Shown: piece by piece, positions 1 through 64,000 of the stretch | How the letters are laid out: the number at the start of each line of letters is the position of its first letter | Numbering within the stretch: the first letter of the stretch is position 1 | NCBI GenBank assembly: GCA_963715985.1 | Contig: CAVQSP010000012.1 | Location: forward strand, 837 to 64,836 | DNA length: 64,000 bases | Direction of reading: 5' to 3' | DNA from: an uncultured Thermoleophilia bacterium | GTDB lineage: Bacteria; Actinomycetota; Thermoleophilia; UBA2241 | Notes under the pieces: model-generated | Database searches by the model: none | Told to the model about the DNA's origin: nothing | What the model saw: only the letters and a program-made list of their open reading frames with translations | Position numbers and translations under genes: made by a program

Positions 1-817
1 CCCGGCTGCCGCAGCTGGTGCACGACCAGGCCAAGCAGCGACTCGGCGGTGCCCTGGGCGATGTGGCCGGCCACCGTGATGGGCGCATGCAGCAGGGGGA
101 GGCGTCGCGGCGTCCAGGCACGGCACCCCGTGGTCCGCGCACAGTAGGAGCTTGGCCACCGCCTCGCGCGGGTGGCGCAGCGTAGCGCGCTGGTGGTTTC
201 TCCGTACACTGTGAAGTACGGCTTGGCGCGCAGTTCCTCGGCGCCGCCGCGCAGCTCGCAGGCGATCTTCCACATCACCTCGAGATCGGCGGCGTTATCG
301 GCCACCGCCGCCAGTGGTTTGGTGGTGTTGGCCACCATCGCGCGGAAGCTCTCGAGCAGCGAGCGGTGGGGGTCGACCTCGCCCGGATGCGCGTAGGCCA
401 TCACGAAGTCGATGTAGGGCAGGGCGTCGCAGAGGCGCGCCGCCATCACGCTGTCGTCGAGCCGCGTCGGCCGGTGCTCGCGGGTCTCCAGGTCGTAGAC
501 GCTGGTCACGGCCGAGCCGTTGCCGAAGCAGCTGGTGCAGCTGCCCAGCGACATGGCCGGCTCGCCGTCGCGGTCGAAGACCTCGATCACGGCCAGCGCC
601 GTGGCACGGGCGCGCTCCACGAGCTCTCGCGGCACGCGCACCAGGTCGGGCTCGACGACGTCGCAGCCGGCGGTCCGGAGCAGATCCAGGGCCTCCGGAT
701 GGTGCACGCGCTGTCCACCGTGGCCATGATCTCGAGAGCGCTCTCGTAGATTGCGCTCTTGTCGTCGTCAGCGAGGTAGCTCAGATGACCCACGCGAGCA
801 TACGAGTGCGAGTGCAA
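1..817 (-). pseudogene. MttB-superfamily (non-Pyl trimethylamine methyltransferase family) corrinoid-dependent methyltransferase, paralog 1. The 5' part is present, the gene runs off the left edge, and there are at least 3 frame changes.
   Basis: Hand translation of the minus strand gives ...GHLSYLADDDKSAIYESALEIMATV | GQRVHHPEALDLLRTAGCDVV..FGNGSAVTSVYDLETREHRP..LCDALPYIDFVMAYAHPGEVDPH..NTTKPL..LRAKPYFTVYGETTSAL | ..HPREAVAKLLLCADHGVP | ..APITVAGHIAQGTAESLLGLVVHQL. This is collinear with the intact paralog 39552..41006. The frame changes near 715, 175 and 95. The start is uncertain (TTG 817 or GTG 793). Confidence 0.75.
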
Positions 818-893
818 TGTCGGCACAGGCAGTCCTGTCGGTTGATCGCTTCTGCGCCCCTCGGCCCTTCCGGATTCGGGCACGCGGCCAACC

Positions 894-2016
894 TCAAGAG
901 TGATGGTAGCGTTTGTCGCGCCGGTACAGCTCCGCCGCGCGCTCCACGGCGTCAGAGTTGAGCTCGATCCCTGGCCCCGGCCCTCGATGACCCCCAGCTT
1001 GCCCCTTACTGGCGTGAGGTCGGGCGCCGTGACGAGGTCCTCGACGAGCAGCTGATGCATGATCTGGTTGCCGTCGGTGAGGTTGGCCGTACGCAGGCCG
1101 AGGTGGTGCTGGGCGGCGTCGGTGATGCCCGAGACGCCCTGGCGGGAGGCAGACCGCCACGCCGGCGGCCTCGGCGATGGCGGCGGCCTTGCCGAAGGCC
1201 AACAGGCCGCCGGTTTCGTGCGGCGAGAGGACGACAACGTCGGCGGCGCGCTGCCGGCAGACTTCGTACACGTCGGCCGGCGTGAACACCGACTGGTCGG
1301 CGGCGATCGGCACGCTCACGGCCTCCCTGACCTGGCGCAGGGCGGCGATGCTCTGGAAGGGCGTGGGCTGCTCGACGAACTCGGGTCGGAGGCGCCAGCC
1401 GGCCGATCATGTTGATGGCCTCGGCGACGCTCCAGGCGCAGTTCGCGTCGAGCCGCAGGCGGCGGCGGCCGATCGCTTCGCGTACGGCTGCCGTGTTCCT
1501 CAGGTCGGCGGCTTCACCGCGCCCGACCTTCAGGTAGATGACGCCGTACCCCGCCTCGGCAAGGTCGCGCGCATCTTCGGCGAGTTCTTCCGCGGTGTCG
1601 CCCTGGACGAAGCCGAAGTAGTCGACCTCCTCGCGCACCGGGCCGCCGAGGAGCCGGTACACCGGCCAGCCGGCAGCCTTGCCGAGGATGTCCCAGAGCG
1701 CCATCTCGAGGCCGGCCAGAACGAAGTGGCGTGCCACGGCGTGTGCTCGAAGCCGCCGAGATACCGTGCCCCGGTGATTAGCTGTTCAATGTCGAAGACC
1801 GGCTGGCCGACGAATAGCGGCGTCACCCCCTCCAGCGCGGCGACCGTGCCCTCCGCCGGGAACGCGGAGACCGAATCGCCGACGCCGACGAGGCCGTCGT
1901 CGGTCTCGACCTCGACGAGGACGACGGCCGCCGCGTGGTCCACACGACCGGCCCAGTGATACGGCTCCTTGAAGGCCAAGCGCCAGGAACTGTGTCGGGA
2001 TGCGGGCGATCTTCAT
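894..2016 (-). pseudogene. Enolase-superfamily enzyme (mandelate racemase / muconate lactonizing enzyme family), at least 4 frame changes
   Basis: Pieces in four ORF-track frames join collinearly. They are MKIARIPTQ..(1786..2121 frame); KEPYHWAGRVDHAAAVVLVEVETDDGLVGVGDS (1530..1979); LAGLEMALWDILGKAAGWPVYRLLGG..VIYLKVGRGEAADL..LRLDANCAWS (1006..1737); PIAADQSVFTPADVYEVCRQRAADVVVLSPHETGGL (894..1319); ITDAAQHHLGLRTANLT..(587..1237 frame); and the tail GIELNSDAVERAAELYRR* (894 frame). The ATG at 2016 follows a GGAAGGATGA-type RBS. Confidence 0.75.
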
Positions 2017-2065
2017 GGCGTCATCCTTCCGCTGCGTGCAATCAGAGTTTGGTGCCAGCGTTTCC

Positions 2066-2157
2066 TCATCATCAGACGCGATGCACGTCAAGATGATGGT
2101 CGCGTCGCCAAAGTCCACCATGTGGGACGCATCTTCTGCCTCGGTCCGGACTTCCGC
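2066..2157 (-). repeat. Left copy of a 92-bp inverted repeat (candidate promoter/operator module facing the enolase-family/MttB1 genes)
   Basis: The reverse complement aligns with 3504..3595 with 8 mismatches over 92 nt by hand alignment. It contains TTGACG (-35-like) and the near-palindrome GTCCCACATGGTGGAC. It lies about 50 nt upstream of the ATG at 2016. Confidence 0.7.
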
Positions 2158-2169
2158 GTGTCAATGCCG

Positions 2170-3424
2170 GTCTGGAGTTCACACGAGGCGTCTTTGCGAG
2201 CACCGCCAGCCTGCTCAACCTCGCCTGCGGCGCGATCTTCGTGGACACCAGCTCGACCTACTTCGAGAGTCGACGCCGCCGACGCGCAGGCCGAGCTGGA
2301 GACCGCCTCCGCCGATGGGGAGGCCAGAGCCGCGGCTGCGGCGGCGGGCGCGGCGCAGGGCGGGCTACCGAGGAGGCGGCCGTGAGGCGCTGCAGCATGC
2401 ACTCCAAGGACCACCGCGCGGACTGCCCCAGGTGGTGATCGCGATGGCGGTCACCCGCGAGGGATCCCGGTGCGGTGCTGGACGTTCCCCGGCAACACCG
2501 CCGACCAGGGCATCATCCGCACCGTCAAGGACGACCTCGGGGGGTGGAGGTGTATCGGGTGGTGTGGGTGGCCGACCGCGGGTTCGCCCCGCGGCGAACC
2601 GGGCCTACCTGACCCGCGGCGGTGGGCACTACATCCACGCCGAGAAGCTGCGCGCGCCCCACCAAGACCCGCGCCGGCTGGCCCGCGCCGGCCGCTACCG
2701 AAGGTGGCCGGGAACCTCGGGTCAAGGAGGTCGCGCCTCGGGGACGGTGTCCGGGCCCAGCGCTTCGTGGTCTGCCACAACCCCGAGACGGCCGCGCGCG
2801 ACGCCCAGGTGCGCGAGAACCTCGTCGCCTACCTGCGAGCAGATCGACGGCTCCGACGCCTGGCCGCAGCGGCGCCGCGACGAGCTCGTCGGCACGCTGC
2901 GCACCAGCCCCGGCCTGCGCCGCTTCCTGCGCCGCACCAAGGCAGGGGCTGCTGCGCCTCGACCAGGCCGCCGCAGCGCGCGAGGCGCACCTGGACGGCA
3001 AGTGGCTGCTGCGCACCTCCGACGCGACCCTGACCGCCGAGGACCTGGCCGCCGCCTACAAGCAGCTCTACCAGGTCGAGCGCGGCTGGCGCGACATGAA
3101 GGGGGCCTCGGGCTGCGCCCCGTCTTCCACCACCGCGAGGACCGCATCCGCGCCCACGTGCAGCTCTGCTGGCTCGCCCTGCTGCTGATCCGCGTCGTCG
3201 AGAACACCACCGGCGAGACCTGGCGCTGCGTGCGCGACGAGCTCGAGCGCATGCACCTCGTGACCCTCGAGACCGCCGAGGGCCGCGTCGCCCAGCGCTC
3301 GCGGACGACCCCCGGCCAGCGCCGCATCCTCGCCGCCCTGGAACTCCCCGAGCCGCCCCGGTCTTCAGCGACTTCGAGGTCGGCGCGACGCTCACTGAGG
3401 GGCCGCGCCTCAGGCTCGCCGTAG
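2170..3424 (+). mobile_element. IS1634-family (IS4-like DDE) transposase remnant, 5'-truncated with several frame changes
   Basis: Fragments in three frames: IFVDTSSTYFE; SKDHRADCPQVVIAMAVTREGIPVRCWTFPGNTADQGIIRTVKDDLGGW; VWVADRGF..NRAYLTRGGGHYIHAEKLR; DGKWLLRTSDATLTAEDLAAAYKQLYQVERGWRDMKG; RPVFHHREDRIRAHVQLCWLALLLIRVVE. These include the Y-x2-R-x3-E-x6-K signature of IS4/IS1634 transposases. The roughly 120-150 aa N-terminal region seen in family members is missing. Confidence 0.8.
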
Positions 3425-3503
3425 TAACACGACCGTCTCCGGATTCGGCACGCCTTCTTCCTGCTCACGGCCACTTTCTCGTCACTTCGTGTGCCTCTCA
3501 TCT

Positions 3504-3595
3504 GCGGAAGTCCGGACTGAGGCATAAGATGCGTCCCACATGGTGGACTTCAGCGACGCGACCATAGTCTTGACATGCATTGCGTCTGATGATGA
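3504..3595 (+). repeat. Right copy of the 92-bp inverted repeat (candidate promoter/operator module facing ABC operon 1)
   Basis: Pairs with 2066..2157. It contains TTGACA followed about 17 nt later by TGATGA, and the near-palindrome GTCCCACATGGTGGAC. It lies about 130 nt upstream of the SBP start. Confidence 0.7.
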
Positions 3596-3726
3596 CGGTG
3601 TCCGATTGCCGACCGAGTTGCTCGCGAAGACACGCCCGACGCAGAGCTTGGTGCGGGGTTAACGCCGTCAGGGGTGGGCCTGAGCACTCAGGCAGCGCCT
3701 CACAGCCAATGAAGGGATGGTTCGCT

Positions 3727-5317
3727 ATGGCCCACGTAAGGAGAGGTGCTCGCAGCGACCTCTGGATGCTGTCCGGTCCCGTGCTGCTTCTGGCGGTGCT
3801 ATTCCTGGCCGGCTCGGGAACGCTGGCACTGAAGCTGGCAGCAGTCCGACGGCGGGTGCTGCCGTCCAGAGGGGTGGTGTCCTGAACATTGGCACGCAAA
3901 GCGGCAACGGTCAGTTCGACCCAGCCGTGTATGCGGGGGCCTACGGCGACGAGCAACTGCAGCGTCAGGTATTGGAGAAGCTTGTCGATGTGGATGCCCA
4001 GTTGAACCCCGTCCCCGTTCTGGCCACCAAGTGGTCATCTGCTGACGGCAAGGTCTGGAAGTTCACCCTGCGTGACGGAGTTACCTTCACCAACGGCGAA
4101 GCGTTCACCTCGGCTGATGTCATCTATACGATGGATCGCTTGCGCAGCAAGAAACTGGGCTCGGTCATGGCCGACGTCTACGCCAACGTGGACCGAGTGG
4201 TGGCCGACGACCCGACGCATGTGACGTTCTACCTGAAGTCGGTCGATTCCGAATTCCCCGCTACTCTCACCGACATGCGCACGCTGATGCTCTGCAAGAG
4301 CGTCAAGGATCCGATGAAGCAGCTCGTCGGGACTGGCCCGTTCATGCTCGAGTCGTTCGCCGCCGAGGACCGTGCGGTGCTGAAAGCCAACCCCAACTAC
4401 TGGGGTAGGGATGCCGACGGCAACAGGCTTCCATATCTCGATGGCGTCAGCTTCATCTACTCACCAGACATGACCGGACAGGTCGAAGGTCTCCAGGGGG
4501 GGTCACTCGACTGGGTTGGAGGCCTCAGTTCCGAGCTTCGGCAGACCGTGGAGGGCAGCCCGGGGATCAAGGTGTTCAGCATCGACTCCAACAACGTCTT
4601 CACGCTGCAAATCCGCTGTGACCAGGGGCCGGGCAAGGACGTCGCCTTCCGTCAGGCGCTGATGGCCGGGACCGATCGTCAAGCTCTTGTCGACCTCGTT
4701 GCCCCAGGCGATGCATCTCCCGGCAACGGAACAATCGTCGGCCCTGCCTACGCCGCCAACTACCTGCAGGAGTCTGTTCCATTCGATCCTGCCAAGGCCA
4801 AGGAGCTCCTCGCGAGTGCAGGGTACGCGAATGGCCTGGAGATCAAGCTGGTGGTTCAGACTCTTGACCCCTGGCCGGCTATTGCCACCGCTTGGCAGGC
4901 CCAGATGAAGACGATCGGGGTTAGCGTCTCCATCTCACAGGTCCCCTCCGACGTCTTCTGGGCCAATACAGGCACGAACAGCTGGACGCAAGTGGAGTTC
5001 TGCGGGGTGGACTGGTCCACGCGGGTGCCGCCCAGTGTCTATTTCCAGCTCGGGTTCATCACCGACTCGCCGTGGAACATGATGCGCTGGAGCGACCCCG
5101 CGTTCGACCAGATTGTGAAGCAGCTGCCTCAGCAACTCGATGAAACCAAGCGGGCTGACTCTATAAGCAGGCGCAAGTGATTCTGCAGGATCAAGCGCCC
5201 ATAGTGAACTTGATGATCTCGAAGACCGTGGCGGCCCAGTCTAGCAGGCTCGACGGCATCACTCTGCTTCCCGATTGGGCGGCGACCAAGTTCGACACCG
5301 CGCACTTCACGCAGTGA
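3727..5317 (+). pseudogene. ABC transporter substrate-binding protein, family 5 (Opp/Dpp/Nik type), 2 frame changes
   Basis: The signal-peptide-like N-terminus MAHVRRGARSDLWMLSGPVLLLAVLFLAG is in the 3580..3885 frame. The main body is in the 3717..5180 frame (VLNIGTQ..KWSSADGKVWKFTLRDGVTFTNGEAFTSADV..GTGPFMLESF..). The C-terminal tail LYKQAQVILQDQAPIVNLMISKTVAAQSSRLDGITLLPDWAATKFDTAHFTQ* is in a third frame and ends at 5317. The shifts are near 3815 and 5157. Confidence 0.8.
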
Positions 5318-5666
5318 TCCTGCGGACCTCAGTAGCCCGCGGGGCCCGTTGCGGGCCCCGCGGGCACGGTCTGCTGTTGACAAGCGAGAATCCGCAGGCT
5401 GGTCAACCTGGTCCACGACTGATCGCTCGGGTACTTGAGCGCCGAGTCAGGAAGATCACGAGGGGGGAAGCGACATGACTGGAGACGATCTTCTCCCCAG
5501 CGAAGTGGGCGCCGGCGGCCTGGAGGACGAGGCGCTCTGGCAGCCTGGCCCCGACGAGGAGCCTGAGAGGCAGCCGGAGGCTCTGGACGAAGCAGCCCAG
5601 ATCTCGCTGAGGGCCGCAGAGGAACAAGGTGCAGCGCCTGCTCCCTCGGCCCGCCAAGCCCCCAAG

Positions 5667-6503
5667 ATGCGGACCCTCTACTGGCGGCGCCTGAAGAAGC
5701 GGCCGGCGGCCCTCTTCGGCCTCACCATCTTCCTCATCTTCCTCGTCCTGGCCATCATCGGCCCGTGGATAGCGCCATATGACTACACTGCCCAGGACGC
5801 AGCCCTGCGGATCAAACCGCCCTCGCTCGCACATCCATTCGGCACCGACCGGTTCGGACGTGACATCCTCTCGCGCATCATCGTGGGTACGCGCAACATC
5901 TTCCTGTTGGGCGGTATCGGCACCGTGCTGGCCGCCTTGATCGGCACCGCCATCGGCCTCGCCTCTGGCTATGCTGGCGGCTGGACCGACGAGGTCGTGA
6001 TGCGCGCGCTCGATGTGCTCTTGTCCTTCCCCTCGCTGCTCCTTGCGCTGGTGCTGCTCAGCACCGTCGGAACGTCGAACAGGAACCTCGTCGTCGTGGT
6101 AGTTGTCCTCTACGTGCCGGTGATTGCCCGCGTGGTGCGCAGCATGGCCCTCGACCTCAAGAACAAGGAGTTCGTCGAGGCCGCGAGGGTGCGCGGCGAG
6201 AAGCGTGGCTACGTGCTCTTCAGAGAGATACTGCCCAATTCGCTGCCACCGCTCTTTGTCGAGACTTCAATGCGCTTCGCCTACTCGATCTTCCTTGTTG
6301 CGAGCCTCGGCTTCCTGGGCCTCGGTGTGCAGCCGCCCTCGCCCGACTGGGGCCTGCAGATCAATGAAGCGCGCAGCTTCTTCTCGATCGCGCCCTGGGT
6401 GCTGCTCTTTCCGGCCGGCACCATAGCCCTGCTGGTGATCGCCACCCACCTGATGAGCGACGGCCTGCGCCAGGTCATGCTCCCCGGAGGGGGGCGCGGG
6501 TGA
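5667..6503 (+). CDS. ABC transporter permease (DppC/OppC type)
   Basis: ORF 5475..6503. The homologous part starts at MRTLYWRRLKKRPAALFGLTIFLIFLVLAIIGPWIAPYD. The upstream 64 aa are acidic and low-complexity, so ATG 5667 is preferred. It is multi-pass hydrophobic and its stop overlaps the next start (6500/6503). Confidence 0.85.
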   Translation: MRTLYWRRLKKRPAALFGLTIFLIFLVLAIIGPWIAPYDYTAQDAALRIKPPSLAHPFGTDRFGRDILSRIIVGTRNIFLLGGIGTVLAALIGTAIGLASGYAGGWTDEVVMRALDVLLSFPSLLLALVLLSTVGTSNRNLVVVVVVLYVPVIARVVRSMALDLKNKEFVEAARVRGEKRGYVLFREILPNSLPPLFVETSMRFAYSIFLVASLGFLGLGVQPPSPDWGLQINEARSFFSIAPWVLLFPAGTIALLVIATHLMSDGLRQVMLPGGGRG

Positions 6504-8594
6504 ATCCCTCGGCCCGCCCCGTCTTCGAAGTCGAGGGCCTCTCCATCGACTACGAATCCGAATCCGGTCTCTTGCCGGCAGTCCGCAACGCCTCACTGAC
6601 CGTCTGCGAGCACGAAAGCTTCGGCATCGTCGGCGAGTCGGGCTCCGGCAAGTCGACCTTGGCAATGGGCGCCATCTGCTACCTTGCCTCAAACGGGCGA
6701 GTCAGGGAAGGCAGCGTGCGCTTGGACGGGGTCGAACTGCTCAGCCTGCCGAAGAAGCAGCTGCGCGAGCTGTGGGGTGACCGTATCGCTGTCGTGTATC
6801 AAAGCCCCTTGAGCGCGCTGAATCCCTCGATCCAGATCGGGCGGCAGCTGGCCGAAGTGGCAGGCAAGCACCTCGGGATGGGCCGCGGCGCGGCGTGGGA
6901 GCGCGCGGTGGAGATGCTCACCAAGGTCACCATGCCCGACGCCGAGGAGGTCATGCGCCGCTACCCACACCAGCTTTCTGGCGGCATGCTGCAACGCTGC
7001 GTGATCGCCATGGCCCTCATGACCGACCCGTCGCTGCTGATCATGGACGAGCCCACGACCGCTTTGGACGTGACGACGCAGGCGGTGGTGCTAGACCTGG
7101 TGGCCGAACTCAAACGCGAATTCAACTCGGCCATCCTCTACATCACCCACGACTTGGGAGTGATCGCCAGAATCTGCCGACCGCGTTGGAGTGATGTACG
7201 CGGGTGAGTTTGTGGAGCAGGCATCGTTGCGTGAGCTCTTCAAGCGCCCGCGCCATCCGTACACTCTCGACCTGTTGGGCTGCGTGCCCAGATTCGAGAC
7301 CAATCCGCAGAAGCGCAGCCTCGTCACCATCCCCGGCTCCATCCCGCACCTTGACGAGCTGCCGGCAGGTTGCATCTTCGCGCCCCGCTGCAGCTTCGCT
7401 GAAGAGACCTGCCGCGCCGCTCGGCCCCCGCTCGTTGCGCTCGGAGCAACGCATTCAAGCGCCTGTCGGCGCTGGAAGGTGGTGCCCGATCCGCTGGAGT
7501 ACATCTGTGCAGCCAGTGAGGCGCTCGACCTACTGGAGCCCTCTTGCGACGTTGATGAGATCCTTCTTGAAGCCCGCGAGATCAAGACGCATTTCAAAGG
7601 GCCGGCCAAGGGGATTCTTCCTGGGCGACGCCTACGCAAGACGATTCGTGCAGTCGACGGAGCTGACCTCACCCTGTGCAAGGGCCAAACGCTGGGCATC
7701 GTTGGCGAGTCCGGCTCGGGCAAGACGACCATAGCCCGCGCGATCATCGGTCTCACTCCTGCCACCAAAGGCGAGATTCGTCTGCACGGACAAGTACTGG
7801 CTCCCTCTACGCAAGGACGCCCACGAAGCGTACTCAGAGAGATCCAGATGGTGTTCCAGAACCCTGACGCATCTTTGAACCCCACGCGTAGCATCGGCGA
7901 CGCGATCGCCCGGCCCCTGTTGATGCTTGGGAGGGTCTCACGCAAGGAAGCGGCGGCGCGAACCAGAGAATTGCTGCGCGCGGTCAGTCTGCCAGAGCAC
8001 TACTCGGCCCGTCTGCCTCTCGAGCTCTCGGGCGGTGAGAAGCAGCGAGTAGCCATCGCACGAGCGTTTGCTGCTGAGCCGGAGCTAGTCCTTTGCGATG
8101 AGCCGATCTCCTCGCTGGATGTCTCGGTGCAAGGCTCCCTCATGAACCTGCTCATGCGGCTGCAGATCGAACAGCACACCTCGTATGTATTCATCTCGCA
8201 CGACCTGTCTGCGGTTCAGCACCTGTCCGATCAAATCGCCGTCGTGTACTTGGGCAAGATCATGGAGATCGGCAATGCGATCACCGTGCTGTCCCCGCCG
8301 TTCCACCCGTATACGGAGGCACTCCTTTCCGCCGTACCGGTCGCGGACCCTGATATCGCACAAGAAGCCATACGCCTGGTCGGCTCGGTACCAAGCGCAA
8401 TGGATGTGCCTGTCGGCTGCCGCTTCCACCCGCGGTGCCCACGCTTCATCGGCGAACTGTGTGTGAACCAGGAACCGCCCTGGCGCGAGGGAGAGGCCGG
8501 ACACCGCATCTCCTGCCACATATCTCTGGACGAGCTGACGGCGCTGCAAGCCGAGACGCTGAAGATCCCTGCCGGGCGGGGTGATTGCGAGTGA
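6500..8594 (+). pseudogene. ABC transporter ATP-binding protein with two fused ATPase domains (DppD-DppF-like fusion), 1 frame change
   Basis: There are two Walker A motifs (GESGSGKST, GESGSGKTT), two LSGG signatures ([16 protein letters not shown]) and two Walker B motifs ([22 protein letters not shown]). ORFs 6500..7207 and 7191..8594 join as HDLGVIARIC|DRVGVMYAGEFVEQ. One extra base is visible in tgcCgaccgc near 7175. Confidence 0.85.
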
Positions 8595-9535
8595 GCCTCT
8601 TCATTGTCAGACGCTTGGGCTTCATGACTCTCACCATCTTGCTCTCCTCCGTGATCATCTTCGTCGCCACCCAAGTGCTGCCCGGCGATGCTGCTACAGT
8701 GATGCTCGGCCGCTATGCCACTCCGGAAGCCAAGCAGCAGCTGCGGGCTGAACTCGGACTCGACCGGCCGGCCGTCGTGCAGTATGGCAGCTGGCTCAGT
8801 GATTTTGTTACTGGCGATTGGGGTACCTCGGTCAGCACCAATGAGGCGATGCTCGCGCTCATCCTCCATCGGCTTGGCAACTCCGCCATGCTCGCAGCGG
8901 TGGCCTTCGCTCTGTTCGTTCCGCTGGGCATTCTGCTCGGCTTGATCGCCGCTCTGCGACGAAACAGCTGGGTCGATCATACGATTTCGGTCTCATCGCT
9001 GGCACTGATAGGCCTACCGGAGTTCGTCACCGGTCTGTTCCTGATCAGCATCTTCTCCATCCGCCTCGGCTGGCTGCCGTCGCAATCCGCTATTGCTCCG
9101 GGCACGGACTTCGTCGAGGCCTTCCCCTACCTGATTCTGCCGGGCATCACGGTCGCCGTGACGAGTCTGGCCTATGTGCTTCGCATGACGCGCTCCAGCA
9201 CAGTCGACGTGCTGCAGGCCGACTATGTGCGCACCGCTCGCCTGAAGGGACTCTCGCCCAGCCAAGTACTGTTCGCGCACGTACTGCGCAACTCGTTGCT
9301 GCCGACAGTGACCGTCATTGCCATGAGCGTCGGCTGGCTCGTCGGCGGCCTGATCGTCACGGAGGCGGTGTTTGGCTACCCTGGCATCGGACGGCTGCTG
9401 TTGTATGCAATCCAGCGCCGCGACCTGCCGCTCATCCAGGCGACGACGCTCGTCATCATCTTCATCTACTGCTTCGCCAACCTACTCGCGGACATACTTT
9501 ATGCGTACCTCAACCCGCGCATCAGGTATACCTGA
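8585..9535 (+). CDS. ABC transporter permease (DppB/OppB type)
   Basis: Intact 316-aa ORF. N-terminus is FIVRRLGFMTLTILLSSVIIFVATQVLPGD, with the EAA-like region DYVRTARLKGLSPSQVLFAHVLRNSLLPTVT. The start overlaps the ATPase stop. Confidence 0.9.
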   Translation: MRVSLFIVRRLGFMTLTILLSSVIIFVATQVLPGDAATVMLGRYATPEAKQQLRAELGLDRPAVVQYGSWLSDFVTGDWGTSVSTNEAMLALILHRLGNSAMLAAVAFALFVPLGILLGLIAALRRNSWVDHTISVSSLALIGLPEFVTGLFLISIFSIRLGWLPSQSAIAPGTDFVEAFPYLILPGITVAVTSLAYVLRMTRSSTVDVLQADYVRTARLKGLSPSQVLFAHVLRNSLLPTVTVIAMSVGWLVGGLIVTEAVFGYPGIGRLLLYAIQRRDLPLIQATTLVIIFIYCFANLLADILYAYLNPRIRYT

Positions 9536-9659
9536 GACAGGTCGAGTGGGCCCGCCGATCGAGGGGACGGCGACCGAAGGACCGAAGCCGCCTTCCGGGA
9601 GCTGAGCAGCGCGCACGTCGTCGCCGACGACGGCGCTGGCCGACCTCGGGCTCCGGCGA

Positions 9660-11033
9660 TCACACGGAGCAGTAGGCCGCCAGCTGCCGCCGCGTGACCT
9701 CGTCCAGCGGCGGCTGCTCGTACGTCTCCAGCAGCTCCGCGACACGGTCGGCGGCGGCGGTCAGGACGGTGTCGGCGCCGGCGCCGAGTGCGCTGTCGTA
9801 GCTCTGCCTCGCGAACACGGACGGCTTGGCGCCTCCCTGCCTGTGCGTGCGCGTGTGCCGCTGCGAGAGGTACATGCCGCCGGGTCCCACCTTCTCGATG
9901 ACGTCGAGCGCGAGTGACTCGGGACCCAGGTCGATCTGCCAGGGGCGGGACCGCAGGGCGCCGATGAGCTCGTCGTCGACGACGAGCTTCTCCCAGCTGA
10001 GCGCGTTGTAGGCGCTCAGCACGCCCATGCCCTGGAACAGGAAGTCGACCTCGCGCTCCAGCACAAGCGCGACGCCGAGCGCGCTCTCGATGCCCGCCTG
10101 CAGGTCGGGCAGATGAGCGTCGGTGATGGCCCCACCGGCGCGCACGGGGAGCCCGAGCCAGTGCCCGAGCTCGACGGTGGCCGCCGCGAGGCCCCAGAAG
10201 GTGGGATCGCCGGCCAGCATGCCGCCGGTCCGCATCGAGCCCGCGGACGCGACTCCGCCGTAGATGATCGGGCAGCCGGGACTGAGCAGCTGGGCGAGGA
10301 CGACGCCGGCCAGGGCTTCAGCGTGCTGCAGCACCAGCAGTCCGCCCGCCGTCACCGGGCCGCTGACGCCACCGATCGGGATTGCCATCACCCACAGCGG
10401 CTGTCCCAGCAGCGCCATCTCCTCCACGGCCCGGCAGGTGTCGGCGTCGAAGCGCAACGGCGACATGGAGGTGAAGCCGTAAAGGAAGCGCGGCCGCTCG
10501 TGCCAGGAGGCGCCGTAGAGGATCTCGCTGGTGTCCCGGAAGACGCGGCGCTGCATCTCCGTGAACGCGGGGTACTCGAAGGGCTTGTCGGTCAGTGTGA
10601 GGTACTCGTACACGCTTCTGCGGTACTCCGTCGGGTCGTCCATGTCGGGGAAGTAGAGGCCGTAGCCGACCATGTCGACGTTCTCGAGGCGATGACAGAG
10701 CCGCGCGTACTTGGCGATGTCGGCCAGGTCAGGCGGCCGCAGCTCGCCGCCCTCGGCGACGAACGTGGGCCCGGAGGCGCTGGCGACCACGGTGTGGCCG
10801 CGGCCGAACACCAAGGACCTCGCGGCCTCACGGGCCACGAGCTCGAAGGAGCGCGGCGCCGTGGCGAGCGCCTCGGCCACCTGGTCCTCGGTCATGAAGA
10901 CGCGCTCGCCGTAGGTGCCGAAGCCCGCGGCGCGGAAGCGGCGCACGACGTCCTCGGACTCGAAGACGACGCCGGTGCTCCCGAGCACGTGCAGGCCCGC
11001 CTCGTGGATGCGGCGCAGCTCGTCGGTCGTCAT
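9660..11033 (-). CDS. MttB-superfamily methyltransferase, paralog 2 (short class, intact)
   Basis: ORF 9660..11198. The likely start is ATG 11033 (MTTDELRRIHEAGLHVLGSTGVVFE..). It is collinear with paralog 3 (..LSPGCPIIYGG..AGDPTFW..GLPVRAGGAITDAHLPDLQAG..VLSAYNALSWEKLVVDDELIG..GPGGMYLSQRHTRTH). There is no internal stop. Confidence 0.85.
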   Translation of the reverse strand: MTTDELRRIHEAGLHVLGSTGVVFESEDVVRRFRAAGFGTYGERVFMTEDQVAEALATAPRSFELVAREAARSLVFGRGHTVVASASGPTFVAEGGELRPPDLADIAKYARLCHRLENVDMVGYGLYFPDMDDPTEYRRSVYEYLTLTDKPFEYPAFTEMQRRVFRDTSEILYGASWHERPRFLYGFTSMSPLRFDADTCRAVEEMALLGQPLWVMAIPIGGVSGPVTAGGLLVLQHAEALAGVVLAQLLSPGCPIIYGGVASAGSMRTGGMLAGDPTFWGLAAATVELGHWLGLPVRAGGAITDAHLPDLQAGIESALGVALVLEREVDFLFQGMGVLSAYNALSWEKLVVDDELIGALRSRPWQIDLGPESLALDVIEKVGPGGMYLSQRHTRTHRQGGAKPSVFARQSYDSALGAGADTVLTAAADRVAELLETYEQPPLDEVTRRQLAAYCSV

Positions 11034-11073
11034 CGCGGTCCTCCGCTTCGCGTGACCGGCGGGCAGCCGGGTC

Positions 11074-11320
11074 TCACGCGTCCCGGCCGGCGACTGCCCG
11101 CGCGTCCTGCAACCGGAGCGAGACGGCGGCGGCGAAGTCGCGCACGTCCCGGACCTCCTCGAAGGCCCAGATCGCGCCGGCCACTTCGTCGAGGGCATCG
11201 GGACCGAGGAGGTGGCGCAGTAACCAGCGGAACCTCTTCTCCATGCGGGCGCAGGACGTTGCTGCGCAGCGACTCACAGAGGTGATCGCCGAGTTCTCTC
11301 CTGATCTGGTCGTCGGTCAT
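11074..11320 (-). CDS. Small hypothetical protein (about 80 aa) between MttB paralogs 3 and 2, with an apparent frame change
   Basis: MTDDQIRRELGDHLCESLRSNVLR.. (11030..11617 frame, ATG 11320) continues in the 11074..11277 frame (..EKRFRWLLRHLLGPDALDEVAGAIWAFEEVRDVRDFAAAVSLRL..). No family was recognised. It is preceded by a lower-GC 226-nt spacer. Confidence 0.3.
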
Positions 11321-11342
11321 GGTCGCACCCCCAGTGCTGGGC

Positions 11343-11369
11343 AACCGATCGGTCGCCAGAACCGATCGG
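11343..11369. promoter_or_regulatory. Two direct copies of AACCGATCGG (each containing the palindrome CCGATCGG) 17 bp apart; operator-like site
   Basis: Read directly: aaccgatcgg tcgccag aaccgatcgg. It lies 25-50 nt upstream of the small ORF start (minus strand), inside the only sizeable spacer in the MttB run. Confidence 0.25.
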
Positions 11370-11546
11370 CATGGGTCCTCTGTGCGCGGCAGTGTGGCAC
11401 GCAATGGAAGCCATTCAAGGAACCTGCCGTCGAGGTCCAGCATATGGGACCCCAAGTGCCGCTCTTCTGGAGGTGCATCGCTCGGTGCCCGCGACGCAGT
11501 GGTGGTGGACCGGGCTGGGGGCGGCGGGCGAAGCGGAGCCGGCCGG

Positions 11547-12926
11547 TCACGCCAGGCAGTAGGCGTCGAGCTGCCGGCGGACCATCGCGTCCAGGTCGTC
11601 CGGCGGCTCGTACGCATCCAGGCGGCGGGCGACTTCCGCGGCGGCGGCGGCGCGCAGGTCCTCGCCGCCGCCGGCCAGCCACTTCTCGAGCGCGTCGCGC
11701 ACGAGGATGGTGGGCCGGAGGTGGTCGCGCGCGTGGCGGCGCGTGTGTGCCTGCCCCAGGTAGCTGCCGGCCGGGCCGACCGCCGCGATGATGTCCTCGG
11801 CCAGCGCCTCGGCGTCGGTCGCGGCCGGGGCGGCTGCGGCGCGCAGCGTGGTGATCAGCTCGTCGTCCATCACGAGCTTCTCCAGAGACGTGACGTTGTA
11901 CGAGCTGAGCACGCCGGCGCCCTGCATGATGAAGTCGGCGCCGGCGCGCATCCCGGCGGCGAGACTCAGCGCCGACTCGAGCATGGCCTGAGCGTCGGGC
12001 ACGTGCGCGTCGGTGACGGCGGCGCCGGCGCGCACCGGCAGTCCGCAGTGGCGCGCCAGCAGCACCGAGGCCTCGGCCATGCCGGCGAACTCCGCCGTGC
12101 CGAAGGTCGCCATGCCGGTGCGCAGGTCCGACATCGTGGAGAGGCCGCCGTACATGAACGGGCTCCCCTCGGCGGCGGCCTGGGCCAGCACCAGCGACGC
12201 CAGCACCTCGGCGTGCTGGACGACGAGCGTGCCGGCCGGCGTGGCGGGTCCGGTGGTGCCGCCCATCACGCAGGCCGTGACACAGCTCGGCTGGCCGAGG
12301 CGCGCCCAGCGCAGCAGCAGGCGCGCCGTCTCGCCGACGATCTGCAGGGGCGAGGTCGTGTTGAGGATGATGAAGGCGCGCGGCCGGCTCGCCCAGTCCG
12401 CGCCGAAGAGGATCTCGTTGATCGCCACCGCGTCGTCGAGGTCCTCGTCCACGCTGGCGATCCACTCGGTGCTCTTGTCGCTCAGCGTCAGCCGGGCGTG
12501 CGTCGTGCGCCGCGTGCGCACGTCCTCCGGCAGGTCGAGCGGTTCGACGGCGTCGCCCTGGAAGTCGACGGCGGCCGAGACGTGAGCGAGCCGGGCCACA
12601 TCGGCGGCGTCTGCCAGACGGCCGGGTCTTACGACGTCGCCGTCGAGCACGAAGGCCGGCCCGGAGACGGTGCCGATCACCGTCCGCCCCTCGCCGAACG
12701 TCAGGTCTCGCGCGGGCGAGCGGCCCTCGAGGACGAACGTCGAGGGCGCGGCGGCCAGCGCCGCCTGCACCGCGCCCTCGCCGATCCACACGCGCCGGCC
12801 GTCGGCCCGCGCGCCGCGCGCGACCAGGAGCGCGACGGCCTCGTCGTCCTGGACGAGCACGCCGGTGCTCTCCAGCACGCGCAGCGCCGCCGCGTGGATG
12901 GCTTCGATGTCGGCGACCGAGAACAC
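11547..12926 (-). CDS. MttB-superfamily methyltransferase, paralog 3 (short class, intact)
   Basis: Intact 459-aa ORF MFSVADIEAIHAAALRVLESTGVLVQDDEAV...GPAGSYLGQAHTRRHARDHLRPTILVRDALEKW.. It has family-wide collinearity with the other paralogs. Confidence 0.9.
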   Translation of the reverse strand: MFSVADIEAIHAAALRVLESTGVLVQDDEAVALLVARGARADGRRVWIGEGAVQAALAAAPSTFVLEGRSPARDLTFGEGRTVIGTVSGPAFVLDGDVVRPGRLADAADVARLAHVSAAVDFQGDAVEPLDLPEDVRTRRTTHARLTLSDKSTEWIASVDEDLDDAVAINEILFGADWASRPRAFIILNTTSPLQIVGETARLLLRWARLGQPSCVTACVMGGTTGPATPAGTLVVQHAEVLASLVLAQAAAEGSPFMYGGLSTMSDLRTGMATFGTAEFAGMAEASVLLARHCGLPVRAGAAVTDAHVPDAQAMLESALSLAAGMRAGADFIMQGAGVLSSYNVTSLEKLVMDDELITTLRAAAAPAATDAEALAEDIIAAVGPAGSYLGQAHTRRHARDHLRPTILVRDALEKWLAGGGEDLRAAAAAEVARRLDAYEPPDDLDAMVRRQLDAYCLA

Positions 12927-12983
12927 GTCGCTCAGGCCGTCGCCGGCGAGCGGCTCACCGACGCGCCGGCCACGCGGCCTCCC

Positions 12984-14441
12984 TCACGCCTCGGGCCGAA
13001 GCCGTCGACGACGGCGTCGATGCGCGCCGCCACCTCTGCTGGCAGCGGCGCCGGCTCGTGCTCGGCGAGGATCTTCAGGGCTTTGCGGCGGGCCTTCTCG
13101 GCGAGGTCGAGCCCGCCCTCCTCCTGCCAGCGCACGTGGCCCTCGCGGTTGATGATGGTGGGGCGCCACTGGGCGGAGCGTACGTGGCGCTTGGTGTGCT
13201 TGGCGGAGAGGAAGTCGCCGCCGGGGCCGACCTGGCGCGACGACGTCCACGGCCAGCGTCTCCTCGCTCACCTCGACGCCGGCGAAGAGGCGGCGGTTGA
13301 GGGAGATGAACTCGTCCATCATCACGATCAGCTCGAGCGAGGCGGTCATGCCGAAGTCCATGTAGCCCGAGGTCGTGGTTGAGGTTGGAGCCCGTGGCGA
13401 GGCTGAGGAACGTCGCCTCGCCGCCCTCCATGCCGGCCTGCGCGTCGACGACCTGGGCGTCGGTCGTGCCGGCGTAGCCCCAGTTGGGCAGGTCCATCCA
13501 GCGCGCCAGCTCCGTCATGCACACGTAGCCGATGTAGTACTCGGGTGCGTTGTAGGCCGATTGCATGGTCGCCATGTCGAGCACGGCGGGGCCGATGCCG
13601 TAGATGAACGGCGCGCCCGGAGCTGCGCAGCTGGTGCACCACCAGGCCGAGCAGCGACTCGGCGGTGCCCAGGGCGATGTGCCCGGCCGCGGTGATGGGC
13701 GCCGTGCCGCCCGCGAGCGGCGCCGTGGAGTACACGCACGGGATGCCCTTGTCGGCGCAGAAGAGGAGCTTGGCGAGCGCCTCCGCGGGGTGCCGCAGCG
13801 CGCTCGTGGGCTCGCCGTACATGATGAAGTACGGCTTGGCGCGGAGCTCCGCCTCCCCGCCGCGCAGCTCCCCGGCGATCTGCCACATCGCGGCCAGGTC
13901 GCGCTCGTTCTCGGCCACCACGACGGGCGGCTTCGTGGTGTTCATCACCATGGCGCGGAAGCTCTCCAGCAGCGCCACGTGCGGGTCACGGTCGCCCGGG
14001 TGCGCGTAGCTCATCACGAAGTCGACGTTGGGCAGGGCGTCGCACCAGACGCGCCGCCATCACGCCGTCGGCGAGCACGGTGGGGCGGTGCTCGCCGGTC
14101 TCGAGGTCCCAGACGTTCGTCACCGCCGAGCCATTGCCGAAGTACGCGTTGTAGCGGCCCAGCGACATCGCGGGCTCGCCGGCTCTGTCGTAGACCTCGA
14201 CCACCGGCGGCGCCGTGGCGCGGGTCTTCTCGACCAGTTCGCGGGGCACGCGCACGAGGTTGTCGCCCTCCACCTCGCAGCCGGCGCGCGCAGCAGCTCG
14301 ACCGCCTGCGGCGTCGTGCACGCGCTGGCCCACGGTGGCCATGATCTCGAGGGCGGCGTCGTAGATGGCCGCCTTCTGCCGTCCGTCAGGTACGAGAGAT
14401 GCCCGGGGTAGTCCGGACTGAGAGCGGTAGGGAGCGGGCAT
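12984..14441 (-). pseudogene. MttB-superfamily methyltransferase, paralog 4 (long class), about 6 frame changes
   Basis: Collinear pieces: 13986..14441 (..AAIYDAALEIMATVGQRVHDAA..YFGNGSAVTNVWDLETGEHRP); 13346..14017 (MMSYAHPGDRDPH..NTTKPP..LRAKPYFIMYGEPTSAL..APITAAGH); 13075..13584 (LDMATMQSAYNAPEYYIGYVCMTELARWMDLPNWGYAGT..GSNLNHDLG); 12984..13361 (DFGMTASLELIVMMDEFISLNRRLFAGVEV); and 12932..13135 (RWQEEGGLDLAEKARRKALKIL..). The probable stop is at 12984. Confidence 0.8.
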
Positions 14442-14444
14442 GTG

Positions 14445-15899
14445 TCAGGCCTCCGGGGTGTAGTCGTCCACGAGCGCGTCGATGCGCGCCGCCACCTCTG
14501 CGGGCAGCGGCGCCGGCTCGTGCTCGGCGAGGATCTTCAGGGCTTTGCGGCGGGCCTTCTCGGCGAGGTCGAGCCCGCCCTCCTCCTGCCAGCGCACGTG
14601 GCCCTCGCGGTTGATGATCGTGGGGCGCCACTGGGCGGAGCGTACGTGGCGCTTGGTGTGCTTGGCGGAGAGGAAGTCGCCGCCGGGGCCGACCTGGCGG
14701 ACGACGTCGACGGCGAGCGTCTCCTCGCTCACCTCGACGCCGGCGAAGAGGCGGCGGTTGAGGGACACGTACTCGTCGACGATGACGATGAGCTCCAGCG
14801 AGGCCGTGAGCCCGAAGTCCAGGTAGCCCACGTCGTGGTTGAGGTTGGAGCCGGCGGCCATACAAAGTAAGGCGAGTTCCGCGATCTCCATCCCGGCCTG
14901 CGCGTCCACGAGCTGCGAGTCCGAGGTGCCGCCGTAGCCCCAGTTGGGCAGGTCGAGCCAGCGCGCCATCTCGATCTGGCAGAGGAAGTCATGAGGTACT
15001 CGGGCGCGTTGTAGGAGCTCTGCGAGGTGGCCATGTCGAGCACGGCGGGGCCGATGCCGAAGAGGAAGGGCGCCCCGGGCCGGTGCAGCTGGTGGATGAC
15101 GAGCCCGAACAGCGACTCGGCCACGCCCTGGCAGGTGTGCCCGGCCACGGTGATGGGCGCCGTGCCGCCGGCCAGCGGCGCCGGCGAGTAGATCGCCGGG
15201 ATGCCCTTGTCGGCGCAGAACAGCAGCTTGGCGATGCTCTCCACCGGGTGGCTGAGCGGGCTCACGGGCTCCAGGTACATGGTGAAGTACGGCTTGGCCC
15301 GCAACTCCTCCTCGCCGCCGCGCAGCTCGCAGGCCACGCGCCACATCACCTCGAGGTCGCCGGCGTGCTCGGAGGTCATCACCATGGGCTTGGTGGTGTT
15401 GCTCGCCATGGCACGGAAGCTCTCGAGGTAGCGAGCGGTGCGGCTCCACGTCGTCGGGGTGGGCGAACGACATCACGAAGTCGATGTTGGGCAGGCGTCG
15501 CAGAGACGCGCGGCGCGCCCCACGTCGGCGATGGTGCTCAGGCGGTGCTCGCCGGTCTCGAGGTCGTAGGTGCTGATGAGGTCCGAGCCGGTGCCGAAGT
15601 AGCTGTTGGTCCCGCCCAGCGACATCGCCGGCTCGCCCTCGCGACTGAAGACCTCCACGACGGGCGGCGCCGTGGCGCGCGCCTCTTCGACCAGCGCACG
15701 CGGGATGCGCACCAGGTGGTCGTCCTGCACCTCGCAGCCCGCGCCGCGCAGCAGCTCGCGGGCCGCCTCGTGGTGCACGCGCATGCCCACGCTCTCGATG
15801 ATCTCGAGTGCGGCCTCGTAGATGGCCGTCTTGTCGGCCTCGGTGAGATACGTCAGGCGGCCTGCGCGCGGCCGGGGCTCAGGAGTCAGCGGTCGGCAC
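14445..15899 (-). pseudogene. MttB-superfamily methyltransferase, paralog 5 (long class, tandem to paralog 4), about 4 frame changes
   Basis: GTG 15899 lies 5 nt after GGGAGGAGG. Pieces are in frames 15473..16114 (GRLTYLTEADKTAIYEAALEIIESVGMRVHHEAA..YFGTGSDLISTYDLETGEHR), 14729..15409 (ASNTTKPMVMTSEHAGDLEVMW..APITVAGHTCQGVAESLFGLVIHQL..YNAPEY) and 14445..15476 (MMSFAHPDDVEPH / ..FLCQIEMARWLDLPNWGYGGTSDS..GPGGDFLSAKHTKRH..YTPEA*). Confidence 0.8.
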
Positions 15900-15971
15900 G
15901 GTGGCCTCCTCCCGTCACGACGGTCTGCTCGTCTGGTCGCGGCCGCCCGCGTCGCGGCCACGGCGGCTGAG

Positions 15972-17507
15972 TCACAGGCTGCGGACGATGGCGGCGAAGT
16001 CGCCGGCGGCCACAGCCGCGGCCGCGGCCTCCAGCTCCGGCGCCAGGTAGCGGTCGCGACCGAGCGTCGGCGCGAAGCGCCGCACGAGGTCGCGTCCGGC
16101 TTTGGTCCCGACACCGGCCTCGAGCGGCGCCAGCAGGTCGATGGCCTGCGCCGCGCACAGCGCCTCTATGCCCAGCACGGTCTGCGCGTTGCGCAGCACG
16201 TCGAGCAGCTTGAGCGCCGCCGTCATGCCCATGCTCACATGGTCTTCCTGGTCGCCGGAACTGGGGATGGAATCCACGCTGGCAGGGTGGCACAGCACCT
16301 TGTTCTCGGACACGAGGGCCGCGGCGGTGTACTGGGCGATCATGTAGCCGTTGTTGAGCCCGCTGTCCCTGGTGAGGAACGGCGGCAGCTCGGAGAGCGA
16401 GCTGGTGAGCATGCGGAACGTGCGCCGCTCGCTGATGCTGGCGATCTCGCTCACCGCCATGGCCGCGAGGTCGAGCGCCAGGGCGAGCGGCTCCCCGTGG
16501 AAGTTGCCGGCGGAGATGATCTCGCCGCTGTCGGGGAACACGAGCGGGTTGTCGGTGACGGCGTCCACCTCGACGGCGATGACCTCGCGCAGCCAGCGCA
16601 GGGCGTCGCGGCAGGCGCCGTGCACCTGCGGGATGCAGCGCAGCGAGTAGGCGTCCTGCACCTTGTCGCAGTTGAGGTGGCTGAGCATGATGGCGCTGCC
16701 CTCGGTGGCGGCGCGCACGTGGCCGGCCGTCTGCAGCTGGCCGGGGATGGGGCGCAGCGCCTGGATGCGCTCCTGGAAGGGACCCACAGAGGCGCGCAGG
16801 CCTTCCAGGCTCATCGCGCCGATCAGGTCCGCCGAGTCCAGCAGCGCCTCGCCGTCGGCCACCGCCAGGCAGCCGATGGCGGCCATGAACTGCGTGCCGT
16901 TGAGCAGGCTCAGGCCTTCCTTGGCCTCGGGGACGAGGGGCGCGAGCCCTGCCGCCCGCAAGGCGGGCGCGGACGGCTCGCGCCGCCCGTCATGACTGAG
17001 CAGCTCGCCCTCGCCCATCATCGCCAGCACGAGGTGCGCGGACGGGGCGAGATCGCCGGAGGCGCCCAGCGAGCCCCGCGACGGCACCCACGGCACGATG
17101 TCGGCGTTGAGCATGTCGGCGACCATCTGCGCGACCGAGGCGCGCACGCCGGAGTGACCGCGGGCCATGGTGTTCAGGCGGATGACCATGGCGGCGCGCA
17201 CGGCGTCACGAGCCAGCGGCGCGCCGACGCCCACGGCGTGGCTGCGCACCAGGTTCTCCTGCAGCTCCTTCACCTTGCCGGCCGGGATGTGCGTGGTGGC
17301 CAGCAGGCCGAAGCCGGTGGTGACGCCGTACGCCACCTGCTCCTCCGCGATGACCCGGGCGATGACCTCGTGAGCGGCGGCGATGCGGTCCAGCGCGGCC
17401 CGGCCGAGGGAGACCTCGGCGCCGCCGCGCGCCACCGCCACCACCTGGTCGATGGTGAGCGGCGCGTCCCCGATCACGACGGGCGGCGGCGCGGACGTCC
17501 CGTTCAC
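15972..17507 (-). CDS. hutH: Histidine ammonia-lyase
   Basis: Intact 511-aa ORF with the MIO-forming triad in SLGASGDLAPSAH, plus GVTTGFG, NLVRSHAVGVG and DQEDHVSMG. The GTG start overlaps the sucD stop (GTGA). Confidence 0.9.
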   Translation of the reverse strand: MNGTSAPPPVVIGDAPLTIDQVVAVARGGAEVSLGRAALDRIAAAHEVIARVIAEEQVAYGVTTGFGLLATTHIPAGKVKELQENLVRSHAVGVGAPLARDAVRAAMVIRLNTMARGHSGVRASVAQMVADMLNADIVPWVPSRGSLGASGDLAPSAHLVLAMMGEGELLSHDGRREPSAPALRAAGLAPLVPEAKEGLSLLNGTQFMAAIGCLAVADGEALLDSADLIGAMSLEGLRASVGPFQERIQALRPIPGQLQTAGHVRAATEGSAIMLSHLNCDKVQDAYSLRCIPQVHGACRDALRWLREVIAVEVDAVTDNPLVFPDSGEIISAGNFHGEPLALALDLAAMAVSEIASISERRTFRMLTSSLSELPPFLTRDSGLNNGYMIAQYTAAALVSENKVLCHPASVDSIPSSGDQEDHVSMGMTAALKLLDVLRNAQTVLGIEALCAAQAIDLLAPLEAGVGTKAGRDLVRRFAPTLGRDRYLAPELEAAAAAVAAGDFAAIVRSL

Positions 17508-18388
17508 GGGGCGACCCTCCCGCGCAGGCTCCGCCGCACCAGCGCCACGACCTCGGACGGCGCCTGGGCCACCGGGATGCCGGCGGACTCGAGCGCCCTC
17601 TTCTTGTCGGCCGCCGTACCGGCGCCGCCCTCGATGATGGCGCCGGCGTGGCCCATGCGCTTGCCGGGAGGCGCGCTGAAACCGGCCACGAAGGCCACGA
17701 CCGGCTTGGTGACGTGCTCGATCACGTAGGCCGCGGCCGTCTCCTCGTCGTTGCCGCCGATCTCGCCGATCAGCACGATGGCCTCTGTCTCGGGGTCGGC
17801 CTGATAGAGCTCGAGACAGTCCACGAAGCCAAGACCGTGGACGGGGTCGCCGCCCATGCCGACCACGGTGGACTGCCCGATCTCGGCCTCCGTCAGCTTC
17901 TGGACGACCTCATAGGTGAGCGTCCCGGAGCGCGAGACGAGGCCCACCGGGCCGGGCGTGCACACATCGGCGGGCATGATGCCGACATTGGCGCGGCGCG
18001 GGGTCACGAGCCCCGGGCCGTTGGGACCGATGAGCAGCGTGCCGCGCCGCGCGAGGTGAGAGATGACCTCGGCCATGTCCCGCGCCGGGATGTCCTCGGT
18101 GACGCACACGAGCAGGCGGATGCCGCCGTCCGCCGCCTCGATCATGGCGTCGCGGGCGTAGTGCGCGGGGACGAAGACCACGGAGACGTCGGCGCCGGTC
18201 TGCGCCACGGCATCGGCGACGGTGTCGAAGACCGGGAGGCCGGCGACCTCCTGCCCGGCGCGACCGGGAGACGTGCCGGCGACCACGTTGGTGCCGGCGG
18301 CGCGCATGCGCGCCGCGTGGAAGGTGCCTTCGCGGCCGGTGATGCCCTGCACGAGCACGCGGCTGTGTTCGTCGACGAGGATGGCCAT
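17504..18388 (-). CDS. sucD: Succinyl-CoA synthetase (ADP-forming) alpha subunit
   Basis: The 294-aa part of ORF 17504..19387 starting at MAILVDEHSRVLVQGITGREGTFH. It has SRSGTLTYE and the phosphohistidine loop GKRMGHAGAI. The ATG shares one base with the sucC stop. Confidence 0.9.
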   Translation of the reverse strand: MAILVDEHSRVLVQGITGREGTFHAARMRAAGTNVVAGTSPGRAGQEVAGLPVFDTVADAVAQTGADVSVVFVPAHYARDAMIEAADGGIRLLVCVTEDIPARDMAEVISHLARRGTLLIGPNGPGLVTPRRANVGIMPADVCTPGPVGLVSRSGTLTYEVVQKLTEAEIGQSTVVGMGGDPVHGLGFVDCLELYQADPETEAIVLIGEIGGNDEETAAAYVIEHVTKPVVAFVAGFSAPPGKRMGHAGAIIEGGAGTAADKKRALESAGIPVAQAPSEVVALVRRSLRGRVAP

Positions 18389-19569
18389 CAGTCGCCTCCC
18401 CCGGTCGTGGTGGCGGCAGGCAGGTCGCCGCGGGCCGCCGCGACCGCGAGCTCGACGGCCTCGGCCGCGCTGCCGGCGACGGTGACGCCGGCCAGCCCCG
18501 CCTCGGCGAGCACGGAGCGGCCGTCGGCGGCCGCCGTGCCGTCCAGGCGGACGATGACCGGCACGTCCACCTTGCTCTCGCCGAACACCTGCACGAGCCC
18601 GCGCGCGACCTCGTCGCAGCGGGTGATGCCACCGAAGATGCTCACGAGCACGGCGGCCACGTGGCCGCCGGCGAGGATGACCTCGAGGGCGTCGGCCACG
18701 ACCTTGGCACGGGCGCCGCCGCCGATGTCGCAGAAGTCCGCGGCGGCGCCTCCGGCCGCGGCGATCTGGTCGATGGTGCTCATCACGAGTCCGGCGCCGT
18801 TGCCCAGCACGCCGATGTCGCCGTCCAGCTCGACGAACGCGAGCCCGGCCCTGTGGGCCTTCGCCTCGCGTGCATCCGCCGACGCCTCGGCCAGGGCGGC
18901 GAAGTCCGGGTGCCGGAACAGCGCGCTGTCGTCGACGGTGACCTTGCTGTCCAGGCACACCACCACGCCGTCCTGGGTGAGGGCGAGCGGGTTGATCTCG
19001 ATCAGCGTGGCATCGCTCTCGAGATAGAGACTCCAGGCGGCGCGCACGGTGGCGTCCAGGGCACGGCCGGCGTAGGACTTGCGCGGCAGGCCGGCGGCCG
19101 CCAGCACGTCGCGGACCTGGTAGTCGCAGAGGCCCAGCAGCGGATCCACCGGCCGGCGCACGATGGCCGAGGGGTCGCGATGGGCGAGGTCTTCGATGTC
19201 CACACCGCCCTCGCGCGCGAACACGAGCACAGGGCCGCGGGCGGCGCGGGACAGCGCGATGGAGAGGTACATCTCCCGCGCGATGTCCGCGGCCTCCTCC
19301 ACGAGCACGGCCTCGACCGGCTTGTCCTTGATGGTCATGGCGAGGATCTCGGCGGCCGCAGCCTCCACCTCGTCGCGAGTCTGGCACAGGCGTACGCCGC
19401 CGGCCTTGCCGCGGCCGCCCGTCTTGACCTGCGCCTTGACGACGGCGGGGAGGCCGAGGCGGCGGGTGGCCTCGACGGCCTCCGCCGGCGTGACGGCCAC
19501 CGCGCTGGCCAGCACGGGCAGCCCGGCGGCCGCGAACAGCTTCTTGCCCTGATGCTCAAGCAGGTCCAC
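18388..19569 (-). CDS. sucC: Succinyl-CoA synthetase beta subunit
   Basis: Intact 393-aa ORF MDLLEHQGKKLFAAAGLPV..VVKAQVKTGGRGKAGGV..NGAGLVMSTIDQI..ANFCDIGGGA-like (ADFCDIGGGA). Confidence 0.9.
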   Translation of the reverse strand: MDLLEHQGKKLFAAAGLPVLASAVAVTPAEAVEATRRLGLPAVVKAQVKTGGRGKAGGVRLCQTRDEVEAAAAEILAMTIKDKPVEAVLVEEAADIAREMYLSIALSRAARGPVLVFAREGGVDIEDLAHRDPSAIVRRPVDPLLGLCDYQVRDVLAAAGLPRKSYAGRALDATVRAAWSLYLESDATLIEINPLALTQDGVVVCLDSKVTVDDSALFRHPDFAALAEASADAREAKAHRAGLAFVELDGDIGVLGNGAGLVMSTIDQIAAAGGAAADFCDIGGGARAKVVADALEVILAGGHVAAVLVSIFGGITRCDEVARGLVQVFGESKVDVPVIVRLDGTAAADGRSVLAEAGLAGVTVAGSAAEAVELAVAAARGDLPAATTTGGGD

Positions 19570-19572
19570 GGG

Positions 19573-20133
19573 CTACGCCTCCAAGGCGAGCCGCCGCCCA
19601 AGGCGGAACGCTTCGCGGTTGAGCTCGCGGAACTTCTCCGGCACGCGGCTCAGCACGGCGTGCTCGACCGCGTCCGCCGGCAGAAAGCCGGCGGACTCCA
19701 CGAGCGCGCCGAGCGCCACGATATTGGTGACCACCTTCTTCTTGAGCTCCTCGGCGGCGGCACGCGTGAACGGCGCCCCGCACAGGGTCCAGCGCTCGCT
19801 CTCCGGCCCCAGCTCGATGAGGTCGGAGTCGTAGACCAGCAGCCCGCCGGGACGCATGTCCATGACGTAGGCGCGGTAGGCGCCGGGCGCCAGGCAGAGG
19901 TTCACGTCCGGCGAGAGCACCTCGGGGAAGTCGATCTCCTCGTCGGAGATGATGACCTCGCTCTTGGAGGCCCCGCCGCGCGCGGCGGGGCCGTAGCTCT
20001 GCGTCTGCACCACCTGCTTGCCGAGGTCGGTGGCCGCCTCGGCGACGATGGCGGCGGCCAGCAGGATGCCCTGGCCGCCGGCCCCGGAGAAGCGGATCTC
20101 GGCACGCACGGTGAGGTCGCGGGCCTCAGCCAT
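19573..20133 (-). CDS. 2-oxoacid:ferredoxin oxidoreductase gamma subunit
   Basis: Intact 186-aa ORF with IRFSGAGGQGILLAAAIVAEAA..QSYGPAARGGASKSEVIIS, typical of OFOR gamma subunits. A preference for 2-oxoglutarate is only inferred from the adjacent sucCD. Confidence 0.85.
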   Translation of the reverse strand: MAEARDLTVRAEIRFSGAGGQGILLAAAIVAEAATDLGKQVVQTQSYGPAARGGASKSEVIISDEEIDFPEVLSPDVNLCLAPGAYRAYVMDMRPGGLLVYDSDLIELGPESERWTLCGAPFTRAAAEELKKKVVTNIVALGALVESAGFLPADAVEHAVLSRVPEKFRELNREAFRLGRRLALEA

Positions 20134-21037
20134 CCTTGCCTCCTCTGGCAGCGGCCTGGCTCTGCGCCTTCTCGGCCACCTCGGCCAGCGCCGTGACGAA
20201 CTCCTTGCGCTCGGCGTGGTGGATGAGACCCACGGGGTACTGGTCGTGCGTACGCGACTCGCCCTCCTCGAACTTGCTCGCCGGCACGGAGCGCTCCTTC
20301 TGCACCTTGAGGAACTCGGCCGGGTCCGGCGTGAGGTTGAAGCGCCCGTAGTAGACGGGGCACACGGCCATCGCCTCGACCATGGAGAAGCCCTTGTGGG
20401 CGATGCCGCCGGCGATGACGTCCACCAGCTGGCGGTAGCCCCAGGCGGTGCCGCGGGCCACGTAGGTGGCCCCCGCGGCGTGCGCCAGCTCGCAGAGGTC
20501 GAAGGCCGGCTCCACGTTGCCGTACACGCTGGTCGTGGACTTGTCGCCGGTGTGCGTGGTGGGGCTCATCTGCCCGCCGGTCATGCCGTAGATGGAGTTG
20601 TTGAAGACGAGCGCCGTCACGTCGATGTTGCGGCGCGCCGCGTGGATGAAGTGGTTGCCGCCGATGGCGGAGGAGTCGCCGTCGCCCATGGCGACGATGA
20701 CGTGCAGCGAGGGGTCGGCGGTCTTGGCGCCGGTGGCCACCGCGAGGGCGCGGCCGTGGGCCGTGTGCACGGTGGAGAACTCGAGGTACTGGGCGATGCG
20801 GCCGCTGCAGCCGATGCCGGCGACCACCACGACCTTCTCCGGGTCCAGGCCGAGGCCGAGGATGGCGTCCACGAGCGCCCGCGTGATGGTGCCGTTGGAG
20901 CACCCCGGGCACCAGATGGTCCGCGTGGTGCGCAGCCACGGGACGATCTCGCTGGTGGTGTGCAGCTTGATGCGCGGCAGCTTGTAGTCGGCCTGAGGCG
21001 TCGACTCCAGGCTTTGTTCGTCGACGAGGGCGGTCAT
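20126..21037 (-). CDS. 2-oxoacid:ferredoxin oxidoreductase beta (TPP-binding) subunit
   Basis: The 303-aa C-terminal part of ORF 20126..22549 from MTALVDEQS. It has WCPGCSNG, GIGCSGR and the TPP motif GDGDSSAIGGNHFIHAARRNIDVTALVFNNSIYGMTGGQ. The ATG overlaps the alpha-subunit stop (ATGA). Confidence 0.9.
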   Translation of the reverse strand: MTALVDEQSLESTPQADYKLPRIKLHTTSEIVPWLRTTRTIWCPGCSNGTITRALVDAILGLGLDPEKVVVVAGIGCSGRIAQYLEFSTVHTAHGRALAVATGAKTADPSLHVIVAMGDGDSSAIGGNHFIHAARRNIDVTALVFNNSIYGMTGGQMSPTTHTGDKSTTSVYGNVEPAFDLCELAHAAGATYVARGTAWGYRQLVDVIAGGIAHKGFSMVEAMAVCPVYYGRFNLTPDPAEFLKVQKERSVPASKFEEGESRTHDQYPVGLIHHAERKEFVTALAEVAEKAQSQAAARGGKDG

Positions 21038-22198
21038 GACGCCTCCCAGTCCTGGTAGTAGAACTCGGCTTTGACGAGCTCCTCGATCTCCGCCGGGGTG
21101 ATGAGCTTGCCGTCCACGCGGCCGTAGTCGACGACCTTGCAGCGCCCGCCCACAGCCGCCTGCACCTCCCAGCTCATCTGCTTGATGTTCATCTCCGGCA
21201 CGATGACGGTACGCACCTGCTCGGCCATGCGCTCCACCGACCTCGTGGGGAACGGCCACAGCGTGATGGGCCGCACCATGCCGAGGCGCACGCCCTGGGC
21301 GCGCGCCCACTTGACCACGGCGCGCGCCGAGCGCGCCACGCTGCCGTAGGCGAAGATGGCCACGTCGGCGTCGTGCATCATGTAGTTCTCCACGCGCACG
21401 ATGGCGTCGCGGTGGTGGTAGATCTTCTCGCGCAGGTAGCTGCCCAGGTCGCTGGCCACCTCCGGGTCGCCGGTCTCGGGGGCGCCGCTGCGGCGGTTGT
21501 AGACGAGGCCGGTGACGTGCACGCGGAAGGGCGATCCCAGCGGCGGCCGCGGGAGGATGTTGTCGAGGTCGCTCATCACGGTGTCGTACTCGTCGGGCTC
21601 GCAGTCCGGGCAGGCCGCGCGTGGCGATGCGCAGGGCGCCCGGCTCGGGCAGCACGACGGCCTCGCGCATGTGGCCCACGAGCGCGTCGGAGAGGATGAT
21701 GACCGGGGTGCGGTACTGCTCGGCCAGGTTGAAGGCCTCCACAGTGAGCGTGTAGCACTCGAGCACGCTGCTGGGCACGAGGGCGATCACGGAGTGTTCG
21801 CCGTGCGTGCCCCAGCGGGCCTGCATGACGTCGCCCTGGGCGGGCTCCGTGGGCAGGCCCGTGGAGGGCCCGCCGCGCATCACGTCGACGATGACGCAGG
21901 GGATCTGCGCCATGGTCGCGAAGCCGATCATCTCCTGCATCAGGCTGAAGCCCGGGCCGGAGGTGGCGGTGAGCGCCTTGGCGCCGGCCAGGCTGGCCCC
22001 GCACACGGCGGCGATGGAGGCGATCTCGTCCTCCATCTGGATGAACCTGCCGCCCACCTCGGGCAGCCGCCGGGCCAGGCGCTCGGCGATCTCCGTGGAC
22101 GGCGTGATGGGGTAGCCGGCGAAGAAGCGGGCGCCGGCGGCGATGGCTCCCTCGGCGACCGCCTCGTTGCCCTGCAGCAGGATCGGTGTGCCGGCCAT
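21034..22198 (-). pseudogene. 2-oxoacid:ferredoxin oxidoreductase alpha subunit, 1 frame change
   Basis: MAGTPILLQGNEAVAEGAIAAGARFFAGYPITPSTEI..TSGPGFSLMQE..DVMRGGPSTGLPT (22549 frame) joins ORF 21034..21579 (..VHVTGLVYN..VAIFAYGSVARSARAVVKWARAQGVRLGMVRPITLWPFP..). The shift is near 21600. RBS GAGGAGAA lies upstream of ATG 22198. Confidence 0.85.
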
Positions 22199-22199
22199 G

Positions 22200-22545
22200 T
22201 CAGTTCTCCTCGTGACGGTGGGCGCAGGCCTCGTCATCGGGGCCCTGCGGCGGCGGCCTTGGCTTGCGGCGCCTTGAGCGCCGCGTAGACGCGCTCGGCG
22301 TGGGCCTCGTGCCGACTCGTCCGCCTCCTGCTCGCCCTTCTTCTCGCGGCGCCGCACCTCGATGGCGAAGTCCGGGCAGTGCAGCTCGCAGAGCAGGCAC
22401 AGGGTGCAGTCGTCCGGGCGCGCGAGGATGGGCTCACCCATGTCGGTCTCGTCGAACACGTGCTGCGGGCACAGCTCGATGCAGATGCCGCAGGCCTTGC
22501 AGAGGCTGATGTCGAGCGCGAGGGGCGGCGCCTGTTGCTCGGTGT

Positions 22546-22549
<4 letters not shown>
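22200..22549 (-). CDS. 2-oxoacid:ferredoxin oxidoreductase delta subunit (2x[4Fe-4S] ferredoxin); 3' end uncertain
   Basis: [52 protein letters not shown] carries two CxxCxxCxxxCP motifs. After about 75 aa all frames become Arg/Ala-rich and there is no in-frame stop before the alpha start. Candidate stops in other frames are at 22234 and 22200, so an indel probably hides the true end. Confidence 0.7.
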
Positions 22550-24219
<1,670 letters not shown>

Positions 24220-24542
24220 AGTGCCGCCTCGCTTCGCGGAGTTGGTTTCGGCATGCGGTCGCCCGCATTCATATGCTCACCCAGACTCACCCCGCGCCCG
24301 CGCGCCTTCAACCCGAGGGGCAGTGTGTCCAGCGAGCTGGACGCGTTTTCCCTCCCGCACACGGGACTCGTCCGCGATTCTGGACGAGACGGGGATGCCG
24401 GGAGCGCTCGAGCGTCATTCCCGCGACCGGCTTGAGCAGTGTCCGAGTGACGAGTTCAAGCAACGACACCGTTGGAAGTGCCGTTGCTTGAAAGGCCTGT
24501 CTCATAGGTCCTGCCAGGCGCCGCCCGCGAGAGCCGCCGGCA

Positions 24543-24586
<44 letters not shown>

Positions 24587-24608
24587 GGACCATGCCGGGA
24601 ACGAGTCC

Positions 24609-24641
24609 GGCCCGCGAGCGCCGGTGCGGGGCTCGCGGGCC
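24609..24641 (-). terminator. Strong GC hairpin (11-bp perfect stem) 25 nt downstream of the corrinoid-protein stop; a terminator, attenuator or processing site
   Basis: GGCCCGCGAGC-(11 nt)-GCTCGCGGGCC. No U-tract follows on the minus-strand transcript, so the function is uncertain. Confidence 0.35.
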
Positions 24642-24665
24642 GAATGAAGAGGGACGGCTGTCTCG

Positions 24666-25289
24666 TCAGGCCACCAGGCTCTTGCAGAGCACGACGGCGC
24701 CCGGTGCGTCCGAGGCGTACCCATCGGCCTGGATCTCGTCGGCGTAGGCCTGCGTGAGCGGCGCGCCGCCGACGATGGCCTTGGCCGCCACGCCGGCCTC
24801 GTGCATGGCCTCCACGGTCCTGCGCATCTGCGGCATGGTCGTGACGAGCAGCGCCGACATGCCGACCACGTCGGCCTCGTGCTCGGTGGCGGCGGCCACG
24901 AAGGCCTCCGGCGCCACGTCGTTGCCCAGGTCCACGACGTTGAAGCCGGCGCCCTCGAGCATCAGCACCACGAGGTTCTTGCCGATGTCGTGCAGGTCGC
25001 CTTTGACGGCGCCGATCACCACGGTGCCCTTGCCGCCGCTCACACCCTCGACAAGCAGGGGCTTCAGCAGGGCCAGGCCCTCCTGCATGGCCTCGGCGGA
25101 CACCAGCATCTCGGGGATGAAGAGGTCGCCTTTGGCGAACATGGCGCCGACCTCGTCCATGGCCGGGATGAGGCCGTTGTCCAGGATGTCTGCGGCCGAT
25201 ACGCCTTCGTCCAGGTGCTGCTGCACGAGGCGGGGGGCCTCGTCGACGTCGCCCTCGATCACTGCCTTCTGCAATTCGTCAAACGCCAT
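24666..25289 (-). CDS. Cobalamin-binding corrinoid protein (MttC/MtbC/MtgC-like)
   Basis: Intact 207-aa ORF. It has an N-terminal four-helix cap region, then the B12-binding motifs DxHxxG (GDLHDIGKN), SxL (GMSALL) and GG (VGGAP). Confidence 0.9.
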   Translation of the reverse strand: MAFDELQKAVIEGDVDEAPRLVQQHLDEGVSAADILDNGLIPAMDEVGAMFAKGDLFIPEMLVSAEAMQEGLALLKPLLVEGVSGGKGTVVIGAVKGDLHDIGKNLVVLMLEGAGFNVVDLGNDVAPEAFVAAATEHEADVVGMSALLVTTMPQMRRTVEAMHEAGVAAKAIVGGAPLTQAYADEIQADGYASDAPGAVVLCKSLVA

Positions 25290-25334
25290 CGTTCCTCCAG
25301 AGTGTCACGGCTGAATGCCGGGGGGTTCCGGCGC

Positions 25335-26777
25335 TCAGCCGGCCAGCGCCTTGTCGGCGGCCTTCACGACGTTGTCCATGTCGCGCTTGACGTCGTCGGG
25401 CAGCGCCAGGGGCCGGAGGTCCTTCTTCAGCTCCCTGTAGAGCTCGGTGGCGCGGGTGTGCAGGTCCTTGCGGCCCGCGGCGACCCAGTTGTCCAGCACG
25501 TCCGGCACGAAGAGGTCGGGGCGGATCATCTCGCGGCAGTGGCGCAGCGTGTGCTTGCGGCGCAGGTAGTGACCGCCGGCGCCGGCATCGATGATGTCCT
25601 CCACAGCCAGGGTCTCGTCGTCCACCTGGACGCCGGCCACGGTGCGCTGGATGACGGCGAGCAGGCGGTCGTCGATGACCAGCTCCACCGGGCTCGCGAG
25701 CGTGGAGCCGCCGAGGCGGCCGGCGCCGTACAGGATGTCCGCGCCGGCCATCGCCAGCACCGCCGGCTGCAGCGTCTTCTCGGAGGCCGTCTGGCCGTCC
25801 GGCAGGTACGAGTCGGCCATCATCGAGAAGGTCTCCACCGGCACCTTCCAGGCCTCCTTGCAGAACTGGGCCGTGGCGGCGCGCGTGAGGATCGTCTCGC
25901 TGCTGGCCAGCAGCGCGTTGCCGGTGCCCAGGTCCATCGTCGTGTTGAACACGGTGGCGATGAACGGCAGCCCCGGCTTGAACAGCTGCGACATGACGAG
26001 GAAGGCGAGCAGCTCCACGGCCTCGAGCAGCACGGTGCCGGCGATGGTGCCGGGCGCGGTGGCGCCGAGCACGGGCAGCGAGTTGGCGGCCACGGGGATG
26101 TCGTACTCGGCCGCGCCGGCGAGCTGCGCCATGTCCATGTCCTTGAACACCAGCGGGCTCAGGGACGTCGGGTTGATGAGGAGGAGCGGGCGCTTGCGGA
26201 GCTCGTCGGCGCCGCCCGCGCGGGCGAGCATGAGGTCGAAGAGGTACGGCACGCTCTCGTAGCAGTACGCGAGCAGCATGAGCGGCTTGGACGTGTTCTG
26301 CAGCTGCACGTTGAGGCCGTGGACGTCCGCGGTCTCCATGGGCGCGTCCATGGGCGTCTGGATGGCGCAGACGTCGATGTTGGGCAGCACCTCGACGAGC
26401 TGGCACCACTCGGCGAAGCGCTCGTGCGTGTTGTCCACGTAGTCGCCGACGTCGGGGTCCAGGTAGCGCATCGTCTGCACGCACGTGGTGGAGTAGAAGC
26501 GCCCGGACGGGTCCGGGACGGTGAAGTCGTGCTTCTCGTCGCCGCCCTTCACGGTCACCGAGGAAGGCACGCTCCTGAGGGCGGCCTCGATGGTCGCGGC
26601 GGGGAACTTGACCATGCGCGTCTCGTGGTCGACCTCGGCCCCGGCTGCGGCGAGCCGGCCCAGCGACTCCTCGTGGTCGACCTTCACGCCGTAGGTCGAC
26701 AGGATGTGGACGGCTTTCTCGTGGATCGAGGCGACGTCCTCCGCCTCGAGCAGCTGCACCCGCAAGGTCTTGGCCAT
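25335..26777 (-). CDS. MttB-superfamily methyltransferase, paralog 6 (third, divergent class; intact)
   Basis: Intact 480-aa ORF MAKTLRVQLLEAEDVASIHEKAVHILSTYGVKVDHEE..AGGHYLRRKHTLRH.. It shares family collinearity with the other six copies but is clearly divergent from them. It lies 45 nt upstream of the corrinoid protein. Confidence 0.88.
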   Translation of the reverse strand: MAKTLRVQLLEAEDVASIHEKAVHILSTYGVKVDHEESLGRLAAAGAEVDHETRMVKFPAATIEAALRSVPSSVTVKGGDEKHDFTVPDPSGRFYSTTCVQTMRYLDPDVGDYVDNTHERFAEWCQLVEVLPNIDVCAIQTPMDAPMETADVHGLNVQLQNTSKPLMLLAYCYESVPYLFDLMLARAGGADELRKRPLLLINPTSLSPLVFKDMDMAQLAGAAEYDIPVAANSLPVLGATAPGTIAGTVLLEAVELLAFLVMSQLFKPGLPFIATVFNTTMDLGTGNALLASSETILTRAATAQFCKEAWKVPVETFSMMADSYLPDGQTASEKTLQPAVLAMAGADILYGAGRLGGSTLASPVELVIDDRLLAVIQRTVAGVQVDDETLAVEDIIDAGAGGHYLRRKHTLRHCREMIRPDLFVPDVLDNWVAAGRKDLHTRATELYRELKKDLRPLALPDDVKRDMDNVVKAADKALAG

Positions 26778-26991
26778 GGCTTCTCCCCTTCACTGAGTCT
26801 CAAAAATGCGGCCGGGCGGGTGCGCGGACACAGTCCCGATTCCGGAGTGGCCTCAGCCTAGCTACGCACACTCGAGACGCACAAGACCGAGACAGAGGCG
26901 TCCGAGATACGGGACGGTATCGGGGGGCCGGATGCGGGCGGGAGACGGAGGAGGCGCAGGCGACGGTCGGCGGACCGGCGGCAGAGCCGCG

Positions 26992-27867
26992 CTACAGCGC
27001 CGGGCTGAGCGTGGCCGCGTAGGCGTCGGCCAGATCGCCGGCGGCGGTGCACACCAGGTCCGCCACCTCAGCGAGACCGCGCTGTCGCAGGCGCCACGTG
27101 GGGCCGATGATGTTGACGCCGGCCTTGGGCTCGAGGCCCGGGACGGCCGAAGAGACCGCCGTGACGCCCGGCTCCACGGCGTCTTCGACGATGTGCGCGC
27201 AGGAGGCATCGCGGAAGGCGGCGCCCACGCTCGTGCCCACGAGCGGCACGCGCCGCCCCACCCAGCCGCGGCAACGCAGCTCGAAGTGGCTCTCCACCTG
27301 GTCCATGTAGAGAGCCTGTCCGGAGTCCTCGACGATGAGGCTGGCCGTCTCCGCCGTCTCGTCGCGCAGGCGCACGAGCACCGGCCGCGCCGTGAGCTGC
27401 AGCCGCTCGGCCCACCCCACGCGCGACGCCATGCTGACGAAGCGCAGCCCGAGACCGAAGGTGCCGTCGTACCCCGGCATGACAAGGCCGTGCCCTGCGA
27501 GCGCGACCAGGGTGCGCTCCACGAGGTCGCGGGGCAGTTCGGCCTGCTGCGCCACGTCCTCCGCGCCCAGTCTGCCGCCGCCACGCTCGAGCGCTTCCAG
27601 CACGGCCATGCCGTGGACGAACAGGAGGCTGTCCGAGCGCAGGTCGAGCAGGCGCTGCCCGGGCGCCCAGCCCGCGTCGCCGGGGCGGCACACGAGGTAG
27701 CCGCGCTCCTCGAGCACACGCAGGAGCTTGTACAGGCTGGACCGCGGGATGTCGCAGGCTGTGCCGATCTCTGCGGCGGTGGCGGGAAGCCCCTGCTGGC
27801 CCACGAACTCGAGGACGTCGAGCGTCCGCGTGGTGGCCCTGATGGGCTGCCCCTCGTCACCCTGCAT
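26992..27867 (-). CDS. IclR-family transcriptional regulator
   Basis: The 291-aa part of ORF 26992..28866 from MQGDEGQPIRATTRTLDVLEFV. It has the wHTH AAEIGTACDIPRSSLYKLLRVLEERGYL and the effector domain ..ETASLIVEDSGQALYMDQVES..GRRVPLVGTSVGAAF. Confidence 0.88.
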   Translation of the reverse strand: MQGDEGQPIRATTRTLDVLEFVGQQGLPATAAEIGTACDIPRSSLYKLLRVLEERGYLVCRPGDAGWAPGQRLLDLRSDSLLFVHGMAVLEALERGGGRLGAEDVAQQAELPRDLVERTLVALAGHGLVMPGYDGTFGLGLRFVSMASRVGWAERLQLTARPVLVRLRDETAETASLIVEDSGQALYMDQVESHFELRCRGWVGRRVPLVGTSVGAAFRDASCAHIVEDAVEPGVTAVSSAVPGLEPKAGVNIIGPTWRLRQRGLAEVADLVCTAAGDLADAYAATLSPAL

Positions 27868-28179
27868 GTACGTGTCCGTCACCTGGCTCCCGTGCTCCGC
27901 GGGGACCGGCTGCGGCGACGACCCGCAAGGGCGCGCGCGTGGTCCCGATTGCACAGCATGAAAGCAGCGGCGCCGGGCACGCGCAAGGCCCGCGGGCGCC
28001 GCGTCTTGGATGCTGGACGGTGTACGAGCGGCGGCCGGCAGGCCGCCGTCCTGGGAGCGCACTTTGCAGCGCGCCGCCGCGCCCGCTATCCTGAGCCGCA
28101 CGTGGCCCTTGGAGCGGTGCGTCTCGCGAGCCGCCACGAGGGCCGGCCGTGAGCCGTCGCGCGCGAGGGAGTCCCAGAC

Positions 28180-29049
28180 GTGTCTCAATCCCGATCGCCC
28201 AGCCCGGATGTGCCCGAGACGTCCGCCACGCGCGCCCTGGACGTGCTCGAGTTCCTCGCGCGCCGCACCTCGCCGGCCCCGGCCGCGATCATCGCCTCGT
28301 CGTGCGGCGTCCCCCGCTCCAGCCTCTACGCGCTGCTGCGGGTGCTCAAGGCGCGGCGCTTCGTCGTCTACCACGAGGACCAGAAGACCTGGAGCCTGGG
28401 GCCGGCGGCGCACGAGCTCAGCGCCGCGGCGCCGCTCTTCGCCCACGGCCTGGCCGTACTGCACGCCTTCGCCACCACGTCCAGACGCCTCACGCCCCGC
28501 GACATCGCGGCCGCGAGCGGCGTGCCGCGCTCGGTCGTGGACCGCATCGTGCCGCTGCTGCAGGAGAGCGACATGCTGCACTCCGAGGCCGACGGCACCT
28601 ACACGCTCGGCCTCGAGCTCGTGAGCCTGGCCTCGCGCGTGGCCGCCGTGGACTCGCTGCGCATTCTCGCGCGCGGGCCGCTCATGCAACTGCGGGACGC
28701 CACACAGGAGACGGCCAGCCTCATCGTCAAGGACGGCGACCACGGCCTCTACGTGGACCAGATCGAGAGCCGCTACGTGCTGCGCATCAGCAGCTGGGTG
28801 GGGCGGCGCGTGCCTCTGGAGAGCACGGCCACCGGCGCCGCCTTCGCCGACCCGAGCCGTGCTCACTTGGTGCGCGAGGCCGTCGAACCCGGCGTCACGG
28901 CCCTGGCCCGGGCTCTGGACATCGCGGAGCCGCAGGCCGCCATCAGCGTCCTCGCGCCCACCTGGCGGCTGCGCGAGTTCGGCGAGGGCAGAGCGACGGA
29001 GATCATCGAGGCGATCGCACGGCGCATCTCGGCCGCGGCGCGCAAGTAG
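28180..29049 (+). CDS. IclR-family transcriptional regulator (divergent paralog)
   Basis: Intact 289-aa ORF: RALDVLEFLARR..CGVPRSSLYALLRVLKARRFV..ETASLIVKDGDHGLYVDQIES..GRRVPLESTATGAAF. Confidence 0.88.
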   Translation: MSQSRSPSPDVPETSATRALDVLEFLARRTSPAPAAIIASSCGVPRSSLYALLRVLKARRFVVYHEDQKTWSLGPAAHELSAAAPLFAHGLAVLHAFATTSRRLTPRDIAAASGVPRSVVDRIVPLLQESDMLHSEADGTYTLGLELVSLASRVAAVDSLRILARGPLMQLRDATQETASLIVKDGDHGLYVDQIESRYVLRISSWVGRRVPLESTATGAAFADPSRAHLVREAVEPGVTALARALDIAEPQAAISVLAPTWRLREFGEGRATEIIEAIARRISAAARK

Positions 29050-29113
29050 CCGGAGCGGCTCCGGGCCGGCTCCGGCGGTGCGACAGGCGCGCCGCGCCCG
29101 AGAGCGGCGGCGC

Positions 29114-30928
29114 TCAGCCCCGGCAGCTCGCGGGCAGGACGGGGGTGTCCGCCAGGAGCTGCCTGGTGTACTCCTGCTGGGGATCGTCGAGCACTTCGTC
29201 CACGAGGCCGTGCTCGACGATGACGCCCTCGCTCATCACGGCCACCTCCTGCGACACGCTGCGGATGAGCGCCAGGTTGTGCGTGACGAACAGCATGCTC
29301 ACGCCCAGCTCTGCCTGCAGCTGCGCCAGCAATTCGATGATGGCCGCCTGCACCGAGACGTCCAGCCACGAGGTGACCTCGTCGCAGATGAGCACAGTGG
29401 GCTCGGCAGTCAGGGCGCGCGCGATGGCGATGCGCTGACGCTCGCCGCCGGAGAGCTGCTCCGGGTAACGTCCGAGCAGCGAGGAGTCGAGCGCCACCTG
29501 GTCGAGCACCTTGATCATGCGCGCCTCGCGGGCGTCCTTGTCCAGCTTGAAGAAGATGTCGATGGGCTGCGCGAGGATCTGACGGATGGTCTTGCGCGGG
29601 TTCAGCGAGCTGTACGGGCTCTGGAAGATGTACTGGATGTCGCGCCGCTCCTCGCGCGAGCGCCCGCGCGACTCGCGCGCCAGCGGCTTGCCGCGCAGCC
29701 CGATGTCGCCCTCGATCTTGAACGGGTGCAGACCGGCGATGCAGCGGGCCAGCGTGGTCTTGCCGCTGCCCGATTCGCCCACGAGGGCGAGACAGCGATG
29801 CTCGCAGAGGGAGACGCTCACCGAGTGCAGCACTTCCTTGTGCTGGTAGAAGGCCTTGACGTTGTCGCAGTTGATGATCGTCTTCTCGTCGACGGCGCAC
29901 TCGGCGTCGGCCCTGATCAGGAACGGCGCCTCGCTGGTGGCCGGCCGCGCCTTGACCTCCTCCCAGCGCCAGCACCGCACCTGGTGATCGGGGTCCGGGC
30001 CCTCGGCCGGCGGGAAGTCGGTGGCACACTTGTCGATGCGCCAGTCGCAGCGCGGCGTGAAGGCGCAGCCCTGCACGCGCTGGCCGGGGCGCGGCGCCCA
30101 TCCGGGGATGCCGTGCAGGGCGCGCTCGCCGGAGATGTCCGGGATGGCGTCGAGCAGCCGGCGCGTGTACGGGTGGTACGCGCCGGCGAACAGCTCGTCC
30201 TTGGGGCCGATCTCCACCAGGCGGCCCGCGTACATCACGGCGATGCGGTCGGCCAGGTTGGCCACGACCGCGAGGTCGTGGGTAACGTACAGGGCCGACA
30301 CGCCGTAGGAGCGCGTGAGGTCGCGCACGGTATCCAGGACGTGCGCCTGCGTGGTCACGTCCAGCGCCGTGGTGGGCTCGTCCAGCACGATCACGCGCGG
30401 CCGGTTGGCCATGGCCATGGCGATGACCACACGCTGCTGCTGGCCGCCCGAGAGCTGGTGCGGGTAGCGCCGCATGAAGGCCCTGTCGCTGGGCAACAGC
30501 ACCTCGGCCATCATCTCCTTGAGACGGGCCTCACGCTCCGCCGAGGAGGCGCCGAAGTCGTGCGCGTTGAGGATCTCCATGAGCTGGTCGCCGATGCGCA
30601 GCGCCGGGTTGAGCGAAGCCGAGGCGTCCTGAGGCACGTACGAGATCAGGCCGCCGCGAATGCGCCGCAGCGAGGAGCCCTGCGCGGAGAGCACGTCGGT
30701 GCCGGCGATGTCGATGCGGCCCTCCGACACCTTGGCGCCGCGCCGCTGGTAGGCGAGCAGCGACGTGGCGGCCGTGGTCTTGCCCGAGGCGGACTCGCCG
30801 ACCAGGCCCAGCACCTCGCCCTCGTGGATGGCGAAGGAGACGTCGTCGTCGATGTCGATGCCCGACGGGTCGAGCACGATGCGCAGATCGGTGACGTTGA
30901 GGACGATGTCGTTCTGCGGATCGCTCAC
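29114..30928 (-). CDS. ABC transporter ATP-binding protein with two fused ATPase domains (intact)
   Basis: GTG 30928 overlaps the permease stop (GTGA). There are two Walker A motifs (GESASGKTT, GESGSGKTT), two signatures (LSGGQQQR, LSGGERQR) and two Walker B motifs ([22 protein letters not shown]). Confidence 0.9.
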   Translation of the reverse strand: MSDPQNDIVLNVTDLRIVLDPSGIDIDDDVSFAIHEGEVLGLVGESASGKTTAATSLLAYQRRGAKVSEGRIDIAGTDVLSAQGSSLRRIRGGLISYVPQDASASLNPALRIGDQLMEILNAHDFGASSAEREARLKEMMAEVLLPSDRAFMRRYPHQLSGGQQQRVVIAMAMANRPRVIVLDEPTTALDVTTQAHVLDTVRDLTRSYGVSALYVTHDLAVVANLADRIAVMYAGRLVEIGPKDELFAGAYHPYTRRLLDAIPDISGERALHGIPGWAPRPGQRVQGCAFTPRCDWRIDKCATDFPPAEGPDPDHQVRCWRWEEVKARPATSEAPFLIRADAECAVDEKTIINCDNVKAFYQHKEVLHSVSVSLCEHRCLALVGESGSGKTTLARCIAGLHPFKIEGDIGLRGKPLARESRGRSREERRDIQYIFQSPYSSLNPRKTIRQILAQPIDIFFKLDKDAREARMIKVLDQVALDSSLLGRYPEQLSGGERQRIAIARALTAEPTVLICDEVTSWLDVSVQAAIIELLAQLQAELGVSMLFVTHNLALIRSVSQEVAVMSEGVIVEHGLVDEVLDDPQQEYTRQLLADTPVLPASCRG

Positions 30929-31872
30929 GTCGTCCCCGTGTTCCTGTCGATGCCCATCATCGCCCGCGCCAGTCCATCGGCCATGAGGTTGGTGCTGATG
31001 GTCAGGGCCGCGATGAGGACGACCGGCGCGATGACCGCCCACGGCTGCACCGTGATGGCGATGCGGTTCTCGTTGATCATCAGGCCCCAGTCAGCGGCCG
31101 GCGGCTGCATGCCGAAGCCCAGGAAGGAGAGCGCGGCGATCATGATGATGGAGTAGGTGAGGCGCAGGCCGAACTCCACCAGCAGCGGGCTGCTGATGTT
31201 GGGCAGCACCTCGATGAAGAGGATCTTGCGCCGCGGCACACCGACGGCCGCCGCCGCCCTGACGAAGTCGCGCGCGGTCAATTCCACGGTGGCGGCGCGG
31301 GTCACGCGGGCGATGCGCGGCATGTGCGAGATGCCCACCATGAGCACGATCAGCCAGAGCTTGGGTCCCACGATGGAGACGAACAGCATCGCCAGCACCA
31401 CCGACGGGAAGGCGAGGACCACGTCGAGCATGCGCATGATGCTCTCGTCCACCCAGCGGCGCGCGTAGCCCGAGATGAGGCCGAGGCTGACGCCCAGCAC
31501 GATGCCGATCACGGTGGCGGCGATGCCGAGCACGAACACGCTGAGGCCGCCGTACAGCACGCGCGTCAGCACGTCGCGGCCGAGGAAGTCGGTGCCCAGC
31601 CAGTAGGTGGAGCTGGGCAGCGAGAACGGCGGCCCGACGAACTCCGTCGGCGAGTACGGCGCCACGTAGCGCCCGAACAGGGCGATGCACAGCAGCACCA
31701 TGAACACCGCGAAGCCGATCTTGGTGCGCCGCAGGTGCCAGGCGTCGATGATCGTCTGCACCCACTCGCGGCGCCCCCTGGCGACCAGCGGGACGGCATC
31801 GAGGTTCTCGAGAGGCTCGAGCGTCCCGAGCGGCTGGAGAGGATCGAGGCTGGCGTCGTCGCTCTGGCTCAT
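30925..31872 (-). CDS. ABC transporter permease (DppC/OppC type)
   Basis: Intact 315-aa ORF: WLGTDFLGRDVLTRVLYGG.., multi-pass. The start overlaps the upstream stop. Confidence 0.9.
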   Translation of the reverse strand: MSQSDDASLDPLQPLGTLEPLENLDAVPLVARGRREWVQTIIDAWHLRRTKIGFAVFMVLLCIALFGRYVAPYSPTEFVGPPFSLPSSTYWLGTDFLGRDVLTRVLYGGLSVFVLGIAATVIGIVLGVSLGLISGYARRWVDESIMRMLDVVLAFPSVVLAMLFVSIVGPKLWLIVLMVGISHMPRIARVTRAATVELTARDFVRAAAAVGVPRRKILFIEVLPNISSPLLVEFGLRLTYSIIMIAALSFLGFGMQPPAADWGLMINENRIAITVQPWAVIAPVVLIAALTISTNLMADGLARAMMGIDRNTGTT

Positions 31873-32837
31873 CGCAGTCCCGTCCGCAGCCGCGGGCTGA
31901 TGAGGATGGTGAGGATGTCGGCGATCAGATTGAGCACCACGTACACCGCGGCGATGAGCAGCACGAGCGCCTGCACCACCGGCATGTCACGGTTGGCCAC
32001 CGCGTCCACCAGCGCCGAGCCGATGCCGGGAAAGCCGAAGAGGTACTCCACGGTGACGATGCCGCCGGCCAGCCAGGCGATGTTGATGGCGATCACCTGG
32101 ATGGTGGGGACGATGGCGTTGGGCAGGGCGTGGTGCCACAGCACGCGCGACTCCTTGAGGCCCTTGAGGCGCGCCATCATCACGTACTCGCTCTCCAGCA
32201 CTTCGATGGTGGAGGCGCGCAACATGCGGCTCACGTAAGGGATCACGGCGAGGATCAGCGTGACCACCGGGAGGATGAAGAGGTCCATCTGGCCGCTGAG
32301 CGGCGCCCGCGAGTCCACGTTGGAGACCGAGGGCAGCCAGCTGAACACCGTGGTCGCAAAGATCAGGACCAGGACGATGCCGATCACGAACTCGGGCAGC
32401 GCCGCGAGGCTCAGGTTGGTGATGTTCATGGCGTTGTCGAACTTGGAGTCTCGCCACACGGCACTGAAGGCCCCGATGAGGATGGAGATGGGGATGCTGA
32501 ACAGCGCCGCCAGCGACACGAGGATGGCCGAGTTGATGACGCGCTGCTTGAGCAGCTCGGTGACCTTGGCGCCGCCGCCGACGAGGGAGTTGCCGAGGTC
32601 GCCGCGCACCACGTCGCCGAGCCAGCCCGTGTACTGCGAGACGACCGGCTTGTCCAGGCCTAGCTCCTTGCGCAGCGCCTCGTAGCGCACCTTGTCGGCG
32701 GAGTCCTTGCCGAGGATGGCCTTGGCCGCGTCGCCGGGCAGCGCCTGGGTGGCGAAGAAGACCACCACGGAGACGAGGAACAGCGTCAGGATCCCCAGGC
32801 CGAGGCGGATGAGCAGGAGTTTGAGCAGAGGGGGCAC
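31869..32837 (-). CDS. ABC transporter permease (DppB/OppB type)
   Basis: Intact 322-aa ORF: LLKLLLIRLGLGILTLFLVSVVVFFATQALPGD..EYVMMARLKGLKESRVLWHHALPNAIVPT. Confidence 0.9.
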   Translation of the reverse strand: MPPLLKLLLIRLGLGILTLFLVSVVVFFATQALPGDAAKAILGKDSADKVRYEALRKELGLDKPVVSQYTGWLGDVVRGDLGNSLVGGGAKVTELLKQRVINSAILVSLAALFSIPISILIGAFSAVWRDSKFDNAMNITNLSLAALPEFVIGIVLVLIFATTVFSWLPSVSNVDSRAPLSGQMDLFILPVVTLILAVIPYVSRMLRASTIEVLESEYVMMARLKGLKESRVLWHHALPNAIVPTIQVIAINIAWLAGGIVTVEYLFGFPGIGSALVDAVANRDMPVVQALVLLIAAVYVVLNLIADILTILISPRLRTGLR

Positions 32838-32931
32838 TAGATGATCCTGGGTGAGAGCGGTGGGCGCCGGGCGCCCCGGCCGAGAGGCCGGGGCGCCCGG
32901 TCACACCGGGAACAGCCGTCAGACGGCTTGC

Positions 32932-34593
32932 TCAACCGAAGTAGGCCAAACGATACCGCGCGTTGCTGGCGCAGGAGCCGAGGCCCGAGTAGTCGGGCAC
33001 CATGCCCATGACCGTCGGGGCCATCGCGTCCACCTGATTGTCGAAGGCGTAGACGATGTAGGCGCCCTCGTTGTACTCGATGGTGGCGGCCTGCGTGATC
33101 AGGTCGTTGCGGGCGGCGTCGTCGACCGTCTTGTAGGCCTCTTTGACGAGATTCATGTACTCCTGGTTGGTCGGCGCCCAGTGGGTCTCGTCGTAGAGCG
33201 CGCCGGGCATGGTGCCCATGCCGGTCTGGGCCAGGTACCCGCGGGTGCCCCAGTTGTCCATGGCGAAGCCCCACTTGAGGTACTGGTCGCCCCAGAACAC
33301 GTCGCCGGTGACGTTGTCCACCTTGACGGTGACGCCGGCGGCCTGCGCCTGCTGCGCGAACACCGTGGCCGCGGAGGGGGCGTTGTTGCTGACCGAGGTC
33401 GACGTGACGAGCTTGACCGTCATGTTCTCCTGGCCGGCCTGCTTGAGCAGCGACATGGCCTGCTCCAGATCCTGCTCGCGCTGCGGCAGGTCCTTGGGAT
33501 AGCCGGGGTCGAACGGCCCGTACATGTCGTTGCCGAGCCACTGCAGGCCGTCGGCGCCCTGGGCGATCATCTGCGGGCGGTCGACGATGAGGCGGAAGGC
33601 CTGGCGCACGCGCACGTCGTCGAACGGCTTGACGTCCACGTTCATCGTGAAGGGGATCCACGAGCCGGTCTTGGCTTCGAGCAGCACGTTGCCCGCGCCG
33701 GTGGCGATCTCGCGCTGCGCACCGGGGATCATGTTGACGTAGTCGACCGCGCCGCCGAGCAGGGCGTTCATCTGTGCCGTGGTGTCGGCGAACTCGATGA
33801 TGGAGAGCTGGTCGACGTATGCGCCGCCGTCCTGGCGCCAGTAGTTCTCGTTGCGGGCCATGACGCACTGCACGCCCGGCTGGAAGTCGCCCGGGGCCGC
33901 GAGCTTGAACGGGCCCGTGCCGATGACGCCCTCGCCGCCCTTGGGGTCGTAGCCCACCGGGACGACGGCCGCGCTGTAGGTGGCCAGCGCCTCCTTGAAG
34001 ATCGCGTTGGCCTCTTCGAGGTTGAACTGCACCGTGAGGTCGTCGATCTTCTTGGTGCCGCCCGGCGCGAGGCCGCGCAGCTGCGCCGCGGCGAGGCCGG
34101 GGCTCTTGGGGTTCATGATCCGCTCGAAGCTGAAGACCACGGCGTCGGCGTTCACCGGCGAGCCGTCGTGGAACACCAGGTCCGGCTTGAGCTTGATCGT
34201 GTATTGCGTGCCGTCCGCATTGGGCTCGAGGGACTCCGCGAGCGCCATCCCGAGCACGCCCTCGTTGCTGTACTCGAGCAGCGAGTCGTACAGGTTGAAG
34301 CGCATGTCCATGGACTGCATGGTGTAGGCGGTGGCGTGCGCGTCCAGGTCCTCCTTGGCGGAGCCCTGGCCGGCGGCCACGCGCAGGTGGCCGCCCATCA
34401 CCGGCGTGCCGGCGGCGGCAGACGACGAAGCCGCCGGGCTCGCGCTGGAACTGGAGCTGCTGCTGGAGCCGCACGCCGCGGCGGTCGTGCCGAGCGCCGC
34501 GACCGCCCCGACCGCGGCTGCGCCCTGCAGGACCTGGCGCCGAGTGATCTCCTTGGACAAGAATCCCAGATCTTCGCTGTCTCGTGTGCTCAT
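32932..34593 (-). CDS. ABC transporter substrate-binding lipoprotein, family 5, with a Tat-type signal
   Basis: ATG 34593 follows AAGGGGGAG. The N-terminus is MSTRDSEDLGFLSKEITRRQVLQGAAAVGAVAALGTTAAAC-GSSSSSSSSASP.., which shows a twin-arginine motif, a lipobox Cys and a Ser-rich linker. The body is typical SBP_bac_5 (FHDGSPVNADAVVFSFER..GTGPFKL..). Confidence 0.9.
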   Translation of the reverse strand: MSTRDSEDLGFLSKEITRRQVLQGAAAVGAVAALGTTAAACGSSSSSSSSASPAASSSAAAGTPVMGGHLRVAAGQGSAKEDLDAHATAYTMQSMDMRFNLYDSLLEYSNEGVLGMALAESLEPNADGTQYTIKLKPDLVFHDGSPVNADAVVFSFERIMNPKSPGLAAAQLRGLAPGGTKKIDDLTVQFNLEEANAIFKEALATYSAAVVPVGYDPKGGEGVIGTGPFKLAAPGDFQPGVQCVMARNENYWRQDGGAYVDQLSIIEFADTTAQMNALLGGAVDYVNMIPGAQREIATGAGNVLLEAKTGSWIPFTMNVDVKPFDDVRVRQAFRLIVDRPQMIAQGADGLQWLGNDMYGPFDPGYPKDLPQREQDLEQAMSLLKQAGQENMTVKLVTSTSVSNNAPSAATVFAQQAQAAGVTVKVDNVTGDVFWGDQYLKWGFAMDNWGTRGYLAQTGMGTMPGALYDETHWAPTNQEYMNLVKEAYKTVDDAARNDLITQAATIEYNEGAYIVYAFDNQVDAMAPTVMGMVPDYSGLGSCASNARYRLAYFG

Positions 34594-34826
34594 ATCCGCT
34601 CCCCCTTGTGCATGACAGTCATCGGTCGAATGCTGCGGCGGCCAGAACGAGAGTGCCGGCGAAGGAAACGGAGCGCCCACGCCCCCCACGTGGTACACGA
34701 GGACGGGACCGCCCTTCTTGCCGTATCGCGCATCATACGCGGATTCGTTGCGCCTTGGGACCCGCGAAGGGGCCCGCGGTCCAGGATGTCGGACACGTTT
34801 TGCGGCCCGACGGGCGCGTGAGGCGC

Positions 34827-35673
34827 TCAGCGCCCGGCCCAGAGCTCCGCCGCCGTGAGGCCGAGCTCGTCCTCCACGGCGGCGCGGTAGGCGGCGATGG
34901 CGCGGCGGGTGACGGGGCCGGGTGGGGCGTCGAACACCCGGCCCTCGATGGCCGCGACCGCCTGGACCTCGCGGCCCGCGCCGCCCAGGAACGCTTCGGC
35001 GGCGGCGAGCGCGTCGCCGGTGCGGCACACGCGCTCGTCCACGTCCAGGTGCCGCAGCATCAAGCGCCGGGTGATGGAGTCCAGGATGCCCTCCGTGAGT
35101 GGCGGCGTGCACAGGTCACCCTCCGGGGTGACCCAGAAGAACGCCGCCTGCTGCACCTCCATCACGCGACCGTCCGGCGTCGTGAGCAGCGCCTCACTGA
35201 AGCCGCGCTCCTCGGCCATCCGCCGGGCCAGCATGTTGCCGGCGTAGGCGAGGCTCTTGGAGCCGCCGAGCACGAGCCTGGGCACGTCGGTGACGAAGGC
35301 CAACCGCACCGGCGGCCAGTCGCCGGTGGGCTCCAGGAACACGATGCGCCGGCCGCCCCGCGTGAGCACGATGCGCAGGCCGGCGGAGACTGGTCCGGCC
35401 CATGCGAACACGGCGGCGATCTCCGCCTCGCAGCCGTTCGCGAGGGCAGGACAGCCGCAGCCGGCCGCACGTCCGCTCCAGGCGGTCCAGGTGCTCGCCG
35501 AGCGTGAACGGCCGGCCCAGGTAGCAGCGGATGTACTCGAAGGCGCCGTCGCCGCGCAGCAGGCCGTCGTCGTAGAGCGGCACCGTGGCCGTGGCCGCGT
35601 CGCAGAGCACACCGTCCACCGATGCCGGCATGCGCACACCGCCGGGCCCGAGAGGGGCGGCGTCACCCGGCAT
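34827..35673 (-). pseudogene. Class IV (branched-chain / D-amino-acid) aminotransferase, 1 frame change
   Basis: The N-terminal part is in frame 35194..35673 (..VPLYDDGLLRGDGAFEYIRCYLGRPFTLGEHLDRLERT). The C-terminal part is in frame 34827..35666 (..LRIVLTRGG..GGSKSLAYAGNMLARRMAEERGFSEALLTTPDGRVMEVQQAAFFWV..TPPLTEGILDSITR). The shift is near 35450. Confidence 0.8.
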
Positions 35674-37798
35674 CAGCGCCCGGCTCGACCTTCTCCACGC
35701 GCACCTCGACGGACTTCATCAGCGGGAACCCGCTCACGGGGTCGAAGCGGTCGTCGTGCGTCACCAGATTGATGTTGGCCTGCGCCCAGCCGTGCGTCAC
35801 CTGCAGGCTGCCGCGGCGGATCTCGTTGGGCGCCATGACCTTGACCGGCACGTCCACGGACGCCGATGCGCGATGTGATCCTCACGAGGTCGCCGTCAGC
35901 CACCTTCAGCGAGGCGGCGTCGTCCGGGTGCATCTCCACCTCGGGGCCGGGGATGGCGGTGAGAAAGCGTGGGATGTTGCGGAACCTGCTGTGCATGTAC
36001 AGCAGCTTGCGCGCCCCCGTGATGAGGACGAAGGGGAACTCCGGGTCGGGCGACTCCAGGTACGCGGGCGAGCGGTACACCGGCAGCTCGTCGAAGCCCC
36101 AGCCCGCCGAGGTACGCCGACACGAACTCGATCCTGCCCGAGGGCGTACCGAAGGTGAGCTCGTCCTGCTCGCGCTCGCCGCCCGTGCCCGCCTCGCCGC
36201 CTCCCTCGCCCGCGCCGGCAGCGTCGCTCGCGGCGCCCGCGCCGGCGTACACGACGCCCTCGGGATGCGCCGCCAGGTCCTCGTAGGTGAGCCCCGACGA
36301 CTCGAGCAGCCAGCGGTTGAGCGCGGTCTCGTCCTCCCAGGGGAAGAAGTCGGCGGCGCCCAGGCGCGCGGCCAGGTCGCGCCAGAACTCGTACTCGCCC
36401 TGCACGTCCGGCAGGCTGAGGACCTGGTTGGTGAGGGTGATGACCTGGTGCTTGGCGTGCGCGTGCAGCTCGGTGCGCTCGAGGAACGAGGCGGCCGGCA
36501 GCACGTAGTCCGCCAGGGCGGCCGTCTCCGTCATGAACAGGTCGCGGACCACGAGCAGGTCGAGGGCCTCGAACGCCTCGCGGATGCGCGTGGAGTTGGC
36601 GTTGGTCACCACCGGGTTGGCGCCGGTGACGATCATCGCCCGCAGCGGGTAGGGGTCGTCGTGAAGGATGGCGTCCACCGCACTCATCGTGTGGCACTCC
36701 TGGCGCAGGTCGTAGAGCACGGGGAAGCGCTCCGCGCCGATGGGGCCCAGCTCGCGGAGCGGGAGCTCGTCGTACACGGTGAGCTCGCGCAGCGCCGGCG
36801 CCGCCTTGAAGCGCGTGCCGCCGGCTTGGCCGATGGTGCCCAGCAGCGCGTCGAGCATGGCCACCGCGCGGATGTTGTTGACGCCGTTCTCGTGGTGCTC
36901 GAGACCGTTGCCGGCGTACAGAGCCACGCGCGGGGCGGCGGCGGCCATGGCGCGGGCCATCGCCCGCACGGTGGCCGCGTCCACGCCCGTCTCGCGCTCT
37001 ACCACCTCGGGGGTGAAGGCCTTGGCGTACTCGGCCGACCTGCGGGAAGCCGAGCGTGTATCTGGCCACGAACTCCTTGTCGTAGGCGCCGCTCTCGATC
37101 AGCAGGTGGACGATGCCCCACGCCAGGGCGCCGTCGGTGCCGGGGCGCACCGCCGCGTGCAGGTCGGCGCGCCGCGCCATGGCCGAGAGGCGCGGGTCCA
37201 CCACGATGAGGGTGGCGCCTTTGCGGCGCGCGTCGCTGACGTAGCTGGTCATGTTGGGGTGCGCGTAGGGCAGGTTGGCGCCCCAGATCAGCACGCACTC
37301 GGCGTTCTCCAGGTCCGGCGTGGGCCAGCCGCCGTCCACCAGCGTGAAGCCCGCGTACCGGGCCGCGAAGCACTGCGAGTCGTTGGAGAAGTAGTTGGGG
37401 CTGCCGATGGCGTGGATGAAGCGCCGCGCCAGCGTCTCCTGCTGGCCGAAGCCGATGGCCTCGCCCTTCCACACGCTGAGGCTGCGGAGACCGTACTGCT
37501 CGCCGATCGCCACGAGGCGCGCGGCGATCTCGTCGAGCGCCTGCGCCAGCGGGATCTCCTCCCAGCCGCCTTCGACGCGCTTGAGCGGCGCGAGCAGGCG
37601 GTCCGGGTGATAGACCATGTCGACCGCGGCGCGCGCCTTGACGCACAGGCGGCCGCGGTTCCAGGCGTGGTGCTCGTTGGCGGTGATGTCGACGATGCGC
37701 CCGTCCTCCAGGTGCACCTCGATGCCGCAGCGGTCGTCGCACATGCGGCAGAGGGTGCGCACGGTCGTGCGTTCGGCGGCCACGTCAGCGCTCCCCAC
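35663..37798 (-). pseudogene. Molybdopterin (bis-PGD) oxidoreductase catalytic subunit, DMSO-reductase/formate-dehydrogenase superfamily, at least 3 frame changes
   Basis: The N-terminal [4Fe-4S] motif is CRMCDDRCGIEV..(27)..C, followed by ..WGANLPYAHPN..ATLIVVDPR (35906..37798). It continues ..YAGNGLEHHENGVNN..VTGANPVVTNAN..DLLVVRDLFMTETAALADYVLPAASFLE (35896..37005); ..FPFVLITGARKLLYMHSRFRN..EVEMHPDDAASLKVADGDLVRI (35673..36080); and ..VTHGWAQANINLVTHDDRFDPVSGFPLMKSVEVRVEKV* (35663..35857). Confidence 0.8.
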
Positions 37799-38270
37799 GG
37801 CCCGGACGCGCGAGGCGCCGCAAGCTGATGTCCAGCGCCTCGCGGCGCGCGTCGGCGGCCTCGTCGGCGTCTACGAACTGCAGCGCCCCCGAGGTGCAGA
37901 AGCGCACGCAGTCGGGGTCGCCGCCGCAGAGGTCGCACTTGCGGCTCACACCCAGCTCGCCGTCGAAGTGGATGTTGCCCATGGGGCAGGCGAGCAGGCA
38001 CATCTTGCAGCCGGCGCAGTGGTCGCGGTCGATCTCCACGGCGCCCGTGCTCTCGTCGCGGCTGATGGCGCCGGCCGGGCACACCTCCAGGCACCAGGCC
38101 TCGGAGCAGTGCATGCAGGTGAGCGGGATGCAGGCGTGGTCCTCGGCGTAGAAGTTCACGCGGATGAGCGACGCCGAGCGCGCGAAGTCGCCGCTCTGGC
38201 GAAAGGCGCAGGCGTACTCGCAGTCGCGGCAGGCCACGCACAGGTCGGGATCGGCGACGACGATGCGCAC
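37785..38270 (-). CDS. 4Fe-4S dicluster electron-transfer protein (DmsB/HybA-like beta subunit)
   Basis: Intact 161-aa ORF with four Cys clusters (CVACRDCEYAC, CMHCSEAWCLEVCP, CAGCKMCLLACP, CDLCGGDPDCVRFC). It overlaps the Mo-enzyme start. Confidence 0.88.
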   Translation of the reverse strand: MRIVVADPDLCVACRDCEYACAFRQSGDFARSASLIRVNFYAEDHACIPLTCMHCSEAWCLEVCPAGAISRDESTGAVEIDRDHCAGCKMCLLACPMGNIHFDGELGVSRKCDLCGGDPDCVRFCTSGALQFVDADEAADARREALDISLRRLARPGRGER

Positions 38271-38273
38271 GAC

Positions 38274-39549
38274 TCAGCCTCCTCTCGCAGTGCCGGCCAG
38301 TCCCGCCGCCCGCAGGTCGCGCCGGCGGGCCGGGCTCGCCAGGTCTCTTCCCTCGATGAACGAAAGCAACTCGGGCAGCGCCCGTCGCCAGCGCACGTAG
38401 GGGCGCAGGCGGCCGAGCACCACGGCGCCCTCGGTGCCGCCGAGGGCGACGGCGCCGGCCGGCACGCCGCCGCGGCTCACCAGCTTGAAGTACTCGACGC
38501 CGGCGACGTCGCGCAGCAGCGTGACGTCGTCGCCGTCCTCTTCCACGAAACGACCGAGCGAGGCCACAGTCAAGCCGAACATCTCCGTGACGTTCATGCT
38601 GAGGCTGCCGCGGTACGTGACGCCGGCGCCGGCGAGGTTGGCGCCGGCCACCTTGCCCTGCTCCACCGCCGTGGGCCACAGCGCGTGGATCTCCGGCGGT
38701 CCGCCGGCGGCCGTGGGCCCGCGCGTCACGTCGCCGGCCGCGTACACGCCGGGGACCGACGTCTGCATGGTGGCGTCCACGGGGATGCCGGGCGCGCCCG
38801 GCTCGAGGGCCTGCTCCAGCAGCTCGTCGTTGGGGCGTGCGCCCGTGGCGACGATGACGGCGTCCACGGTGAACGGGTCGAGGCCGCCGGCGCAGACGCG
38901 CACGGCGCCGCCCTCGTCCTCCAGGGCCTCCGTGCTGCGTGCCCGTGTGGATGGGCACGCCGTAGCTCTCGATGCGCTCGTGGAGCAGGCGCGCGGCCGG
39001 AGCGTCCAGCACGCGCGGCATGATGCGCCGGTCGAGCTCGACGACGGTCACCTCCAGGCCGCGGTAGCGCGCCGCCCACGCGGCCTGCAGCGCCACGAAC
39101 CCTGAACCGAGCACGAGCGCCCGCGCCCCGGGCCGCAGCAGCGGGTCGAGGCGCACGGCGTCGGCGAGGGTCCAGAGGTGGTGGACGGCGGGGTGGTCGA
39201 GCCCGGGTATCGGGGGCCGCGCAGGCCGCGAGCCGGTGGCCAGCAGCAGGCTGTCGAAGGCCAGACGGCGCCCGCCGGCCAGCGCCAGCGTGCGGGCGCC
39301 CACATCGAGGCCGTCGACGCGCACCCCGGAGACGAGGTCGGCGCCCATGCGCGAGTAGTACTCGGGGCCGCGGATCACGAGGCCGTCACGCGACACCTTG
39401 CCGCGCAGGAAGTACGGCAGCAGCACGCGGGAGTACGCCGGTCCGGGCTCCTCGCTGATCAGCGTGACCGCGGCGTCGCGCTCGTGGCGGCGGAAGCTCT
39501 CGAGCGCGCTCAGCGCGGCCGCGCTGTTGCCGACGATGGCGAGGTGCAC
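38274..39549 (-). pseudogene. FAD/NAD(P)-dependent pyridine-nucleotide-disulfide-family oxidoreductase, 1 frame change
   Basis: GTG 39549 lies 2 nt after the MttB7 stop. VHLAIVGNSAAALSALE is the dinucleotide fold and ALVLGSGFVALQAAW is a second Rossmann fold (37288..41076 frame). It then continues in ORF 38274..38903 (..VIVATGARPN..VPGVYAAGDVT..). The shift is near 38930. Confidence 0.8.
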
Positions 39550-39551
39550 CG

Positions 39552-41006
39552 TCAGCGCCCCTCGCCGCCCGCGAAGCCGGCCACCAGTTCGTCCGCGCGG
39601 GCGGCCACGTCCGCCGGCAGCGGCGGGACCTCGTGCGTGGCGAGCAGCTCGGCGGCCTTGCGCCGCGCCTTGGCGGCGAGGTCGAGGCCGCCGCCGGCCA
39701 GCCAGTTCTCGCGGCCGTCCCGGTTGAGGATCGTGGGGCGCCACTGCACCTCTCTCATGTGGCGCCGCGTGTGCTTGCTGCCCATGAAGTGGCCGCCGGG
39801 GCCGGTCTGCGCGATGACGTCCACGGCCAGGGTCTCGGCATCGACCTCCACGCCGCGCAGCAGCCGCCGGTTGGAGGCGATGAACTCGTCCACCATCACG
39901 ATGCTCTCCAGCGAGCCGGTGAGGCCGAAGTCCAGGTAGCCCACGTCGTGGGCCAGGTTGGAGCCGGCCTGCATGGCCAGCAGCGTCATCTGATTGGCCT
40001 CCATGCCCATCTGCGCGTCCAGCACCTGGCTGTCGCTGGTCCCTGCGTTCCCCCAGTTGGGCAGGTCCAGCCACTTGGCCATCTCCACGGCACACATGTA
40101 GCCCATCTGGTAGCCGAGGTCGTTGTAGCTGGACTGGGCCGTGGCGATGTCCAGCACGGCCGAGCCGATGCCGAAGAGGAACGGCGCGCCCGGGACGCGC
40201 AGCTGGTGCATCACGAGGCCGAACAGGCACTCCGCGATGCCCTGCGCCGTGTGCCCCGCCACGGTGATGGGCGCCGTGGCCCCCGCCAGCGGCGCCGGCG
40301 AGTAGTTGGTCGGCACGCCGGCGTCGGCGCAGAGCAGCAGCTTCTCCACGCTGTCCGGGGGGTGCACGAGCGGGCTGGTGGGCTCGTTGTACATGATGAA
40401 GTACGGCTTCTCCCGCAACTCGTCTGCGCCGCCGCGCAGCGCCCGCGCGATCTCGATCATCACGGCCAGGTCGCGCGCGTTCTCGGCCGTCATCACCAGC
40501 GGCTTGGTGGTGTTCTGCAGCATCGCGAGGAAGCTCACCAGGTACGCCCTGTGCGGGTCCTCGTCGGTGGGGTGGGCCGAGCTCATCACGAAGTCGATGT
40601 CCGGCAGCGCGTCGCACAGGCGGGCCGCGCGGCGCACGTCCTCGAGCACGCTGGGCCGGTGCTCCCCGGTCTCGAGGTCGTAGGTGGACATGAGGTCGGA
40701 GCCGGTGCCGAAGTAGCTGTTGTAGCCGCCCAGCTCCATGGCCGGCTCGCCCGCGCGGTCGTACACGTCGATCACGGACGGCGCGGTGCCGCGCGCCTGC
40801 TCCACGAGCTCCCGCGGGATGAGGATGCGGTCCTCCGTGGTCAGCGTGCAGCCCGCCTCGAGCAGCATCGCTTTGGCTTCGTCGTGGTGGACCTGCATGC
40901 CGACGGCGCCGAGGATCTCGAGGACGGCCTCGTAGATGTCGAGCTTGGCCTGTTCGCTGAGGAAGCTCAAGTGGCCGATGCGAGATGCGTTGCGAAGGGT
41001 CTTCAC
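39552..41006 (-). CDS. MttB-superfamily methyltransferase, paralog 7 (long class, intact)
   Basis: Intact 484-aa ORF MKTLRNASRIGHLSFLSEQAKLDIYEAVLEILGAVGMQVHHDEA..APITVAGHTAQGIAECLFGLVMHQL..GPGGHFMGSKHTRRH.. It was used as the reference for the broken paralogs. Confidence 0.9.
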   Translation of the reverse strand: MKTLRNASRIGHLSFLSEQAKLDIYEAVLEILGAVGMQVHHDEAKAMLLEAGCTLTTEDRILIPRELVEQARGTAPSVIDVYDRAGEPAMELGGYNSYFGTGSDLMSTYDLETGEHRPSVLEDVRRAARLCDALPDIDFVMSSAHPTDEDPHRAYLVSFLAMLQNTTKPLVMTAENARDLAVMIEIARALRGGADELREKPYFIMYNEPTSPLVHPPDSVEKLLLCADAGVPTNYSPAPLAGATAPITVAGHTAQGIAECLFGLVMHQLRVPGAPFLFGIGSAVLDIATAQSSYNDLGYQMGYMCAVEMAKWLDLPNWGNAGTSDSQVLDAQMGMEANQMTLLAMQAGSNLAHDVGYLDFGLTGSLESIVMVDEFIASNRRLLRGVEVDAETLAVDVIAQTGPGGHFMGSKHTRRHMREVQWRPTILNRDGRENWLAGGGLDLAAKARRKAAELLATHEVPPLPADVAARADELVAGFAGGEGR

Positions 41007-41065
41007 GGGGTGTGCTCCTGACTCGTCCTGGTCCGCCGCGCCGGCTCCGGCGCCGGCAAGCGGAC

Positions 41066-41100
41066 GGCGCCGGCACGCTGGGGGCGAGCGTGCCGGCGCC
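41066..41100 (-). terminator. Perfect 14-bp GC hairpin downstream of the SAM-methyltransferase gene
   Basis: GGCGCCGGCACGCT-(7 nt)-AGCGTGCCGGCGCC. It lies about 140 nt after the stop at 41238 and upstream of the MttB7 start. There is no U-tract. Confidence 0.4.
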
Positions 41101-41237
41101 TGTCGCTGACTGCGGCGGCTGTCATGTGCCCGACACGAGCATCCGCGCCGCCGCGGCGATCACGGTTCCACGACGCCGGCGCGCGAGTGACATCGCCAGT
41201 AACACGGCTCCGATTCTGTAGCGCGCCCGCCCGCGGG

Positions 41238-41966
41238 TCAAGCCGGGCGCGTCGCGTTCCCGAATGCTGGACAACAAACGCCGGCGGGCTCCATGCCCTT
41301 CGTGATGGCGAAGAACAGGCTGGAAGCGTCGACCTCGACCATCTCGAGCTGTGCGTCGCAGCCTGCGAGAGCCCGCCGCACGTCCTCCGGGTCCACCGTG
41401 CCCGCGGTGAAGCCGTCACTGCAGACGATGGCGCCGTCCCCGGTCCGCTCTCTGTCGATAGGGCCTATCAGGCCGGCCTCGGCCTGCGCCTCGAACCACG
41501 CAAGCCGCTCGTTCCAGAAGCGATCGCTGTACGTGGAGAGCAGCAGCAAGCCCCCGGGGCGCGTGACGCGCAGCAGCTCAGTCACCAGTAGGCGCACGTC
41601 CACGTGAAACGCAGACGCGCCGTTCTGGATGCAGGCGACCACATCGAACGAAGCGTCGGCAAAGGTCAGCGCGGTCGCGTCCATGCGCGCGAAGAGGCAG
41701 TTGGGCACAGCGCGCAGTCCGGCAGCTGCGAGGGCAAGGCTTTCGGCAGACGTGTCGACGCCGACCACGAACCGCGCTGACTCCGCGAATGCCGGTACTG
41801 CCCTGCCGTAGCCGCACCCGACGTCCAGCAGCGTGTCGCCCGGAGTGAGCCGGGACACGACGTAGTCGATCTCGCCGCGGAGGTACTGTTGAACGCGTGG
41901 CGACGCGAGCTCGTAGCAGAGGCGCAGAGACTCAGCGCTCAGACGCCGCATGTAGTAGCCCTCCAT
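41238..41966 (-). CDS. Class I SAM-dependent methyltransferase
   Basis: The 242-aa part of ORF 41238..42527 from MEGYYMRRL, preceded by the RBS GGAAGGAAAG. Motif I is LLDVGCGYG. It also has ..FDVVACIQNG..LRVTRPGGLLLL. Confidence 0.85.
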   Translation of the reverse strand: MEGYYMRRLSAESLRLCYELASPRVQQYLRGEIDYVVSRLTPGDTLLDVGCGYGRAVPAFAESARFVVGVDTSAESLALAAAGLRAVPNCLFARMDATALTFADASFDVVACIQNGASAFHVDVRLLVTELLRVTRPGGLLLLSTYSDRFWNERLAWFEAQAEAGLIGPIDRERTGDGAIVCSDGFTAGTVDPEDVRRALAGCDAQLEMVEVDASSLFFAITKGMEPAGVCCPAFGNATRPA

Positions 41967-42186
41967 CCCGCTTTCCTTCCTCGCGTCACTGCCATCCACG
42001 GCCACCATACCCGCGCACGGCGTGGCACCGTGCCCGTGTGCGTTGCCGTCCAGCGTGCTGGACGGCGCCCCGCCTGGGTGTGAATCCCCTCGAGGCTGAC
42101 CTATAGTCCTGACCGCGGGACGGGGCCGCCGCTTGCGGTGCCCTCGCCCTGCTGCCGGCTTCGGGCTCAGTCTGGAAGGAGACTCC

Positions 42187-43711
42187 GTGACCATCATCCT
42201 GGACGGCGCGTCGCTGACCGTCGAGAAGCTCGTGCGCATCGCTCGTGACGGCGAGACGGTCGAGCTCGACCCCGCCGCGCTCGAGCGCATCAAGGTGTGC
42301 CGCGCCATGCTCGAAGAGAAGATCGTGGCCCGCGAGATCATGTACGGCACCAACACCGGCATCGGCGAGTTCTCGGAGATCGTGCTCGACGACGACCAGG
42401 TGCAGCAGTTCCAGCGCTTCCTCGTGTACAACCACGCCGCCGGCATCGGCGAGCCGGCGCCGATCGAGGTCGTGCGCGCCGCCATGGCGGCGCGCGTCAA
42501 CGTCCACGCGCACGGCAACTCGGGCAACCGCCCGCGAGATCACGCAGACGCTGGTCGAGCTGCTCAACAAGGGCGTCACGCCGGTCATGAGCTCCAAGGG
42601 CTCGGTGGGCGCCTGCGGCGACCTCGCCCCCATGGCCCAGATGGCGCTGGTCATGATGGGCGAGGGCGACTCGTTCTACCAGGGCGAGCGCATGCCCAGC
42701 CGCGAGGCGCTCGAGCGCGCCGGCATCCCGGTCCCCGGGCTGGAGGCGCGCGACGGCCTGGCCACGATCAACGGCTCGAACGTCCTCACGGGCATGAGCG
42801 CGCTGCTCTGCTGGGACGCCGACCGCTGGCTGCGCCAGGCCGAGATCGCCGCGGCGATGAGCCTCGAGGCGCTGCTCGCCAACCTCAAGCCGTACAACAG
42901 CAAGCTGCACGAGCTGCGCGGCTTCTCCGGCGCCGTGCGCAGCGCGGCAGCCATCCGCGCCTGCATCCAGGACAGCGACCTCGCCACCGGCAAGATCAAG
43001 ACCAAGGTGCAGGACGCCTACTCGATGCGCTCGACGCCGCAGGTCGTCGGGGCCGCTCACGACGCGCTCAAGTGGGCGAAGAGCCAGGTGGAGATCGAGC
43101 TCAACGGCGTCGGCGACAACCCGATCTGGGTACCCGAGGAGAAGCTGACGCTGACCGGCGCGAACTTCCAGGGCACGCCGGTCAGCCTCCCCATGGAGAT
43201 GGTCGGGCAGGCCATCACCATGGTCAGCGTGCTCAGCGAGCGCCGGCTCAACCGCATGGAGAACACCGCGACGAGCCAGGGTCTGCCGGACTTCCTGACG
43301 CCCAACCCCGGCTTCTACAGCGGCCTCATGCTCAGCCAGTACACCGCCGACATGCTCATCACCGAGCAGCGCATCCTGTCGGCGCCGGCCAGCACCATGA
43401 GCATCCCGGCGGCGGCCGACCAGGAGGACTTCGTCTCGATGGGCATGAACACCGCCCTCAAGAACCGCCAGATCCTCGAGAACGCCTACGGCGTGCTCGG
43501 CATCGAGCTCATGGCCGCGGCTCAGGCGCTCGACTTCCGCGACTTCACGCCCGGCAAGGGCGTGCGCGCCGCCAAGGCCGTCATCCGCAGGCACGTCGAC
43601 CACCTCGACGTGGACAGGCCGCTCTTCCCGGATCACAACGCCATGGCCGCGCTTGTGGCGTCGTGCGAGATCCTGGACGCCGTGGAGGCGGCCGTCGGCC
43701 CGCTGGGCTGA
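42187..43711 (+). pseudogene. Histidine/aromatic-amino-acid ammonia-lyase family protein (second copy) with Ala-Cys-Gly at the MIO position, 1 frame change
   Basis: GTG 42187 follows GGAAGGAG. The N-terminal part is in the 42133 frame (VTIILDGASLTVEKLVRIARDGE..YGTNTGIGEFSE..FLVYNHAAGIG..HGNSG). The rest is in ORF 42245..43711 (..EITQTLVELLNKGVTPVMSSKGSVGACGDLAPMAQMAL..INGSN..DAYSMRSTPQVVGA..NGVGDNP..ADQEDFVSMG). The shift is near 42530. Confidence 0.82.
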
Positions 43712-43788
43712 GAGCGGCGCACACTCGCGCAGGCCGACGGCGGGCCCCCCTGGGGCGGCCCGCCGTCCCGCGTCGACCGGGAGGCACG

Positions 43789-45449
43789 ATGGACGAGAAG
43801 ACGGTCCACGCCCAGCTCGCCGAAGTGGGTCTGCGCGTGGGCACGGTGCATCGCAACCTCCCATCGCCAGAGCTCACGGCGCGCTCCCTGGCGCGCAAGG
43901 AGGGCATCCTCGCCGCCAACGGCGCCCTGGTGGTGACCACCGGCGAGCGCACGGGGCGCTCGCCGCAGGACCGCTACATCGTGGCCGATGAGGGCGCCGC
44001 CGGCGTAGCCTGGGGCGGCGCCAACCAGCCCTGCTCGACGGAGGTGTTCGACCACCACCTGCGGCTGGCGAGCGCGTTTCTGCGCGGCCGCGATGCCTAC
44101 GTGTTCGACGGCTTCGTGGGCGCCGAGCCCGCGTACCGCCTGCCGGTGCGAGTGGTGGCCGAGGCGACGTGGCACGCGCTGTTCGCGCACACGCTGCTGG
44201 TACGCCCGGAGCCCGTCGACCTCGAGGGCTTCGAGCCGGGCTTCACGGTCATCGCCTGCGGCGCTCTCCGGGCGGACGACGCGGCGGCCGCGGGCGCGTC
44301 CCTGGGCTTCGCGACGAGCGCGGGCGCGCCCCTGGCTCCGCGGCGGGCGCCGGACCCGGCGCCTCCGGCACGTTCGTCGGCATCTCGTTCAGCCGCCGCC
44401 TCGTGCTCATCCTCGGCACCGAGTACGCCGGCGAGATCAAGAAGGCGCTCTTCTCCGTCATGAACCACCTGCTGCCGCCGCGAGACGTGCTGCCCATGCA
44501 CTGTTCGGCCACGGCCGGCAAGAACGGCGACGTGGCCTTGTTCTTCGGTCTCTCCGGCACCGGCAAGACCACGCTCTCGGCCGATCCCACGCGGCGCCTC
44601 ATCGGCGACGACGAGCACGGCTGGAGCGACCACGGCGTGTTCAACTTCGAAGGCGGCTGCTACGCCAAGGTCATCAGGCTGTCGGCGCGCGCCGAACCGC
44701 AGATCTTCCAGGCCATCCGCTTCGGCTCCGTGCTCGAGAACGTGGTGGTCGACCCGCAGACGCGAGCCATCCATTGGGACGACGACTCCATCACCGAGAA
44801 CACGCGCGCCACCTACCCCGTTGATCACATCCCGGGCGCCGTCGTCACGGGCGAGGGCGGCACGCCCCGCAACGTCTTCTTCCTGGCAGCAGACGCCTAC
44901 GGCGTGCTGCCGCCCATCGCCCGGCTCACCCCGGAGATGGCGAGCTACCACTTCCTCTCCGGGTTCACCGCCAAGGTGGCCGGCACCGAGGCGGGCGTCG
45001 ACGAGCCGGCGCCCACCTTCTCCGCCTGCTTCGGAGCGCCCTTCATGCCGCGCGACCCGGTGACGTACGCCACCATGCTCGCGGAGCGGCTGGCGCACGC
45101 GCCCACGCACTGCTGGCTGGTGAACACGGGCTGGTCGGGCGGGCCGTACGGCGTGGGCAAGCGCATGCGCATCTCGCTCACGCGCAACCTGCTCAAGGCG
45201 GCGCTCAGCGGCTCGCTCGAACACACGCGCATGACGCCGCACCCGGTGTTCGGATTCCTGGTGCCGGAGCACTGCCCGCACGTGGCGCCACGCTTTCTGG
45301 ACCCGCGCTCGACGTGGACCGACGGCGAAGCCTACGACCGGCAGGCGGCGGCGCTGGCGCAGCACTTCGCCGCCAATTTCGCGCAGTTCGAGGGGCGCGT
45401 GCCGCCCGCGGTCGCGGCCGCCGGCCCGCGTCTGGACACAGGAGGATGA
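43789..45449 (+). pseudogene. pckA: Phosphoenolpyruvate carboxykinase (ATP), 1-2 frame changes
   Basis: The N-terminal part (..GALVVTTGERTGRSPQDRYIV..) is in the 42133 frame. The rest is in ORF 44169..45449 with [20 protein letters not shown], the kinase-1a motif [13 protein letters not shown] and IGDDEHGW. The shift lies between about 44270 and 44370. Confidence 0.85.
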
Positions 45450-46498
45450 CCATGCCCCGCCGCCCGCCGTCCCCGCTGCCCCAGGTGGCCGCGCTCACAG
45501 CGTACGTCCCCGGCCGCCCGTCGCCGAGCGAGGCCGGCAGCCTGGCCTCCAACGAGTCGCCCTTCGGCGCGTCTCCGGCCGTGCAGGCCGCCCTCGCCGG
45601 AGCCGCGGCCCGCATCCACCGCTACCCCGACCCGCTGGCCGCGGAGCTGTGCGCGGAGCTTGCCCGCCTGCACGGCGTGGGGCCCGACAACGTCCTCGTC
45701 GCCAACGGCTCGGACGAGGTCATCTACCTGCTCGTGATGGCCTACGCCGCCGGCGGGCGCGCCGTGTGCGCCGACCCGCCGTACCGCCTGGACGACATCG
45801 TGCCGCAGATCATGGGCGGCTACGGTCGTCAAGGTGCCGCTCAAGGACTGGGCGCACGACCTGGAGGCGATGGCCGCCGTGGAGGCCGACATCGCCTTCG
45901 TCGTCAATCCCCACAACCCCACGGGAACGACCGTCTCCCCGGAGGCGCTGCGGCGACTTCGCCGAGCGCAGCCCGGCCCGGCTCGTCGTCGTCGACGAGG
46001 CGTACATCGACTTCGCCGACGACCCGGCGGCCGCCAGCATGGTCCGCGAGACCGGCGGCAACATGGTGGTGATGCGCACCTTCTCCAAGGCCTACGGCCT
46101 TGCAGGTGCGCGCGTCGGCTACCTGGTCGGCGCGGCAGAGGTCATCGACGCGCTGCGCAAGATCCGCCCTCCCTTCTCCGTGAGCTCGCCCACGCAGGCG
46201 GCGGCACTGGCGGCGCTCGCCGACACGGAGCACCTCGCGTTCGTGCGCGAGCAGACGCGCCTCGGGCGCGAGCGCCTGCGCGAGCGTCTTCACGGCCGCC
46301 GGCTACGAGGTGGTGCCGTCGCAGGCGAACTTCGTGCTCGTCGTGGCGCCGGACGCCGAGGAACTGGCGGCGCGCCTCGAGCGCGGCGGGGTGAGCGTCC
46401 GCCTGGGCGCCAACCTCGACCTGCCGGGCACGGTGCGCGTCACGGTGGCGTCCGACGAGGGTTTCGCGCTGCTCGAAGGCGGCGCTGCGCGAGAGTAG
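45446..46498 (+). pseudogene. Histidinol-phosphate/aromatic aminotransferase family (class II PLP), about 4 frame changes
   Basis: Pieces: ..LASNESPFGASPAV..YPDPLAAELCAELARLHGV..VLVANGSDEVIYL (45314 frame); DIAFVVNPHNPTGT (45834 frame); LVVVDEAYIDFAD..VVMRTFSKAYGLAGARVGY (45649 frame); and VPSQANFVLV..GVSVR..VRVTVAS (46310 frame). The ATG overlaps the pckA stop. Confidence 0.78.
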
Positions 46499-46506
46499 GG
46501 GTGCGG

Positions 46507-46583
<77 letters not shown>

Positions 46584-46712
46584 GCGAAAGGACGCTGAAG
46601 GCCGGCACAGAGTGGGCCGGCCGCGGTACAGCGGAACGGGAGTCTAGCACACGCCGGACGGCGCGGCAAAACGGCCGTGCCGGTGCGCCGGCGGTCGCGG
46701 CCGGCGGCGCGC

Positions 46713-47945
46713 TCAGGTGCGCCCGGCGCGGCCCTGCGTGACCAGATACTCGGCGACGGCCCGTCCGAACCACGGCCTGTCCGGCAGGCCGTGGTAGCCG
46801 GGCCGGTCGCCGACGGCGATGGCGTCCTGGTAGGCCGTGAGGATCTCGTCCGTCACACAGCCCCAGGAGAGCCGCTGGGCGGCGGCGAGGCCATTGGCCG
46901 CGAGACGCGCTCGCAGCAGAGCGTCGTCCAGCACCTGCTCGAGAGCCGCGGCGAGGACGCCGGGCTGGTCCGGGGGCACGAGCACTCCGGCGTCCCCGTC
47001 TTGCAGCACGGCGCGGTAGCCCGGCAGGTCGGAGGCCACCACCGGCACGCCGGCGGCCATGGCTTCCGCCAGCACGATGCCGAAGCTCTCGGCGGTCAGC
47101 GACGGCGCGCACACCACCTCGGCCTGGCCCAGCTGCCTCACCTTCTCGTCGTCGTCGACCCAGCCGAGCGGATCGACGCCGGTGAGGTCCACCGGCGTGC
47201 CCAGACCGGCGCGAAGGGTGTCGAGCACCTGTCGCCGCGAGGCGCCGGCGATGACCAGACTGGCGTCGGGCCGGCGGCGGCGCAGCTGCGCGAACGCCGC
47301 CAGCAGCACCCCGAGCCCCTTGCGCCGCTCGGCCCGCCCGATGAAGAACACCCGGCCCCTGACTTTGGCCGCGCCCACGGCCGGCGCGTACTTCTCCACG
47401 GCCACACCGTTGGGGATGATGCGCCAGCCTTCGGGGAACATGCGCGCCGGGTATTCGCGGGCCGCCTGCGAGACGGCGATGCGCACGTCGATGCGCCGCA
47501 TCATCGACCTCACCACGGGCTCCAACGTCGTGTACGCGGCCGACGCCTCGAGGGCCGCGTGGAAGGTGCCCACCACCGGACACGTGGACAGGAGCACCGC
47601 CCCTGCGGCCACAGATGGCGTGAACGGCTCGTGCACGTGCAGCACGTCGAAGCGCGTCGCGCGCAGGGCGCGGTCCATGCGCAAGACCGCCCTGGGGTTG
47701 AGGCTGATGTAGGCGCGGGAGCTGTTGCTGGGGATGGGGACTGCGGCGCCCATGGGGATGAAGCGTTCGGCCGCACGCTGGCGACGGCTGTCAACGGCGC
47801 GGCGCCGGGGCGTCAGGGCGCCGACCGGCGCCAGGATCCAGGGCTCATGGCCGCGCGCCTCCAGCTCCTCGGCGAGGTGCTCGATGTGCTGGTTGACGCC
47901 TCCCGGGACCGTCCAGGAGTACGGGGATACGAGACCGACGCGCAC
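46713..47945 (-). CDS. GT4 glycosyltransferase, phosphatidylinositol mannosyltransferase PimA-like
   Basis: GTG 47945. VRVGLVSPYSWTVPGGVNQHIEHLAEEL..FDVLHVHEP..GRAERRKGLGVLL..ESFGIVLAEAMAAGVPVVASDL is collinear with actinobacterial PimA as I remember it. The remaining upstream part of ORF 46713..48563 is a shadow of plsY. Confidence 0.8.
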   Translation of the reverse strand: MRVGLVSPYSWTVPGGVNQHIEHLAEELEARGHEPWILAPVGALTPRRRAVDSRRQRAAERFIPMGAAVPIPSNSSRAYISLNPRAVLRMDRALRATRFDVLHVHEPFTPSVAAGAVLLSTCPVVGTFHAALEASAAYTTLEPVVRSMMRRIDVRIAVSQAAREYPARMFPEGWRIIPNGVAVEKYAPAVGAAKVRGRVFFIGRAERRKGLGVLLAAFAQLRRRRPDASLVIAGASRRQVLDTLRAGLGTPVDLTGVDPLGWVDDDEKVRQLGQAEVVCAPSLTAESFGIVLAEAMAAGVPVVASDLPGYRAVLQDGDAGVLVPPDQPGVLAAALEQVLDDALLRARLAANGLAAAQRLSWGCVTDEILTAYQDAIAVGDRPGYHGLPDRPWFGRAVAEYLVTQGRAGRT

Positions 47946-47956
47946 GCGCGCCCCTC

Positions 47957-48583
47957 TCACTCGTCCCGATCGAGCCAGAAGCGCTTCCACCAGCCGGACG
48001 GCGAGGACGGGAGCGCCGCGCCCGCCGTGCCCTTGAGCCGCGCGCCGAAGAGGATGGTGATCAGCGCCAGCGGCGCCAGAGCGCGGGCCGGGCGGCGCCG
48101 GTGCAGCGCCAGGCTGATGACCGGCAGCGAGAGCGCCGTCACCGTGACCGCTTCGGCGTGGTGGTGCAGCAGGCTGCCGCCCACGAGAGGCACGCAGCCG
48201 ATGGCCATCATGGGCGTGTCCATGGCGAAGGCGGCGCCCAGCGCGCTGGCGGCGCCGCGCCCCTTGACCACGGTGATATGCCCGACCATGGCGCTCAGAC
48301 CGATGGCCGCCACGGCGCCTTCGCCGGCGCCGGCCAGGCGCGCGGCGGTGGCCGGCACGTAGGCCTTGGCCGCGTCCAGCGCCAGCACGCCGGCGCCGGC
48401 CTTGGCGCCCACGCTGCGGGCCACGTTGGAGGAGCCGGGCTTGCCGTCGCCGATGTCGTCCAGCGACTTGCCGGTGAGGGCCCGGGTCATGAGACGGCCG
48501 CTGGGGATGCATCCGGAGGCGAAGGCGCCGCCCATCCACACCAGGGTGCGGGCGGCGCCCCAAGGCTTGCGATCACGTGGCAC
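47957..48583 (-). CDS. Glycerol-3-phosphate acyltransferase PlsY-like membrane protein
   Basis: Intact 208-aa ORF: GCIPSGRLMTRAL..GDGKPGSSNVARSVGAKAGAGVLALDAAKA..VVKGRGAASALG, matching the conserved PlsY blocks. It is hydrophobic. Confidence 0.7.
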   Translation of the reverse strand: MPRDRKPWGAARTLVWMGGAFASGCIPSGRLMTRALTGKSLDDIGDGKPGSSNVARSVGAKAGAGVLALDAAKAYVPATAARLAGAGEGAVAAIGLSAMVGHITVVKGRGAASALGAAFAMDTPMMAIGCVPLVGGSLLHHHAEAVTVTALSLPVISLALHRRRPARALAPLALITILFGARLKGTAGAALPSSPSGWWKRFWLDRDE

Positions 48584-48782
48584 GACGGGCTCCTCTCATG
48601 CCGAGCGAAACGGCCCCGACGGCCGGCGGGATGACCCAGGTGAAGAGCCGCCAGAGCACGAGGCTGGGGACGTGGGTGTCGTGGCCGGCGTCCGTGCGGT
48701 AGTCCGCGCCGGCCTCTCGCTTCGTGTCGAACCCGTATGGCTGCGGGTCGCCGGCGGCGACCGCGTCGGCCCTCTCGCTCAT
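48573..48782 (-). CDS. Small hypothetical protein (69 aa) with a C-terminal hydrophobic segment
   Basis: The start overlaps the upstream GT4 stop (ATGA) and the end overlaps the plsY-like start, so it looks translationally coupled. No family was recognised. Confidence 0.3.
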   Translation of the reverse strand: MSERADAVAAGDPQPYGFDTKREAGADYRTDAGHDTHVPSLVLWRLFTWVIPPAVGAVSLGMRGARRAT

Positions 48783-49945
48783 CTCTCCGCAGCCCGTCTG
48801 AGCAGCTCCCGGTACCTCTCTCCCACCACGGCCGGCGTGTGGCGCGACAGCGCCAGCTCGCGCCCGCTGGAGCCGATCTCGCGGCGGCGCTCAGGCGGCA
48901 GGCGCAGCAGCGACGCCAGCGCCGCCGCCACCTGGTGGACGGAAGTCCCGTCCACCACGGTGCCCGTCCGGCCCTCGAGGACGGCCTCCGGGGCGCCGCC
49001 GGAGCGACCGGCGATCACCGGCAGGCCCATGAGCGCCGCCTCTGCGAAGACGATGCCGAAGCCCTCCACTTCGAACCCGCCCCAGCGGGTACGGCAGGGG
49101 GAGGCGAACAGGTCGGCGGCGCGGAGCCAATCCTTGACGGCGGAGTCCACGAGAGCGCCGGTGAGGTGCACGCGGTCGCCCACCCCGCAGCGCTGGGCGC
49201 GGTCGTACAGGCGCGTGGCCAGGCGCCCCTCGCCGATGACGGCCAGGTGCAGGCGCGGGAACTCGTGGCGAAGCAGCGCGAGCGCGTCGATGAGCTTGTC
49301 CTGGCCCTTGCGCGGCACCAGGCGCCCGAGGCACACCACGAGCTCGCCGTCCACGCCGAGACGCCGCCGCAGCTCGAGCGCCTCGTCGCCGCTCGCGGGG
49401 ACGAACTCGTCCACGTTGAGCGGCGGCCGCAGGACCTCCGCCGGCACGGCGCCACGCACCTGTCGGGAGGCGGCGCGTGCGGTGTACTCGCTCACCGTGA
49501 GCAGCATGGCGGCGTTGCCGAGCACGTGGCGCAACAGCTTGTTGAGGCCGGGCACGGCGCCGGGCAGCGTGACCTCGGCGCCGCCCAGGAAGACGATGTA
49601 GGGGAGCCCGAAGCGCTCCTTGAGCTGCGGCCCCAGCAGGCCCGCGGGCAGCGGGTGGCCGAGCTGGATGAGCTCGGCTCCCACCTTGGCCGCCAGCTCG
49701 GCCGTGTGCTCGAACATCGAGCGTGTGGGCCACAGCACCGCCGTGGATGCACGCACCACCTTGTAGGGATGCGTGGCGTCGAAGGCGGCGGCCTCGACAT
49801 GGGCAGGCGCGAGGATGGTGACCTCGGAGGGATCGAGCGTCCTGATGACGCCCCAGTAGTACGACTGGGCGCCACCGATGCGCGGCGGGAAGTCGTTGGT
49901 GACGAAGAGCGTGCGCGGCGCTCGCCCGGCTGATGCGCTCCCTGT
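48779..49945 (-). CDS. GT4 glycosyltransferase (PimB-like); start codon uncertain
   Basis: ORF 48779..49759 extends in the same frame upstream as ..RTLFVTNDFPPRIGGAQSYYWGVIRTLDPSEVTILAP.., the typical GT4 N-terminus, without an ATG/GTG. A possible CTG lies about 49945, 4 nt after GGGAGGA. The C-terminal motif is EGFGIVFAEAALMGLPVIAGRSGGAPE. Confidence 0.75.
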   Translation of the reverse strand, partial: TGSASAGRAPRTLFVTNDFPPRIGGAQSYYWGVIRTLDPSEVTILAPAHVEAAAFDATHPYKVVRASTAVLWPTRSMFEHTAELAAKVGAELIQLGHPLPAGLLGPQLKERFGLPYIVFLGGAEVTLPGAVPGLNKLLRHVLGNAAMLLTVSEYTARAASRQVRGAVPAEVLRPPLNVDEFVPASGDEALELRRRLGVDGELVVCLGRLVPRKGQDKLIDALALLRHEFPRLHLAVIGEGRLATRLYDRAQRCGVGDRVHLTGALVDSAVKDWLRAADLFASPCRTRWGGFEVEGFGIVFAEAALMGLPVIAGRSGGAPEAVLEGRTGTVVDGTSVHQVAAALASLLRLPPERRREIGSSGRELALSRHTPAVVGERYRELLRRAAER

Positions 49946-50104
49946 CAGCTGGTCCTCCCGATCTCGTCCGGCGGGGCCCCGCCGCAGCGAGGGTTCACCA
50001 CTCTACCACGCCCGCGCACGAGGGCGGCCGCGGCCGCCCTCGTGCGCCCAGGGCGACGTGGGTGCCTTTCCGGGAGCAGCGTCCGACCAGCCAGAGGAGG
50101 ATAG

Positions 50105-50272
50105 ATGCCCAAGTCGCCGCAGGAGTTGATGGCGGCAATCATGCGCAACCTCGTGGCCGCCACAGCAAGGTCCGAGGATCACGCTCAAGGCGAAGCTTCG
50201 TGGGCCGGACGAGTGGACGACGAGCTCCGTGGCTGGCTGCGCTCCGCTTGCGAGGAGGCCGCCGGCGTCTGA
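50105..50272 (+). CDS. Small hypothetical ORF (55 aa), below the ORF-track length cut-off
   Basis: The ATG lies 5 nt after GAGGAGGA: MPKSPQELMAAIMRNLVAATARSEDH...ELRGWLRSACEEAAGV*. No family was confidently recognised. Confidence 0.3.
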   Translation: MPKSPQELMAAIMRNLVAATARSEDHAQGEASWAGRVDDELRGWLRSACEEAAGV

Positions 50273-50290
50273 CCCGGGTATGACCGCCAG

Positions 50291-51058
50291 CTAGTCCATG
50301 TCGAGGACGCGATCGAGCGCCTCGAGCAGGTCGGCCACCTCGATCGGCTTGGTGAGGAAGGCGGCGGCCCCCGCGTCGAGGCCGGCGGTCTGGTACGCCT
50401 GCGGGTCGCGACCGCTGAGCAGCACGACAGGCATGCCCGCGAGTTGCGGCATGGCGTGCATGCGCTGCATGACGGTGAGCCCGTCGCCGCCGGGCAGGCC
50501 GATGTCCAGCACCGCCACGTCCGGACGCACGCGCACGGCCGTGGACATGGCGGCGATAGCGTCCGCCGCCGTCGCCACCTCAAGGCCGTAGCGCCGCAGG
50601 GCCGACGACAAGGCGAACAGGAGGTCGCTGTCGTCGTCGACGAGGAGCACCACGCGGCCCGCGAGGTGCTCGTAGGAGGGCGCCGCCCCGCCTTCGTCGC
50701 CGGTCGCCGAGCTCAGCACATCCTCGAGCGCCGCGAGGAGGTCCTCCGGGGTGGCGGGCTTGGTCAGATAGGCGGCGGCGCCGGCGCCCAGCGCCCCCTG
50801 CCTGTACCGCTCCGGGTCGCGGCCCGACAGCACGATGACGGGGATCCCCGCCAGGCTGGGCAGCGCGTGCAGGCGCTGCATCACGGTGGTGCCGTCGCCG
50901 CCCGGCAGGCCGATGTCCATGATCACCGCCTGGGGCCGCTCGCGCATGGCCACGGACACGGCCGACACGGCGTCGGAAGCGACCAGGACCTCGTAGCCGG
51001 CACGGCGCAGCACGGCGGACTGCACGATCACGAAGTCCTGATCGTCGTCCACGAGCAT
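50291..51058 (-). CDS. Response regulator consisting only of two tandem receiver (REC) domains
   Basis: The 255-aa part of ORF 50291..51487 from MLVDDDQDF. There are two repeats of the pattern DDD..(phospho-acceptor) DIGLPGGDG..SGR..YLTKP / FLTKP. No output domain is present. Confidence 0.85.
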   Translation of the reverse strand: MLVDDDQDFVIVQSAVLRRAGYEVLVASDAVSAVSVAMRERPQAVIMDIGLPGGDGTTVMQRLHALPSLAGIPVIVLSGRDPERYRQGALGAGAAAYLTKPATPEDLLAALEDVLSSATGDEGGAAPSYEHLAGRVVLLVDDDSDLLFALSSALRRYGLEVATAADAIAAMSTAVRVRPDVAVLDIGLPGGDGLTVMQRMHAMPQLAGMPVVLLSGRDPQAYQTAGLDAGAAAFLTKPIEVADLLEALDRVLDMD

Positions 51059-51135
51059 GACCCGTGTCTTCGAGATGGGTGACCTCCCGGCGGTAGAGGG
51101 CCGTGCTACGGCTTCGGCGCGCGAGGCCGTTTCCC

Positions 51136-51867
51136 TTATCCGGGCGCCGCGGGGAGCGTCACGGTGACCGTCGTACCGTCGCCCGTCGCACTGTCCAATT
51201 CGATGATCCCGCCGTTGAGCTCGGCGAGCCGCCGGCAGGTCCACAGGCCCGCGCCGAGCCCGGGGACGCCGGCCTCCCGGGCAGCCTCGCCGCGGAAGCC
51301 GAAGTCGAAGGCCTGCCGGACGTCCTCGGCGCACAGGCCGGGTCCCTCGTCGCGGACGGCGAGGATCGCGACCGCACCATCCGCGCCGCCGCGCACCTCC
51401 ACGGTCACGGCGCGCCCCGGCGCGTACCGCACGGCGTTGTCCACCAGGTCGCGGACGATGCACCGCACGTGCTCGCGGTCTGCCCACGCCAGCGCGTCCG
51501 GCCCGTCCGCCACGACCCGCAGGTCCTGGGCGCCGTCTCCGGCCTTGAGGCGGGACACCACCTCATCGGCCACCTCCCGCAGCGAGACCACGGCCGGCTC
51601 GAGAGGGGCCGCCGCGCAGTCGAGCCAGCCGCTCTCGGCGCAGGAGACCACGAGCGCGTGCAGCCGTCCGACGTTGCGCTCCATCATCTCGAGGTACTCA
51701 CGCTGGGTGGCCGTGAGCGGTCCCGCCGTCTCGTCGCGCAGCAACGAGAGCAGGGGGTACATCACGGCCAGCGGTGCACGCAGCTCGTGGCGCACGTGCG
51801 ACTGGCGTTCGCGGGCCGCCTCGCGCTCGCCGGGCTCAGGCCCGCTCGCCGGCCGGGGCTCGCTCAC
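51136..51867 (-). CDS. Sensor-less (soluble, minimal) histidine kinase
   Basis: Intact 243-aa ORF with H-box SHVRHELRAPL, N-box DLVDNAVRY, G1 RDEGPGL and G2 GLGAGL. There is no transmembrane or sensory domain ahead of the H-box. Confidence 0.85.
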   Translation of the reverse strand: MSEPRPASGPEPGEREAARERQSHVRHELRAPLAVMYPLLSLLRDETAGPLTATQREYLEMMERNVGRLHALVVSCAESGWLDCAAAPLEPAVVSLREVADEVVSRLKAGDGAQDLRVVADGPDALAWADREHVRCIVRDLVDNAVRYAPGRAVTVEVRGGADGAVAILAVRDEGPGLCAEDVRQAFDFGFRGEAAREAGVPGLGAGLWTCRRLAELNGGIIELDSATGDGTTVTVTLPAAPG

Positions 51868-51903
51868 CTCAGGGTCCCTGCCTCACGCTCTCACCGGGGA
51901 GCG

Positions 51904-52332
51904 TCATTGCGCGGAGAAGATCAGCGACTCGTTGCCGTTCGCGTCGCTCAACGTCAGCGTGTCGCCGTCCACGGCTGCCGACCTGGCCTCGGCGAGCAGC
52001 TTGAAGTACGTGGACTCCGCCTGCATGTCCGGCTCCGGACCTGCCATCTTGGTGCTCGCGACGGCCCCCACGGAGAAGGCGTCGTCCGGGCCTACGCTGT
52101 ACGGCCCGCTGTAGGAATTGACCGCGGCCTTGCCGCTGATCTGCCCGTCCTTGAACTCAGCGGTGATGGTGAAGTCGTTGGGATCCTGCGCGCTCACGGA
52201 CCAGCCCGTGAGCTTCCACGAGGTGCCGTCCAGCTCCGGAGTGCCGCCACCGCTGGATCCGCAGGCGACCACCAGGGACGCGAGCGCCCCGAGCACCACC
52301 GCCACCGCCGCGACACGCACGAACAGCCTCAT
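51904..52332 (-). CDS. META-domain (HslJ-like) lipoprotein
   Basis: [27 protein letters not shown] gives a signal peptide and lipobox. The META-like region follows: [34 protein letters not shown]. Confidence 0.75.
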
Positions 52333-52462
52333 CACAGCCCCTTTCGCAGTCAGCCCCAGACCCGGTGAGCGTACCACAGGGCGACACGAGCCCAGCCTCC
52401 CGCGCGACCATGCGCGGAGGTGCGACGTCCGGACTGCGCCGAAGGAGGTCCACAACGAAGAA

Positions 52463-52496
52463 AGGACCGTGCGGCTCGACTGAGCCGCACGGTCCT
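52463..52496 (-). terminator. Intrinsic terminator downstream of the csp gene
   Basis: A perfect 15-bp stem AGGACCGTGCGGCTC-(4 nt)-GAGCCGCACGGTCCT is followed on the minus strand by TTTCTTCGTTGT. Confidence 0.8.
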
Positions 52497-52523
52497 CAAA
52501 GTACGCTACGGAAGGCGCGTGTC

Positions 52524-52730
52524 CTAGGAGACGACCCGGACGTTCGTCGCCTGCGGCTTGTTGTTCTTGCCGGTGCCCGTGTCGAACGTGACGGCCTGAC
52601 CCTCGTCGAGGGACTTGAAGCCCTCGCTCTGGATCTCCGAGAAGTGGACGAACAAGTCGTCACCATCAGCCTGCTCGATGAATCCGTAACCCTTGTCCGC
52701 GTTGAACCACTTCACTTTGCCTTGTGCCAT
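52524..52730 (-). CDS. cspA: Cold-shock protein (CspA family)
   Basis: [49 protein letters not shown].. carries the RNP1 (KGYGFI) and RNP2 (VFVHF-like) motifs. The rest of ORF 52524..52898 is 5' leader. Confidence 0.92.
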
Positions 52731-53099
52731 GCTTATCAATCCTTTCGCCCTCACGGGGCAAAACAAAACGACGTGACTTCCGCCGAAGAAATGCGGTGTG
52801 TCACGTCGCAATCCTGCGGGCCCACTCGACCCATGCACAGTCATCTTAGCACAGACCTGCCCGCGGCGCTCGAGACGGGAGCGGACGTCGCCGCTCAAAG
52901 GCGTGCGCCGGGGGCCCGCATGGCTTCGGCACCCCGACGCTGCTACACTGGATGCCTCGCATCGCCCGTCGCCCGACGTCCCCAGTCTGCTTGTACAGGC
53001 GCCCTGCCACCCGCGGCGAGAGGCCCGCGCCCGCGCGCCGGCATCACCACCGCGGTGGCCATCTCCTTGGCCCGCGTACCACGAACCGCAGGAGTCAGC

Positions 53100-54218
<1,119 letters not shown>

Positions 54219-54253
54219 GGGACCGCGCGGTGCGGCCGAGCCCGCGCTGAGCC

Positions 54254-54592
54254 TCAGGCAGCGGCCAGTTCCGTGGCGACCGTCGCAAGAAGGTCGAGGC
54301 CGGCGGCATACTGCGCCACGCCGCCGTGTGACCGGCTGTCGAACGGCTGGCTGCGCCAGTAGCGCGCGACCAGCCCGCGCGCCACGCCGTCGCTCACGTA
54401 CTCCATCTGAAGGAGCGCGCGGGACCCTGAGACGGGTACGCTGGACGACCTGGAGACGCGGGGGCAGACGACGGTGGTCATCTCGAACAGGCGCCCGCGG
54501 TAGAGCAACTCGCGGATGCCGGGCGCCGCTATGCAGCGCGTGTGATCGTCGTCGGGGATTCCTTCGGAGTCGTTCTGCCAGTGCCAGAGCAT
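54254..54592 (-). CDS. Hypothetical protein P1 (112 aa), paralog of 54672..55181
   Basis: MLWHWQNDSEGIPDDDHTRCIAAPGIRELLYRGRLFEMTT.. aligns with P2 (WVWANDPDDLPDDDHARCIAAPGERVLARGAQLFTLTT..). RBS GAGGAG lies upstream. No family was recognised. Confidence 0.55.
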   Translation of the reverse strand: MLWHWQNDSEGIPDDDHTRCIAAPGIRELLYRGRLFEMTTVVCPRVSRSSSVPVSGSRALLQMEYVSDGVARGLVARYWRSQPFDSRSHGGVAQYAAGLDLLATVATELAAA

Positions 54593-54665
54593 GTCTGCAC
54601 TCCTCTTGTCGGGCTTGGGCCAGCGTGCCGTCGAGAGAAGCCGCGTCGGTCTTGCTGTCTGAGTG
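54593..54665 (-). promoter_or_regulatory. Conserved 5' leader of P1 (core 54614..54645)
   Basis: The core cttgggccagcgtgccgtcgagAgaagccgcg is almost identical to 55202..55235 upstream of P2. A TACACT (-10-like) lies upstream. Confidence 0.35.
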
Positions 54666-54671
54666 TACCCG

Positions 54672-55181
54672 CTAGCGGAGGTCGTCACCGCAGCCGATCG
54701 TGAGTGGCAGCAAAGAGGGGCGGGGGGCACGGCGTGCGTGTCCGGCCGGGCGCCTTCCGGCCGGTCGCGGAGTCTGCTCCGGGAAGTCACCCGCGACGCG
54801 CACGGGTGACATGGTCGTGCGGGCATCCGCCGAGCCGGCGGCCATCGCACGCTCCATGCTCGCGAACAGGGCGAGGCCGGCCGCTTGCTGGGCCTCGCCG
54901 CCGCGCGACCCGTCGTCGAAGCGATCGCTGCCCCAGGACTCCTGCGCCAGCCCCCTCGCCCAGTCGACGCCGCGATACTCGATATGCAGCGTCGAGAAGG
55001 CCCCGCCCGCACACCCGGCGTGCGAGTCGGAGAGGTGGAGGCAGGGACGCGTCGTCAGCGTGAACAGCTGCGCGCCGCGGGCGAGGACACGCTCACCGGG
55101 CGCGGCGATGCAGCGTGCATGATCGTCATCGGGGAGGTCGTCGGGATCGTTCGCCCACACCCACTGCAACGGGACCTTCAC
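54672..55181 (-). CDS. Hypothetical protein P2 (169 aa ORF; the last ~50 aa are low-complexity and may be read-through)
   Basis: GTG 55181 follows GAGGAG. It is homologous to P1 over about 115 aa, and the ORF then continues Arg/Pro-rich up to the P1 leader. Confidence 0.5.
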   Translation of the reverse strand: MKVPLQWVWANDPDDLPDDDHARCIAAPGERVLARGAQLFTLTTRPCLHLSDSHAGCAGGAFSTLHIEYRGVDWARGLAQESWGSDRFDDGSRGGEAQQAAGLALFASMERAMAAGSADARTTMSPVRVAGDFPEQTPRPAGRRPAGHARRAPRPSLLPLTIGCGDDLR

Positions 55182-55255
55182 ACCGGCACTCCTCGCCTCG
55201 GCCTTGGGGCCAGCGTGCCGTCGAGCGAAGCCGCGCAGGTTTGACTTTCCTAGTA
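55182..55255 (-). promoter_or_regulatory. Conserved 5' leader of P2 (core 55202..55235)
   Basis: The core ccttggggccagcgtgccgtcgagCgaagccgcg pairs with the P1 leader. A TATATA (-10-like) lies upstream on the minus strand. Confidence 0.35.
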
Positions 55256-55269
55256 TATACCTCGGCGCC

Positions 55270-56005
55270 TCACGCTGCGGGCGCGGCGCCGTAGACCTCC
55301 TCGAGCATGCGCCCCATGAGCGCGCAGTTCGGCGGCGCCGTCACCGGCGAACGCCGAGCCGTGCATCGTGGCGCACACGCGCGGCTGCCAGGCAGCGAGC
55401 CGCTCGATGCGAGCCCTCGTCTGCGGGGTCCATGGGATGTACCAGTCCATCGGCGTGCCGCGCGAGCCTTCGAGCATCGCTCGCATCGCCGGGACGCGGC
55501 TCTCCGTGGTCGTCGCGGCCACATCGCCGACCTGATGCAGCAGGTCCGAGCAGAAGAGGACGCCGGCCGTCTCGTCGTAGAGGTGGCCGGCGTCCCAACC
55601 GTGCGGCAGGTGCGGCGTGGCCAGAAAGCGCAGGCGATGGGTGCCGGTCGAGAACGTCTCCGCGTCGCCGAGTCGCCGCACCGTGCGGAAGGCGAAGTCG
55701 CCGACGCTCACGAGCGCACCGGTGGCGCTGCACGCGACCTGCGCGTCCCGCGCCTCCTGCAGCCAGTAGTTCAGGGCGCCGCACTCGTCCGCCTCGAAGT
55801 GGCTGAAGGCGATCCAGCGCAGGGACCCCGGATCGACGACCGTGCCGACGGCGTCGCGTACGCGTTCGAACATGCGCCGCGTGCCCGTGTGGTACAGCAG
55901 AGGCTGCTCGTCGCGGATGAGGAACTGGCGGAACTGCAGGTCGGCCTGCGCGATGTAGGTGCAGATGCTGAAGACGTCCGGGGCTATCTCTGTGATGGTC
56001 GTCAT
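55270..56005 (-). pseudogene. Metallo-beta-lactamase-fold protein (ODP / di-iron type), 1 frame change near the 3' end
   Basis: ORF 55250..56005: ..LIRDEQPLLYHTG..IAFSHFEADECGALN..ATPHLPHGWDAGHLYDE..LFCSDL.. The C-terminal residues fit better in the 55270..55524 frame (..ELRALMGRMLEEVYGAAPAA*). Confidence 0.65.
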
Positions 56006-56035
56006 CGTGCGCTCGCTTTCTGCCGCCCGGGGTAT

Positions 56036-56302
56036 CTACGATGGCCAGTCGGACTGTTCCCCGTTGCTGCGGCAAGGCGCCGTTGACGGCGATGCCGCGA
56101 AGGCTGGCCGCGTGTGGCCGCATCCGATCGGGGCCGGCAGCGTCGCTGCGGCGATCTCGTCGATCGTCACTATCGCGCCGCTCTCCAAGGCGTCGGTCGC
56201 CCGGAGGTCACCCACCTGGGACCAGTGCACGGCCTCGATTCCTCGCGTGGCCAAGAACTCCACCCACCTCGGTGGGAGGTTCACGTCCACGACGAGCTTC
56301 AT
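56036..56302 (-). pseudogene. DUF5615-like (PIN-like, Mut7-C-type) putative toxin, C-terminal half degenerate
   Basis: MKLVVDVNLPPRWVEFLATRGIEAVHWSQVGDLRATD.. matches the family N-terminus. The downstream part does not. The ATG overlaps the DUF433 stop. Confidence 0.5.
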
Positions 56303-56538
56303 GAGGCCGTGAGCGGGAGCTCGATCTCCTCGGATCGCCAAGCCGCGTACGCAAGGGCGGCCTGGATGTCTTCCTTCTCCAGATAGGGATACGCGCGAAA
56401 GACGTCATCGAAGCTGTGGCCGGCACCCAGCAGACCCACGACAATGCCGACCGTGAGGCGCATGCCGCGTATGCAGGGTCTCCCCCCCATCACAGCCGGG
56501 TCGTGAGTTATGCGGGAAAGGACGTCTGCGGATGTCAT
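56299..56538 (-). CDS. DUF433-family protein (putative antitoxin)
   Basis: ITHDPAVMGGRPCIRGMRLTVGIVVGLLGAGHSFDDVFRAYPYLEKEDIQAALAYAAW is the canonical DUF433 pattern. Confidence 0.8.
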   Translation of the reverse strand: MTSADVLSRITHDPAVMGGRPCIRGMRLTVGIVVGLLGAGHSFDDVFRAYPYLEKEDIQAALAYAAWRSEEIELPLTAS

Positions 56539-56653
56539 GAACGTGAGCCTACTCCATGCAGCCCGGAGACGGGGTGCCGGGTCTGCAAGGCCGAACGAAC
56601 ACCCGCAGGCGGTCGCCGCGGGCTCACTTGCCGATCAGCGGTTGCGAGAAGCC

Positions 56654-57037
56654 CTAGGGAAAGTTCAGGTCTCGTTGCGCGCGGCCGAACCTTCGCAGTG
56701 CCGCCTCGACCTCGAGCCAGGCGAGCTCGCCGGCCGGCGCTCCCAGGGCGCGGGCGGCGATCGCCTCGCGGGCCTCGGCAATGCCGGGCAAGAATCGCGA
56801 GGTGGCGATGACCACGGAGAGGCAGGCGCTTGCCTCCTCGTAGACGAAGTCGAGGAGGAAGGCGACGCAGACCGCCACCGTCTCCGGCTCGAGCTCCCGG
56901 CGCGGGTAAGCTGCCTTCAGGCGGGCGACGCGGCGCCCTGCCTGATCCGGGCTCAAGGGCTCCACGTTGCCGGTGAAGGCGAGGATATCGGCGGCGGACA
57001 GGCCGCGCCGCCTTCCGTTGCCGGCCGCCGCCGGCAC
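56654..57037 (-). CDS. Hypothetical protein
   Basis: A 127-aa ORF with plausible composition and no recognisable motif. Confidence 0.3.
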   Translation of the reverse strand: MPAAAGNGRRRGLSAADILAFTGNVEPLSPDQAGRRVARLKAAYPRRELEPETVAVCVAFLLDFVYEEASACLSVVIATSRFLPGIAEAREAIAARALGAPAGELAWLEVEAALRRFGRAQRDLNFP

Positions 57038-57189
57038 GCCGCCCGCGAAGTCCAGGTAGCGGCAGTCGGGACCGACGGACTCTCATACCTTTCCTTTTCT
57101 CCCAATAGGTGACGATTAAGCCCTTCATTTCTCCTGAAGTTACGCCAGAAAAGCCTTTCCTTCTGCCTCGACTCGCCTGCGATAGGCCC

Positions 57190-58493
57190 ATGCGCAGACT
57201 CGTGGCAGAGCGGCTCCTCGCCTGGAAGAACGCGCCCGACCGTCACCCCCTGCTGGTGCGCGGCGCGCGCCAAGTGGGCAAGACCTGGTCGGTCGTCGAC
57301 TTCGGCCGAGCGCACTTCCCCGGAGCCGTCCACGTGATCGACTTCGAGCAGCGCCCCGCCGCGCGCGACTACTTCCAGGGCGATCTCGATCCGCGCAAGG
57401 TCCTATCCGGGCTGGAACTGCTGCTCGGAGCCCCGGTGAGGGCGGGCCGCGACCTCCTCTTCCTCGATGAGATCCAGGCGTGCCCACGAGCGCTGGTCGC
57501 GCTCCGCTACTTCTACGAGCAGATGCCGGAGCTGCACGTGGTCGCCGCAGGCTCCCTGGTGGAGTTCGCTTTGGCGCAGATCTCCTTCCCCGTCGGGCGC
57601 ATCGACTACTTGACCATGTGGCCCATGACCTTCGTGGAATACCTGTGGGCGATAGGTAACGAGATGATGGCCGAGGTCGTGCTCGCAGGCCCGCGCGCGC
57701 AACCCGAGACCACCCACACGCTCGTGCTCGAGGAGCTGCGCCGCTACCTCTACGCCGGCGGCATGCCGGCGGCGGTGAGCGCCTACGCTGCAGGCCTCAG
57801 TCTGCGGGCGGCCTTCGCTCGTCAGGACGCCCTGGTGCAGAGCTACCGCGATGACTTCGGCAAGTACGCATCCGAGAGCGACCAAGCGCTGCCTGGACGA
57901 AGTGCTCGTCGCCACGGCCCGCAGCGTCGGCCGGCCGGTCAAGTACGCGCGGCTGGCCCCCGGTTTCAGAAACGAGGCGATCCACGCGGCCTTCGACCTA
58001 CTGTCAAAGGCCGGCCTGCTGCGTTCGCTGCCCACCACGAGCCCGGCTGGGCTGCCACTGGCGCTCTCGGCCAACCACCGGCGCTTCAAGGCGCTGCTCC
58101 TCGACGTCGGACTGCTGCAGCGCCTCTCCGGCATGCCCGCCGACACCGAGTACGGCAAGGCGAGTCTTCTCGCTATGTACTCGGGTGCGCTGGCCGAACA
58201 GTTCGTCGGCCAGGAGCTCGTGGTTTCGCTGGGGGATCAGGTGTACTGCTGGATGCGGCCCGCAGAAGAGCAGCTCGGCCGAGGTCGACTACCTGGTCGC
58301 CTCCGACGGAAGGGTCGTCCCGATCGAGGTGAAGAGCGGGCCGTCGGGTCGTCTGCGTAGCCTGCACCTGCTGCTCGCGGAGTACCCGCGGTGTGCGCCC
58401 GGCCTCGTGCTCTCCGAAGCGCCCTACGCTGAGCTTCCGGGGCAGGGCTTGGTCTTCGTGCCCCTGTACTACGCCGGCACGCTCTTCGGCTGA
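57190..58493 (+). pseudogene. AAA+ ATPase with C-terminal DUF4143 domain, 2 frame changes
   Basis: MRRLVAERLLAWKNAPDRHPLLVRGARQVGKTW carries Walker A and LLFLDEIQ is Walker B (57109 frame). It continues ..RSVGRPVKYARLAP..FDLLSKAGLL..KALLLDVGLL (57851 frame) and ..AEVDYLVASDGRVVPIEVKSG (58185 frame). Confidence 0.75.
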
Positions 58494-58583
58494 GCGAAGC
58501 TCCGCGGGAGCATCCCACGGCCGTCGTGGGCGCGCGTGCGATCAGGCGGACTCCCTCGACGCCGATGCTCTCGAGCGGACTGG

Positions 58584-58817
58584 TCAGACGTCGCCCGCCT
58601 CCGGCTCAGCATCGCGCACCTTCGCCATGGCGCTCTCGAACTTGCCGCGATCGCCGCGAGCTGCGCGCTCCTCGAGGTAGTCGACGGTCATCAGCGCCGA
58701 CATCTTCTCAGCGAGCGCGGTGGTGATGAGCTGGTTGATGGAGATGTCCTCCGCCTTCGCGAGCTCGCGCACCTTCTTGTGGAGAGACTCCGGCAGACGC
58801 AGACTGATGGTGCTCAT
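58584..58817 (-). CDS. Ribbon-helix-helix antitoxin
   Basis: MSTISLRLPESLHKKVRELAKAEDISINQLITTALAEKM has the RHH pattern. It overlaps the PIN gene stop. Confidence 0.8.
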   Translation of the reverse strand: MSTISLRLPESLHKKVRELAKAEDISINQLITTALAEKMSALMTVDYLEERAARGDRGKFESAMAKVRDAEPEAGDV

Positions 58818-59239
58818 GTTGAACCTCCGATCCTTCTCAGAAACTCTCCGGGCGCGACGGCTGTGACGCCGAAGCGCTCAGAGCCGGCGAAATCCCGAGA
58901 GTTGAAGGTGACGACGAACTCGCATCCCGCTTCCACAGCGAGCTCGAGCACGTGGTCGTCGCCCGGGTCCCGCAAGACCGGGCGCCACAGGAAGTAGATC
59001 TGCTGGTGGTGGGCGACGCTGCACAGGTAGTCGATGATGTCGTCGACTTCCTCGTTGGAGAGGTCGGTCGCCGCCGACATGCGCTTGGCAGCGTCCTCAT
59101 ACTCGAGAACAAGCGGGACGGAAAGGGCGATCTGGAACTCCGCTCCGCCGACGAGCATCACGAGGCGGTGCGAGGCGCCCTCGGACGAGCGCAGGGCCGA
59201 GACGAACACGGTAGTGTCGATGACAATTCGAGTGCCCAT
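58814..59239 (-). CDS. PIN-domain toxin (TIGR00305-like)
   Basis: MGTRIVIDTTVFVSAL..DDIIDYL..DPGDDHVLELAVEAGCEFVVTFNSRDF carries the acidic PIN residues. The toxin precedes the antitoxin. Confidence 0.8.
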   Translation of the reverse strand: MGTRIVIDTTVFVSALRSSEGASHRLVMLVGGAEFQIALSVPLVLEYEDAAKRMSAATDLSNEEVDDIIDYLCSVAHHQQIYFLWRPVLRDPGDDHVLELAVEAGCEFVVTFNSRDFAGSERFGVTAVAPGEFLRRIGGST

Positions 59240-59314
59240 GGTGGTATTATATACGATACCGCGAAGTGAGTCGCGTGGGTGGGACGATACCATCGGGCGC
59301 TCACGACAGCGAAG

Positions 59315-60476
59315 CTAGAGCAGCGCCCCGATCAGCTCTCGCACGCGCGCCATCGACTCCTCGTTGACGTGTGAGTACGTGGCCCGCAGCACATTCGACG
59401 AGGAGTGGCCGAGGATGCGCGAGAGCTCCTCGTCGGGGATGAGCCCGCGGAGCAGGGTCGCATAGGTGTGCCGACACACGTAGGGCGACTTGTCGGCGAA
59501 TGGCATCCCGGCGAGCTCACGATTCCACGCCTGCCGGAACGCCTGCACCGTCCAGGGCCCGCCCGGCTTCTTTCGGCGGTCGAGCGAAGGGAACACGAGG
59601 CCGTTGTCCGCCCACCGCCCAGTCTTCAGGCGCAAAGCGCGCTGTTCGGCGAGGTGTCTGCCGAGCATGACGACCACGTCCGGCGGCAGCGGCACGACAC
59701 GTTGGCCGCGCTTGGTCTTCACGTTCTTGAGGTGCGCCGCCCGCTTGCCGACCTTCTCCAGCGACTGGTGGATCCGCGCCGTCTGCTTGGCGCGGTCGAC
59801 ATCGTTCCACGCAGCGCCAGCGCCTCACCAGGCCGGACGCCGGTGCCAAGCAGGAAGACGGCCACGTCCCTGACCGCGCGTCCCTTGAGGTGTCGGAGAA
59901 GGCCTCAAGAAGCGCATGGACATCGTCGGCCGTCAGCACTTCCTTCTCGGGAGTGTCGACGGACGGAACCTTGACGGCCGAGCAGGGGTTCCAGGTGATG
60001 AGTCCGTCGACCGCCGCCTGAGAGAGGATCGCGGAGAGGCGGACGGCGACCTTGCGAGCGCTCGTGCCGGACAGCCCCTTGCGCACGCGGCCGTCAGCAA
60101 GCTGCCGGTCTGCCCGGATCTCGCCGTAGAAGCGGCGCACCACGGCCGGCGTGATGTCGCTGAGGAGCAAAGTGCCGAGGCGCGGCACAATGTGGGTGTC
60201 GATAACGTAGGCCCAGTGGTCGGCCGTCTTGGGCTCTGGTCTCATGTCGCGGAGAGCGGCCTCGTACCACTCCTCGCAGTATGCGGCGAACTCGCCTTCT
60301 GCCCGGCTGACGAGCTTGCCGTTGTCGCGCCGGTGAAGAAGCTCACGCTCTACGCGTCTGGCATCGGTCTCCGTGCCGTGGACAGGCTTCGTGACGGTCG
60401 GCCGCGAGCCGTCGGGCTGGCGGGGCAGCCTGACCCTGACCTGGTGCATGTTCTTGCCGAGTCTGTGGACGCTCAT
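59315..60476 (-). pseudogene. Tyrosine recombinase / phage-type integrase, at least 2 frame changes
   Basis: The N-terminal SAM-like domain is in ORF 59517..60476. The catalytic C-terminus is in ORF 59315..59722 (..VVPLPPDVVVML..CRHTYATLL..LGHSSSNVLRATYSHV). The middle part is out of frame around 59720..59880. Confidence 0.8.
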
Positions 60477-60727
60477 GACGTCGATCGTAGTGCTTCTCGG
60501 GAGGGAGCTGCTTCAATGTAGACCCCGGGCAAGTAGGCCGATGGGAGACTATGCAGCGTCGACTCATGGCCCCTGCTGTAGAAGCGAGGTGTGCTGCCGG
60601 CTGCGCCGTCAGAAGAACAGCTGGGCCGAGGTTGAGTCTTCGTGCCCACCTACAACGCCGGCACGCTGTTCGGCCAGACCACAGGGAACAGGTTGCGAAC
60701 CACGCTCGACGACGCCTGGGAGTGTCG

Positions 60728-61033
60728 TCATGGCGCACGGTCCTCTGGGGGATCGACGAGCCGCGCGCCATGCCAAACCGCCACGATCCACATCGTGTCT
60801 GCCTTCACCTGGTAGAAGAACCGATACGGCACCACGATGACCTCGCGGATGGGGAGGGCTGGATACTCCGGCAGGGTGCGTCCGGAATCCGGGAAGTCGC
60901 GCAACCTGGACAGCGTGTTCAGAGCCTTGTCCCTGAAGGCGACCGCCGCCGCCGGGCTGTCCGCGCCGATGTGCGTGATGATGGCGAGGAACTCGGCGTC
61001 CGCCGCCGGCGTGAACCTGACGCGCAAGCTCAC
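60728..61033 (-). CDS. ParE/RelE-family type II toxin
   Basis: FTPAADAEFLAIITHI..FPDSGR..REVIVVPYRFFYQV..WIVAVWHGAR. Confidence 0.8.
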   Translation of the reverse strand: MSLRVRFTPAADAEFLAIITHIGADSPAAAVAFRDKALNTLSRLRDFPDSGRTLPEYPALPIREVIVVPYRFFYQVKADTMWIVAVWHGARLVDPPEDRAP

Positions 61034-61305
61034 ATCTCGCTCAGAAGCTCGTCGGCGTCGGCGAACACCGCGTCCATGTCGCGGCCGACGCCGGCCTCGA
61101 TCTCTGCTGTTCCGCGGGCGAGGAGCTGCAGGATCTGGAGCTCGTGCTGCGTGCGCTCATAGGTCTGTGCGTCCACCATGACCGCGGTCGGTCGGCCGTG
61201 TTGCGTGATGAATACCGGTTCGTGCGAGCGCGCTGCACGCTCGATAACGCCCGCCGTGTCACGGCGCAGATCCGAGACGGGGATGATAGTGGGCATTCCG
61301 TTCAT
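61030..61305 (-). CDS. Phd/YefM-family antitoxin
   Basis: IPVSDLRRDTAGVIERAARSHEPVFITQHGRPTAVMVDAQTYE. It overlaps the toxin start. Confidence 0.85.
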   Translation of the reverse strand: MNGMPTIIPVSDLRRDTAGVIERAARSHEPVFITQHGRPTAVMVDAQTYERTQHELQILQLLARGTAEIEAGVGRDMDAVFADADELLSEM

Positions 61306-61605
61306 GTATGGTACCTCCTAGAGTACCGTCTATGATACCACGAAAGGGGGATTCCAGGAGGCGCGCACTCGGTTCGTGAAGCGCTCGTCGCCGTCTTGGA
61401 GTCTGCTGCCTGAGCCCGCGGCCCGGTTCGGTCGCCTGCCCTCCGGCCCGCCGGCACTGCTCGTGGCTAGGAGCTCCACCCACGTCGGGGGCAAGTTCAC
61501 GTGCCTGCAAGGCAGCCAAGGCGCCCGGCCTCATCGACGCTCGCGGGCTGCCCGTGCATGGCGCAAGCTTTCCCCGGTGGGTAGGATGGACGCAGAGGTA
61601 AGGAC

Positions 61606-61914
61606 ATGGTCGCCGTCGTCGAGGACAAGCGCGAGGCAATCGCGGCCCTGTGCCGCAAGTACGCTGTCGTGCGCCTCTTCGTCTTCGGTTCAGCACTGCG
61701 CGACGACTTCCGCCCCGGCGAGAGCGACGTCGACCTGCTCGTGGAGTTCGGCCCGATGGGCGGACACGCCAAGGCGCACGCCTACTTCGATCTGCTCGAC
61801 GAGCTGAGCGCGCTGCTCGGCACCCGCGTCGACCTCGTCATGGCTGGCGCCGTGAAGAACCGCTACATCGCTCGCGACATCGAGCGCACCAAGCGGGAGC
61901 TCTATGCCGCGTAG
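61606..61914 (+). CDS. Nucleotidyltransferase (MNT) antitoxin of a HEPN-MNT pair
   Basis: LFVFGSALRDDFRPGESDVDLLVEF carries the GS..D.D NTase motif. Confidence 0.85.
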   Translation: MVAVVEDKREAIAALCRKYAVVRLFVFGSALRDDFRPGESDVDLLVEFGPMGGHAKAHAYFDLLDELSALLGTRVDLVMAGAVKNRYIARDIERTKRELYAA

Positions 61915-62257
61915 CCTCGCTGCGTACTTGGCCGACATCGTCGATGCGTGCGACGCAGTCGAGGCGGTGCTCGCCGGCGTCGACCTCACGGCCTACCAGG
62001 AGACGCGCTCGATACGCTCGTCGGTCGAACGCGAGTTCATCCTCGTCGGCGAGGCGGTCGCGGCGATCCGTCGCCTGGATCCGCAGGCAGCCCAAGGCAT
62101 CTCTCACGCCCGCAAGATCGTGGGCTTCCGCAACCTGCTCGCACACGAGTACGCCGCCGTCGACGACGAGACGGTGTTCGGGTTTGCGACCGATGACCTG
62201 CCGTCGCTGCGCCGCGAGAGCGCCGCCCTGCTTGACCGCGTCGAGAGCGGCGACTAG
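61904..62257 (+). CDS. HEPN (DUF86) toxin
   Basis: The R-x4-H motif is in GFRNLLAHEY. It overlaps the MNT gene. Confidence 0.85.
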   Translation: MPRSLAAYLADIVDACDAVEAVLAGVDLTAYQETRSIRSSVEREFILVGEAVAAIRRLDPQAAQGISHARKIVGFRNLLAHEYAAVDDETVFGFATDDLPSLRRESAALLDRVESGD

Positions 62258-62385
62258 CCGCGGGTGCGACGCTTACGGTGGATGCCGCCCTTGAGGGTTG
62301 CCGCGGCTGGGGCCGTGACGAGGACTACGGGAACTCCGTGGCGAGAAGCAACCCGCTGAGGCCGCAGCAGGCGGCGGTGTTCTTG

Positions 62386-62460
62386 TGGTGGGCGATGCTG
62401 GATTTGAACCAGCGACTCCCTGCTTGTAAGGCAGGTGCTCTACCCCTGAGCTAATCGCCC
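62386..62460 (-). tRNA. tRNA-Val (anticodon UAC), CCA encoded
   Basis: The minus strand reads GGGCGATTAGCTCAGGGGTAGAGCACCTGCCTTACAAGCAGGGAGTCGCTGGTTCAAATCCAGCATCGCCCACCA. The anticodon loop is CTTACAA. Confidence 0.9.
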
Positions 62461-62728
62461 GTGGATGGGTAGTATACGCCGCTCCGTAGGCGCGGAGGGC
62501 GGGCTGCTCCGCCGTCCGCCCTCCGCGACAGCCTTGTGACACAGCCTCAGGTATCATCGCTTCGAGGACACAGGGCACGGTGCCGGGAGGGTACGCCGTG
62601 GGTTCCGCGTCAACCGGGAGGTCGGCATGAACTGCTGATGGTGATGGGGTCGCCGGTGGAGATCGGGAGGAGGGGTGCGCTCCCTTTGCAGACGGTGCGC
62701 CGCCTAGCCGCCGGGCAGCGGAGGGGCC

Positions 62729-63052
62729 ATGCTGATCGCGACCTTCGGGCCGACCACCGCGTGGGTGGGCACGCGGATCACACATGAAGGCGGCAGCTTC
62801 ATGCTTGAGGGGCACGGGCCGATCTCGGCCGCCGACATCATGGAGTACGACCGGCAGGGTCACCTGCTGTGGGTGGACGCTGGGACCCGCGCGTGGGTGG
62901 GGTCCAAGGCCCAGGCTTCTGCGGCGGCGCGGCGGGTCACAGCGGCTCCGGCTCGCGAGACGAGCGAGGCACGCGATGCAGCGAAGGATCCGGGCAGTCA
63001 GGCAGCGACGCGCCCACGGTCGCGCTTGAAGCTCGCACTGTGGGTCGCATAG
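62729..63052 (+). CDS. Hypothetical protein; a possible C-terminal TM anchor lies in another frame
   Basis: The 107-aa ORF has a plausible N-terminal half. The overlapping frame 62869..63117 ends in VGRIAVLAIASTSMLLILLGVFRGP*, which suggests a frame change. Confidence 0.35.
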   Translation: MLIATFGPTTAWVGTRITHEGGSFMLEGHGPISAADIMEYDRQGHLLWVDAGTRAWVGSKAQASAAARRVTAAPARETSEARDAAKDPGSQAATRPRSRLKLALWVA

Positions 63053-63135
63053 CCGTGCTGGCCATCGCCAGCACGAGTATGCTGCTCATCCTTCTGGGCG
63101 TCTTCCGCGGGCCCTGACGAAGGCGCCGCGCCCCT

Positions 63136-64000
63136 TCACTGTCCGCTGGGCGACAGCTCCTGCCACGTCCCCGGGACGGTCTGGGTGACCGTGGAGGTCG
63201 ATGTGGTGGGGAAGAACACCCAGTCGACGACGTCCTGGCAGTAGGCGATCTGGGCGTTGTTGTTGATGTTCAGCCCGTTGTCGCCGCCGATGGTCAGCAC
63301 TGAGCCCACGACCGCCGGCGCGGTGGCGTTGCCGTTCTGCAGCGTGATGCCCGCCTCGAAGAGGATCATGAGCCCGTAGAACTGGCCGGTGCTGCCCCAG
63401 TTGCAGGTCTGCGTGTAATAGCCGTCGTTGTCGCAGACCATGTACAGGGTCATCGGCCGCGGATGCGGGTGGTTCACGTCGGTGACCATCGTGCCGAAGT
63501 TGATGCTGCCGCTCGTGGTGATCATCTCCGTCGGTCGCGAAGAGAGGGCACATCACCGTGGAGAAGCCGCCGGTGGGCGTGAAGTTGACCCGGAAGACGA
63601 CGAAGGTGTCGCCGTACTCGTCGTTGAACGGGCCACCGTTGCGGGTGAAGACGCCGCCGATCCACATGGGCGCCGGGAGGGCGGCGGTGTCCACGTAGTC
63701 CGTGGTCTTGACCGAGGCGGTGCCGCCCCAGTTCACGTCGCCGATGACGTAGATCGGACCGAACGTGTTGGTGCTCGTCGGACCGAGGATGGTGAAGTCA
63801 CCGCCCGCGTGCAGTGCATTGGCGTTGGTGGTGGTGGTGCCGTTCAGTGTGACATTGCCGTCCACCCAGAGCGCGCCGAAGCGATTGGTGCTGTTCGTGG
63901 TGGCGGTAGTGCTGCAGTTGCCGACCACCCAGGTGGGCCCGAAGCTGTTCACGACGGCAGGAGTAGTAGCGGCGTTGTTGATGCTGAAGGCCCCGCCGAC
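63136..64000 (-). pseudogene. Secreted/surface protein with degenerate Gly/Asn/Thr-rich repeats, 5'-partial (continues past the right edge), 1 frame change
   Basis: ORF 63086..63952 shows the repeated pattern N.FGP.(W/Y)V(V/I)G(N/D) (..NSFGPTWVVGN..NRFGALWVDGN..NTFGPIYVIGD..). The C-terminal part is in ORF 63136..63525. The shift is near 63530. Confidence 0.55.

Follow-up and report, generated by a model that had tools for sequence, protein, structure and literature searches.

We found that the window studied here, a 64-kb stretch of high-GC DNA from an uncultured Thermoleophilia bacterium (Actinomycetota), carries seven genes of the MttB superfamily (c1 to c7), a single corrinoid protein gene and genes of histidine utilisation (hut) (Table 1). 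It probably represents chromosomal DNA bearing a catabolic island for methylated amines. The explanation that we consider the best overall, with somewhat better than even confidence, is that several methyltransferases of this island share a common corrinoid carrier and that c6 acts on methylated histidine; gene identities, sequence classes, site differences, synteny and neighbourhood statistics are observed, and from them we infer the sharing, the substrates and the order of the pathway.

The seven non-pyrrolysine MttB genes would encode substrate-specific MT1 methyltransferases, each binding its own methylated nitrogen compound in the TIM-barrel pocket and passing a single methyl group on to the Co(I) of the corrinoid protein. 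A methyl-corrinoid:acceptor methyltransferase would then take this group off the methyl-Co(III) carrier, and a reductive activase would keep the carrier active; both would be encoded elsewhere in the genome, as in Eubacterium limosum. The demethylated carbon skeleton would be converted by HutH and HutU and further via glutamate and 2-oxoglutarate to succinyl-CoA, and finally to succinate and ATP.

Table 1. Annotated features of the 64-kb window in order of position
Feature	Coordinates	Strand	Remarks
c1	3..826	-	class B; 3' part cut by window edge
MR_MLE (enolase superfamily)	894..1979	-	upstream of c1; Pfam MR_MLE_N and MR_MLE_C pieces in three ORFs
Opp/Dpp-type ABC importer 1	3717..9535	+	Pfam
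importer 1 SBP_bac_5	3717-5180	+	Pfam
importer 1 OppC-like permease	5475-6503	+	Pfam
importer 1 fused double ATPase	6500-8594	+	frame change near 7200; Pfam
importer 1 OppB-like permease	8585-9535	+	Pfam
c2	9660..11033	-	intact, class A, Arg298; PF06253 E=7e-85
c3	11547..12926	-	intact, class A, Arg299; PF06253 E=6e-103
c4	about 12984..14441	-	class B; at least five frame changes; tblastn
c5	14445..15899	-	class B; three single-base indels
hutH, histidine ammonia-lyase	15972..17507	-	PF00221 E=3e-188; MIO-forming Ala-Ser-Gly triad, GSLGASGDLAP
sucD	17504-18391	-	ADP-forming succinate-CoA ligase; Pfam
sucC	18388-19569	-	ADP-forming succinate-CoA ligase; NF001913 428.9 bits (cut-off 370)
2-oxoacid:ferredoxin oxidoreductase, four subunits	19573..22549	-	Pfam; compared with L009 and four other relatives
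oxidoreductase gamma	19573-20133	-	
oxidoreductase beta	20126-21040	-	best score 2-oxoglutarate:Fd oxidoreductase, below cut-off
oxidoreductase alpha	21037-22240	-	one extra base near 21610
oxidoreductase delta	22337-22549	-	
hutU, urocanate hydratase	22546..24219	-	TIGR01228 964 bits (cut-off 375)
corrinoid (B12-binding) protein	24666..25289	-	207 aa, DLHDIG at residue 98; PF02607 and PF02310
c6	25335..26777	-	intact, class C, Glu315, Met320 at Pyl position; PF06253; hut-linked clade
IclR-family regulator	26992-27885	-	directly upstream of c6; Pfam
IclR-family regulator, second	28180-29049	+	Pfam
Opp/Dpp-type ABC importer 2	29114..34595	-	Pfam
importer 2 fused ATPase	29114-31042	-	Pfam
importer 2 permeases	30925-31872, 31869-32837	-	Pfam
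importer 2 SBP_bac_5	32932 to about 34595	-	TAT signal; Pfam
class IV aminotransferase	34827-35666	-	downstream of c7; Pfam
FdhA-like molybdopterin oxidoreductase	35663-37798	-	at least two frame changes; downstream of c7; Pfam
4Fe-4S protein	37785-38270	-	downstream of c7; Pfam
Pyr_redox_2 flavoprotein	38274-39550	-	one frame change; downstream of c7; Pfam
c7	39552..41006	-	intact, class B, Trp318, Thr323 at Pyl position; PF06253 E=1e-79
lyase2, second HAL-family lyase	42150..43711	+	Ala-Cys-Gly instead of Ala-Ser-Gly; one frame change near 42530

Seven MttB-superfamily genes of the non-pyrrolysine type

A tblastn search with the four intact copies returned exactly seven regions, all on the minus strand, and thereby confirmed the seven copies of the earlier note (which had placed c1 at 1..817). 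PF06253 matched c2, c3, c6 and c7 with E-values from 1e-67 to 1e-103. These four genes have no internal stop and therefore no in-frame TAG, so that their assignment to the non-pyrrolysine type was upheld. When aligned to M. barkeri MttB, the position of Pyl334 is occupied by Ile in c2, Val in c3, Met in c6 and Thr in c7, and also by Thr in the repaired c4 and c5. M. barkeri MttB (7xcl; TIGR02369) is the best match of c6 and c7 in both sequence and structure (188-192 bits) and has the same type of partner, a small corrinoid protein, but differs from the window genes, which lack an in-frame UAG, by its pyrrolysine. The copies scored 249-356 bits, all below the 525-bit cut-off of the Pyl-MttB equivalog TIGR02369, and their identity to any solved family member is at most 33%. 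The AF2 model of c6 (pLDDT 92.6) has a TM of 0.93 to 7xcl and of 0.91 to MtgB; c7 was aligned to 7xcl and 9yce. Neither tRNA-Pyl nor pyl genes were found in the window, in which tRNA-Asp and tRNA-Val are the only tRNAs.

Sequence classes and predicted substrate pockets

The copies had been proposed to form at least three sequence classes, and both the within-class identities and the predicted pocket residues indeed set these classes apart. Mutual identity is 54-71% among c1, c4, c5 and c7 (class B) and 43% between c2 and c3 (class A), while c6 (class C) is only 22-28% identical to all other copies. Within class B, the long class, c5 and c7 belong to a GTGSD subtype, and c1 and c4 to a GNGSAVT subtype. 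The N-terminal motif R.GHLS(Y/F)L described for it before is approximately right, but c5 has RAGRLTYL instead of GHLS.

Our site table was built on the experimentally defined MtgB residues Y97, R312, H348 and F356 (PMC13080624). Arg312 of MtgB binds the carboxylate of glycine betaine and is conserved in all characterised quaternary-amine family members (PMC13080624). The pocket comparison suggested in the earlier note did separate the copies: the Arg312 position holds Arg in c2 and c3, Trp in c1, c4, c5 and c7, and Glu in c6, and each residue is conserved inside its clade across the relatives. As the classes thus differ at the substrate-carboxylate position of the pocket, we expect them to differ also in substrate or in the methylation state that they accept. 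MtgB of Desulfitobacterium hafniense (PDB 2qne, 9yce; PMC13080624) has its fold and family in common with the window copies, and c2 and c3 group with it and with the S. meliloti homologue 4yyc in the ordering of an NJ tree. Both copies keep the carboxylate-binding Arg and are aromatic at the position of F356, but are only 31-33% identical to MtgB and have Ser at the Y97 position and Gln at the H348 position. In view of these replacements, and of those of Arg312 in classes B and C, we do not predict a glycine-betaine enzyme among the window copies.

A single corrinoid protein among five methyltransferase genes

A 17-kb co-directional string with short gaps contains c6, the corrinoid gene, hutU, korDABG-like genes, sucCD, hutH, c5, c4, c3 and c2. 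Five MttB genes (c6, c5, c4, c3 and c2) are therefore co-directional with the corrinoid gene, and c7 and c1 belong to other gene strings, 13-24 kb away from it. Neither tblastn (E<10) nor a six-frame scan for DxHxxG revealed a second B12-binding protein in the 64 kb, in line with the single one of the earlier note, and the ratio of MttB to corrinoid genes in the window is 7:1. The best NCBIfam matches of the corrinoid protein are MtgC, MtbC and TIGR02370; it is below the cut-off of every named corrinoid-protein model. No methyl-corrinoid:THF methyltransferase (MT2) and no RamA-type reductive activase were detected in the window.

The earlier proposal that several substrates are funnelled onto this one carrier agrees with the sequence classes, the pocket differences, the excess of MttB genes and their co-directionality; it is weakened by the frame breaks in three of the seven copies, and the sharing itself is inferred. 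Because c6, c5, c4, c3 and c2 are co-located in the co-directional string, the carrier is most likely common to at least these five. Several MT1 enzymes on one corrinoid carrier are plausible here and not new, since MtqC of E. limosum serves MtpB, MtcB and MtyB, with MtqA and RamQ in a separate cluster (PMC8604678). There, likewise, several non-pyrrolysine MttB-superfamily MT1s act on one small DxHxxG corrinoid protein, and the MT2 and activase genes, both missing from the window, lie apart from the MT1 genes. On the other hand, E. limosum is a firmicute acetogen and not a high-GC member of the uncultured Thermoleophilia, quaternary-amine members of its type keep Arg312, which two of the three window classes lack, and its carrier gene, unlike that of the window, is not situated inside a string of five MT1 genes and hut genes.

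A possible, though clearly less probable, alternative is that the carrier serves c6 alone, that the other copies use carriers outside the window and that the 7:1 ratio is an artefact of the window boundaries. In its favour, c6 and the corrinoid gene stand side by side without exception in the 15 orthologous loci, c1 extends past the window edge, and c7 and c1 are in separate strings, but this exclusive use is at odds with the position of c5, c4, c3 and c2 in the string of the carrier gene. Relatives also bear on this point. A second pair of MttB and corrinoid genes is present in L002, L003 and L016 beside the IclR genes, at a syntenic site that is empty in the window; one-to-one pairing thus exists in the Thermoleophilia lineage, and more carriers may lie outside the window. 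Against this stand L042, L043 and L058, each of which combines a single carrier with four MttB genes (4:1) in a stretch of about 21 kb, and L087, where MttB-family fragments come after a c7/c5-type gene, a c6-like gene and a single corrinoid gene (at least five MttB-family calls to one corrinoid gene). Moreover, several loci with two to three MttB genes lack a carrier gene in the surrounding 10 kb, the Thermoleophilia loci overall contain 42 MttB-like versus 20 corrinoid genes, and sharing has its precedent in E. limosum (PMC8604678). L058 again has the c5-c4-c3 array beside a single corrinoid gene; L043 and L042 have it too, in a more scattered form.

Frame breaks in c1, c4 and c5

The three indels of c5 are located at about 15494, 15431 and 14988; c1, with tblastn matches in two frames (54-56% identity to c7), has at least three frame changes. 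The earlier note had already treated c1, c4 and c5 as interrupted. Intact orthologues of c5 are present in L058, L043 and L042 (82-84% aa in a codon-level comparison) and of c4 in L058 and L043 (about 76%), whose c4 orthologues are also the nearest sequences to c1 (about 70%). Orthologues of c3 occur in L042, L043 and L058 (62-73%). The dN/dS values against intact orthologues are 0.26-0.30 for c5 and 0.28-0.34 for c4, compared to 0.17-0.30 from orthologue to orthologue. By this codon comparison, c4 and c5 are not under relaxed selection, and the breaks in c1, c4 and c5 therefore most probably reflect single-base errors of the assembly or else damage of very recent date.

We regard it as possible, though clearly less probable, that c1, c4, c5 and several neighbouring genes are genuine recent pseudogenes of an eroding island in which only four MttB enzymes are made. 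Such decay would account for the number of frame changes per gene and for their density, eight in 2.9 kb of c4 and c5 versus one in about 18 kb at 15.9-34.5 kb. The window also lacks the second MttB and corrinoid pair and a c6-like (45%) and corrinoid pair of relatives, which is consistent with loss or rearrangement. However, the dN/dS values of c5 and c4 match those between orthologues, and all breaks resolved at base level (c5, POR-alpha) are single-base indels, with no nonsense substitutions or larger deletions among them. Conserved genes such as PEPCK and POR-alpha are broken too, and L087, a related long contig, has similarly fragmented MttB and lyase calls, as expected from indel-prone long-read assemblies. 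Other frame-broken genes are MR_MLE, those for the Mo-oxidoreductase and Pyr_redox_2, lyase2 and an aminotransferase. The clustering of breaks in c1, c4 and c5 is poorly explained by random error.

Link of the c6 clade to histidine utilisation

HutH scored 655.6 bits with TIGR01225 (cut-off 539), and hutU does not reach the cut-off of either thiourocanate hydratase model. The window has no HutI, FTCD or HutG, which leaves the hut pathway locally incomplete. The hut-operon setting of c6, the corrinoid gene and c5-c2, absent from the earlier note, is the most informative feature of the locus.

Genes with at least 44.5% identity to c6 were taken as c6-type and 10 kb as their neighbourhood; other MttB clades were sampled with identical flanks. 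A urocanase- or HAL-family gene was present within 10 kb in 37 of the 45 c6-type loci, compared to 0 of the 32 loci below 44.5% identity. The hut-linked loci come from Actinomycetota and Desulfobacterota and show at least six different gene arrangements, in which the MttB gene directly abuts urocanase or HAL; complete operons with HutI, FTCD, HAL, urocanase and MttB are among them. This suggests that the hut-linked MttB clade, of which we found no description in the literature, acts on methylated histidine, perhaps hercynine. Because its clade is genomically coupled to histidine utilisation, c6 would demethylate N-methylated histidine, and hercynine (histidine betaine) with its partly demethylated forms is favoured over the alternative, ring-methylated histidine. 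Canonical MIO-dependent HutH requires a free alpha-amino group, so that all three methyl groups would have to be removed from a trimethylated substrate. To our knowledge, no characterised MttB-family system performs three demethylations of one substrate.

It is improbable that the link is indirect, through a common THF C1 pool or co-regulation, and that the c6 substrate is unrelated to histidine. FTCD gives formimino-THF and the corrinoid route methyl-THF, the hut operons of L084, L085 and L086 follow the FTCD branch, which depends on THF, and some adjacency is expected in MttB-rich genomes; yet of the MttB clades sampled only that of c6 shows the association, which survives the rearrangements in two phyla with MttB abutting urocanase or HAL, and the window-type operon is wholly without FTCD.

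Lyases beside c6-type genes

HAL-family lyases beside c6-type genes of the related loci have a MIO-type triad (ASG, SSG or ACG) in 24 of 26 cases. Orthologues of lyase2 (79-88%) in L042-L045, L058 and L087 flank clusters of c6-like, corrinoid and c5/c4/c3-type genes. In L002, a MIO-less, ergothionase-like lyase follows hutU in the orthologous operon. Both L002 and L004 encode a MIO-less lyase in their c6-orthologous operon; among PDB entries it matches ergothionase best, and it has Ile at the position of the thiolate-binding Lys384. The L002 lyase fits a lyase-first route (hercynine to urocanate and TMA) at least as well.

The route of hercynine and ergothioneine breakdown through histidine betaine trimethylammonia-lyase (HBTL) or ergothionase (S. 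woodyi HBTL, bioRxiv 10.1101/2025.08.13.670108; T. denticola, PDB 6s7j) likewise links methylated histidine to urocanate, and its lyase type is the one found in the L002 and L004 operon. In contrast, the window lyases keep the MIO-type triad (ASG in HutH, ACG in lyase2), hutU is a canonical urocanase and not a thiourocanate hydratase, and the methyl groups, instead of being released as TMA, would go to corrinoid chemistry. Least probable of all is that the c6 clade comprises pyrrolysine-independent methyltransferases for TMA or a small methylamine freed from hercynine by a trimethylammonia-lyase: c6 is nearest to Pyl-type 7xcl in sequence and fold (192 bits versus 120 for MtgB; TM 0.93), Glu315 in place of the carboxylate-binding Arg would suit a small cation, and the MIO-less lyase of L002 and L004, with its Ile at the Lys384 position, resembles the S. 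woodyi hercynine lyase, but the triads kept in most lyases and in the window HutH indicate release of ammonia and not TMA, and the Desulfobacterota operons have a complete ammonia-lyase hut pathway with no second lyase within 10 kb. We also know of no TMA use by a non-Pyl member of the MttB family.

Flanking genes

The MR_MLE gene is split over at least three frames and received no specific assignment in an NCBIfam search; an intact homologue lies directly 3' of hutH in L009. The gene order of importer 1 is kept in L087, with a single 710-aa fused ATPase, and importer 2 is syntenic with L005 and L021 at 80-85% DNA identity. The IclR pair also flanks c6 orthologues in L001, L002 and L005, and L086 likewise pairs MttB with a Mo-oxidoreductase.

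MttB-superfamily copies and their classes

When the window was searched by tblastn with the four intact MttB copies (c2, c3, c6 and c7), exactly seven regions were found, all on the minus strand and coinciding with the seven paralogues listed in the earlier note. The intact copies matched PF06253 over their full length (227-345 bits, cut-off 25; E = 1e-67 to 1e-103), and c1, c4 and c5 were 54-67% identical to c7 in tblastn alignments spanning their frame changes. The AF2 model of c6, the sole copy modelled (pLDDT 92.6), gave TM-scores of 0.93 to 7xcl (MttB), 0.91 to 9yce and 2qne (both MtgB) and 0.89 to 4yyc, and the predicted structure has the TIM-barrel fold of MttB and MtgB. By profile and fold, the locus belongs to the MttB superfamily. 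The nearest relative (93% identity) is L005, a Thermoleophilia MAG, and c6 was 82-93% identical to proteins of uncultured Thermoleophilia MAGs.

The copies had been assigned to the non-pyrrolysine type. We found no internal stop in c2, c3, c6 or c7, hence no in-frame TAG, and in the alignment the place of Pyl334 (M. barkeri MttB) is taken by Ile, Val, Met or Thr. These four copies scored 249-356 bits with the Pyl-MttB equivalog TIGR02369, below its cut-off of 525, and ARAGORN detected no tRNA-Pyl in the window, where tRNA-Asp and tRNA-Val are the only tRNAs. Together with the seven regions and a single B12-binding protein (see below), these results bear out the earlier observation.

At least three sequence classes had also been proposed. 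Identities were 54-71% within c1, c4, c5 and c7, 43% between c2 and c3, and 22-32% across classes, in agreement with that division; every copy was at most 33% identical to the solved MtgB (9yce, 2qne), S. meliloti 4yyc and MttB 7xcl. In the glycine betaine site of MtgB, as defined by experiment, Y97 and F356 make cation-pi contacts, R312 forms a salt bridge with the carboxylate and H348 completes the residue set; R312 is reported to be conserved in MtcB, MtpB, MthB and MtyB as well (PMC13080624). In our alignment this MtgB set (Y97, R312, H348, F356) was unmatched in c2-c7, and the pocket residues differed between copies. The outcome that the earlier note had set against its own reading, a single characterised clade with identical pockets, was thus not found. 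All characterised quaternary-amine members share the Arg that salt-bridges the acid group of the substrate (for MtpB, MtcB, MtyB and MthB, whose sequences were left out of our tree, as given in PMC13080624). In our alignment c2 and c3 have this Arg, and classes B (seen in c4, c5 and c7) and C lack it. As the defining residues are lacking, the locus lies outside both the Pyl-MttB and the MtgB subfamilies. The residue pattern of each class is kept in the matching clade of relatives. Class B can be divided into the subtypes GTGSD (c5, c7) and GNGSAVT (c1, c4), which form an adjacent pair in the related loci L042 and L058 and occur apart from each other in L043.

Pocket positions of the MttB copies, numbered by MtgB or (Pyl334) M. 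barkeri MttB, from a sequence-only alignment of 125 sequences with MtgB residues as reference
Class	Copies	Y97	R312	H348	F356	Pyl334
A	c2, c3	Ser	Arg (Arg298 in c2, Arg299 in c3)	Gln	Tyr	Ile (c2), Val (c3)
B	c4, c5, c7 (c1: region from R312 onward missing)	Ser	Trp	His	Gly	Thr
C	c6	Val	Glu (Glu315)	Tyr	Ser	Met

A single corrinoid protein

The corrinoid protein adjoining c6 matched PF02607 (81 bits) and PF02310 (91 bits) and carries DLHDIG at residue 98. With a B12-binding_2 cap and a Rossmann B12-binding domain with DxHxxG, it is of the methylotrophic cognate type; its TIGR02370 score (176.9) is under the cut-off of 215.3, and the MtgC and MtbC models also remained under theirs. Neither tblastn at E<10 nor a six-frame DxHxxG scan revealed a second copy, as expected from the claim of one B12-binding protein in 64 kb.

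Each MttB paralogue would act as substrate:corrinoid methyltransferase (MT1), methylating the Co(I) carrier, and the carrier would be common to the MT1s at least inside the 17-kb gene string described below. Such sharing is suggested by the MtqC precedent (PMC8604678) and by the surplus of MttB genes relative to carriers in Thermoleophilia loci (42:20). In functional logic the locus is like the MtqC-centred systems of E. limosum, in which several MT1 use one carrier; many MT1 on one carrier is therefore a fresh example of an already established principle. No methyl-corrinoid:acceptor methyltransferase (MT2) or RamA/RamQ-type reductive activase was found among the Pfam-scanned window ORFs, and the URO-D gene of L086 had no match in the window. 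MT2 and activase genes are likewise encoded away from MT1 in E. limosum (PMC8604678). A Pfam scan of 42-64 kb gave no methyltransferase-system components; this part holds a second HAL-family lyase (lyase2), PEPCK, glycosyltransferases, a two-component system, RpoD, and PIN and integrase remnants.

Three related loci (L002, L003 and L016) contain an extra, highly divergent MttB of 501 aa, in which Thr occupies the Arg312 position and Cys the Pyl position. It is paired with a corrinoid protein of its own, and the pair is located between ABC importer and IclR genes; a remnant is present in L001, and the syntenic site in the window is without the pair.

Gene context in the window

The window has a G+C content of ~70%, the closest homologues of its genes are in MAGs of uncultured Thermoleophilia (Actinomycetota), and it is syntenic at the DNA level with L005 and L021 (80-89% identity). 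A co-directional minus-strand string runs from 26777 to 9660 with c6, the corrinoid protein, hutU, KOR, sucC, sucD, hutH, c5, c4, c3 and c2, in which KOR is a four-subunit 2-oxoacid:ferredoxin oxidoreductase and sucC is assigned at equivalog level. HutH scored 655.6 with TIGR01225 (cut-off 539.15) and contains the MIO triad ASG, and HutU scored 964.1 with TIGR01228 (cut-off 375). Lyase2, in which Ala-Cys-Gly replaces Ala-Ser-Gly, scored 500.7, just under the hutH cut-off of 539; its orthologues have ACG in L044, L045 and L058 and ASG in L042 and L043. Trimethylammonia-lyases of the ergothionase/HBTL type are ruled out for the window by the ASG and above-cut-off hutH score of HutH and by the ACG of lyase2, and a thiourocanate hydratase is ruled out for hutU, which passed the hutU cut-off and not those of the thiourocanate models. 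Using queries from L084, L085 and L002, tblastn found no HutI, FTCD or arginase-family (HutG) gene in the window; HutI and FTCD are present in the c6-clade operons of L084, L085 and L086.

Ahead of c6 lies an IclR regulator gene; a second, divergently oriented IclR gene comes next, followed by an Opp/Dpp-type ABC importer. Each regulator combines two HTH_IclR stretches with an incomplete IclR_C domain, an unusual architecture that recurs in L001 and L002. The gap between the corrinoid protein gene and hutU is 446 nt, compared with 5-100 nt in most relatives, and contained no convincing ORF and no Rfam match; Rfam showed no cobalamin riboswitch, the two tRNAs being the only RNA matches in the window.

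A second minus-strand string starts with c7 and continues with genes for a flavoprotein, a 4Fe-4S protein, an FdhA-like molybdopterin oxidoreductase and a class IV aminotransferase; the Opp/Dpp importer just mentioned also belongs to it. In the window, the cytoplasmic FdhA-like oxidoreductase is accompanied by 4Fe-4S and Pyr_redox_2 partners. Here as in L086 such an oxidoreductase is the neighbour of a class B MttB, and it may be an N-oxide reductase or a formate dehydrogenase serving the oxidation of methyl groups. Between c7 and lyase2 lies a class I SAM methyltransferase gene with a weak match (37 bits, cut-off 180) to the model of CpaM, the corrinoid protein-associated methyltransferase. 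Upstream of c1 is an MR/MLE enolase-superfamily gene that matched no specific NCBIfam model; in L009 such a gene is found directly after hutH. The enolase superfamily includes betaine racemases and epimerases. At the other end of the window, a PIN-domain gene, a phage-type integrase and tRNA-Val look like an integrated-element remnant at a tRNA gene.

Features in the window and in related loci
Feature	Position	Strand	Remark
c1	3-826	-	at least 3 frame changes; truncated by window edge
MR/MLE gene	894-1979	-	frame-split
Stretch of ~1.7 kb	2000-3700		no Pfam match in tested ORFs, no homologue among 87 fetched loci
Fused ABC ATPase			frame-split near 7200
c2	9660-11033	-	intact
c3	11547-12926	-	intact
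c4	12984-14441	-	at least 5 frame changes
c5	14445-15899	-	3 frame changes (~15494, ~15431, ~14988)
3' ends of c4 and c5	12992-13237, 14454-14699	-	near-identical
POR alpha subunit			frame-split near 21610
Corrinoid gene-hutU gap	24220-24665
Corrinoid protein	24666-25289	-
c6	25335-26777	-	intact
IclR regulator	26992-27885	-
IclR regulator	28180-29049	+
Site syntenic to extra MttB pair	29049-29114
FdhA-like oxidoreductase with 4Fe-4S and Pyr_redox_2 partners	35663-39550	-	oxidoreductase frame-split
Pyr_redox_2 gene			frame-split
c7	39552-41006	-	intact
SAM methyltransferase	41238-~41960	-
Lyase2	42150-43711	+	frame-split near 42530; triad ~42611-42619
PEPCK			frame-split near 44340
Aminotransferase	45.5-46.5 kb		frame-split
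Element-like region	58814-62460		integrase in two frames (59315-60476); tRNA-Val 62386-62460
L002, extra MttB and corrinoid protein	5665-7802
L003, the same	3828-5986
L016, the same	~5714-7068
L002, MIO-less lyase	13847-15268		GSLGAADLAP
L004, MIO-less lyase	4316-5596
L009, MR/MLE gene	~20745-21434	+
L084, urocanase	8228-9964
L085, urocanase	14826-16541
L086, urocanase	5497-7212
L086, FdhA-like oxidoreductase	1667-3763

Linkage of c6-type genes to histidine utilisation genes

A scan with the c6-family alignment, with one genome per species, gave 79 loci. Where the MttB was at least 44.5% identical to c6, a urocanase- or HAL-family gene was found within 10 kb in 37 of 45 loci, and in 24 of 27 when only c6-type loci with at least 4 kb on either side were counted. 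None of the 32 loci with more distant MttB genes had such a neighbour. The linkage spans two phyla and was kept through many gene rearrangements.

Gene orders in related loci with MttB and urocanase- or HAL-family genes
Locus	Genes
Thermoleophilia orthologues	MttB, corrinoid protein, HutU, KOR, SucCD, HutH
Actinomycete MAG	MttB, corrinoid protein, HAL, IclR, urocanase, HutI, FTCD_C, FTCD, SBP5
Deltaproteobacterial MAG	GntR, FTCD_C, FTCD, HutI, HAL, urocanase, MttB
Thermoleophilia paralogue locus	MttB, Mo-oxidoreductase, MttB, urocanase, HutI, FTCD, MttB
L042-L045, L058, L087	lyase2 orthologue, c6-like gene (45-47%), corrinoid protein; IclR and c5-/c4-/c3-type genes nearby, order varies

In the Thermoleophilia orthologues, as in the homologues from Desulfobacterota (51-55% identity), Glu occupies the Arg312 position; the remaining subclades have Trp, Leu, or Ser/Ala/Thr. 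A full-text literature search, in which Thermoleophilia was also queried, returned no paper linking MttB to urocanate, hercynine or methylhistidine. The hut-linked clade with its Arg to Glu exchange is a new variant, and its substrate prediction is testable.

Candidate substrates of c6

We tentatively propose, as a possibility that falls well short of being probable, that the c6 clade with Glu or a different non-Arg residue at the Arg312 position, the co-clustered class A and B paralogues and the one carrier form an as yet undescribed corrinoid pathway that demethylates hercynine or methylhistidines stepwise to histidine for the MIO-dependent HutH and for HutU. Apart from this wider proposal, our main reading, of moderate confidence, is that c6 would act on an N-methylated histidine, and the histidine skeleton would then pass through HutH and HutU to glutamate, 2-oxoglutarate and finally succinyl-CoA and ATP. 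Hercynine is the favoured substrate, since characterised non-pyrrolysine family members take quaternary amines, since two to four MttB classes recur near hut genes, as would be expected if a MIO lyase could act only after the loss of three methyls, and since one orthologous operon contains an ergothionase-like lyase. This MIO-less lyase of L002, located 3' of hutU in the c6-orthologous operon like the one of L004, had ergothionase 6s7j of T. denticola as top PDB match and has Ile at the position of the thiolate-binding Lys384. Judged from these sequence features, which resemble the logic behind the S. woodyi hercynine lyase, it may be a hercynine-type trimethylammonia-lyase.

Besides hercynine, histidines methylated on the ring deserve serious consideration. 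Imidazole leaves readily, the imidazolium could be bound by an acidic residue of the pocket, the importers belong to the peptide type (Opp/Dpp) and an M20 peptidase adjoins the L086 cluster. A lyase-first route, in which c6 would consume TMA, is less likely because MIO-type lyases predominate: the triad (ASG, SSG or ACG) is kept in 24 of 26 lyases associated with c6-type genes in related loci, the exceptions being those of L002 and L004.

The urocanase paralogues beside the c6-clade MttB of L084, L085 and L086, which are more distant operons, scored about equally with two models, reaching 637-643 bits for hutU and 634-651 bits for S-methyl-thiourocanate hydratase, whereas the window HutU scored 964 and 744, respectively. 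The equal scores suggest a modified urocanate or a divergent subfamily, and these urocanases may be a distinct subfamily.

Non-pyrrolysine MttB homologues number in the thousands. To our knowledge, only about five of their substrates are known (glycine betaine, proline betaine, carnitine, gamma-butyrobetaine and phosphocholine), and every new MttB-family substrate that we know of so far came via genome or proteome context. Here, the c6 clade adjoining urocanase/HAL in two phyla, together with the Arg to Glu exchange, yields a concrete and cheaply testable prediction, hercynine or methylhistidine. If true, this would be a new substrate class for the MttB superfamily, with possibly the first pyrrolysine-free family enzymes acting on tertiary or secondary amines. 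Thermoleophilia and Desulfobacterota living anaerobically or microaerobically in soil and sediment would then eat an ergothioneine precursor without releasing trimethylamine, a TMA-free sink for the histidine betaine and ergothioneine pool there, and a single carrier would be shown to work with a whole set of MT1 paralogues in Actinomycetota. Should the prediction fail, the locus remains a clear instance of an uncultured lineage in which MttB paralogues have expanded.

Interrupted reading frames

The frequency of interrupted reading frames in the window is unusually high. Compared with the intact orthologues of L058, L043 and L042 (82-84% aa identity), the lesions of c5 are exactly three single-base insertions or deletions, and the break in the POR alpha subunit gene is one extra base in CCCGG compared with five relatives. 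The dN/dS values against intact orthologues, 0.26-0.30 for c5 and 0.28-0.34 for c4, were indistinguishable from those between orthologues (0.17-0.30), and no nonsense substitutions were seen in this comparison. In L087, a related long contig, MttB and lyase gene calls are fragmented in like manner. From the single-base indels, the unrelaxed dN/dS, the lack of nonsense substitutions and the fragmented calls of L087, we attribute the breaks to indel errors in the assembly or to lesions of very recent date, and do not regard the genes as long-standing pseudogenes. Real recent inactivation of c1, c4 and c5 is rather unlikely; it is kept as a rival because their break density is far above that of the 15.9-34.5 kb stretch (one break per ~18 kb). 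Over 246 nt at their 3' ends, c4 and c5 share 96% identity, compared with 75-88% in the remainder of the genes, which points to gene conversion between the tandem paralogues or to a local collapse in the assembly.

Follow-up and report, generated by a model that had tools for sequence, protein, structure and literature searches.

MttB-superfamily methyltransferase genes adjoin histidine catabolism genes in an uncultured Thermoleophilia bacterium

Organization of the locus

The window analysed here is a 64-kb stretch of DNA from an uncultured Thermoleophilia bacterium (Actinomycetota) of soil or sediment, and it holds a real catabolic locus in which genes for MttB-superfamily methyltransferases lie beside genes for histidine catabolism. 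The minus-strand genes, identified by Pfam and NCBIfam profiles, follow one another from MttB6 to MttB2 in the order claimed by the initial annotation (Table 1). Seven MttB genes of four subfamilies were found in the window, spread over 41 kb together with a formate-dehydrogenase-like Mo enzyme and two Opp-like importers. A peptide/opine-type ABC importer adjoins the MttB6-corrinoid module, along with two IclR regulators, and the neighbouring importers are of the SBP_bac_5 or SBP_bac_3 (amino-acid/peptide) types, not of the OpuA/ProX betaine types.

Table 1. Features of the locus and their positions in the window.
Feature	Assignment	Position	Strand	Evidence and remarks
IclR2	IclR-family regulator	28153..29049	+	Pfam HTH_IclR + IclR_C; divergent from the locus
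IclR1	IclR-family regulator	26995..27900	-	Pfam HTH_IclR + IclR_C; directly upstream of MttB6
MttB6	non-pyrrolysine MttB-superfamily methyltransferase, 'Glu/Met' subfamily	25335..26777	-	PF06253, 226.8 bits
corrinoid protein	cognate corrinoid protein	24666..25289	-	Pfam B12-binding_2 cap + B12-binding domain
corrinoid-hutU spacer	446 nt	24220..24665	-	hairpin, tandem repeat, inverted repeat
hutU	canonical urocanate hydratase	22546..24219	-	TIGR01228, 964 bits (cut-off 375)
korD	ferredoxin-like delta subunit, 2-oxoacid:ferredoxin oxidoreductase (OFOR)	22200..22549	-	Fer4 domains; tail frameshifted
korA	OFOR alpha subunit	21034..22198	-	POR_N in one frame, PFOR_II in another
korB	OFOR TPP-binding beta subunit	20126..21037	-	TPP_enzyme_C
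korG	OFOR gamma subunit	19573..20133	-	PF01558 POR
sucC	ADP-forming succinate-CoA ligase beta subunit	18388..19569	-	NF001913 equivalog, 428.9 bits (cut-off 370)
sucD	succinate-CoA ligase alpha subunit	17504..18388	-	CoA_binding + Ligase_CoA
hutH	canonical MIO-type histidine ammonia-lyase	15972..17507	-	TIGR01225, 655.6 bits (cut-off 539)
MttB5	MttB7-type subfamily	14445..15899	-	full length once two 1-nt indels are corrected
MttB4	MttB7-type subfamily	12932..14441	-	full length once four 1-nt indels are corrected
MttB3	MtgB-like subfamily	11547..12926	-	PF06253, 345 bits; carboxylate-binding Arg kept
small ORF		11050..11320	-	inside the 513-nt lower-GC gap from MttB3 to MttB2; no match in Pfam search
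MttB2	MtgB-like subfamily	9660..11033	-	PF06253, 289 bits; Arg kept

Gene junctions and the corrinoid-hutU spacer

All seven junctions on which translational coupling had been proposed were read directly in the sequence, and each is correct: the hutU stop and korD start share ATGA at 22546-22549, korA and korB share ATGA at 21034-21037, korB and korG overlap by 8 nt (ATGGCTGA), korG and sucC are 3 nt apart, sucC and sucD have 1 nt in common (TGATG), sucD and hutH share GTGA at 17504-17507, and MttB5 and MttB4 are 3 nt apart. Every junction from hutU through hutH is overlapping or 1-3 nt, and coupling of unrelated modules holds for that stretch but not elsewhere, where gaps of 446 nt, 72 nt (hutH to MttB5), 5 nt (MttB4 to MttB3) and 513 nt (MttB3 to MttB2, holding the small ORF) intervene. 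MttB6 and the corrinoid gene are separated by 45 nt with a GGAGGA ribosome-binding site.

The spacer between the corrinoid gene and hutU has the length first reported, and its structured character is borne out by folding better than shuffles (z = -4.2). It comprises a GC-rich hairpin right behind the corrinoid stop (24609-24641), a (GACACCGGC)n tandem repeat starting at 24580 and, at 24457-24490, an inverted repeat of 34 nt whose stem is 14 bp long. Comparison with Rfam returned no family, and the sequence is not conserved, L103 alone having the last ~170 nt in common. The spacer opens with a strong GC hairpin of 14 bp, and the corrinoid gene and hutU of this window may be on separate transcripts.

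Conservation in related Thermoleophilia

The central part of the gene order, MttB6-corrinoid-hutU and hutU-korDABG-sucCD, was recovered in relatives, but the MttB5-MttB2 array was not: no relative has it after hutH, where hutI-ftcD or an enolase-superfamily gene is found. With this and the 446- and 513-nt gaps, the single 17-kb super-operon of the initial annotation is not supported; the 17 kb is a coupled core with an upstream MttB6-corrinoid module and a downstream MttB5-MttB2 array, the latter a lineage-specific addition outside any conserved 17-kb operon.

Among related contigs with an orthologue of the corrinoid gene and sequence downstream of it, 21 of 21 continue on that strand with hutU, and MttB6-corrinoid-hutU is kept in all 21; for 20 of these the intervening spacer measures 23-394 nt, often below 60 nt. 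Where it is short, at about 23-55 nt including a ribosome-binding site, a terminator and a promoter would hardly fit. The MttB6 orthologues preceding corrinoid-hutU are 74-99% identical; since most contigs backing this order come from close relatives with HutU 79-94% identical, common descent rather than selection may account for part of the synteny. hutU-korDABG-sucCD(-hutH) is kept in most close relatives, running hutU-kor-sucCD-hutH in L002-L004, L006, L007 and L091 and hutU-kor-sucCD without hutH in L116; hutH is likewise absent from the MttB6-corrinoid-hutU loci L010, L011 and L095. The operon ends with hutI (TIGR01224) and ftcD (TIGR02024) in L001-L004 and L006. IclR1 is kept upstream of MttB6 in relatives, and the position of IclR2 is kept in L010, L082-L084, L087-L089, L091, L092 and L096.

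The MttB content near the hut core differs between relatives, and further arrangements within Thermoleophilia pair MttB with hut genes independently. L007 has an MttB7-type gene directly before hutU, L094/L099 have hutH, an MttB6-like gene and korDA, and L115/L087 have genes for an M20 peptidase, an MttB7-type protein, a HutU paralogue, HutI, FtcD and an MttB6-like protein; MttB2 and MttB3 are not kept at the locus.

Occurrence outside the clade

MttB6-type homologues of 52-55% identity, which carry the PVETFS..M signature too, form the last gene of an FTCD_C-ftcD-hutI-hutH(-hutU) operon in each of the four examined loci of ~53% G+C (L107, L108, L113 and L114), whose named relatives are Desulfobacterota/Thermodesulfobacteriota MAGs. 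Each of these loci has a second, divergent MttB of the MttB4/5/7 type (37-42% identity) with the same Trp/His signature; their hut operons encode a normal ASG HutH, and no corrinoid gene lies within 9 kb. In the group of 47-51% identity, hut genes are missing from the surroundings of two of four MttB6-type homologues (L109, L112). In a set of 66 more distant hutU loci, neither an MttB nor a corrinoid gene occurs within 10 kb, which indicates a link tied to particular MttB subfamilies. No paper linking MttB to hut genes was found in the literature searched. The functional link between MttB and histidine catabolism proposed at the outset appears likely from gene neighbourhoods, given the synteny in relatives and the MttB6 subfamily embedded in hut operons of another phylum.

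Histidine catabolism and energy-conserving enzymes

HutH, HutU and SucC all score above their NCBIfam equivalog cut-offs; for hutU, the thiourocanate and S-methyl-thiourocanate hydratase models score under theirs. The MIO motif of HutH is GSLGASGDL. A second HAL-like lyase in the window has ACG instead of ASG and keeps all HAL histidine-binding and catalytic residues, and its orthologues adjoin MttB6-type genes in L110 and L111; a Cys at this place is still compatible with MIO formation. No MIO-less ergothionase/HBTL-type lyase was found, both lyases carrying ASG or ACG. The OFOR subunits score under the 2-oxoglutarate-specific NCBIfam cut-offs (best match of korB, 2-oxoglutarate:ferredoxin oxidoreductase beta, 268.7 bits, cut-off 364), and specificity for 2-oxoglutarate is therefore deduced from the adjoining sucCD.

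The reported lack of hutI and ftcD was confirmed by tblastn over the 64 kb, and neither a methylcorrinoid:THF methyltransferase (looked for as a pterin-binding methyltransferase) nor a RamA-type activator was seen among the ORFs scanned, as had been stated. The suggested conversion of glutamate/2-oxoglutarate to succinate with ATP gain is strengthened because the operon of relatives ends in hutI-ftcD.

MttB subfamilies and the corrinoid protein

Characterised non-Pyl MttB members all use quaternary amines with an acidic group (PMC12155760, PMC13080624), and a carboxylate-binding Arg is conserved in MtgB, MtcB, MtpB, MtyB and MthB (PMC13080624). MttB2 and MttB3 keep this Arg as MtgB does. They are 43% identical to each other; the nearest structure to MttB3 is MtgB (9yce/2qne, 238 bits), with R312 kept and Y97, H348 and F356 changed. 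In contrast, the hut-linked MttB6-type and MttB7-type proteins lack the Arg: MttB6 has Glu at the R312 position of MtgB and Met at the Pyl334 position, and MttB4/MttB5 share a signature of Trp at R312 and His at H348. The closest solved structure to MttB6 is that of M. barkeri MttB (7xcl; 192 bits versus 120 to MtgB), and MttB6 keeps the equivalents of Tyr364 and Thr111, residues of true MttB (PMC9842639). MttB6 is assigned to a distinct MttB subfamily. The corrinoid protein carries the DxHxxG motif as DLHDIG and is MtgC/pyl_corrinoid-like by NCBIfam, under cut-offs.

Proposed function of the locus

We lean slightly towards a reading in which the MttB6-corrinoid module handles an imported N-methylated histidine-family compound whose skeleton enters the Hut pathway. 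MttB6, and probably MttB4 and MttB5, would transfer a methyl group from this compound to the Co(I) corrinoid protein, and the methyl would pass to tetrahydrofolate via a methyltransferase encoded elsewhere. Histidine would then be converted through urocanate, imidazolone propionate and formiminoglutamate to glutamate and formimino-THF, glutamate to 2-oxoglutarate by a deamination or transamination not encoded here, and 2-oxoglutarate to succinyl-CoA with reduction of ferredoxin and on to succinate with ATP formation. The MttB substrate would be a histidine derivative. Candidates are N-pi- or N-tau-methylhistidine, either free or released from dipeptides, ovothiol-type compounds, and hercynine as such or after partial demethylation. 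Hercynine in particular is not supported and is somewhat disfavoured, and a histidine methylated on a ring nitrogen is no less plausible. The recurrence of the MttB-hut pairing in an unrelated phylum suggests that methylated histidine compounds are handled by a route not yet described.

Independent modules for betaine/methylamine demethylation, for peptide uptake and for histidine fermentation could also be packed together by chance in a catabolic island, with at most the tetrahydrofolate C1 pool in common, which MttB would feed with methyl-THF and FtcD with formimino-THF. The variable MttB content round the hut core, the 446- and 513-nt gaps, the separate IclR regulators and transporter, the spread of MttBs, Mo enzyme and importers over 41 kb and the hut-free MttB6-type genes of L109 and L112 fit such an island; however, the same two MttB subfamilies stand beside hut genes in at least four gene orders and two phyla, the 66 ordinary hutU loci lack MttB, hutU invariably follows the corrinoid orthologue in relatives, and a shared C1 pool would give no reason for particular MttB subfamilies to be selected, which makes chance packing unlikely.

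Stepwise demethylation of hercynine (N-alpha-trimethylhistidine) or ergothioneine-derived betaines to histidine by MttB paralogues, followed by HutH and HutU, would suit the known preference for quaternary amines with an acidic group, the seven MttB genes, enough for successive steps, and the Arg of MttB2 and MttB3. Yet we judge it distinctly unlikely, since the MttB types that are hut-linked across phyla have Glu or Trp for that Arg, the betaine-like MttB2 and MttB3 are not conserved at the locus, and the importers nearby are not of betaine types. A single demethylation would yield N,N-dimethylhistidine, presumably no substrate for a MIO-type HutH, which would need a primary amine, and we know of no MttB member that takes off a second or third methyl. 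Known catabolism of hercynine and ergothioneine proceeds by MIO-less trimethylammonia-lyases, unlike either lyase here. Hercynine and its relatives are now known as anaerobic substrates, which favours this route (bioRxiv 10.1101/2025.08.13.670108; 10.64898/2026.04.22.720169).

Very unlikely is a scheme of product scavenging, in which lyase cleavage of a histidine betaine supplies urocanate to HutU and trimethylamine or dimethylamine to MttB6, the latter taking the amine without pyrrolysine while its Glu holds the protonated amine. The closeness of MttB6 to the trimethylamine methyltransferase, its Tyr364 and Thr111 without the carboxylate-binding Arg, the invariant neighbour hutU rather than hutH, and the ACG lyase with orthologues beside MttB6-type genes are in keeping with it; but to our knowledge there is no Pyl-independent trimethylamine methyltransferase, no MIO-less lyase is present, the ACG lyase has the full HAL residues with a MIO-competent Cys, and the ~53% G+C operons have the normal ASG HutH.

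Frameshifts in the region

At least seven single-base frameshifts were found in the region, affecting korD, korA, MttB4 (four) and MttB5 (two). Compared with L001, L002, L004, L007 and L008, a single additional base is present in korA near 21625; the C-terminal tail of korD is in another frame by comparison with relatives, so delta and alpha look fused; and the shifts in MttB5 lie near 14988-14990 and five codons past the GTG start. That these are real mutations, with OFOR, MttB4 and MttB5 pseudogenes in a decaying locus, is highly improbable despite their density within 17 kb and a near-identical short-read contig (L081) that is indel-free, but covers only genes intact here: the shifts are clean, with residue continuity unbroken and no in-frame stops, the affected genes are 66-81% identical to intact homologues, and a related long-read MAG (L003) has a like split-gene pattern. 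Like breaks occur across the window in unrelated genes (PEPCK, two aminotransferases, the Mo-oxidoreductase, a pyridine-nucleotide oxidoreductase, an ABC ATPase and the second lyase), and together with the clean shifts they make assembly indels the most likely origin.

Conserved gene order around hutU

The gene names that the initial annotation had given to its proposed 17-kb super-operon of MttB, hut, 2-oxoacid:ferredoxin oxidoreductase (OFOR) and sucCD genes were all borne out by Pfam and NCBIfam. HutH and HutU are canonical, HutH scoring 655.6 bits on TIGR01225 (cut-off 539.15) and carrying the MIO motif GASG, and HutU scoring 964.1 bits on TIGR01228 (cut-off 375). Assignment of hutU as a thiourocanate or S-methyl-thiourocanate hydratase was rejected, as it scored 707-744 bits there, under both cut-offs, against 964 as hutU; assignment of hutH as a MIO-less ergothionase or hercynine lyase was ruled out by the Ala-Ser-Gly triad together with the score over the hutH cut-off. 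SucC passed the succinate-CoA ligase equivalog NF001913 (428.9 bits, cut-off 370), with SucD domains adjoining, and Pfam found all four OFOR domains in the order delta-alpha-beta-gamma (korD, korA, korB, korG). The top NCBIfam matches of the OFOR were 2-oxoglutarate enzymes, under their curated cut-offs (268.7 bits against 364 for KorB; 59 against 125 for KorD of a relative on the 2-oxoglutarate-specific model). The seven overlaps and short gaps previously read as translational couplings each match the sequence as described, and hutU, korDABG, sucCD and hutH form a coupled operon. The positions of these and all other features are collected in the table.

A HutU scan with one genome per species retrieved 14 loci, whose HutU is 81-93 % identical to that of the window and which all derive from Thermoleophilia, Actinomycetes or Actinomycetota MAGs, and on this basis the source was placed in Thermoleophilia; the window proteins were mapped onto 80 HutU-anchored genome loci, and an MttB6-anchored scan of metagenome contigs added 26 loci (related loci carry handles from L001 to L116). 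The orders hutU-korDABG-sucCD-hutH and MttB6-corrinoid-hutU proved to be kept in relatives, and the MttB5-MttB2 array of the proposed super-operon did not. The hutU-korDABG-sucCD-hutH order recurs in L002, L003, L004, L006 and L007, partially in L008 and without sucCD in L001, and in L001-L004 and L006 hutH is followed 3' by hutI (TIGR01224, 440 bits) and then ftcD (TIGR02024, 325 bits). The absence of hutI and ftcD from the window, noted earlier, was confirmed by tblastn of the 64 kb, which found neither. Relatives carry hutI-ftcD or an enolase-superfamily gene at a position that in the window is taken up by MttB5, MttB4, MttB3, MttB2 and an Opp-like importer, an array that is a lineage-specific insertion. 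The kor genes lie 3' of hutU in nine loci; in L010 and L095 an opposite-strand LarA-like racemase follows hutU, L011 has no match to window proteins 3' of hutU, and L116 is without hutH.

The MttB6-corrinoid module stands in front of the core. Among genome and metagenome loci with a corrinoid orthologue and downstream sequence, hutU is the next same-strand gene in 21 of 21, at a distance of 23-394 nt in 20 of them; several of these spacers measure only about 23-55 nt and include a ribosome-binding site, and therefore leave scant space for a terminator and a promoter. The upstream order is also kept in relatives (SBP_bac_5 importer, divergent IclR, IclR, MttB6, corrinoid).

L001-L004, L006, L007 and L091 share with the window an enolase-superfamily (MR_MLE) gene located 3' of the hut core. 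The top NCBIfam matches of this gene, muconate cycloisomerase and galactonate dehydratase, fall under cut-off. In the window it is followed by MttB1, another MttB7-type gene, which is truncated by the window edge.

Intergenic gaps and frameshifts

A single operon of all 15 genes, as first proposed, is not supported, given the 446- and 513-nt gaps, a hairpin after the corrinoid gene and the lack of conservation of the MttB5-MttB2 array. Since the intergenic distances amount to 446 nt (corrinoid gene to hutU), 72 nt (hutH to MttB5), 5 nt (MttB4 to MttB3) and 513 nt (MttB3 to MttB2, lower in GC and holding a small ORF), the array is not uniformly coupled. The 446-nt spacer opens with a 14-bp GC hairpin and also carries a (GACACCGGC)n repeat, and its sequence is not kept in relatives. 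An Rfam gathering search of the whole window returned two tRNAs only, with no riboswitch or known RNA family in this spacer, and consensus promoter and terminator scans gave nothing usable in DNA of about 70 % G+C. The lower-GC part of the spacer holds a 34-nt inverted repeat, CAAGCAACGGCACTTCCAACGGTGTCGTTGCTTG, with a perfect 14-bp stem and a 6-nt loop, about 240 nt 5' of hutU. This repeat may serve as an operator or form an RNA hairpin, and was not seen in relatives, with L103 as a possible exception.

At least seven +/-1 frameshifts were located within the proposed super-operon. In korA there is one surplus base that is missing from five relatives, and the tail of korD sits in another frame, with the break at about 22300, hence an apparent delta-alpha fusion; a true korD-korA fusion was rejected as a frameshift artefact. 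MttB4 has four frameshifts, at about 13238, 13367, 13618 and 14044, and MttB5 has two, at about 14989 and 15885, one of them five codons past its GTG start, which is preceded by a GGGAGGAGG ribosome-binding site. All breaks are clean, with residue-by-residue alignment to an intact homologue at 66-81 % identity and zero stop codons, and like breaks affect unrelated genes (PEPCK, two aminotransferases, a molybdopterin oxidoreductase, a pyridine-nucleotide oxidoreductase, an ABC ATPase and a second lyase). The density of roughly one frameshift per 4-5 kb across such genes suggests a long-read assembly with residual indels, and a related long-read MAG (L003) has the same pattern of breaks. On these grounds the frameshifts are interpreted as probable assembly indels, and we judged it unlikely that the genes are real pseudogenes.

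Positions of features in the window and in related loci
Feature	Position	Strand	Remark
MttB1	3-767	-	
MR_MLE gene	897-2012	-	
ABC ATPase	near 7200		frameshift
MttB2-MttB5	9660-15899	-	
MttB4	12932-14441	-	
MttB5	14445-15899	-	
hutH	15972-17507	-	
korDABG	19573-22549	-	
Surplus base in korA	near 21625		frameshift
hutU	22546-24219	-	
Inverted repeat	24457-24490	-	
Corrinoid protein gene	24666-25289	-	
MttB6	25335-26777	-	
Class IV aminotransferase	near 35.2-35.7 kb		frameshift
Mo-oxidoreductase/4Fe-4S/GltD-like trio	35899-39558	-	
Mo-oxidoreductase	35.9-37.9 kb		frameshift
Pyridine-nucleotide oxidoreductase	near 39.0 kb		frameshift
SAM-dependent methyltransferase and MttB7	41238-42539 and 39552-41159	-	
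Second HAL-like lyase	42187-43711	+	frameshift near 42530
PEPCK	near 44340		frameshift
Aminotransferase	45.5-46.5 kb		frameshift
Integrase-toxin-RNase-tRNA cluster	59318-62460		tRNA gene 62389-62460
hut-kor locus, Peptococcaceae MAG	L027:10001-15962		
HutU2	L087:1041-2852		
HutU2	L115:5497-7212		
HutU2	L107:7228-8964		
HutU2	L113:7261-8997		
HutU2	L114:7279-8925		
AFOR	L107:12732-15193		
AFOR	L114:10524-12985		
AFOR	L111:4861-6849		

Association of MttB and hut genes in other lineages

A further 66 hutU loci of greater divergence, from many phyla and with HutU identities of 65-73 %, were all without an MttB or corrinoid gene within 10 kb, and only one of them, from a Peptococcaceae MAG (L027), has a kor gene nearby. 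There hutU-ftcD-hutI is followed after about 1 kb by a korA 70 % identical to that of the window; a hut-kor link thus exists outside Thermoleophilia, possibly through gene transfer.

A protein search from MttB6 gave a graded family of homologues, and the contexts of distant members were retrieved. Four homologues of 52-55 % identity lie on contigs of about 53 % G+C whose named relatives are Deltaproteobacteria, Desulfobacterales and Thermodesulfobacteriota MAGs. In three (L107, L113, L114) the MttB6 homologue ends an operon FTCD_C-ftcD-hutI-hutH-hutU-MttB, and in the fourth (L108) it is still the last gene of the same operon minus hutU. All four operons are accompanied by a divergent GntR regulator and, on the upstream side, by a second MttB, the latter most like the window MttB4/5/7 subfamily (37-42 %) and with the same signature. 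Other arrangements, found within Thermoleophilia, involve an MttB6-like paralogue of about 60 % identity: M20 peptidase, MttB7-type, Mo-oxidoreductase, MttB, HutU paralogue, HutI, FTCD_C, FtcD, MttB6-like in L115 (similarly in L087), and hutH, MttB6-like, korD, korA in L094 and L099. An MttB7-type gene lies directly 5' of hutU in L007, two 47 % identical homologues adjoin a HAL-like lyase (L110, L111), and MttB6-type homologues in L109 (51 %) and L112 (48 %) have no hut genes nearby. Two specific MttB subfamilies thus lie close to hut genes in two phyla, the gene orders numbering at least four, and because this co-occurrence recurs, a shared function is suggested; from genomic context, the pattern would be hard to explain otherwise.

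The HutU paralogues of five of these loci form a urocanase clade, HutU2, which is 76-77 % identical between the Thermoleophilia loci (about 70 % G+C) and those of about 53 % G+C but shares only 43-48 % identity with canonical HutU. HutU2 scores equally as a urocanase and as an S-methyl-thiourocanate hydratase, and in the loci examined it always occurs with MttB genes, HutI and FtcD; HutU2 may act on a substituted urocanate. In three loci an aldehyde:ferredoxin oxidoreductase (AFOR) gene lies beside the MttB6-type genes, with a 4Fe-4S partner in two.

Family membership and active sites of the MttB paralogues

The PF06253 TIM-barrel domain was matched by MttB2, MttB3, MttB6 and MttB7 (289, 345, 227 and 270 bits) and, in fragments, by MttB4 and MttB5, which match at full length once their frameshifts are corrected. 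The Pyl-type equivalog TIGR02369, the sole NCBIfam match available for subclassification, scores the window proteins at 249-355 bits against a cut-off of 525, so that they are not Pyl-type; the Pyl position holds Met in MttB6, Thr in MttB4/5/7, Ile in MttB2 and Val in MttB3. The cognate corrinoid protein, encoded 45 nt 3' of MttB6, has B12-binding_2 and B12-binding domains and a DLHDIG motif; no recorded protein is identical to it in sequence by exact look-up.

The paralogues were aligned with Desulfitobacterium hafniense MtgB and Methanosarcina barkeri MttB, the reference sequences being taken from earlier alignments. In MtgB, R312 binds the acidic group of the substrate and is conserved in MtcB, MtpB, MtyB and MthB (PMC13080624). 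This Arg is kept in MttB2 and MttB3 and is replaced by Glu in MttB6 and Trp in MttB4/5/7; Glu occurs here in 54 of 115 family members, including every hut-embedded one. Lacking the R312 Arg, the hut-linked MttBs therefore differ from every characterised quaternary-amine member at a substrate-binding position. MtgB Y97 is present in no window paralogue, and none has the Y97/F356 aromatic pair with H348: Y97, H348 and F356 correspond in MttB2 and MttB3 to Ser or Thr (the alignments differ), Gln and Tyr, and MttB6 has Thr, Tyr and Ser.

MttB6 is nearer to true MttB than to MtgB (192 against 120 bits), its closest solved structure being the Pyl-dependent M. barkeri MttB/MttC (PDB 7xcl, about 31 % identity). 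It shares with M. barkeri MttB the adjoining MttC-like corrinoid protein and the equivalents of Thr111 and Tyr364, the latter catalytically important in MttB (PMC9842639), but has Met for Pyl334, Glu for Tyr329 and no in-frame UAG; no pyl genes were seen. A P-V-E-T-F-S..M motif is common to the Thermoleophilia MttB6 orthologues and the hut-embedded homologues of the loci of about 53 % G+C, the Thermoleophilia paralogues having Leu and Trp at signature positions. The signature of the MttB7-type genes is L-P-x-W-G..HD.

Comparison with known systems

Like MtgB/MtgC/MtgA of D. hafniense and MtpB/MtcB/MtyB/MthB with MtqC/MtqA/RamQ of Eubacterium limosum, the locus combines a PF06253 TIM-barrel without pyrrolysine with a two-domain DxHxxG corrinoid protein. 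It differs in its genomic partner, the Hut pathway, which is reported for no member, in its host, which is not an acetogen, sulfate reducer or methanogen but a high-GC actinobacterium, and in having no THF methyltransferase or RamA/RamQ activase nearby. The last point had been made before and is upheld, as the ORFs scanned across 64 kb contain no pterin-binding or RACo-type domain (THF/CoM methyltransferase, RamA-type activase). Both enzymes may be encoded elsewhere in the genome, by analogy with Ruegeria, in which methyl transfer to THF is carried out by a methyltransferase encoded away from the locus (PMC12478193).

The canonical HutH and HutU are those of classical hutHUI operons with hutG or ftcD, and relatives add HutI and FtcD; in contrast to these operons, hutU and hutH are separated by the genes of a four-subunit OFOR and of succinyl-CoA synthetase, IclR-type regulators take the place of HutC, and an MttB/corrinoid module stands in front. 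OorDABC/KorDABG systems with SucCD share the delta-alpha-beta-gamma order followed by an ADP-forming succinate-CoA ligase, but here Kor is part of a hut operon, without the usual TCA-cycle setting, and scores under the 2-oxoglutarate cut-offs. All parts thus belong to known families; what is new is their combination, two hut-linked MttB subfamilies with altered active sites, and Kor and SucCD inside a hut operon. A search of the accessible literature returned no paper pairing MttB with hutH or hercynine, or methylhistidine with a corrinoid methyltransferase.

Methyl donor and proposed pathway

Hercynine, ergothioneine and ovothiols are methylated histidines, and so are the 1- and 3-methylhistidine that anserine and proteins supply. 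To our knowledge, the use of methylated histidines by anaerobes is a recent finding, so far made solely through trimethylamine-releasing lyases, and the large MttB superfamily has only six known substrates (TMA, glycine betaine, proline betaine, carnitine, gamma-butyrobetaine and phosphocholine).

A ring-N-methylated histidine would be a plausible methyl donor for the hut-linked MttBs, although without precedent in the family. Its protonated methylimidazole would be a cationic methyl donor with a good leaving group, which the pocket Glu of MttB6 could grip; a single demethylation would yield histidine itself, and the N-pi and N-tau isomers would account for two enzyme subfamilies. Hercynine, the type of substrate first suggested for the locus, also fits, since its chemical class agrees with that of known MttB substrates, but the carboxylate-binding Arg is missing from the hut-linked MttBs, and one demethylation would give N,N-dimethylhistidine, which a MIO enzyme would not be expected to deaminate. 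Moreover, the adjoining importers belong to the polar-amino-acid (SBP_bac_3) or peptide/opine (SBP_bac_5) types, L087 and L115 also have an M20 peptidase, and the known catabolism of hercynine, ergothioneine and N-pi-methyl-hercynine proceeds through MIO-less trimethylammonia-lyases (bioRxiv 10.1101/2025.08.13.670108, 10.64898/2026.04.22.720169). Those routes (ergothionase; HBTL of Shewanella woodyi; the N-pi-methyl-hercynine lyase SO_3299) degrade methylated histidines to urocanate-type acids in organisms of oxygen-poor habitats, but their lyase removes the whole trimethylammonium and TMA is released, whereas the window lyases carry Ala-Ser-Gly or Ala-Cys-Gly and the methyl would stay on the corrinoid. 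As a third possibility, MttB6 might use an amine freed by a lyase, which would account for the constant presence of hutU, rather than hutH, next to it, but would need a Pyl-independent TMA methyltransferase, of which we know none.

In the pathway proposed here, an imported N-methylated histidine-family compound would be demethylated on the corrinoid protein and its skeleton would pass through the Hut pathway to glutamate and formimino-THF. Glutamate would be converted to 2-oxoglutarate by an enzyme outside the operon, and Kor and SucCD would then form succinate, reduced ferredoxin and ATP; the methyl group would reach THF through a methyltransferase encoded elsewhere, as in Ruegeria. We tentatively propose, as a possibility with the odds against it, that the MttB6-type (Glu/Met) and MttB7-type (Trp/His) proteins form a hitherto unrecognised pair of demethylases that depend on a corrinoid and serve methylated compounds of the histidine family alone, possibly stripping ring N-pi and N-tau methyls from protonated methylimidazole and feeding an energy-conserving histidine fermentation (ferredoxin reduction, substrate-level phosphorylation), with a dedicated HutU2 in the same pathway. 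If true, the MttB superfamily would for the first time be shown to act, without Pyl activation, on something other than a betaine-type quaternary amine, and the demethylating, TMA-free route would be a new branch of methylated-histidine metabolism. The hutU-kor-sucCD-hutH(-hutI-ftcD) order would in itself give a little-known actinobacterial class a compact path from histidine to succinate, reduced ferredoxin and ATP. For two uncharacterised MttB subfamilies the locus is a testable lead, comprising a Hut partner, an active-site signature and a cognate corrinoid protein; assignment of MttB substrates from sequence bears on methane cycling and gut trimethylamine production.

Other features of the window

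A second HAL-like lyase has Ala-Cys-Gly in place of Ala-Ser-Gly at the MIO position, keeps all other HAL substrate-binding and catalytic residues and is 38-39 % identical to the window HutH. In L110 and L111 its orthologues are divergent neighbours of MttB6-type and corrinoid genes, and in L007 hutU is nearby. Between MttB7 and this lyase sits a SAM-dependent methyltransferase, in which Methyltransf_11 follows an N-terminal region of about 220 residues without Pfam match; in L007 the trio of lyase, methyltransferase and MttB7-type gene is immediately 5' of hutU. Directly 3' of MttB7 are genes for a formate-dehydrogenase-like molybdopterin oxidoreductase, a 4Fe-4S protein and a GltD-like pyridine-nucleotide oxidoreductase, a trio that in L009 adjoins hutU and an Opp-like importer. 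Its possible role is the oxidation of C1 units, which a formate-dehydrogenase-like Mo enzyme with Fe-S and GltD-like partners (35.9-39.6 kb) would fit. Towards the far end of the window, a frameshifted phage-type integrase, a ParE toxin, a HepT-like RNase and a tRNA gene are clustered, probably marking the edge of an integrated mobile element unrelated to the MttB-hut association.

Follow-up and report, generated by a model that had tools for sequence, protein, structure and literature searches.

The HAL2 locus

The window analysed here, a stretch of 64,000 nucleotides from an uncultured Thermoleophilia bacterium, carries on its plus strand a second gene of the histidine ammonia-lyase (HAL) family, here called HAL2 (42187..43711). 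The triad that is the precursor of the methylidene-imidazolone (MIO) cofactor lies at 42611..42619, where gcc tgc ggc, which shares its frame with the C-terminal portion of the PF00221 gene, gives GSVGACGDLAP; the open reading frame around it translates as ...KGSVGACGDLAPMAQ.... Each residue of the resulting Ala142-Cys143-Gly144 has its counterpart in P. putida HAL, whose triad is Ala142-Ser143-Gly144. The middle residue, encoded by tgc at 42614-42616, is Cys and not Ser, and the first and third residues as well as the flanks (GSVG...GDLAP) are canonical. An earlier reading of the window made from the sequence alone (the sequence-only reading) had reported this triad, and direct reading of the plus strand bears it out.

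The same reading took 42187..43711 to be one gene. At 1525 nt the interval is not a multiple of three, and it holds two frames and not one ORF, the frameshift having been missed. The N-terminal segment (codons 1-116, 42187..42534) starts at a GTG and matches PF00221 positions 1-107. It contains Tyr53 (42343-42345) and Asn82-His83 (42430-42435) as well as the motifs YGTNTGIGEFSE and FLVYNHAAGIG, which are present as had been reported and which belong to this frame, not to that of the triad. An extra C follows at 42535 (CGCCCG[C]GAGATC), a +1 frameshift 76 nt upstream of the triad, and the C-terminal segment (codons 117-507 and the stop, 42536..43711) continues in the second frame, matching PF00221 positions 106-465. 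The first frame ends ...HAHGNSGNRPRD and the second picks up at ...REITQTLVELLNKGVTP. A ribosome-binding site read from the sequence, GGAAGGAG (42174..42181, plus strand), stands 5 nt upstream of the GTG, and relatives of HAL2 have the same start, with the N-terminus VTIILDG.

The extra C is the sole gap in the 1525-nt DNA alignments with the related loci L001 (93% nucleotide identity) and L002 (86%), and when 42535 is skipped HAL2 is a 507-aa protein with no internal stop. Nearly all of the 120 closest database proteins are exactly 507 aa long, and 17 of them have HAHGNSGNRPEITQTLVEL exactly across the junction. The tblastn match to the orthologue of L014 breaks at 42534/42536, and a scan for frame switches based on GC3 places the switch at 42530, recovering the 42535 site.

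Genomic neighbourhood

The canonical HutH paralogue lies at 15972..17507. Its triad is the standard Ala-Ser-Gly (GSLGASGDLAP), as the sequence-only reading had it, and only the strand had to be corrected, to minus. It has an SH switch and the previously noted motifs YGVTTGFG and NLVRSHAVGVG, it scores 655.6 bits against the NCBIfam HutH equivalog TIGR01225 (cut-off 539), and it abuts MttB genes. The urocanase gene hutU (22546..24276, minus strand; 89% identity in tblastn to the urocanase of L014) stands beside this canonical system, 18 kb from HAL2. The block upstream of hutU contains, on the same strand as hutU, a corrinoid-protein gene (24666-25304, Pfam B12-binding) and an MttB gene (25335-26789, an MTTB match). 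Since the canonical hutH lies beside MttB genes with hutU about 5 kb off in the same block, HAL2 could be redundant or specialised in this genome.

Two methyltransferase genes on the minus strand adjoin HAL2, and the sequence-only reading had regarded them as a clue to its substrate, which the comparison does not uphold. The nearer, which is divergently oriented from HAL2, encodes a class I SAM-dependent methyltransferase of 242 aa (41241..41966, Pfam Methyltransf_11/25); no homologue of it was found in 82 related loci, and it was rejected as a functional partner of HAL2 on that ground. The farther encodes an MttB-superfamily methyltransferase (39555..41159; PF06253, 270 bits). The genome (4.35 Mb) has about 55-60 MttB genes, this one included, so adjacency to HAL2 is weak evidence.

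An IclR-type regulator (28153..29049, plus strand; Pfam HTH_IclR and IclR_C) has an orthologue directly upstream of HAL2 in L001, L011 and L014, as seen from blastn synteny and, for L001, from the gene table. In the window the IclR gene and HAL2 are separated by about 13 kb (28.99-42.08 kb). Among the interposed genes, all of them on the minus strand, are the two methyltransferase genes just described together with an Opp-type ABC transporter and a molybdoenzyme set; compared with the IclR-HAL2 arrangement of the relatives, this interposition indicates that the methyltransferase adjacency is specific to this genome. A looser association of HAL2 with MttB genes does recur in Thermoleophilia. 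The gene order in L014 is hutU(-), MttB(-), IclR(+), HAL2(+), that in both L001 and L011 is three MttB genes, IclR, HAL2, and all four PF00221 loci of the present genome adjoin MttB genes.

Protein family and active site

The read-through HAL2 protein matches PF00221 (Lyase_aromatic) with 529 bits (cut-off 27.3) over profile positions 1-465 of 466, a match that is split across two frames in the raw DNA. It scores 496 bits against TIGR01225, below the cut-off of 539.15, and 521 bits against the subfamily model NF006871, just below the cut-off of 524. The score against the tyrosine 2,3-aminomutase model TIGR03832 is 367 bits, under the equivalog cut-off of 501. The nearest solved structures are those of P. 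putida HAL (295.6 bits) and T. acidophilum HAL (294.8 bits), and ergothionase follows at 190 bits. An AF2 model of the database protein P0008, which is 96% identical to HAL2, has a pTM of 0.82 and a TM-score of 0.90 to 1b8f, and on this model HAL2 is assigned the HAL/PAL fold. Confidence is low in its active-site loops, and the model says nothing on the environment of Cys143.

The numbering of HAL2 is collinear with that of P. putida HAL through residue 214, which makes Cys143 the exact counterpart of Ser143. Residues Y53, H83, N195, Q275, Y278, R281, F327 and E413 are all kept, corresponding to Y53, H83, N195, Q277, Y280, R283, F329 and E414 of P. putida HAL. The catalytic Tyr53, the imidazole-binding His83 and Glu414 and the carboxylate-binding Asn195, Gln277, Tyr280 and Arg283 (HAL numbering) are invariant or nearly so across the clade to which HAL2 belongs. 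D145 and F327 (F329 in P. putida HAL), whose role in cyclisation is known from structures of HAL mutants (1gk3, 1gk2, 1eb4), are invariant in the clade alignment made against HAL. The clade differs in the motifs GIGEFSE, NH, NGSN, NFQGTP and DFVSM. YGTNTGIGEFSE and NH are signatures of the clade and are also found in the copies that stand in hutH-hutU operons.

The clade and the interchange of serine and cysteine

HAL2 belongs to a tight clade whose members are 73-96% identical. When a library clustered at 50% identity was searched with HAL2, the best representative was 58% identical, only two more full-length representatives reached 50-51%, and the remaining full-length ones were at or below 43%. 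A scan of species-representative genomes gave 587 stretches encoding relatives. The best 80 of the 587 are 73-95% identical and come from Thermoleophilia/Actinomycetota, Anaerolineales and other Chloroflexota, Acidobacteriota, Ignavibacteriota and Bacteroidota, and also from Spirochaetales, Planctomycetaceae, WOR-3 and Rhodospirillaceae MAGs. HAL2 most likely represents a separate branch of the histidine ammonia-lyases, one that is widespread and experimentally uncharacterised.

The triad is Ala-Cys-Gly (ACG) in about 40% of the clade members and Ala-Ser-Gly (ASG) in the remainder: 47 ACG and 73 ASG among the 120 closest proteins, 31 and 49 among the species-level loci (best 80 of 587). The database search for ACG homologues that the sequence-only reading had proposed does find a clade, one in which the two triads are mixed. 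The window copy falls in a well-supported clade of 27, of which 26 have ACG and one ASG. A tree of 121 proteins requires at least 8 Ser/Cys changes, 3 of them imposed by branches with strong support. The tree of the 80 loci requires at least 12, and a tree of 200 sequences, which has 8 independent pairs on well-supported branches, at least 19. In an alignment of 37 sequences the triad region varies at position 143 alone, with G138, S139, V140, G141, A142, G144, D145, L146, A147 and P148 the same throughout. No column was found to co-vary significantly with the Ser/Cys state, a scan of low power because only 8 well-supported independent pairs are available. ACG is also found more distantly: of 150 HAL-family representatives 10 have it, and 3 of these (P0153, P0197 and P0207) lie outside the clade.

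The codons for the middle residue in the 80 loci are AGC (31), AGT (2), TCC (11), TCG (4), TCA (1), TGC (21) and TGT (10), and Thr was never seen there among these loci. Both serine codon families, AGY and TCN, are therefore in use. The cysteine codons TGY are one mutation from AGY and one from TCN, and Cys is the observed intermediate.

The frameshift and the integrity of the gene

The extra C at 42535 is somewhat likelier to be an assembly error than the mark of a recent pseudogene, because the window has further genes that are broken when set against L014, a Thermoleophilia MAG taken as short-read assembled because of its name, whose ORFs were compared with the window. In that comparison one extra G at about 21607 splits the gene for a PFOR subunit, and one MttB gene of the window is spread over four frames. 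The PEP carboxykinase (PEPCK) gene downstream of HAL2 (43789..45431, plus strand; a partial Pfam PEPCK_ATP match, split in tblastn) is out of frame, with 35 extra bases near 44279-44333 in the DNA alignment; hutU and several other window genes are intact. Genome-wide, about one third of the MttB genes and one of the four PF00221 loci are fragmented. The GC3 scan lists roughly 570 candidate sites, a rough upper bound only, because antisense shadows add noise and the scan had no control genome. The genes rpoB and rpoC, checked as error sentinels, are intact and free of frameshifts, so the assembly error rate is uneven or moderate.

It is possible, if doubtful, that this copy of HAL2 is a real and very recent pseudogene, in which the +1 insertion cuts the protein short between the Tyr53/His83 region and the triad, leaving the canonical HutH (15972-17507) to deaminate histidine. 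The frameshift is after all present in the assembly and lies outside any homopolymer, and a canonical hutH and hutU are at hand in the same genome; the intact rpoB and rpoC and the 13 kb of inserted genes that part HAL2 from its usual IclR neighbour point the same way. Against this, the gene has one lesion only in 1525 nt and a dN/dS of 0.13-0.14 relative to its closest ACG relatives. Genes of central metabolism in the window (the PFOR subunit and PEPCK) are frame-broken too, and the fragmentation of the MttB paralogues fits assembly indels better than mass pseudogenisation. The insertion would then be a consensus error of an indel-prone assembly, and the organism probably makes full-length HAL2. 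The same weakness of the assembly might be invoked for the triad itself, with TGC a misread or misassembled AGC or TCC. This is scarcely credible: the errors seen are indels and not substitutions, 26 of the 27 proteins of the window copy's clade belong to other assemblies, with ACG in 25 of the 26, and L001 and L011 have TGC at the same codon. On these comparisons the TGC of the triad is judged genuine and not a chance error.

Substrate and chemistry

When the ORFs around the lyase were clustered for the best 80 of the 587 loci, no universal partner emerged as a conserved neighbour. The commonest "clusters" were shadow ORFs on the lyase gene or reflected lineage-specific synteny, such as the LmbE-like and HDAC-like genes in Anaerolineales. 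A hutU gene stands beside the lyase in 6 of the 80 loci. In two of these, L018 and L056, both with ACG, hutU is on the same strand and starts 108 nt and 33 nt, respectively, after the stop codon of the lyase; in the four further loci it is nearby. Ten genomes were searched in full, and in six of them the clade member is the sole PF00221 gene and a urocanase is present; three of the six have ASG (G002, G004, G005) and three ACG (G007, G008, G010).

Because the histidine-binding residues are kept and the clade member is the sole PF00221 copy in urocanase-bearing genomes, the substrate of HAL2 is most likely free L-histidine and the product urocanate. The sequence-only reading had argued from the divergent motifs and the neighbouring methyltransferases for a substrate other than free histidine; the motifs prove to be clade signatures shared with hutH-hutU copies, and the argument is not supported. 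Its suggestion that a natural Cys could still yield MIO fares better, being supported by the ASG/ACG interchange among near-identical orthologues with A142, G144, D145 and the flanks invariant. ACG copies in hutH positions by hutU, or as the sole HAL-family gene alongside a urocanase, are likewise compatible with MIO formation from Cys. By comparison, the ACG homologues appear to be ordinary HutH enzymes, the outcome that the sequence-only reading had itself set against its idea of an unusual enzyme.

The best explanation, which we consider probable on this comparative evidence, is that HAL2 is a histidine ammonia-lyase of the ordinary kind, with Cys as the source of its MIO, and that its frameshift is probably an artefact. 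Ala142-Cys143-Gly144 would cyclise autocatalytically, like Ala-Ser-Gly, with the Cys side chain leaving as H2S instead of H2O. The mature MIO would be chemically identical to the serine-derived one, and HAL2 would deaminate L-histidine to urocanate, feeding urocanase. Since the mature cofactor would keep no memory of its precursor, Ser and Cys would be nearly neutral alternatives, and TGY would link the AGY and TCN codons of serine, being a single step from each. That both precursors lead to the same MIO, and that the substitution is nearly neutral, would be the simplest explanation of the interchange. Against this reading, HAL2 scores below both the HutH equivalog and the subfamily cut-offs, and 74 of the 80 loci have no hut gene beside the lyase.

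A different substrate would be a modified histidine, for example an N-alpha-methylated histidine arising from MttB/corrinoid demethylation of histidine betaine, with HAL2 belonging in Thermoleophilia to an IclR-controlled MttB-hutU module. The gene orders in L014, L001 and L011 favour such a module, as do the co-orientation of hutU with the MttB and corrinoid-protein genes in the window, the MttB genes that abut hutH and the presence of MttB genes at four of four PF00221 loci; the motif differences of the clade and the score under the HutH cut-off could be read in the same sense. We nevertheless regard this substrate as unlikely. Urocanase-bearing genomes of Chloroflexota, Ignavibacteriota and Bacteroidota have, as their sole HAL-family gene, one whose product is 73-77% identical, and it sits there in plain hutH-hutU pairs, the residues that bind free histidine are all conserved, and in a genome so rich in MttB genes adjacency counts for little. 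The characterised enzymes that act on trimethylated histidines are without the triad (bioRxiv 10.1101/2025.08.13.670108; 10.64898/2026.04.22.720169), and if MttB demethylates fully to histidine, HAL2 would still be an ordinary HAL. A fuller version is improbable too, in which HAL2 carries out the deamination in an IclR-controlled MttB/corrinoid pathway that degrades N-methylated histidines (histidine betaine, for instance) and may itself accept histidine that is still partly methylated, and the Cys-derived MIO is an adaptation of a mostly anaerobic branch and not neutral. More remote still is the idea that Cys143 is not converted to MIO and that the thiol persists, giving a different chemistry or a MIO-independent mechanism. 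MIO formation in the natural ACG enzymes is deduced from sequence, and MIO-less members of the superfamily exist (PDB 6s7j and other MIO-less representatives). However, Ser and Cys have been swapped at least 12-19 times among near-identical orthologues with nothing co-varying, the cyclisation machinery (G141, A142, G144, D145, F327) is invariant, and ACG copies occur in hutH-hutU pairs. The known MIO-less lyases, moreover, have lost the triad and Tyr280 and show no Ser to Cys swap (bioRxiv 10.1101/2025.08.13.670108).

Comparison with known systems

P. putida HAL (PDB 1B8F, 1GKM; HutH, EC 4.3.1.3) has the same fold (TM 0.90) and the same length as HAL2. All of its residues Y53, H83, D145, N195, Q277, Y280, R283, F329 and E414 are kept in HAL2, some of whose relatives have a hutU gene nearby in their genomes. 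The two proteins are only about 35-40% identical, HAL2 falls below the TIGR01225 cut-off, and its motifs differ (YGTNTGIGEFSE, NH for SH, INGSN, NFQGTP, DQEDFVSM). The HAL2 clade is unusually conserved across phyla, at 73-77% identity. Langer, Lieber and Retey reportedly found in 1994 that the engineered HAL S143C matures to active enzyme. The Ser/Cys pattern of the HAL2 clade agrees with that report; the engineered change is a laboratory mutation, whereas the Cys of the clade is natural, heritable and frequent (about 40%).

The probable HAL of T. acidophilum (PDB 7TQR) is the second-best PDB match, with a full-length alignment and MIO in the crystal sequence. It differs from HAL2 in its Ala-Ser-Gly precursor, belongs to another clade and is about 34% identical in the structural alignment. 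The tyrosine 2,3-aminomutase SgTAM (PDB 2OHY) is also MIO-dependent and shows comparable similarity to HAL2 (281 bits, TM 0.88). HAL2 has the HAL-type (S/N)-His selectivity dyad and not that of the Tyr enzymes, its probable genomic partner is urocanase and not an enediyne/NRPS cluster, and it reaches 367 bits of the 501 set for TIGR03832.

The MIO-less trimethylammonia-lyases, namely the T. denticola ergothionase (6S7J) and the histidine betaine lyases Swoo_3913, SO_3057 and SO_3299, share the superfamily and fold of HAL2. Their substrates bear an imidazole, and some of them occur in methylated-histidine contexts. They have no X-Ser/Cys-Gly triad and need a trimethylammonium leaving group, whereas HAL2 keeps the triad and its flanks. 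In the Shewanella histidine-betaine lyases and ergothionase the triad is lost altogether (bioRxiv 10.1101/2025.08.13.670108; 10.64898/2026.04.22.720169). Ergothionase matches HAL2 with 190 bits, against 295 bits for HAL. An identity of HAL2 as an ergothionase or histidine-betaine lyase was rejected, the triad being present and the similarity weaker.

Implications

In textbooks and reviews the MIO triad has a fixed serine in the middle, and variation is acknowledged only at the first position (PMC9002059; PMC3903478). Searches of a paper library gave no report of a natural Ala-Cys-Gly triad. A large HAL branch that crosses phyla uses Cys in about 40% of its members and has switched repeatedly between Cys and Ser, and X-Cys-Gly should be allowed for when MIO enzymes are annotated or mined by motif. 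The clade also offers ready-made enzyme pairs for studies of MIO maturation, and it illustrates cleanly how Cys can connect the two codon families of serine at a site that is essential. What is new for this locus is the frameshift, the evidence for an indel-prone assembly and the non-conserved methyltransferase adjacency; the frameshifts that this assembly carries will break gene calls.

For this genome, the suggestion that HAL2 marks exotic chemistry is removed, and from the comparative evidence its triad is seen as a real but modest biochemical curiosity in an otherwise ordinary histidine ammonia-lyase gene. For the family, the HAL2 clade is the natural counterpart of the 1994 S143C experiment, and its sequences imply that MIO may mature by elimination of H2S in vivo.

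Conservation and distribution of the Ala-Cys-Gly lyase

HAL2, the ammonia-lyase whose copy in the window has the Ala-Cys-Gly triad (42187..43711, plus strand), is 73-77% identical at the protein level across Actinomycetota, Chloroflexota, Ignavibacteriota, Bacteroidota and Planctomycetota (loci L011-L090). HutH proteins are usually far less alike between such distant phyla. The identity seen in HAL2 means that the gene either has often moved by horizontal transfer or is under constraint of unusual strength. The Ala-Cys-Gly triad is also present in three more distant HAL-family representatives outside the HAL2 clade (P0153, P0197 and P0207; identity 43% or less). In two of the three, Arg and Leu replace Gln277 and Tyr280 of HAL, a resemblance to the MIO-less branch.

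Genomic context

In the window, ~13 kb (28990-42080) separates the IclR gene from HAL2, and this segment is interposed relative to the Thermoleophilia loci L001, L011 and L014. It encodes, on the minus strand, an Opp-type ABC transporter (SBP_bac_5, two permeases and a fused ATPase) as well as a molybdopterin oxidoreductase, a ferredoxin, an FAD reductase, an MttB protein and a SAM methyltransferase. Elsewhere in the window (22546-26789), the genes for an MttB protein (25335-26789), a corrinoid B12-binding protein (24666-25304) and the urocanase HutU (22546-24276) are consecutive and all on the minus strand. More MttB genes directly abut the canonical hutH (15972-17507).

Two further genes in the window have broken frames relative to the metagenome-assembled genome L014. 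In the PEPCK gene there are 35 extra bases near 44279-44333, where a ~25-nt segment, CGCGGGCGCG(T/C)CCCTGG, seems to have been duplicated imperfectly in tandem. The gene of a PFOR subunit carries one extra G at 21607 (CCC[G]GAC).

Other PF00221 paralogues

A third HAL paralogue is found with its surroundings on contig C3 of the source genome (85233-86675 and 89874-91482). It contains an insertion, has the triad ASG and reads LVTSCCTGVG at the position of the HAL Ser-His selectivity dyad. An MttB gene adjoins it, and nearby is a diverged, frame-broken urocanase-like gene that is 44-54% identical to HutU. Together, these genes could constitute a pathway whose substrate is another imidazole or aromatic compound.

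The fourth PF00221 gene (C3:102790-104100; L006-L010) reads GSIGAS-DLPP, in which the Gly is missing, and therefore its product presumably has no MIO, making it a candidate MIO-less lyase. It is in pieces in the source genome assembly, where two MttB genes adjoin it. The version in the relative L001 (1609-3721) is intact, encodes 473 aa, and adjoins an octopine-dehydrogenase-like gene and three MttB genes.

MttB expansion and pyrrolysine

The MttB superfamily is strongly expanded in the source genome: the 89 match fragments genome-wide correspond to about 55-60 genes, including those in the window at 9660-16000, 25335-26789 and 39555-41159. A single in-frame TAG is present in about 10 of the MttB genes, and a PylS catalytic domain is encoded at C13:559328-560053, with a score of 316 bits (cut-off 178). 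Pyrrolysine decoding is probable in the source Thermoleophilia organism, as is the use of methylamines or quaternary amines. On a relative's contig, a dimethylamine methyltransferase gene (Dimeth_Pyl; L002:511-1917) adjoins a B12-binding radical SAM gene and was called as two separate pieces, 344 and 95 aa long, a split that fits an in-frame TAG read as pyrrolysine.
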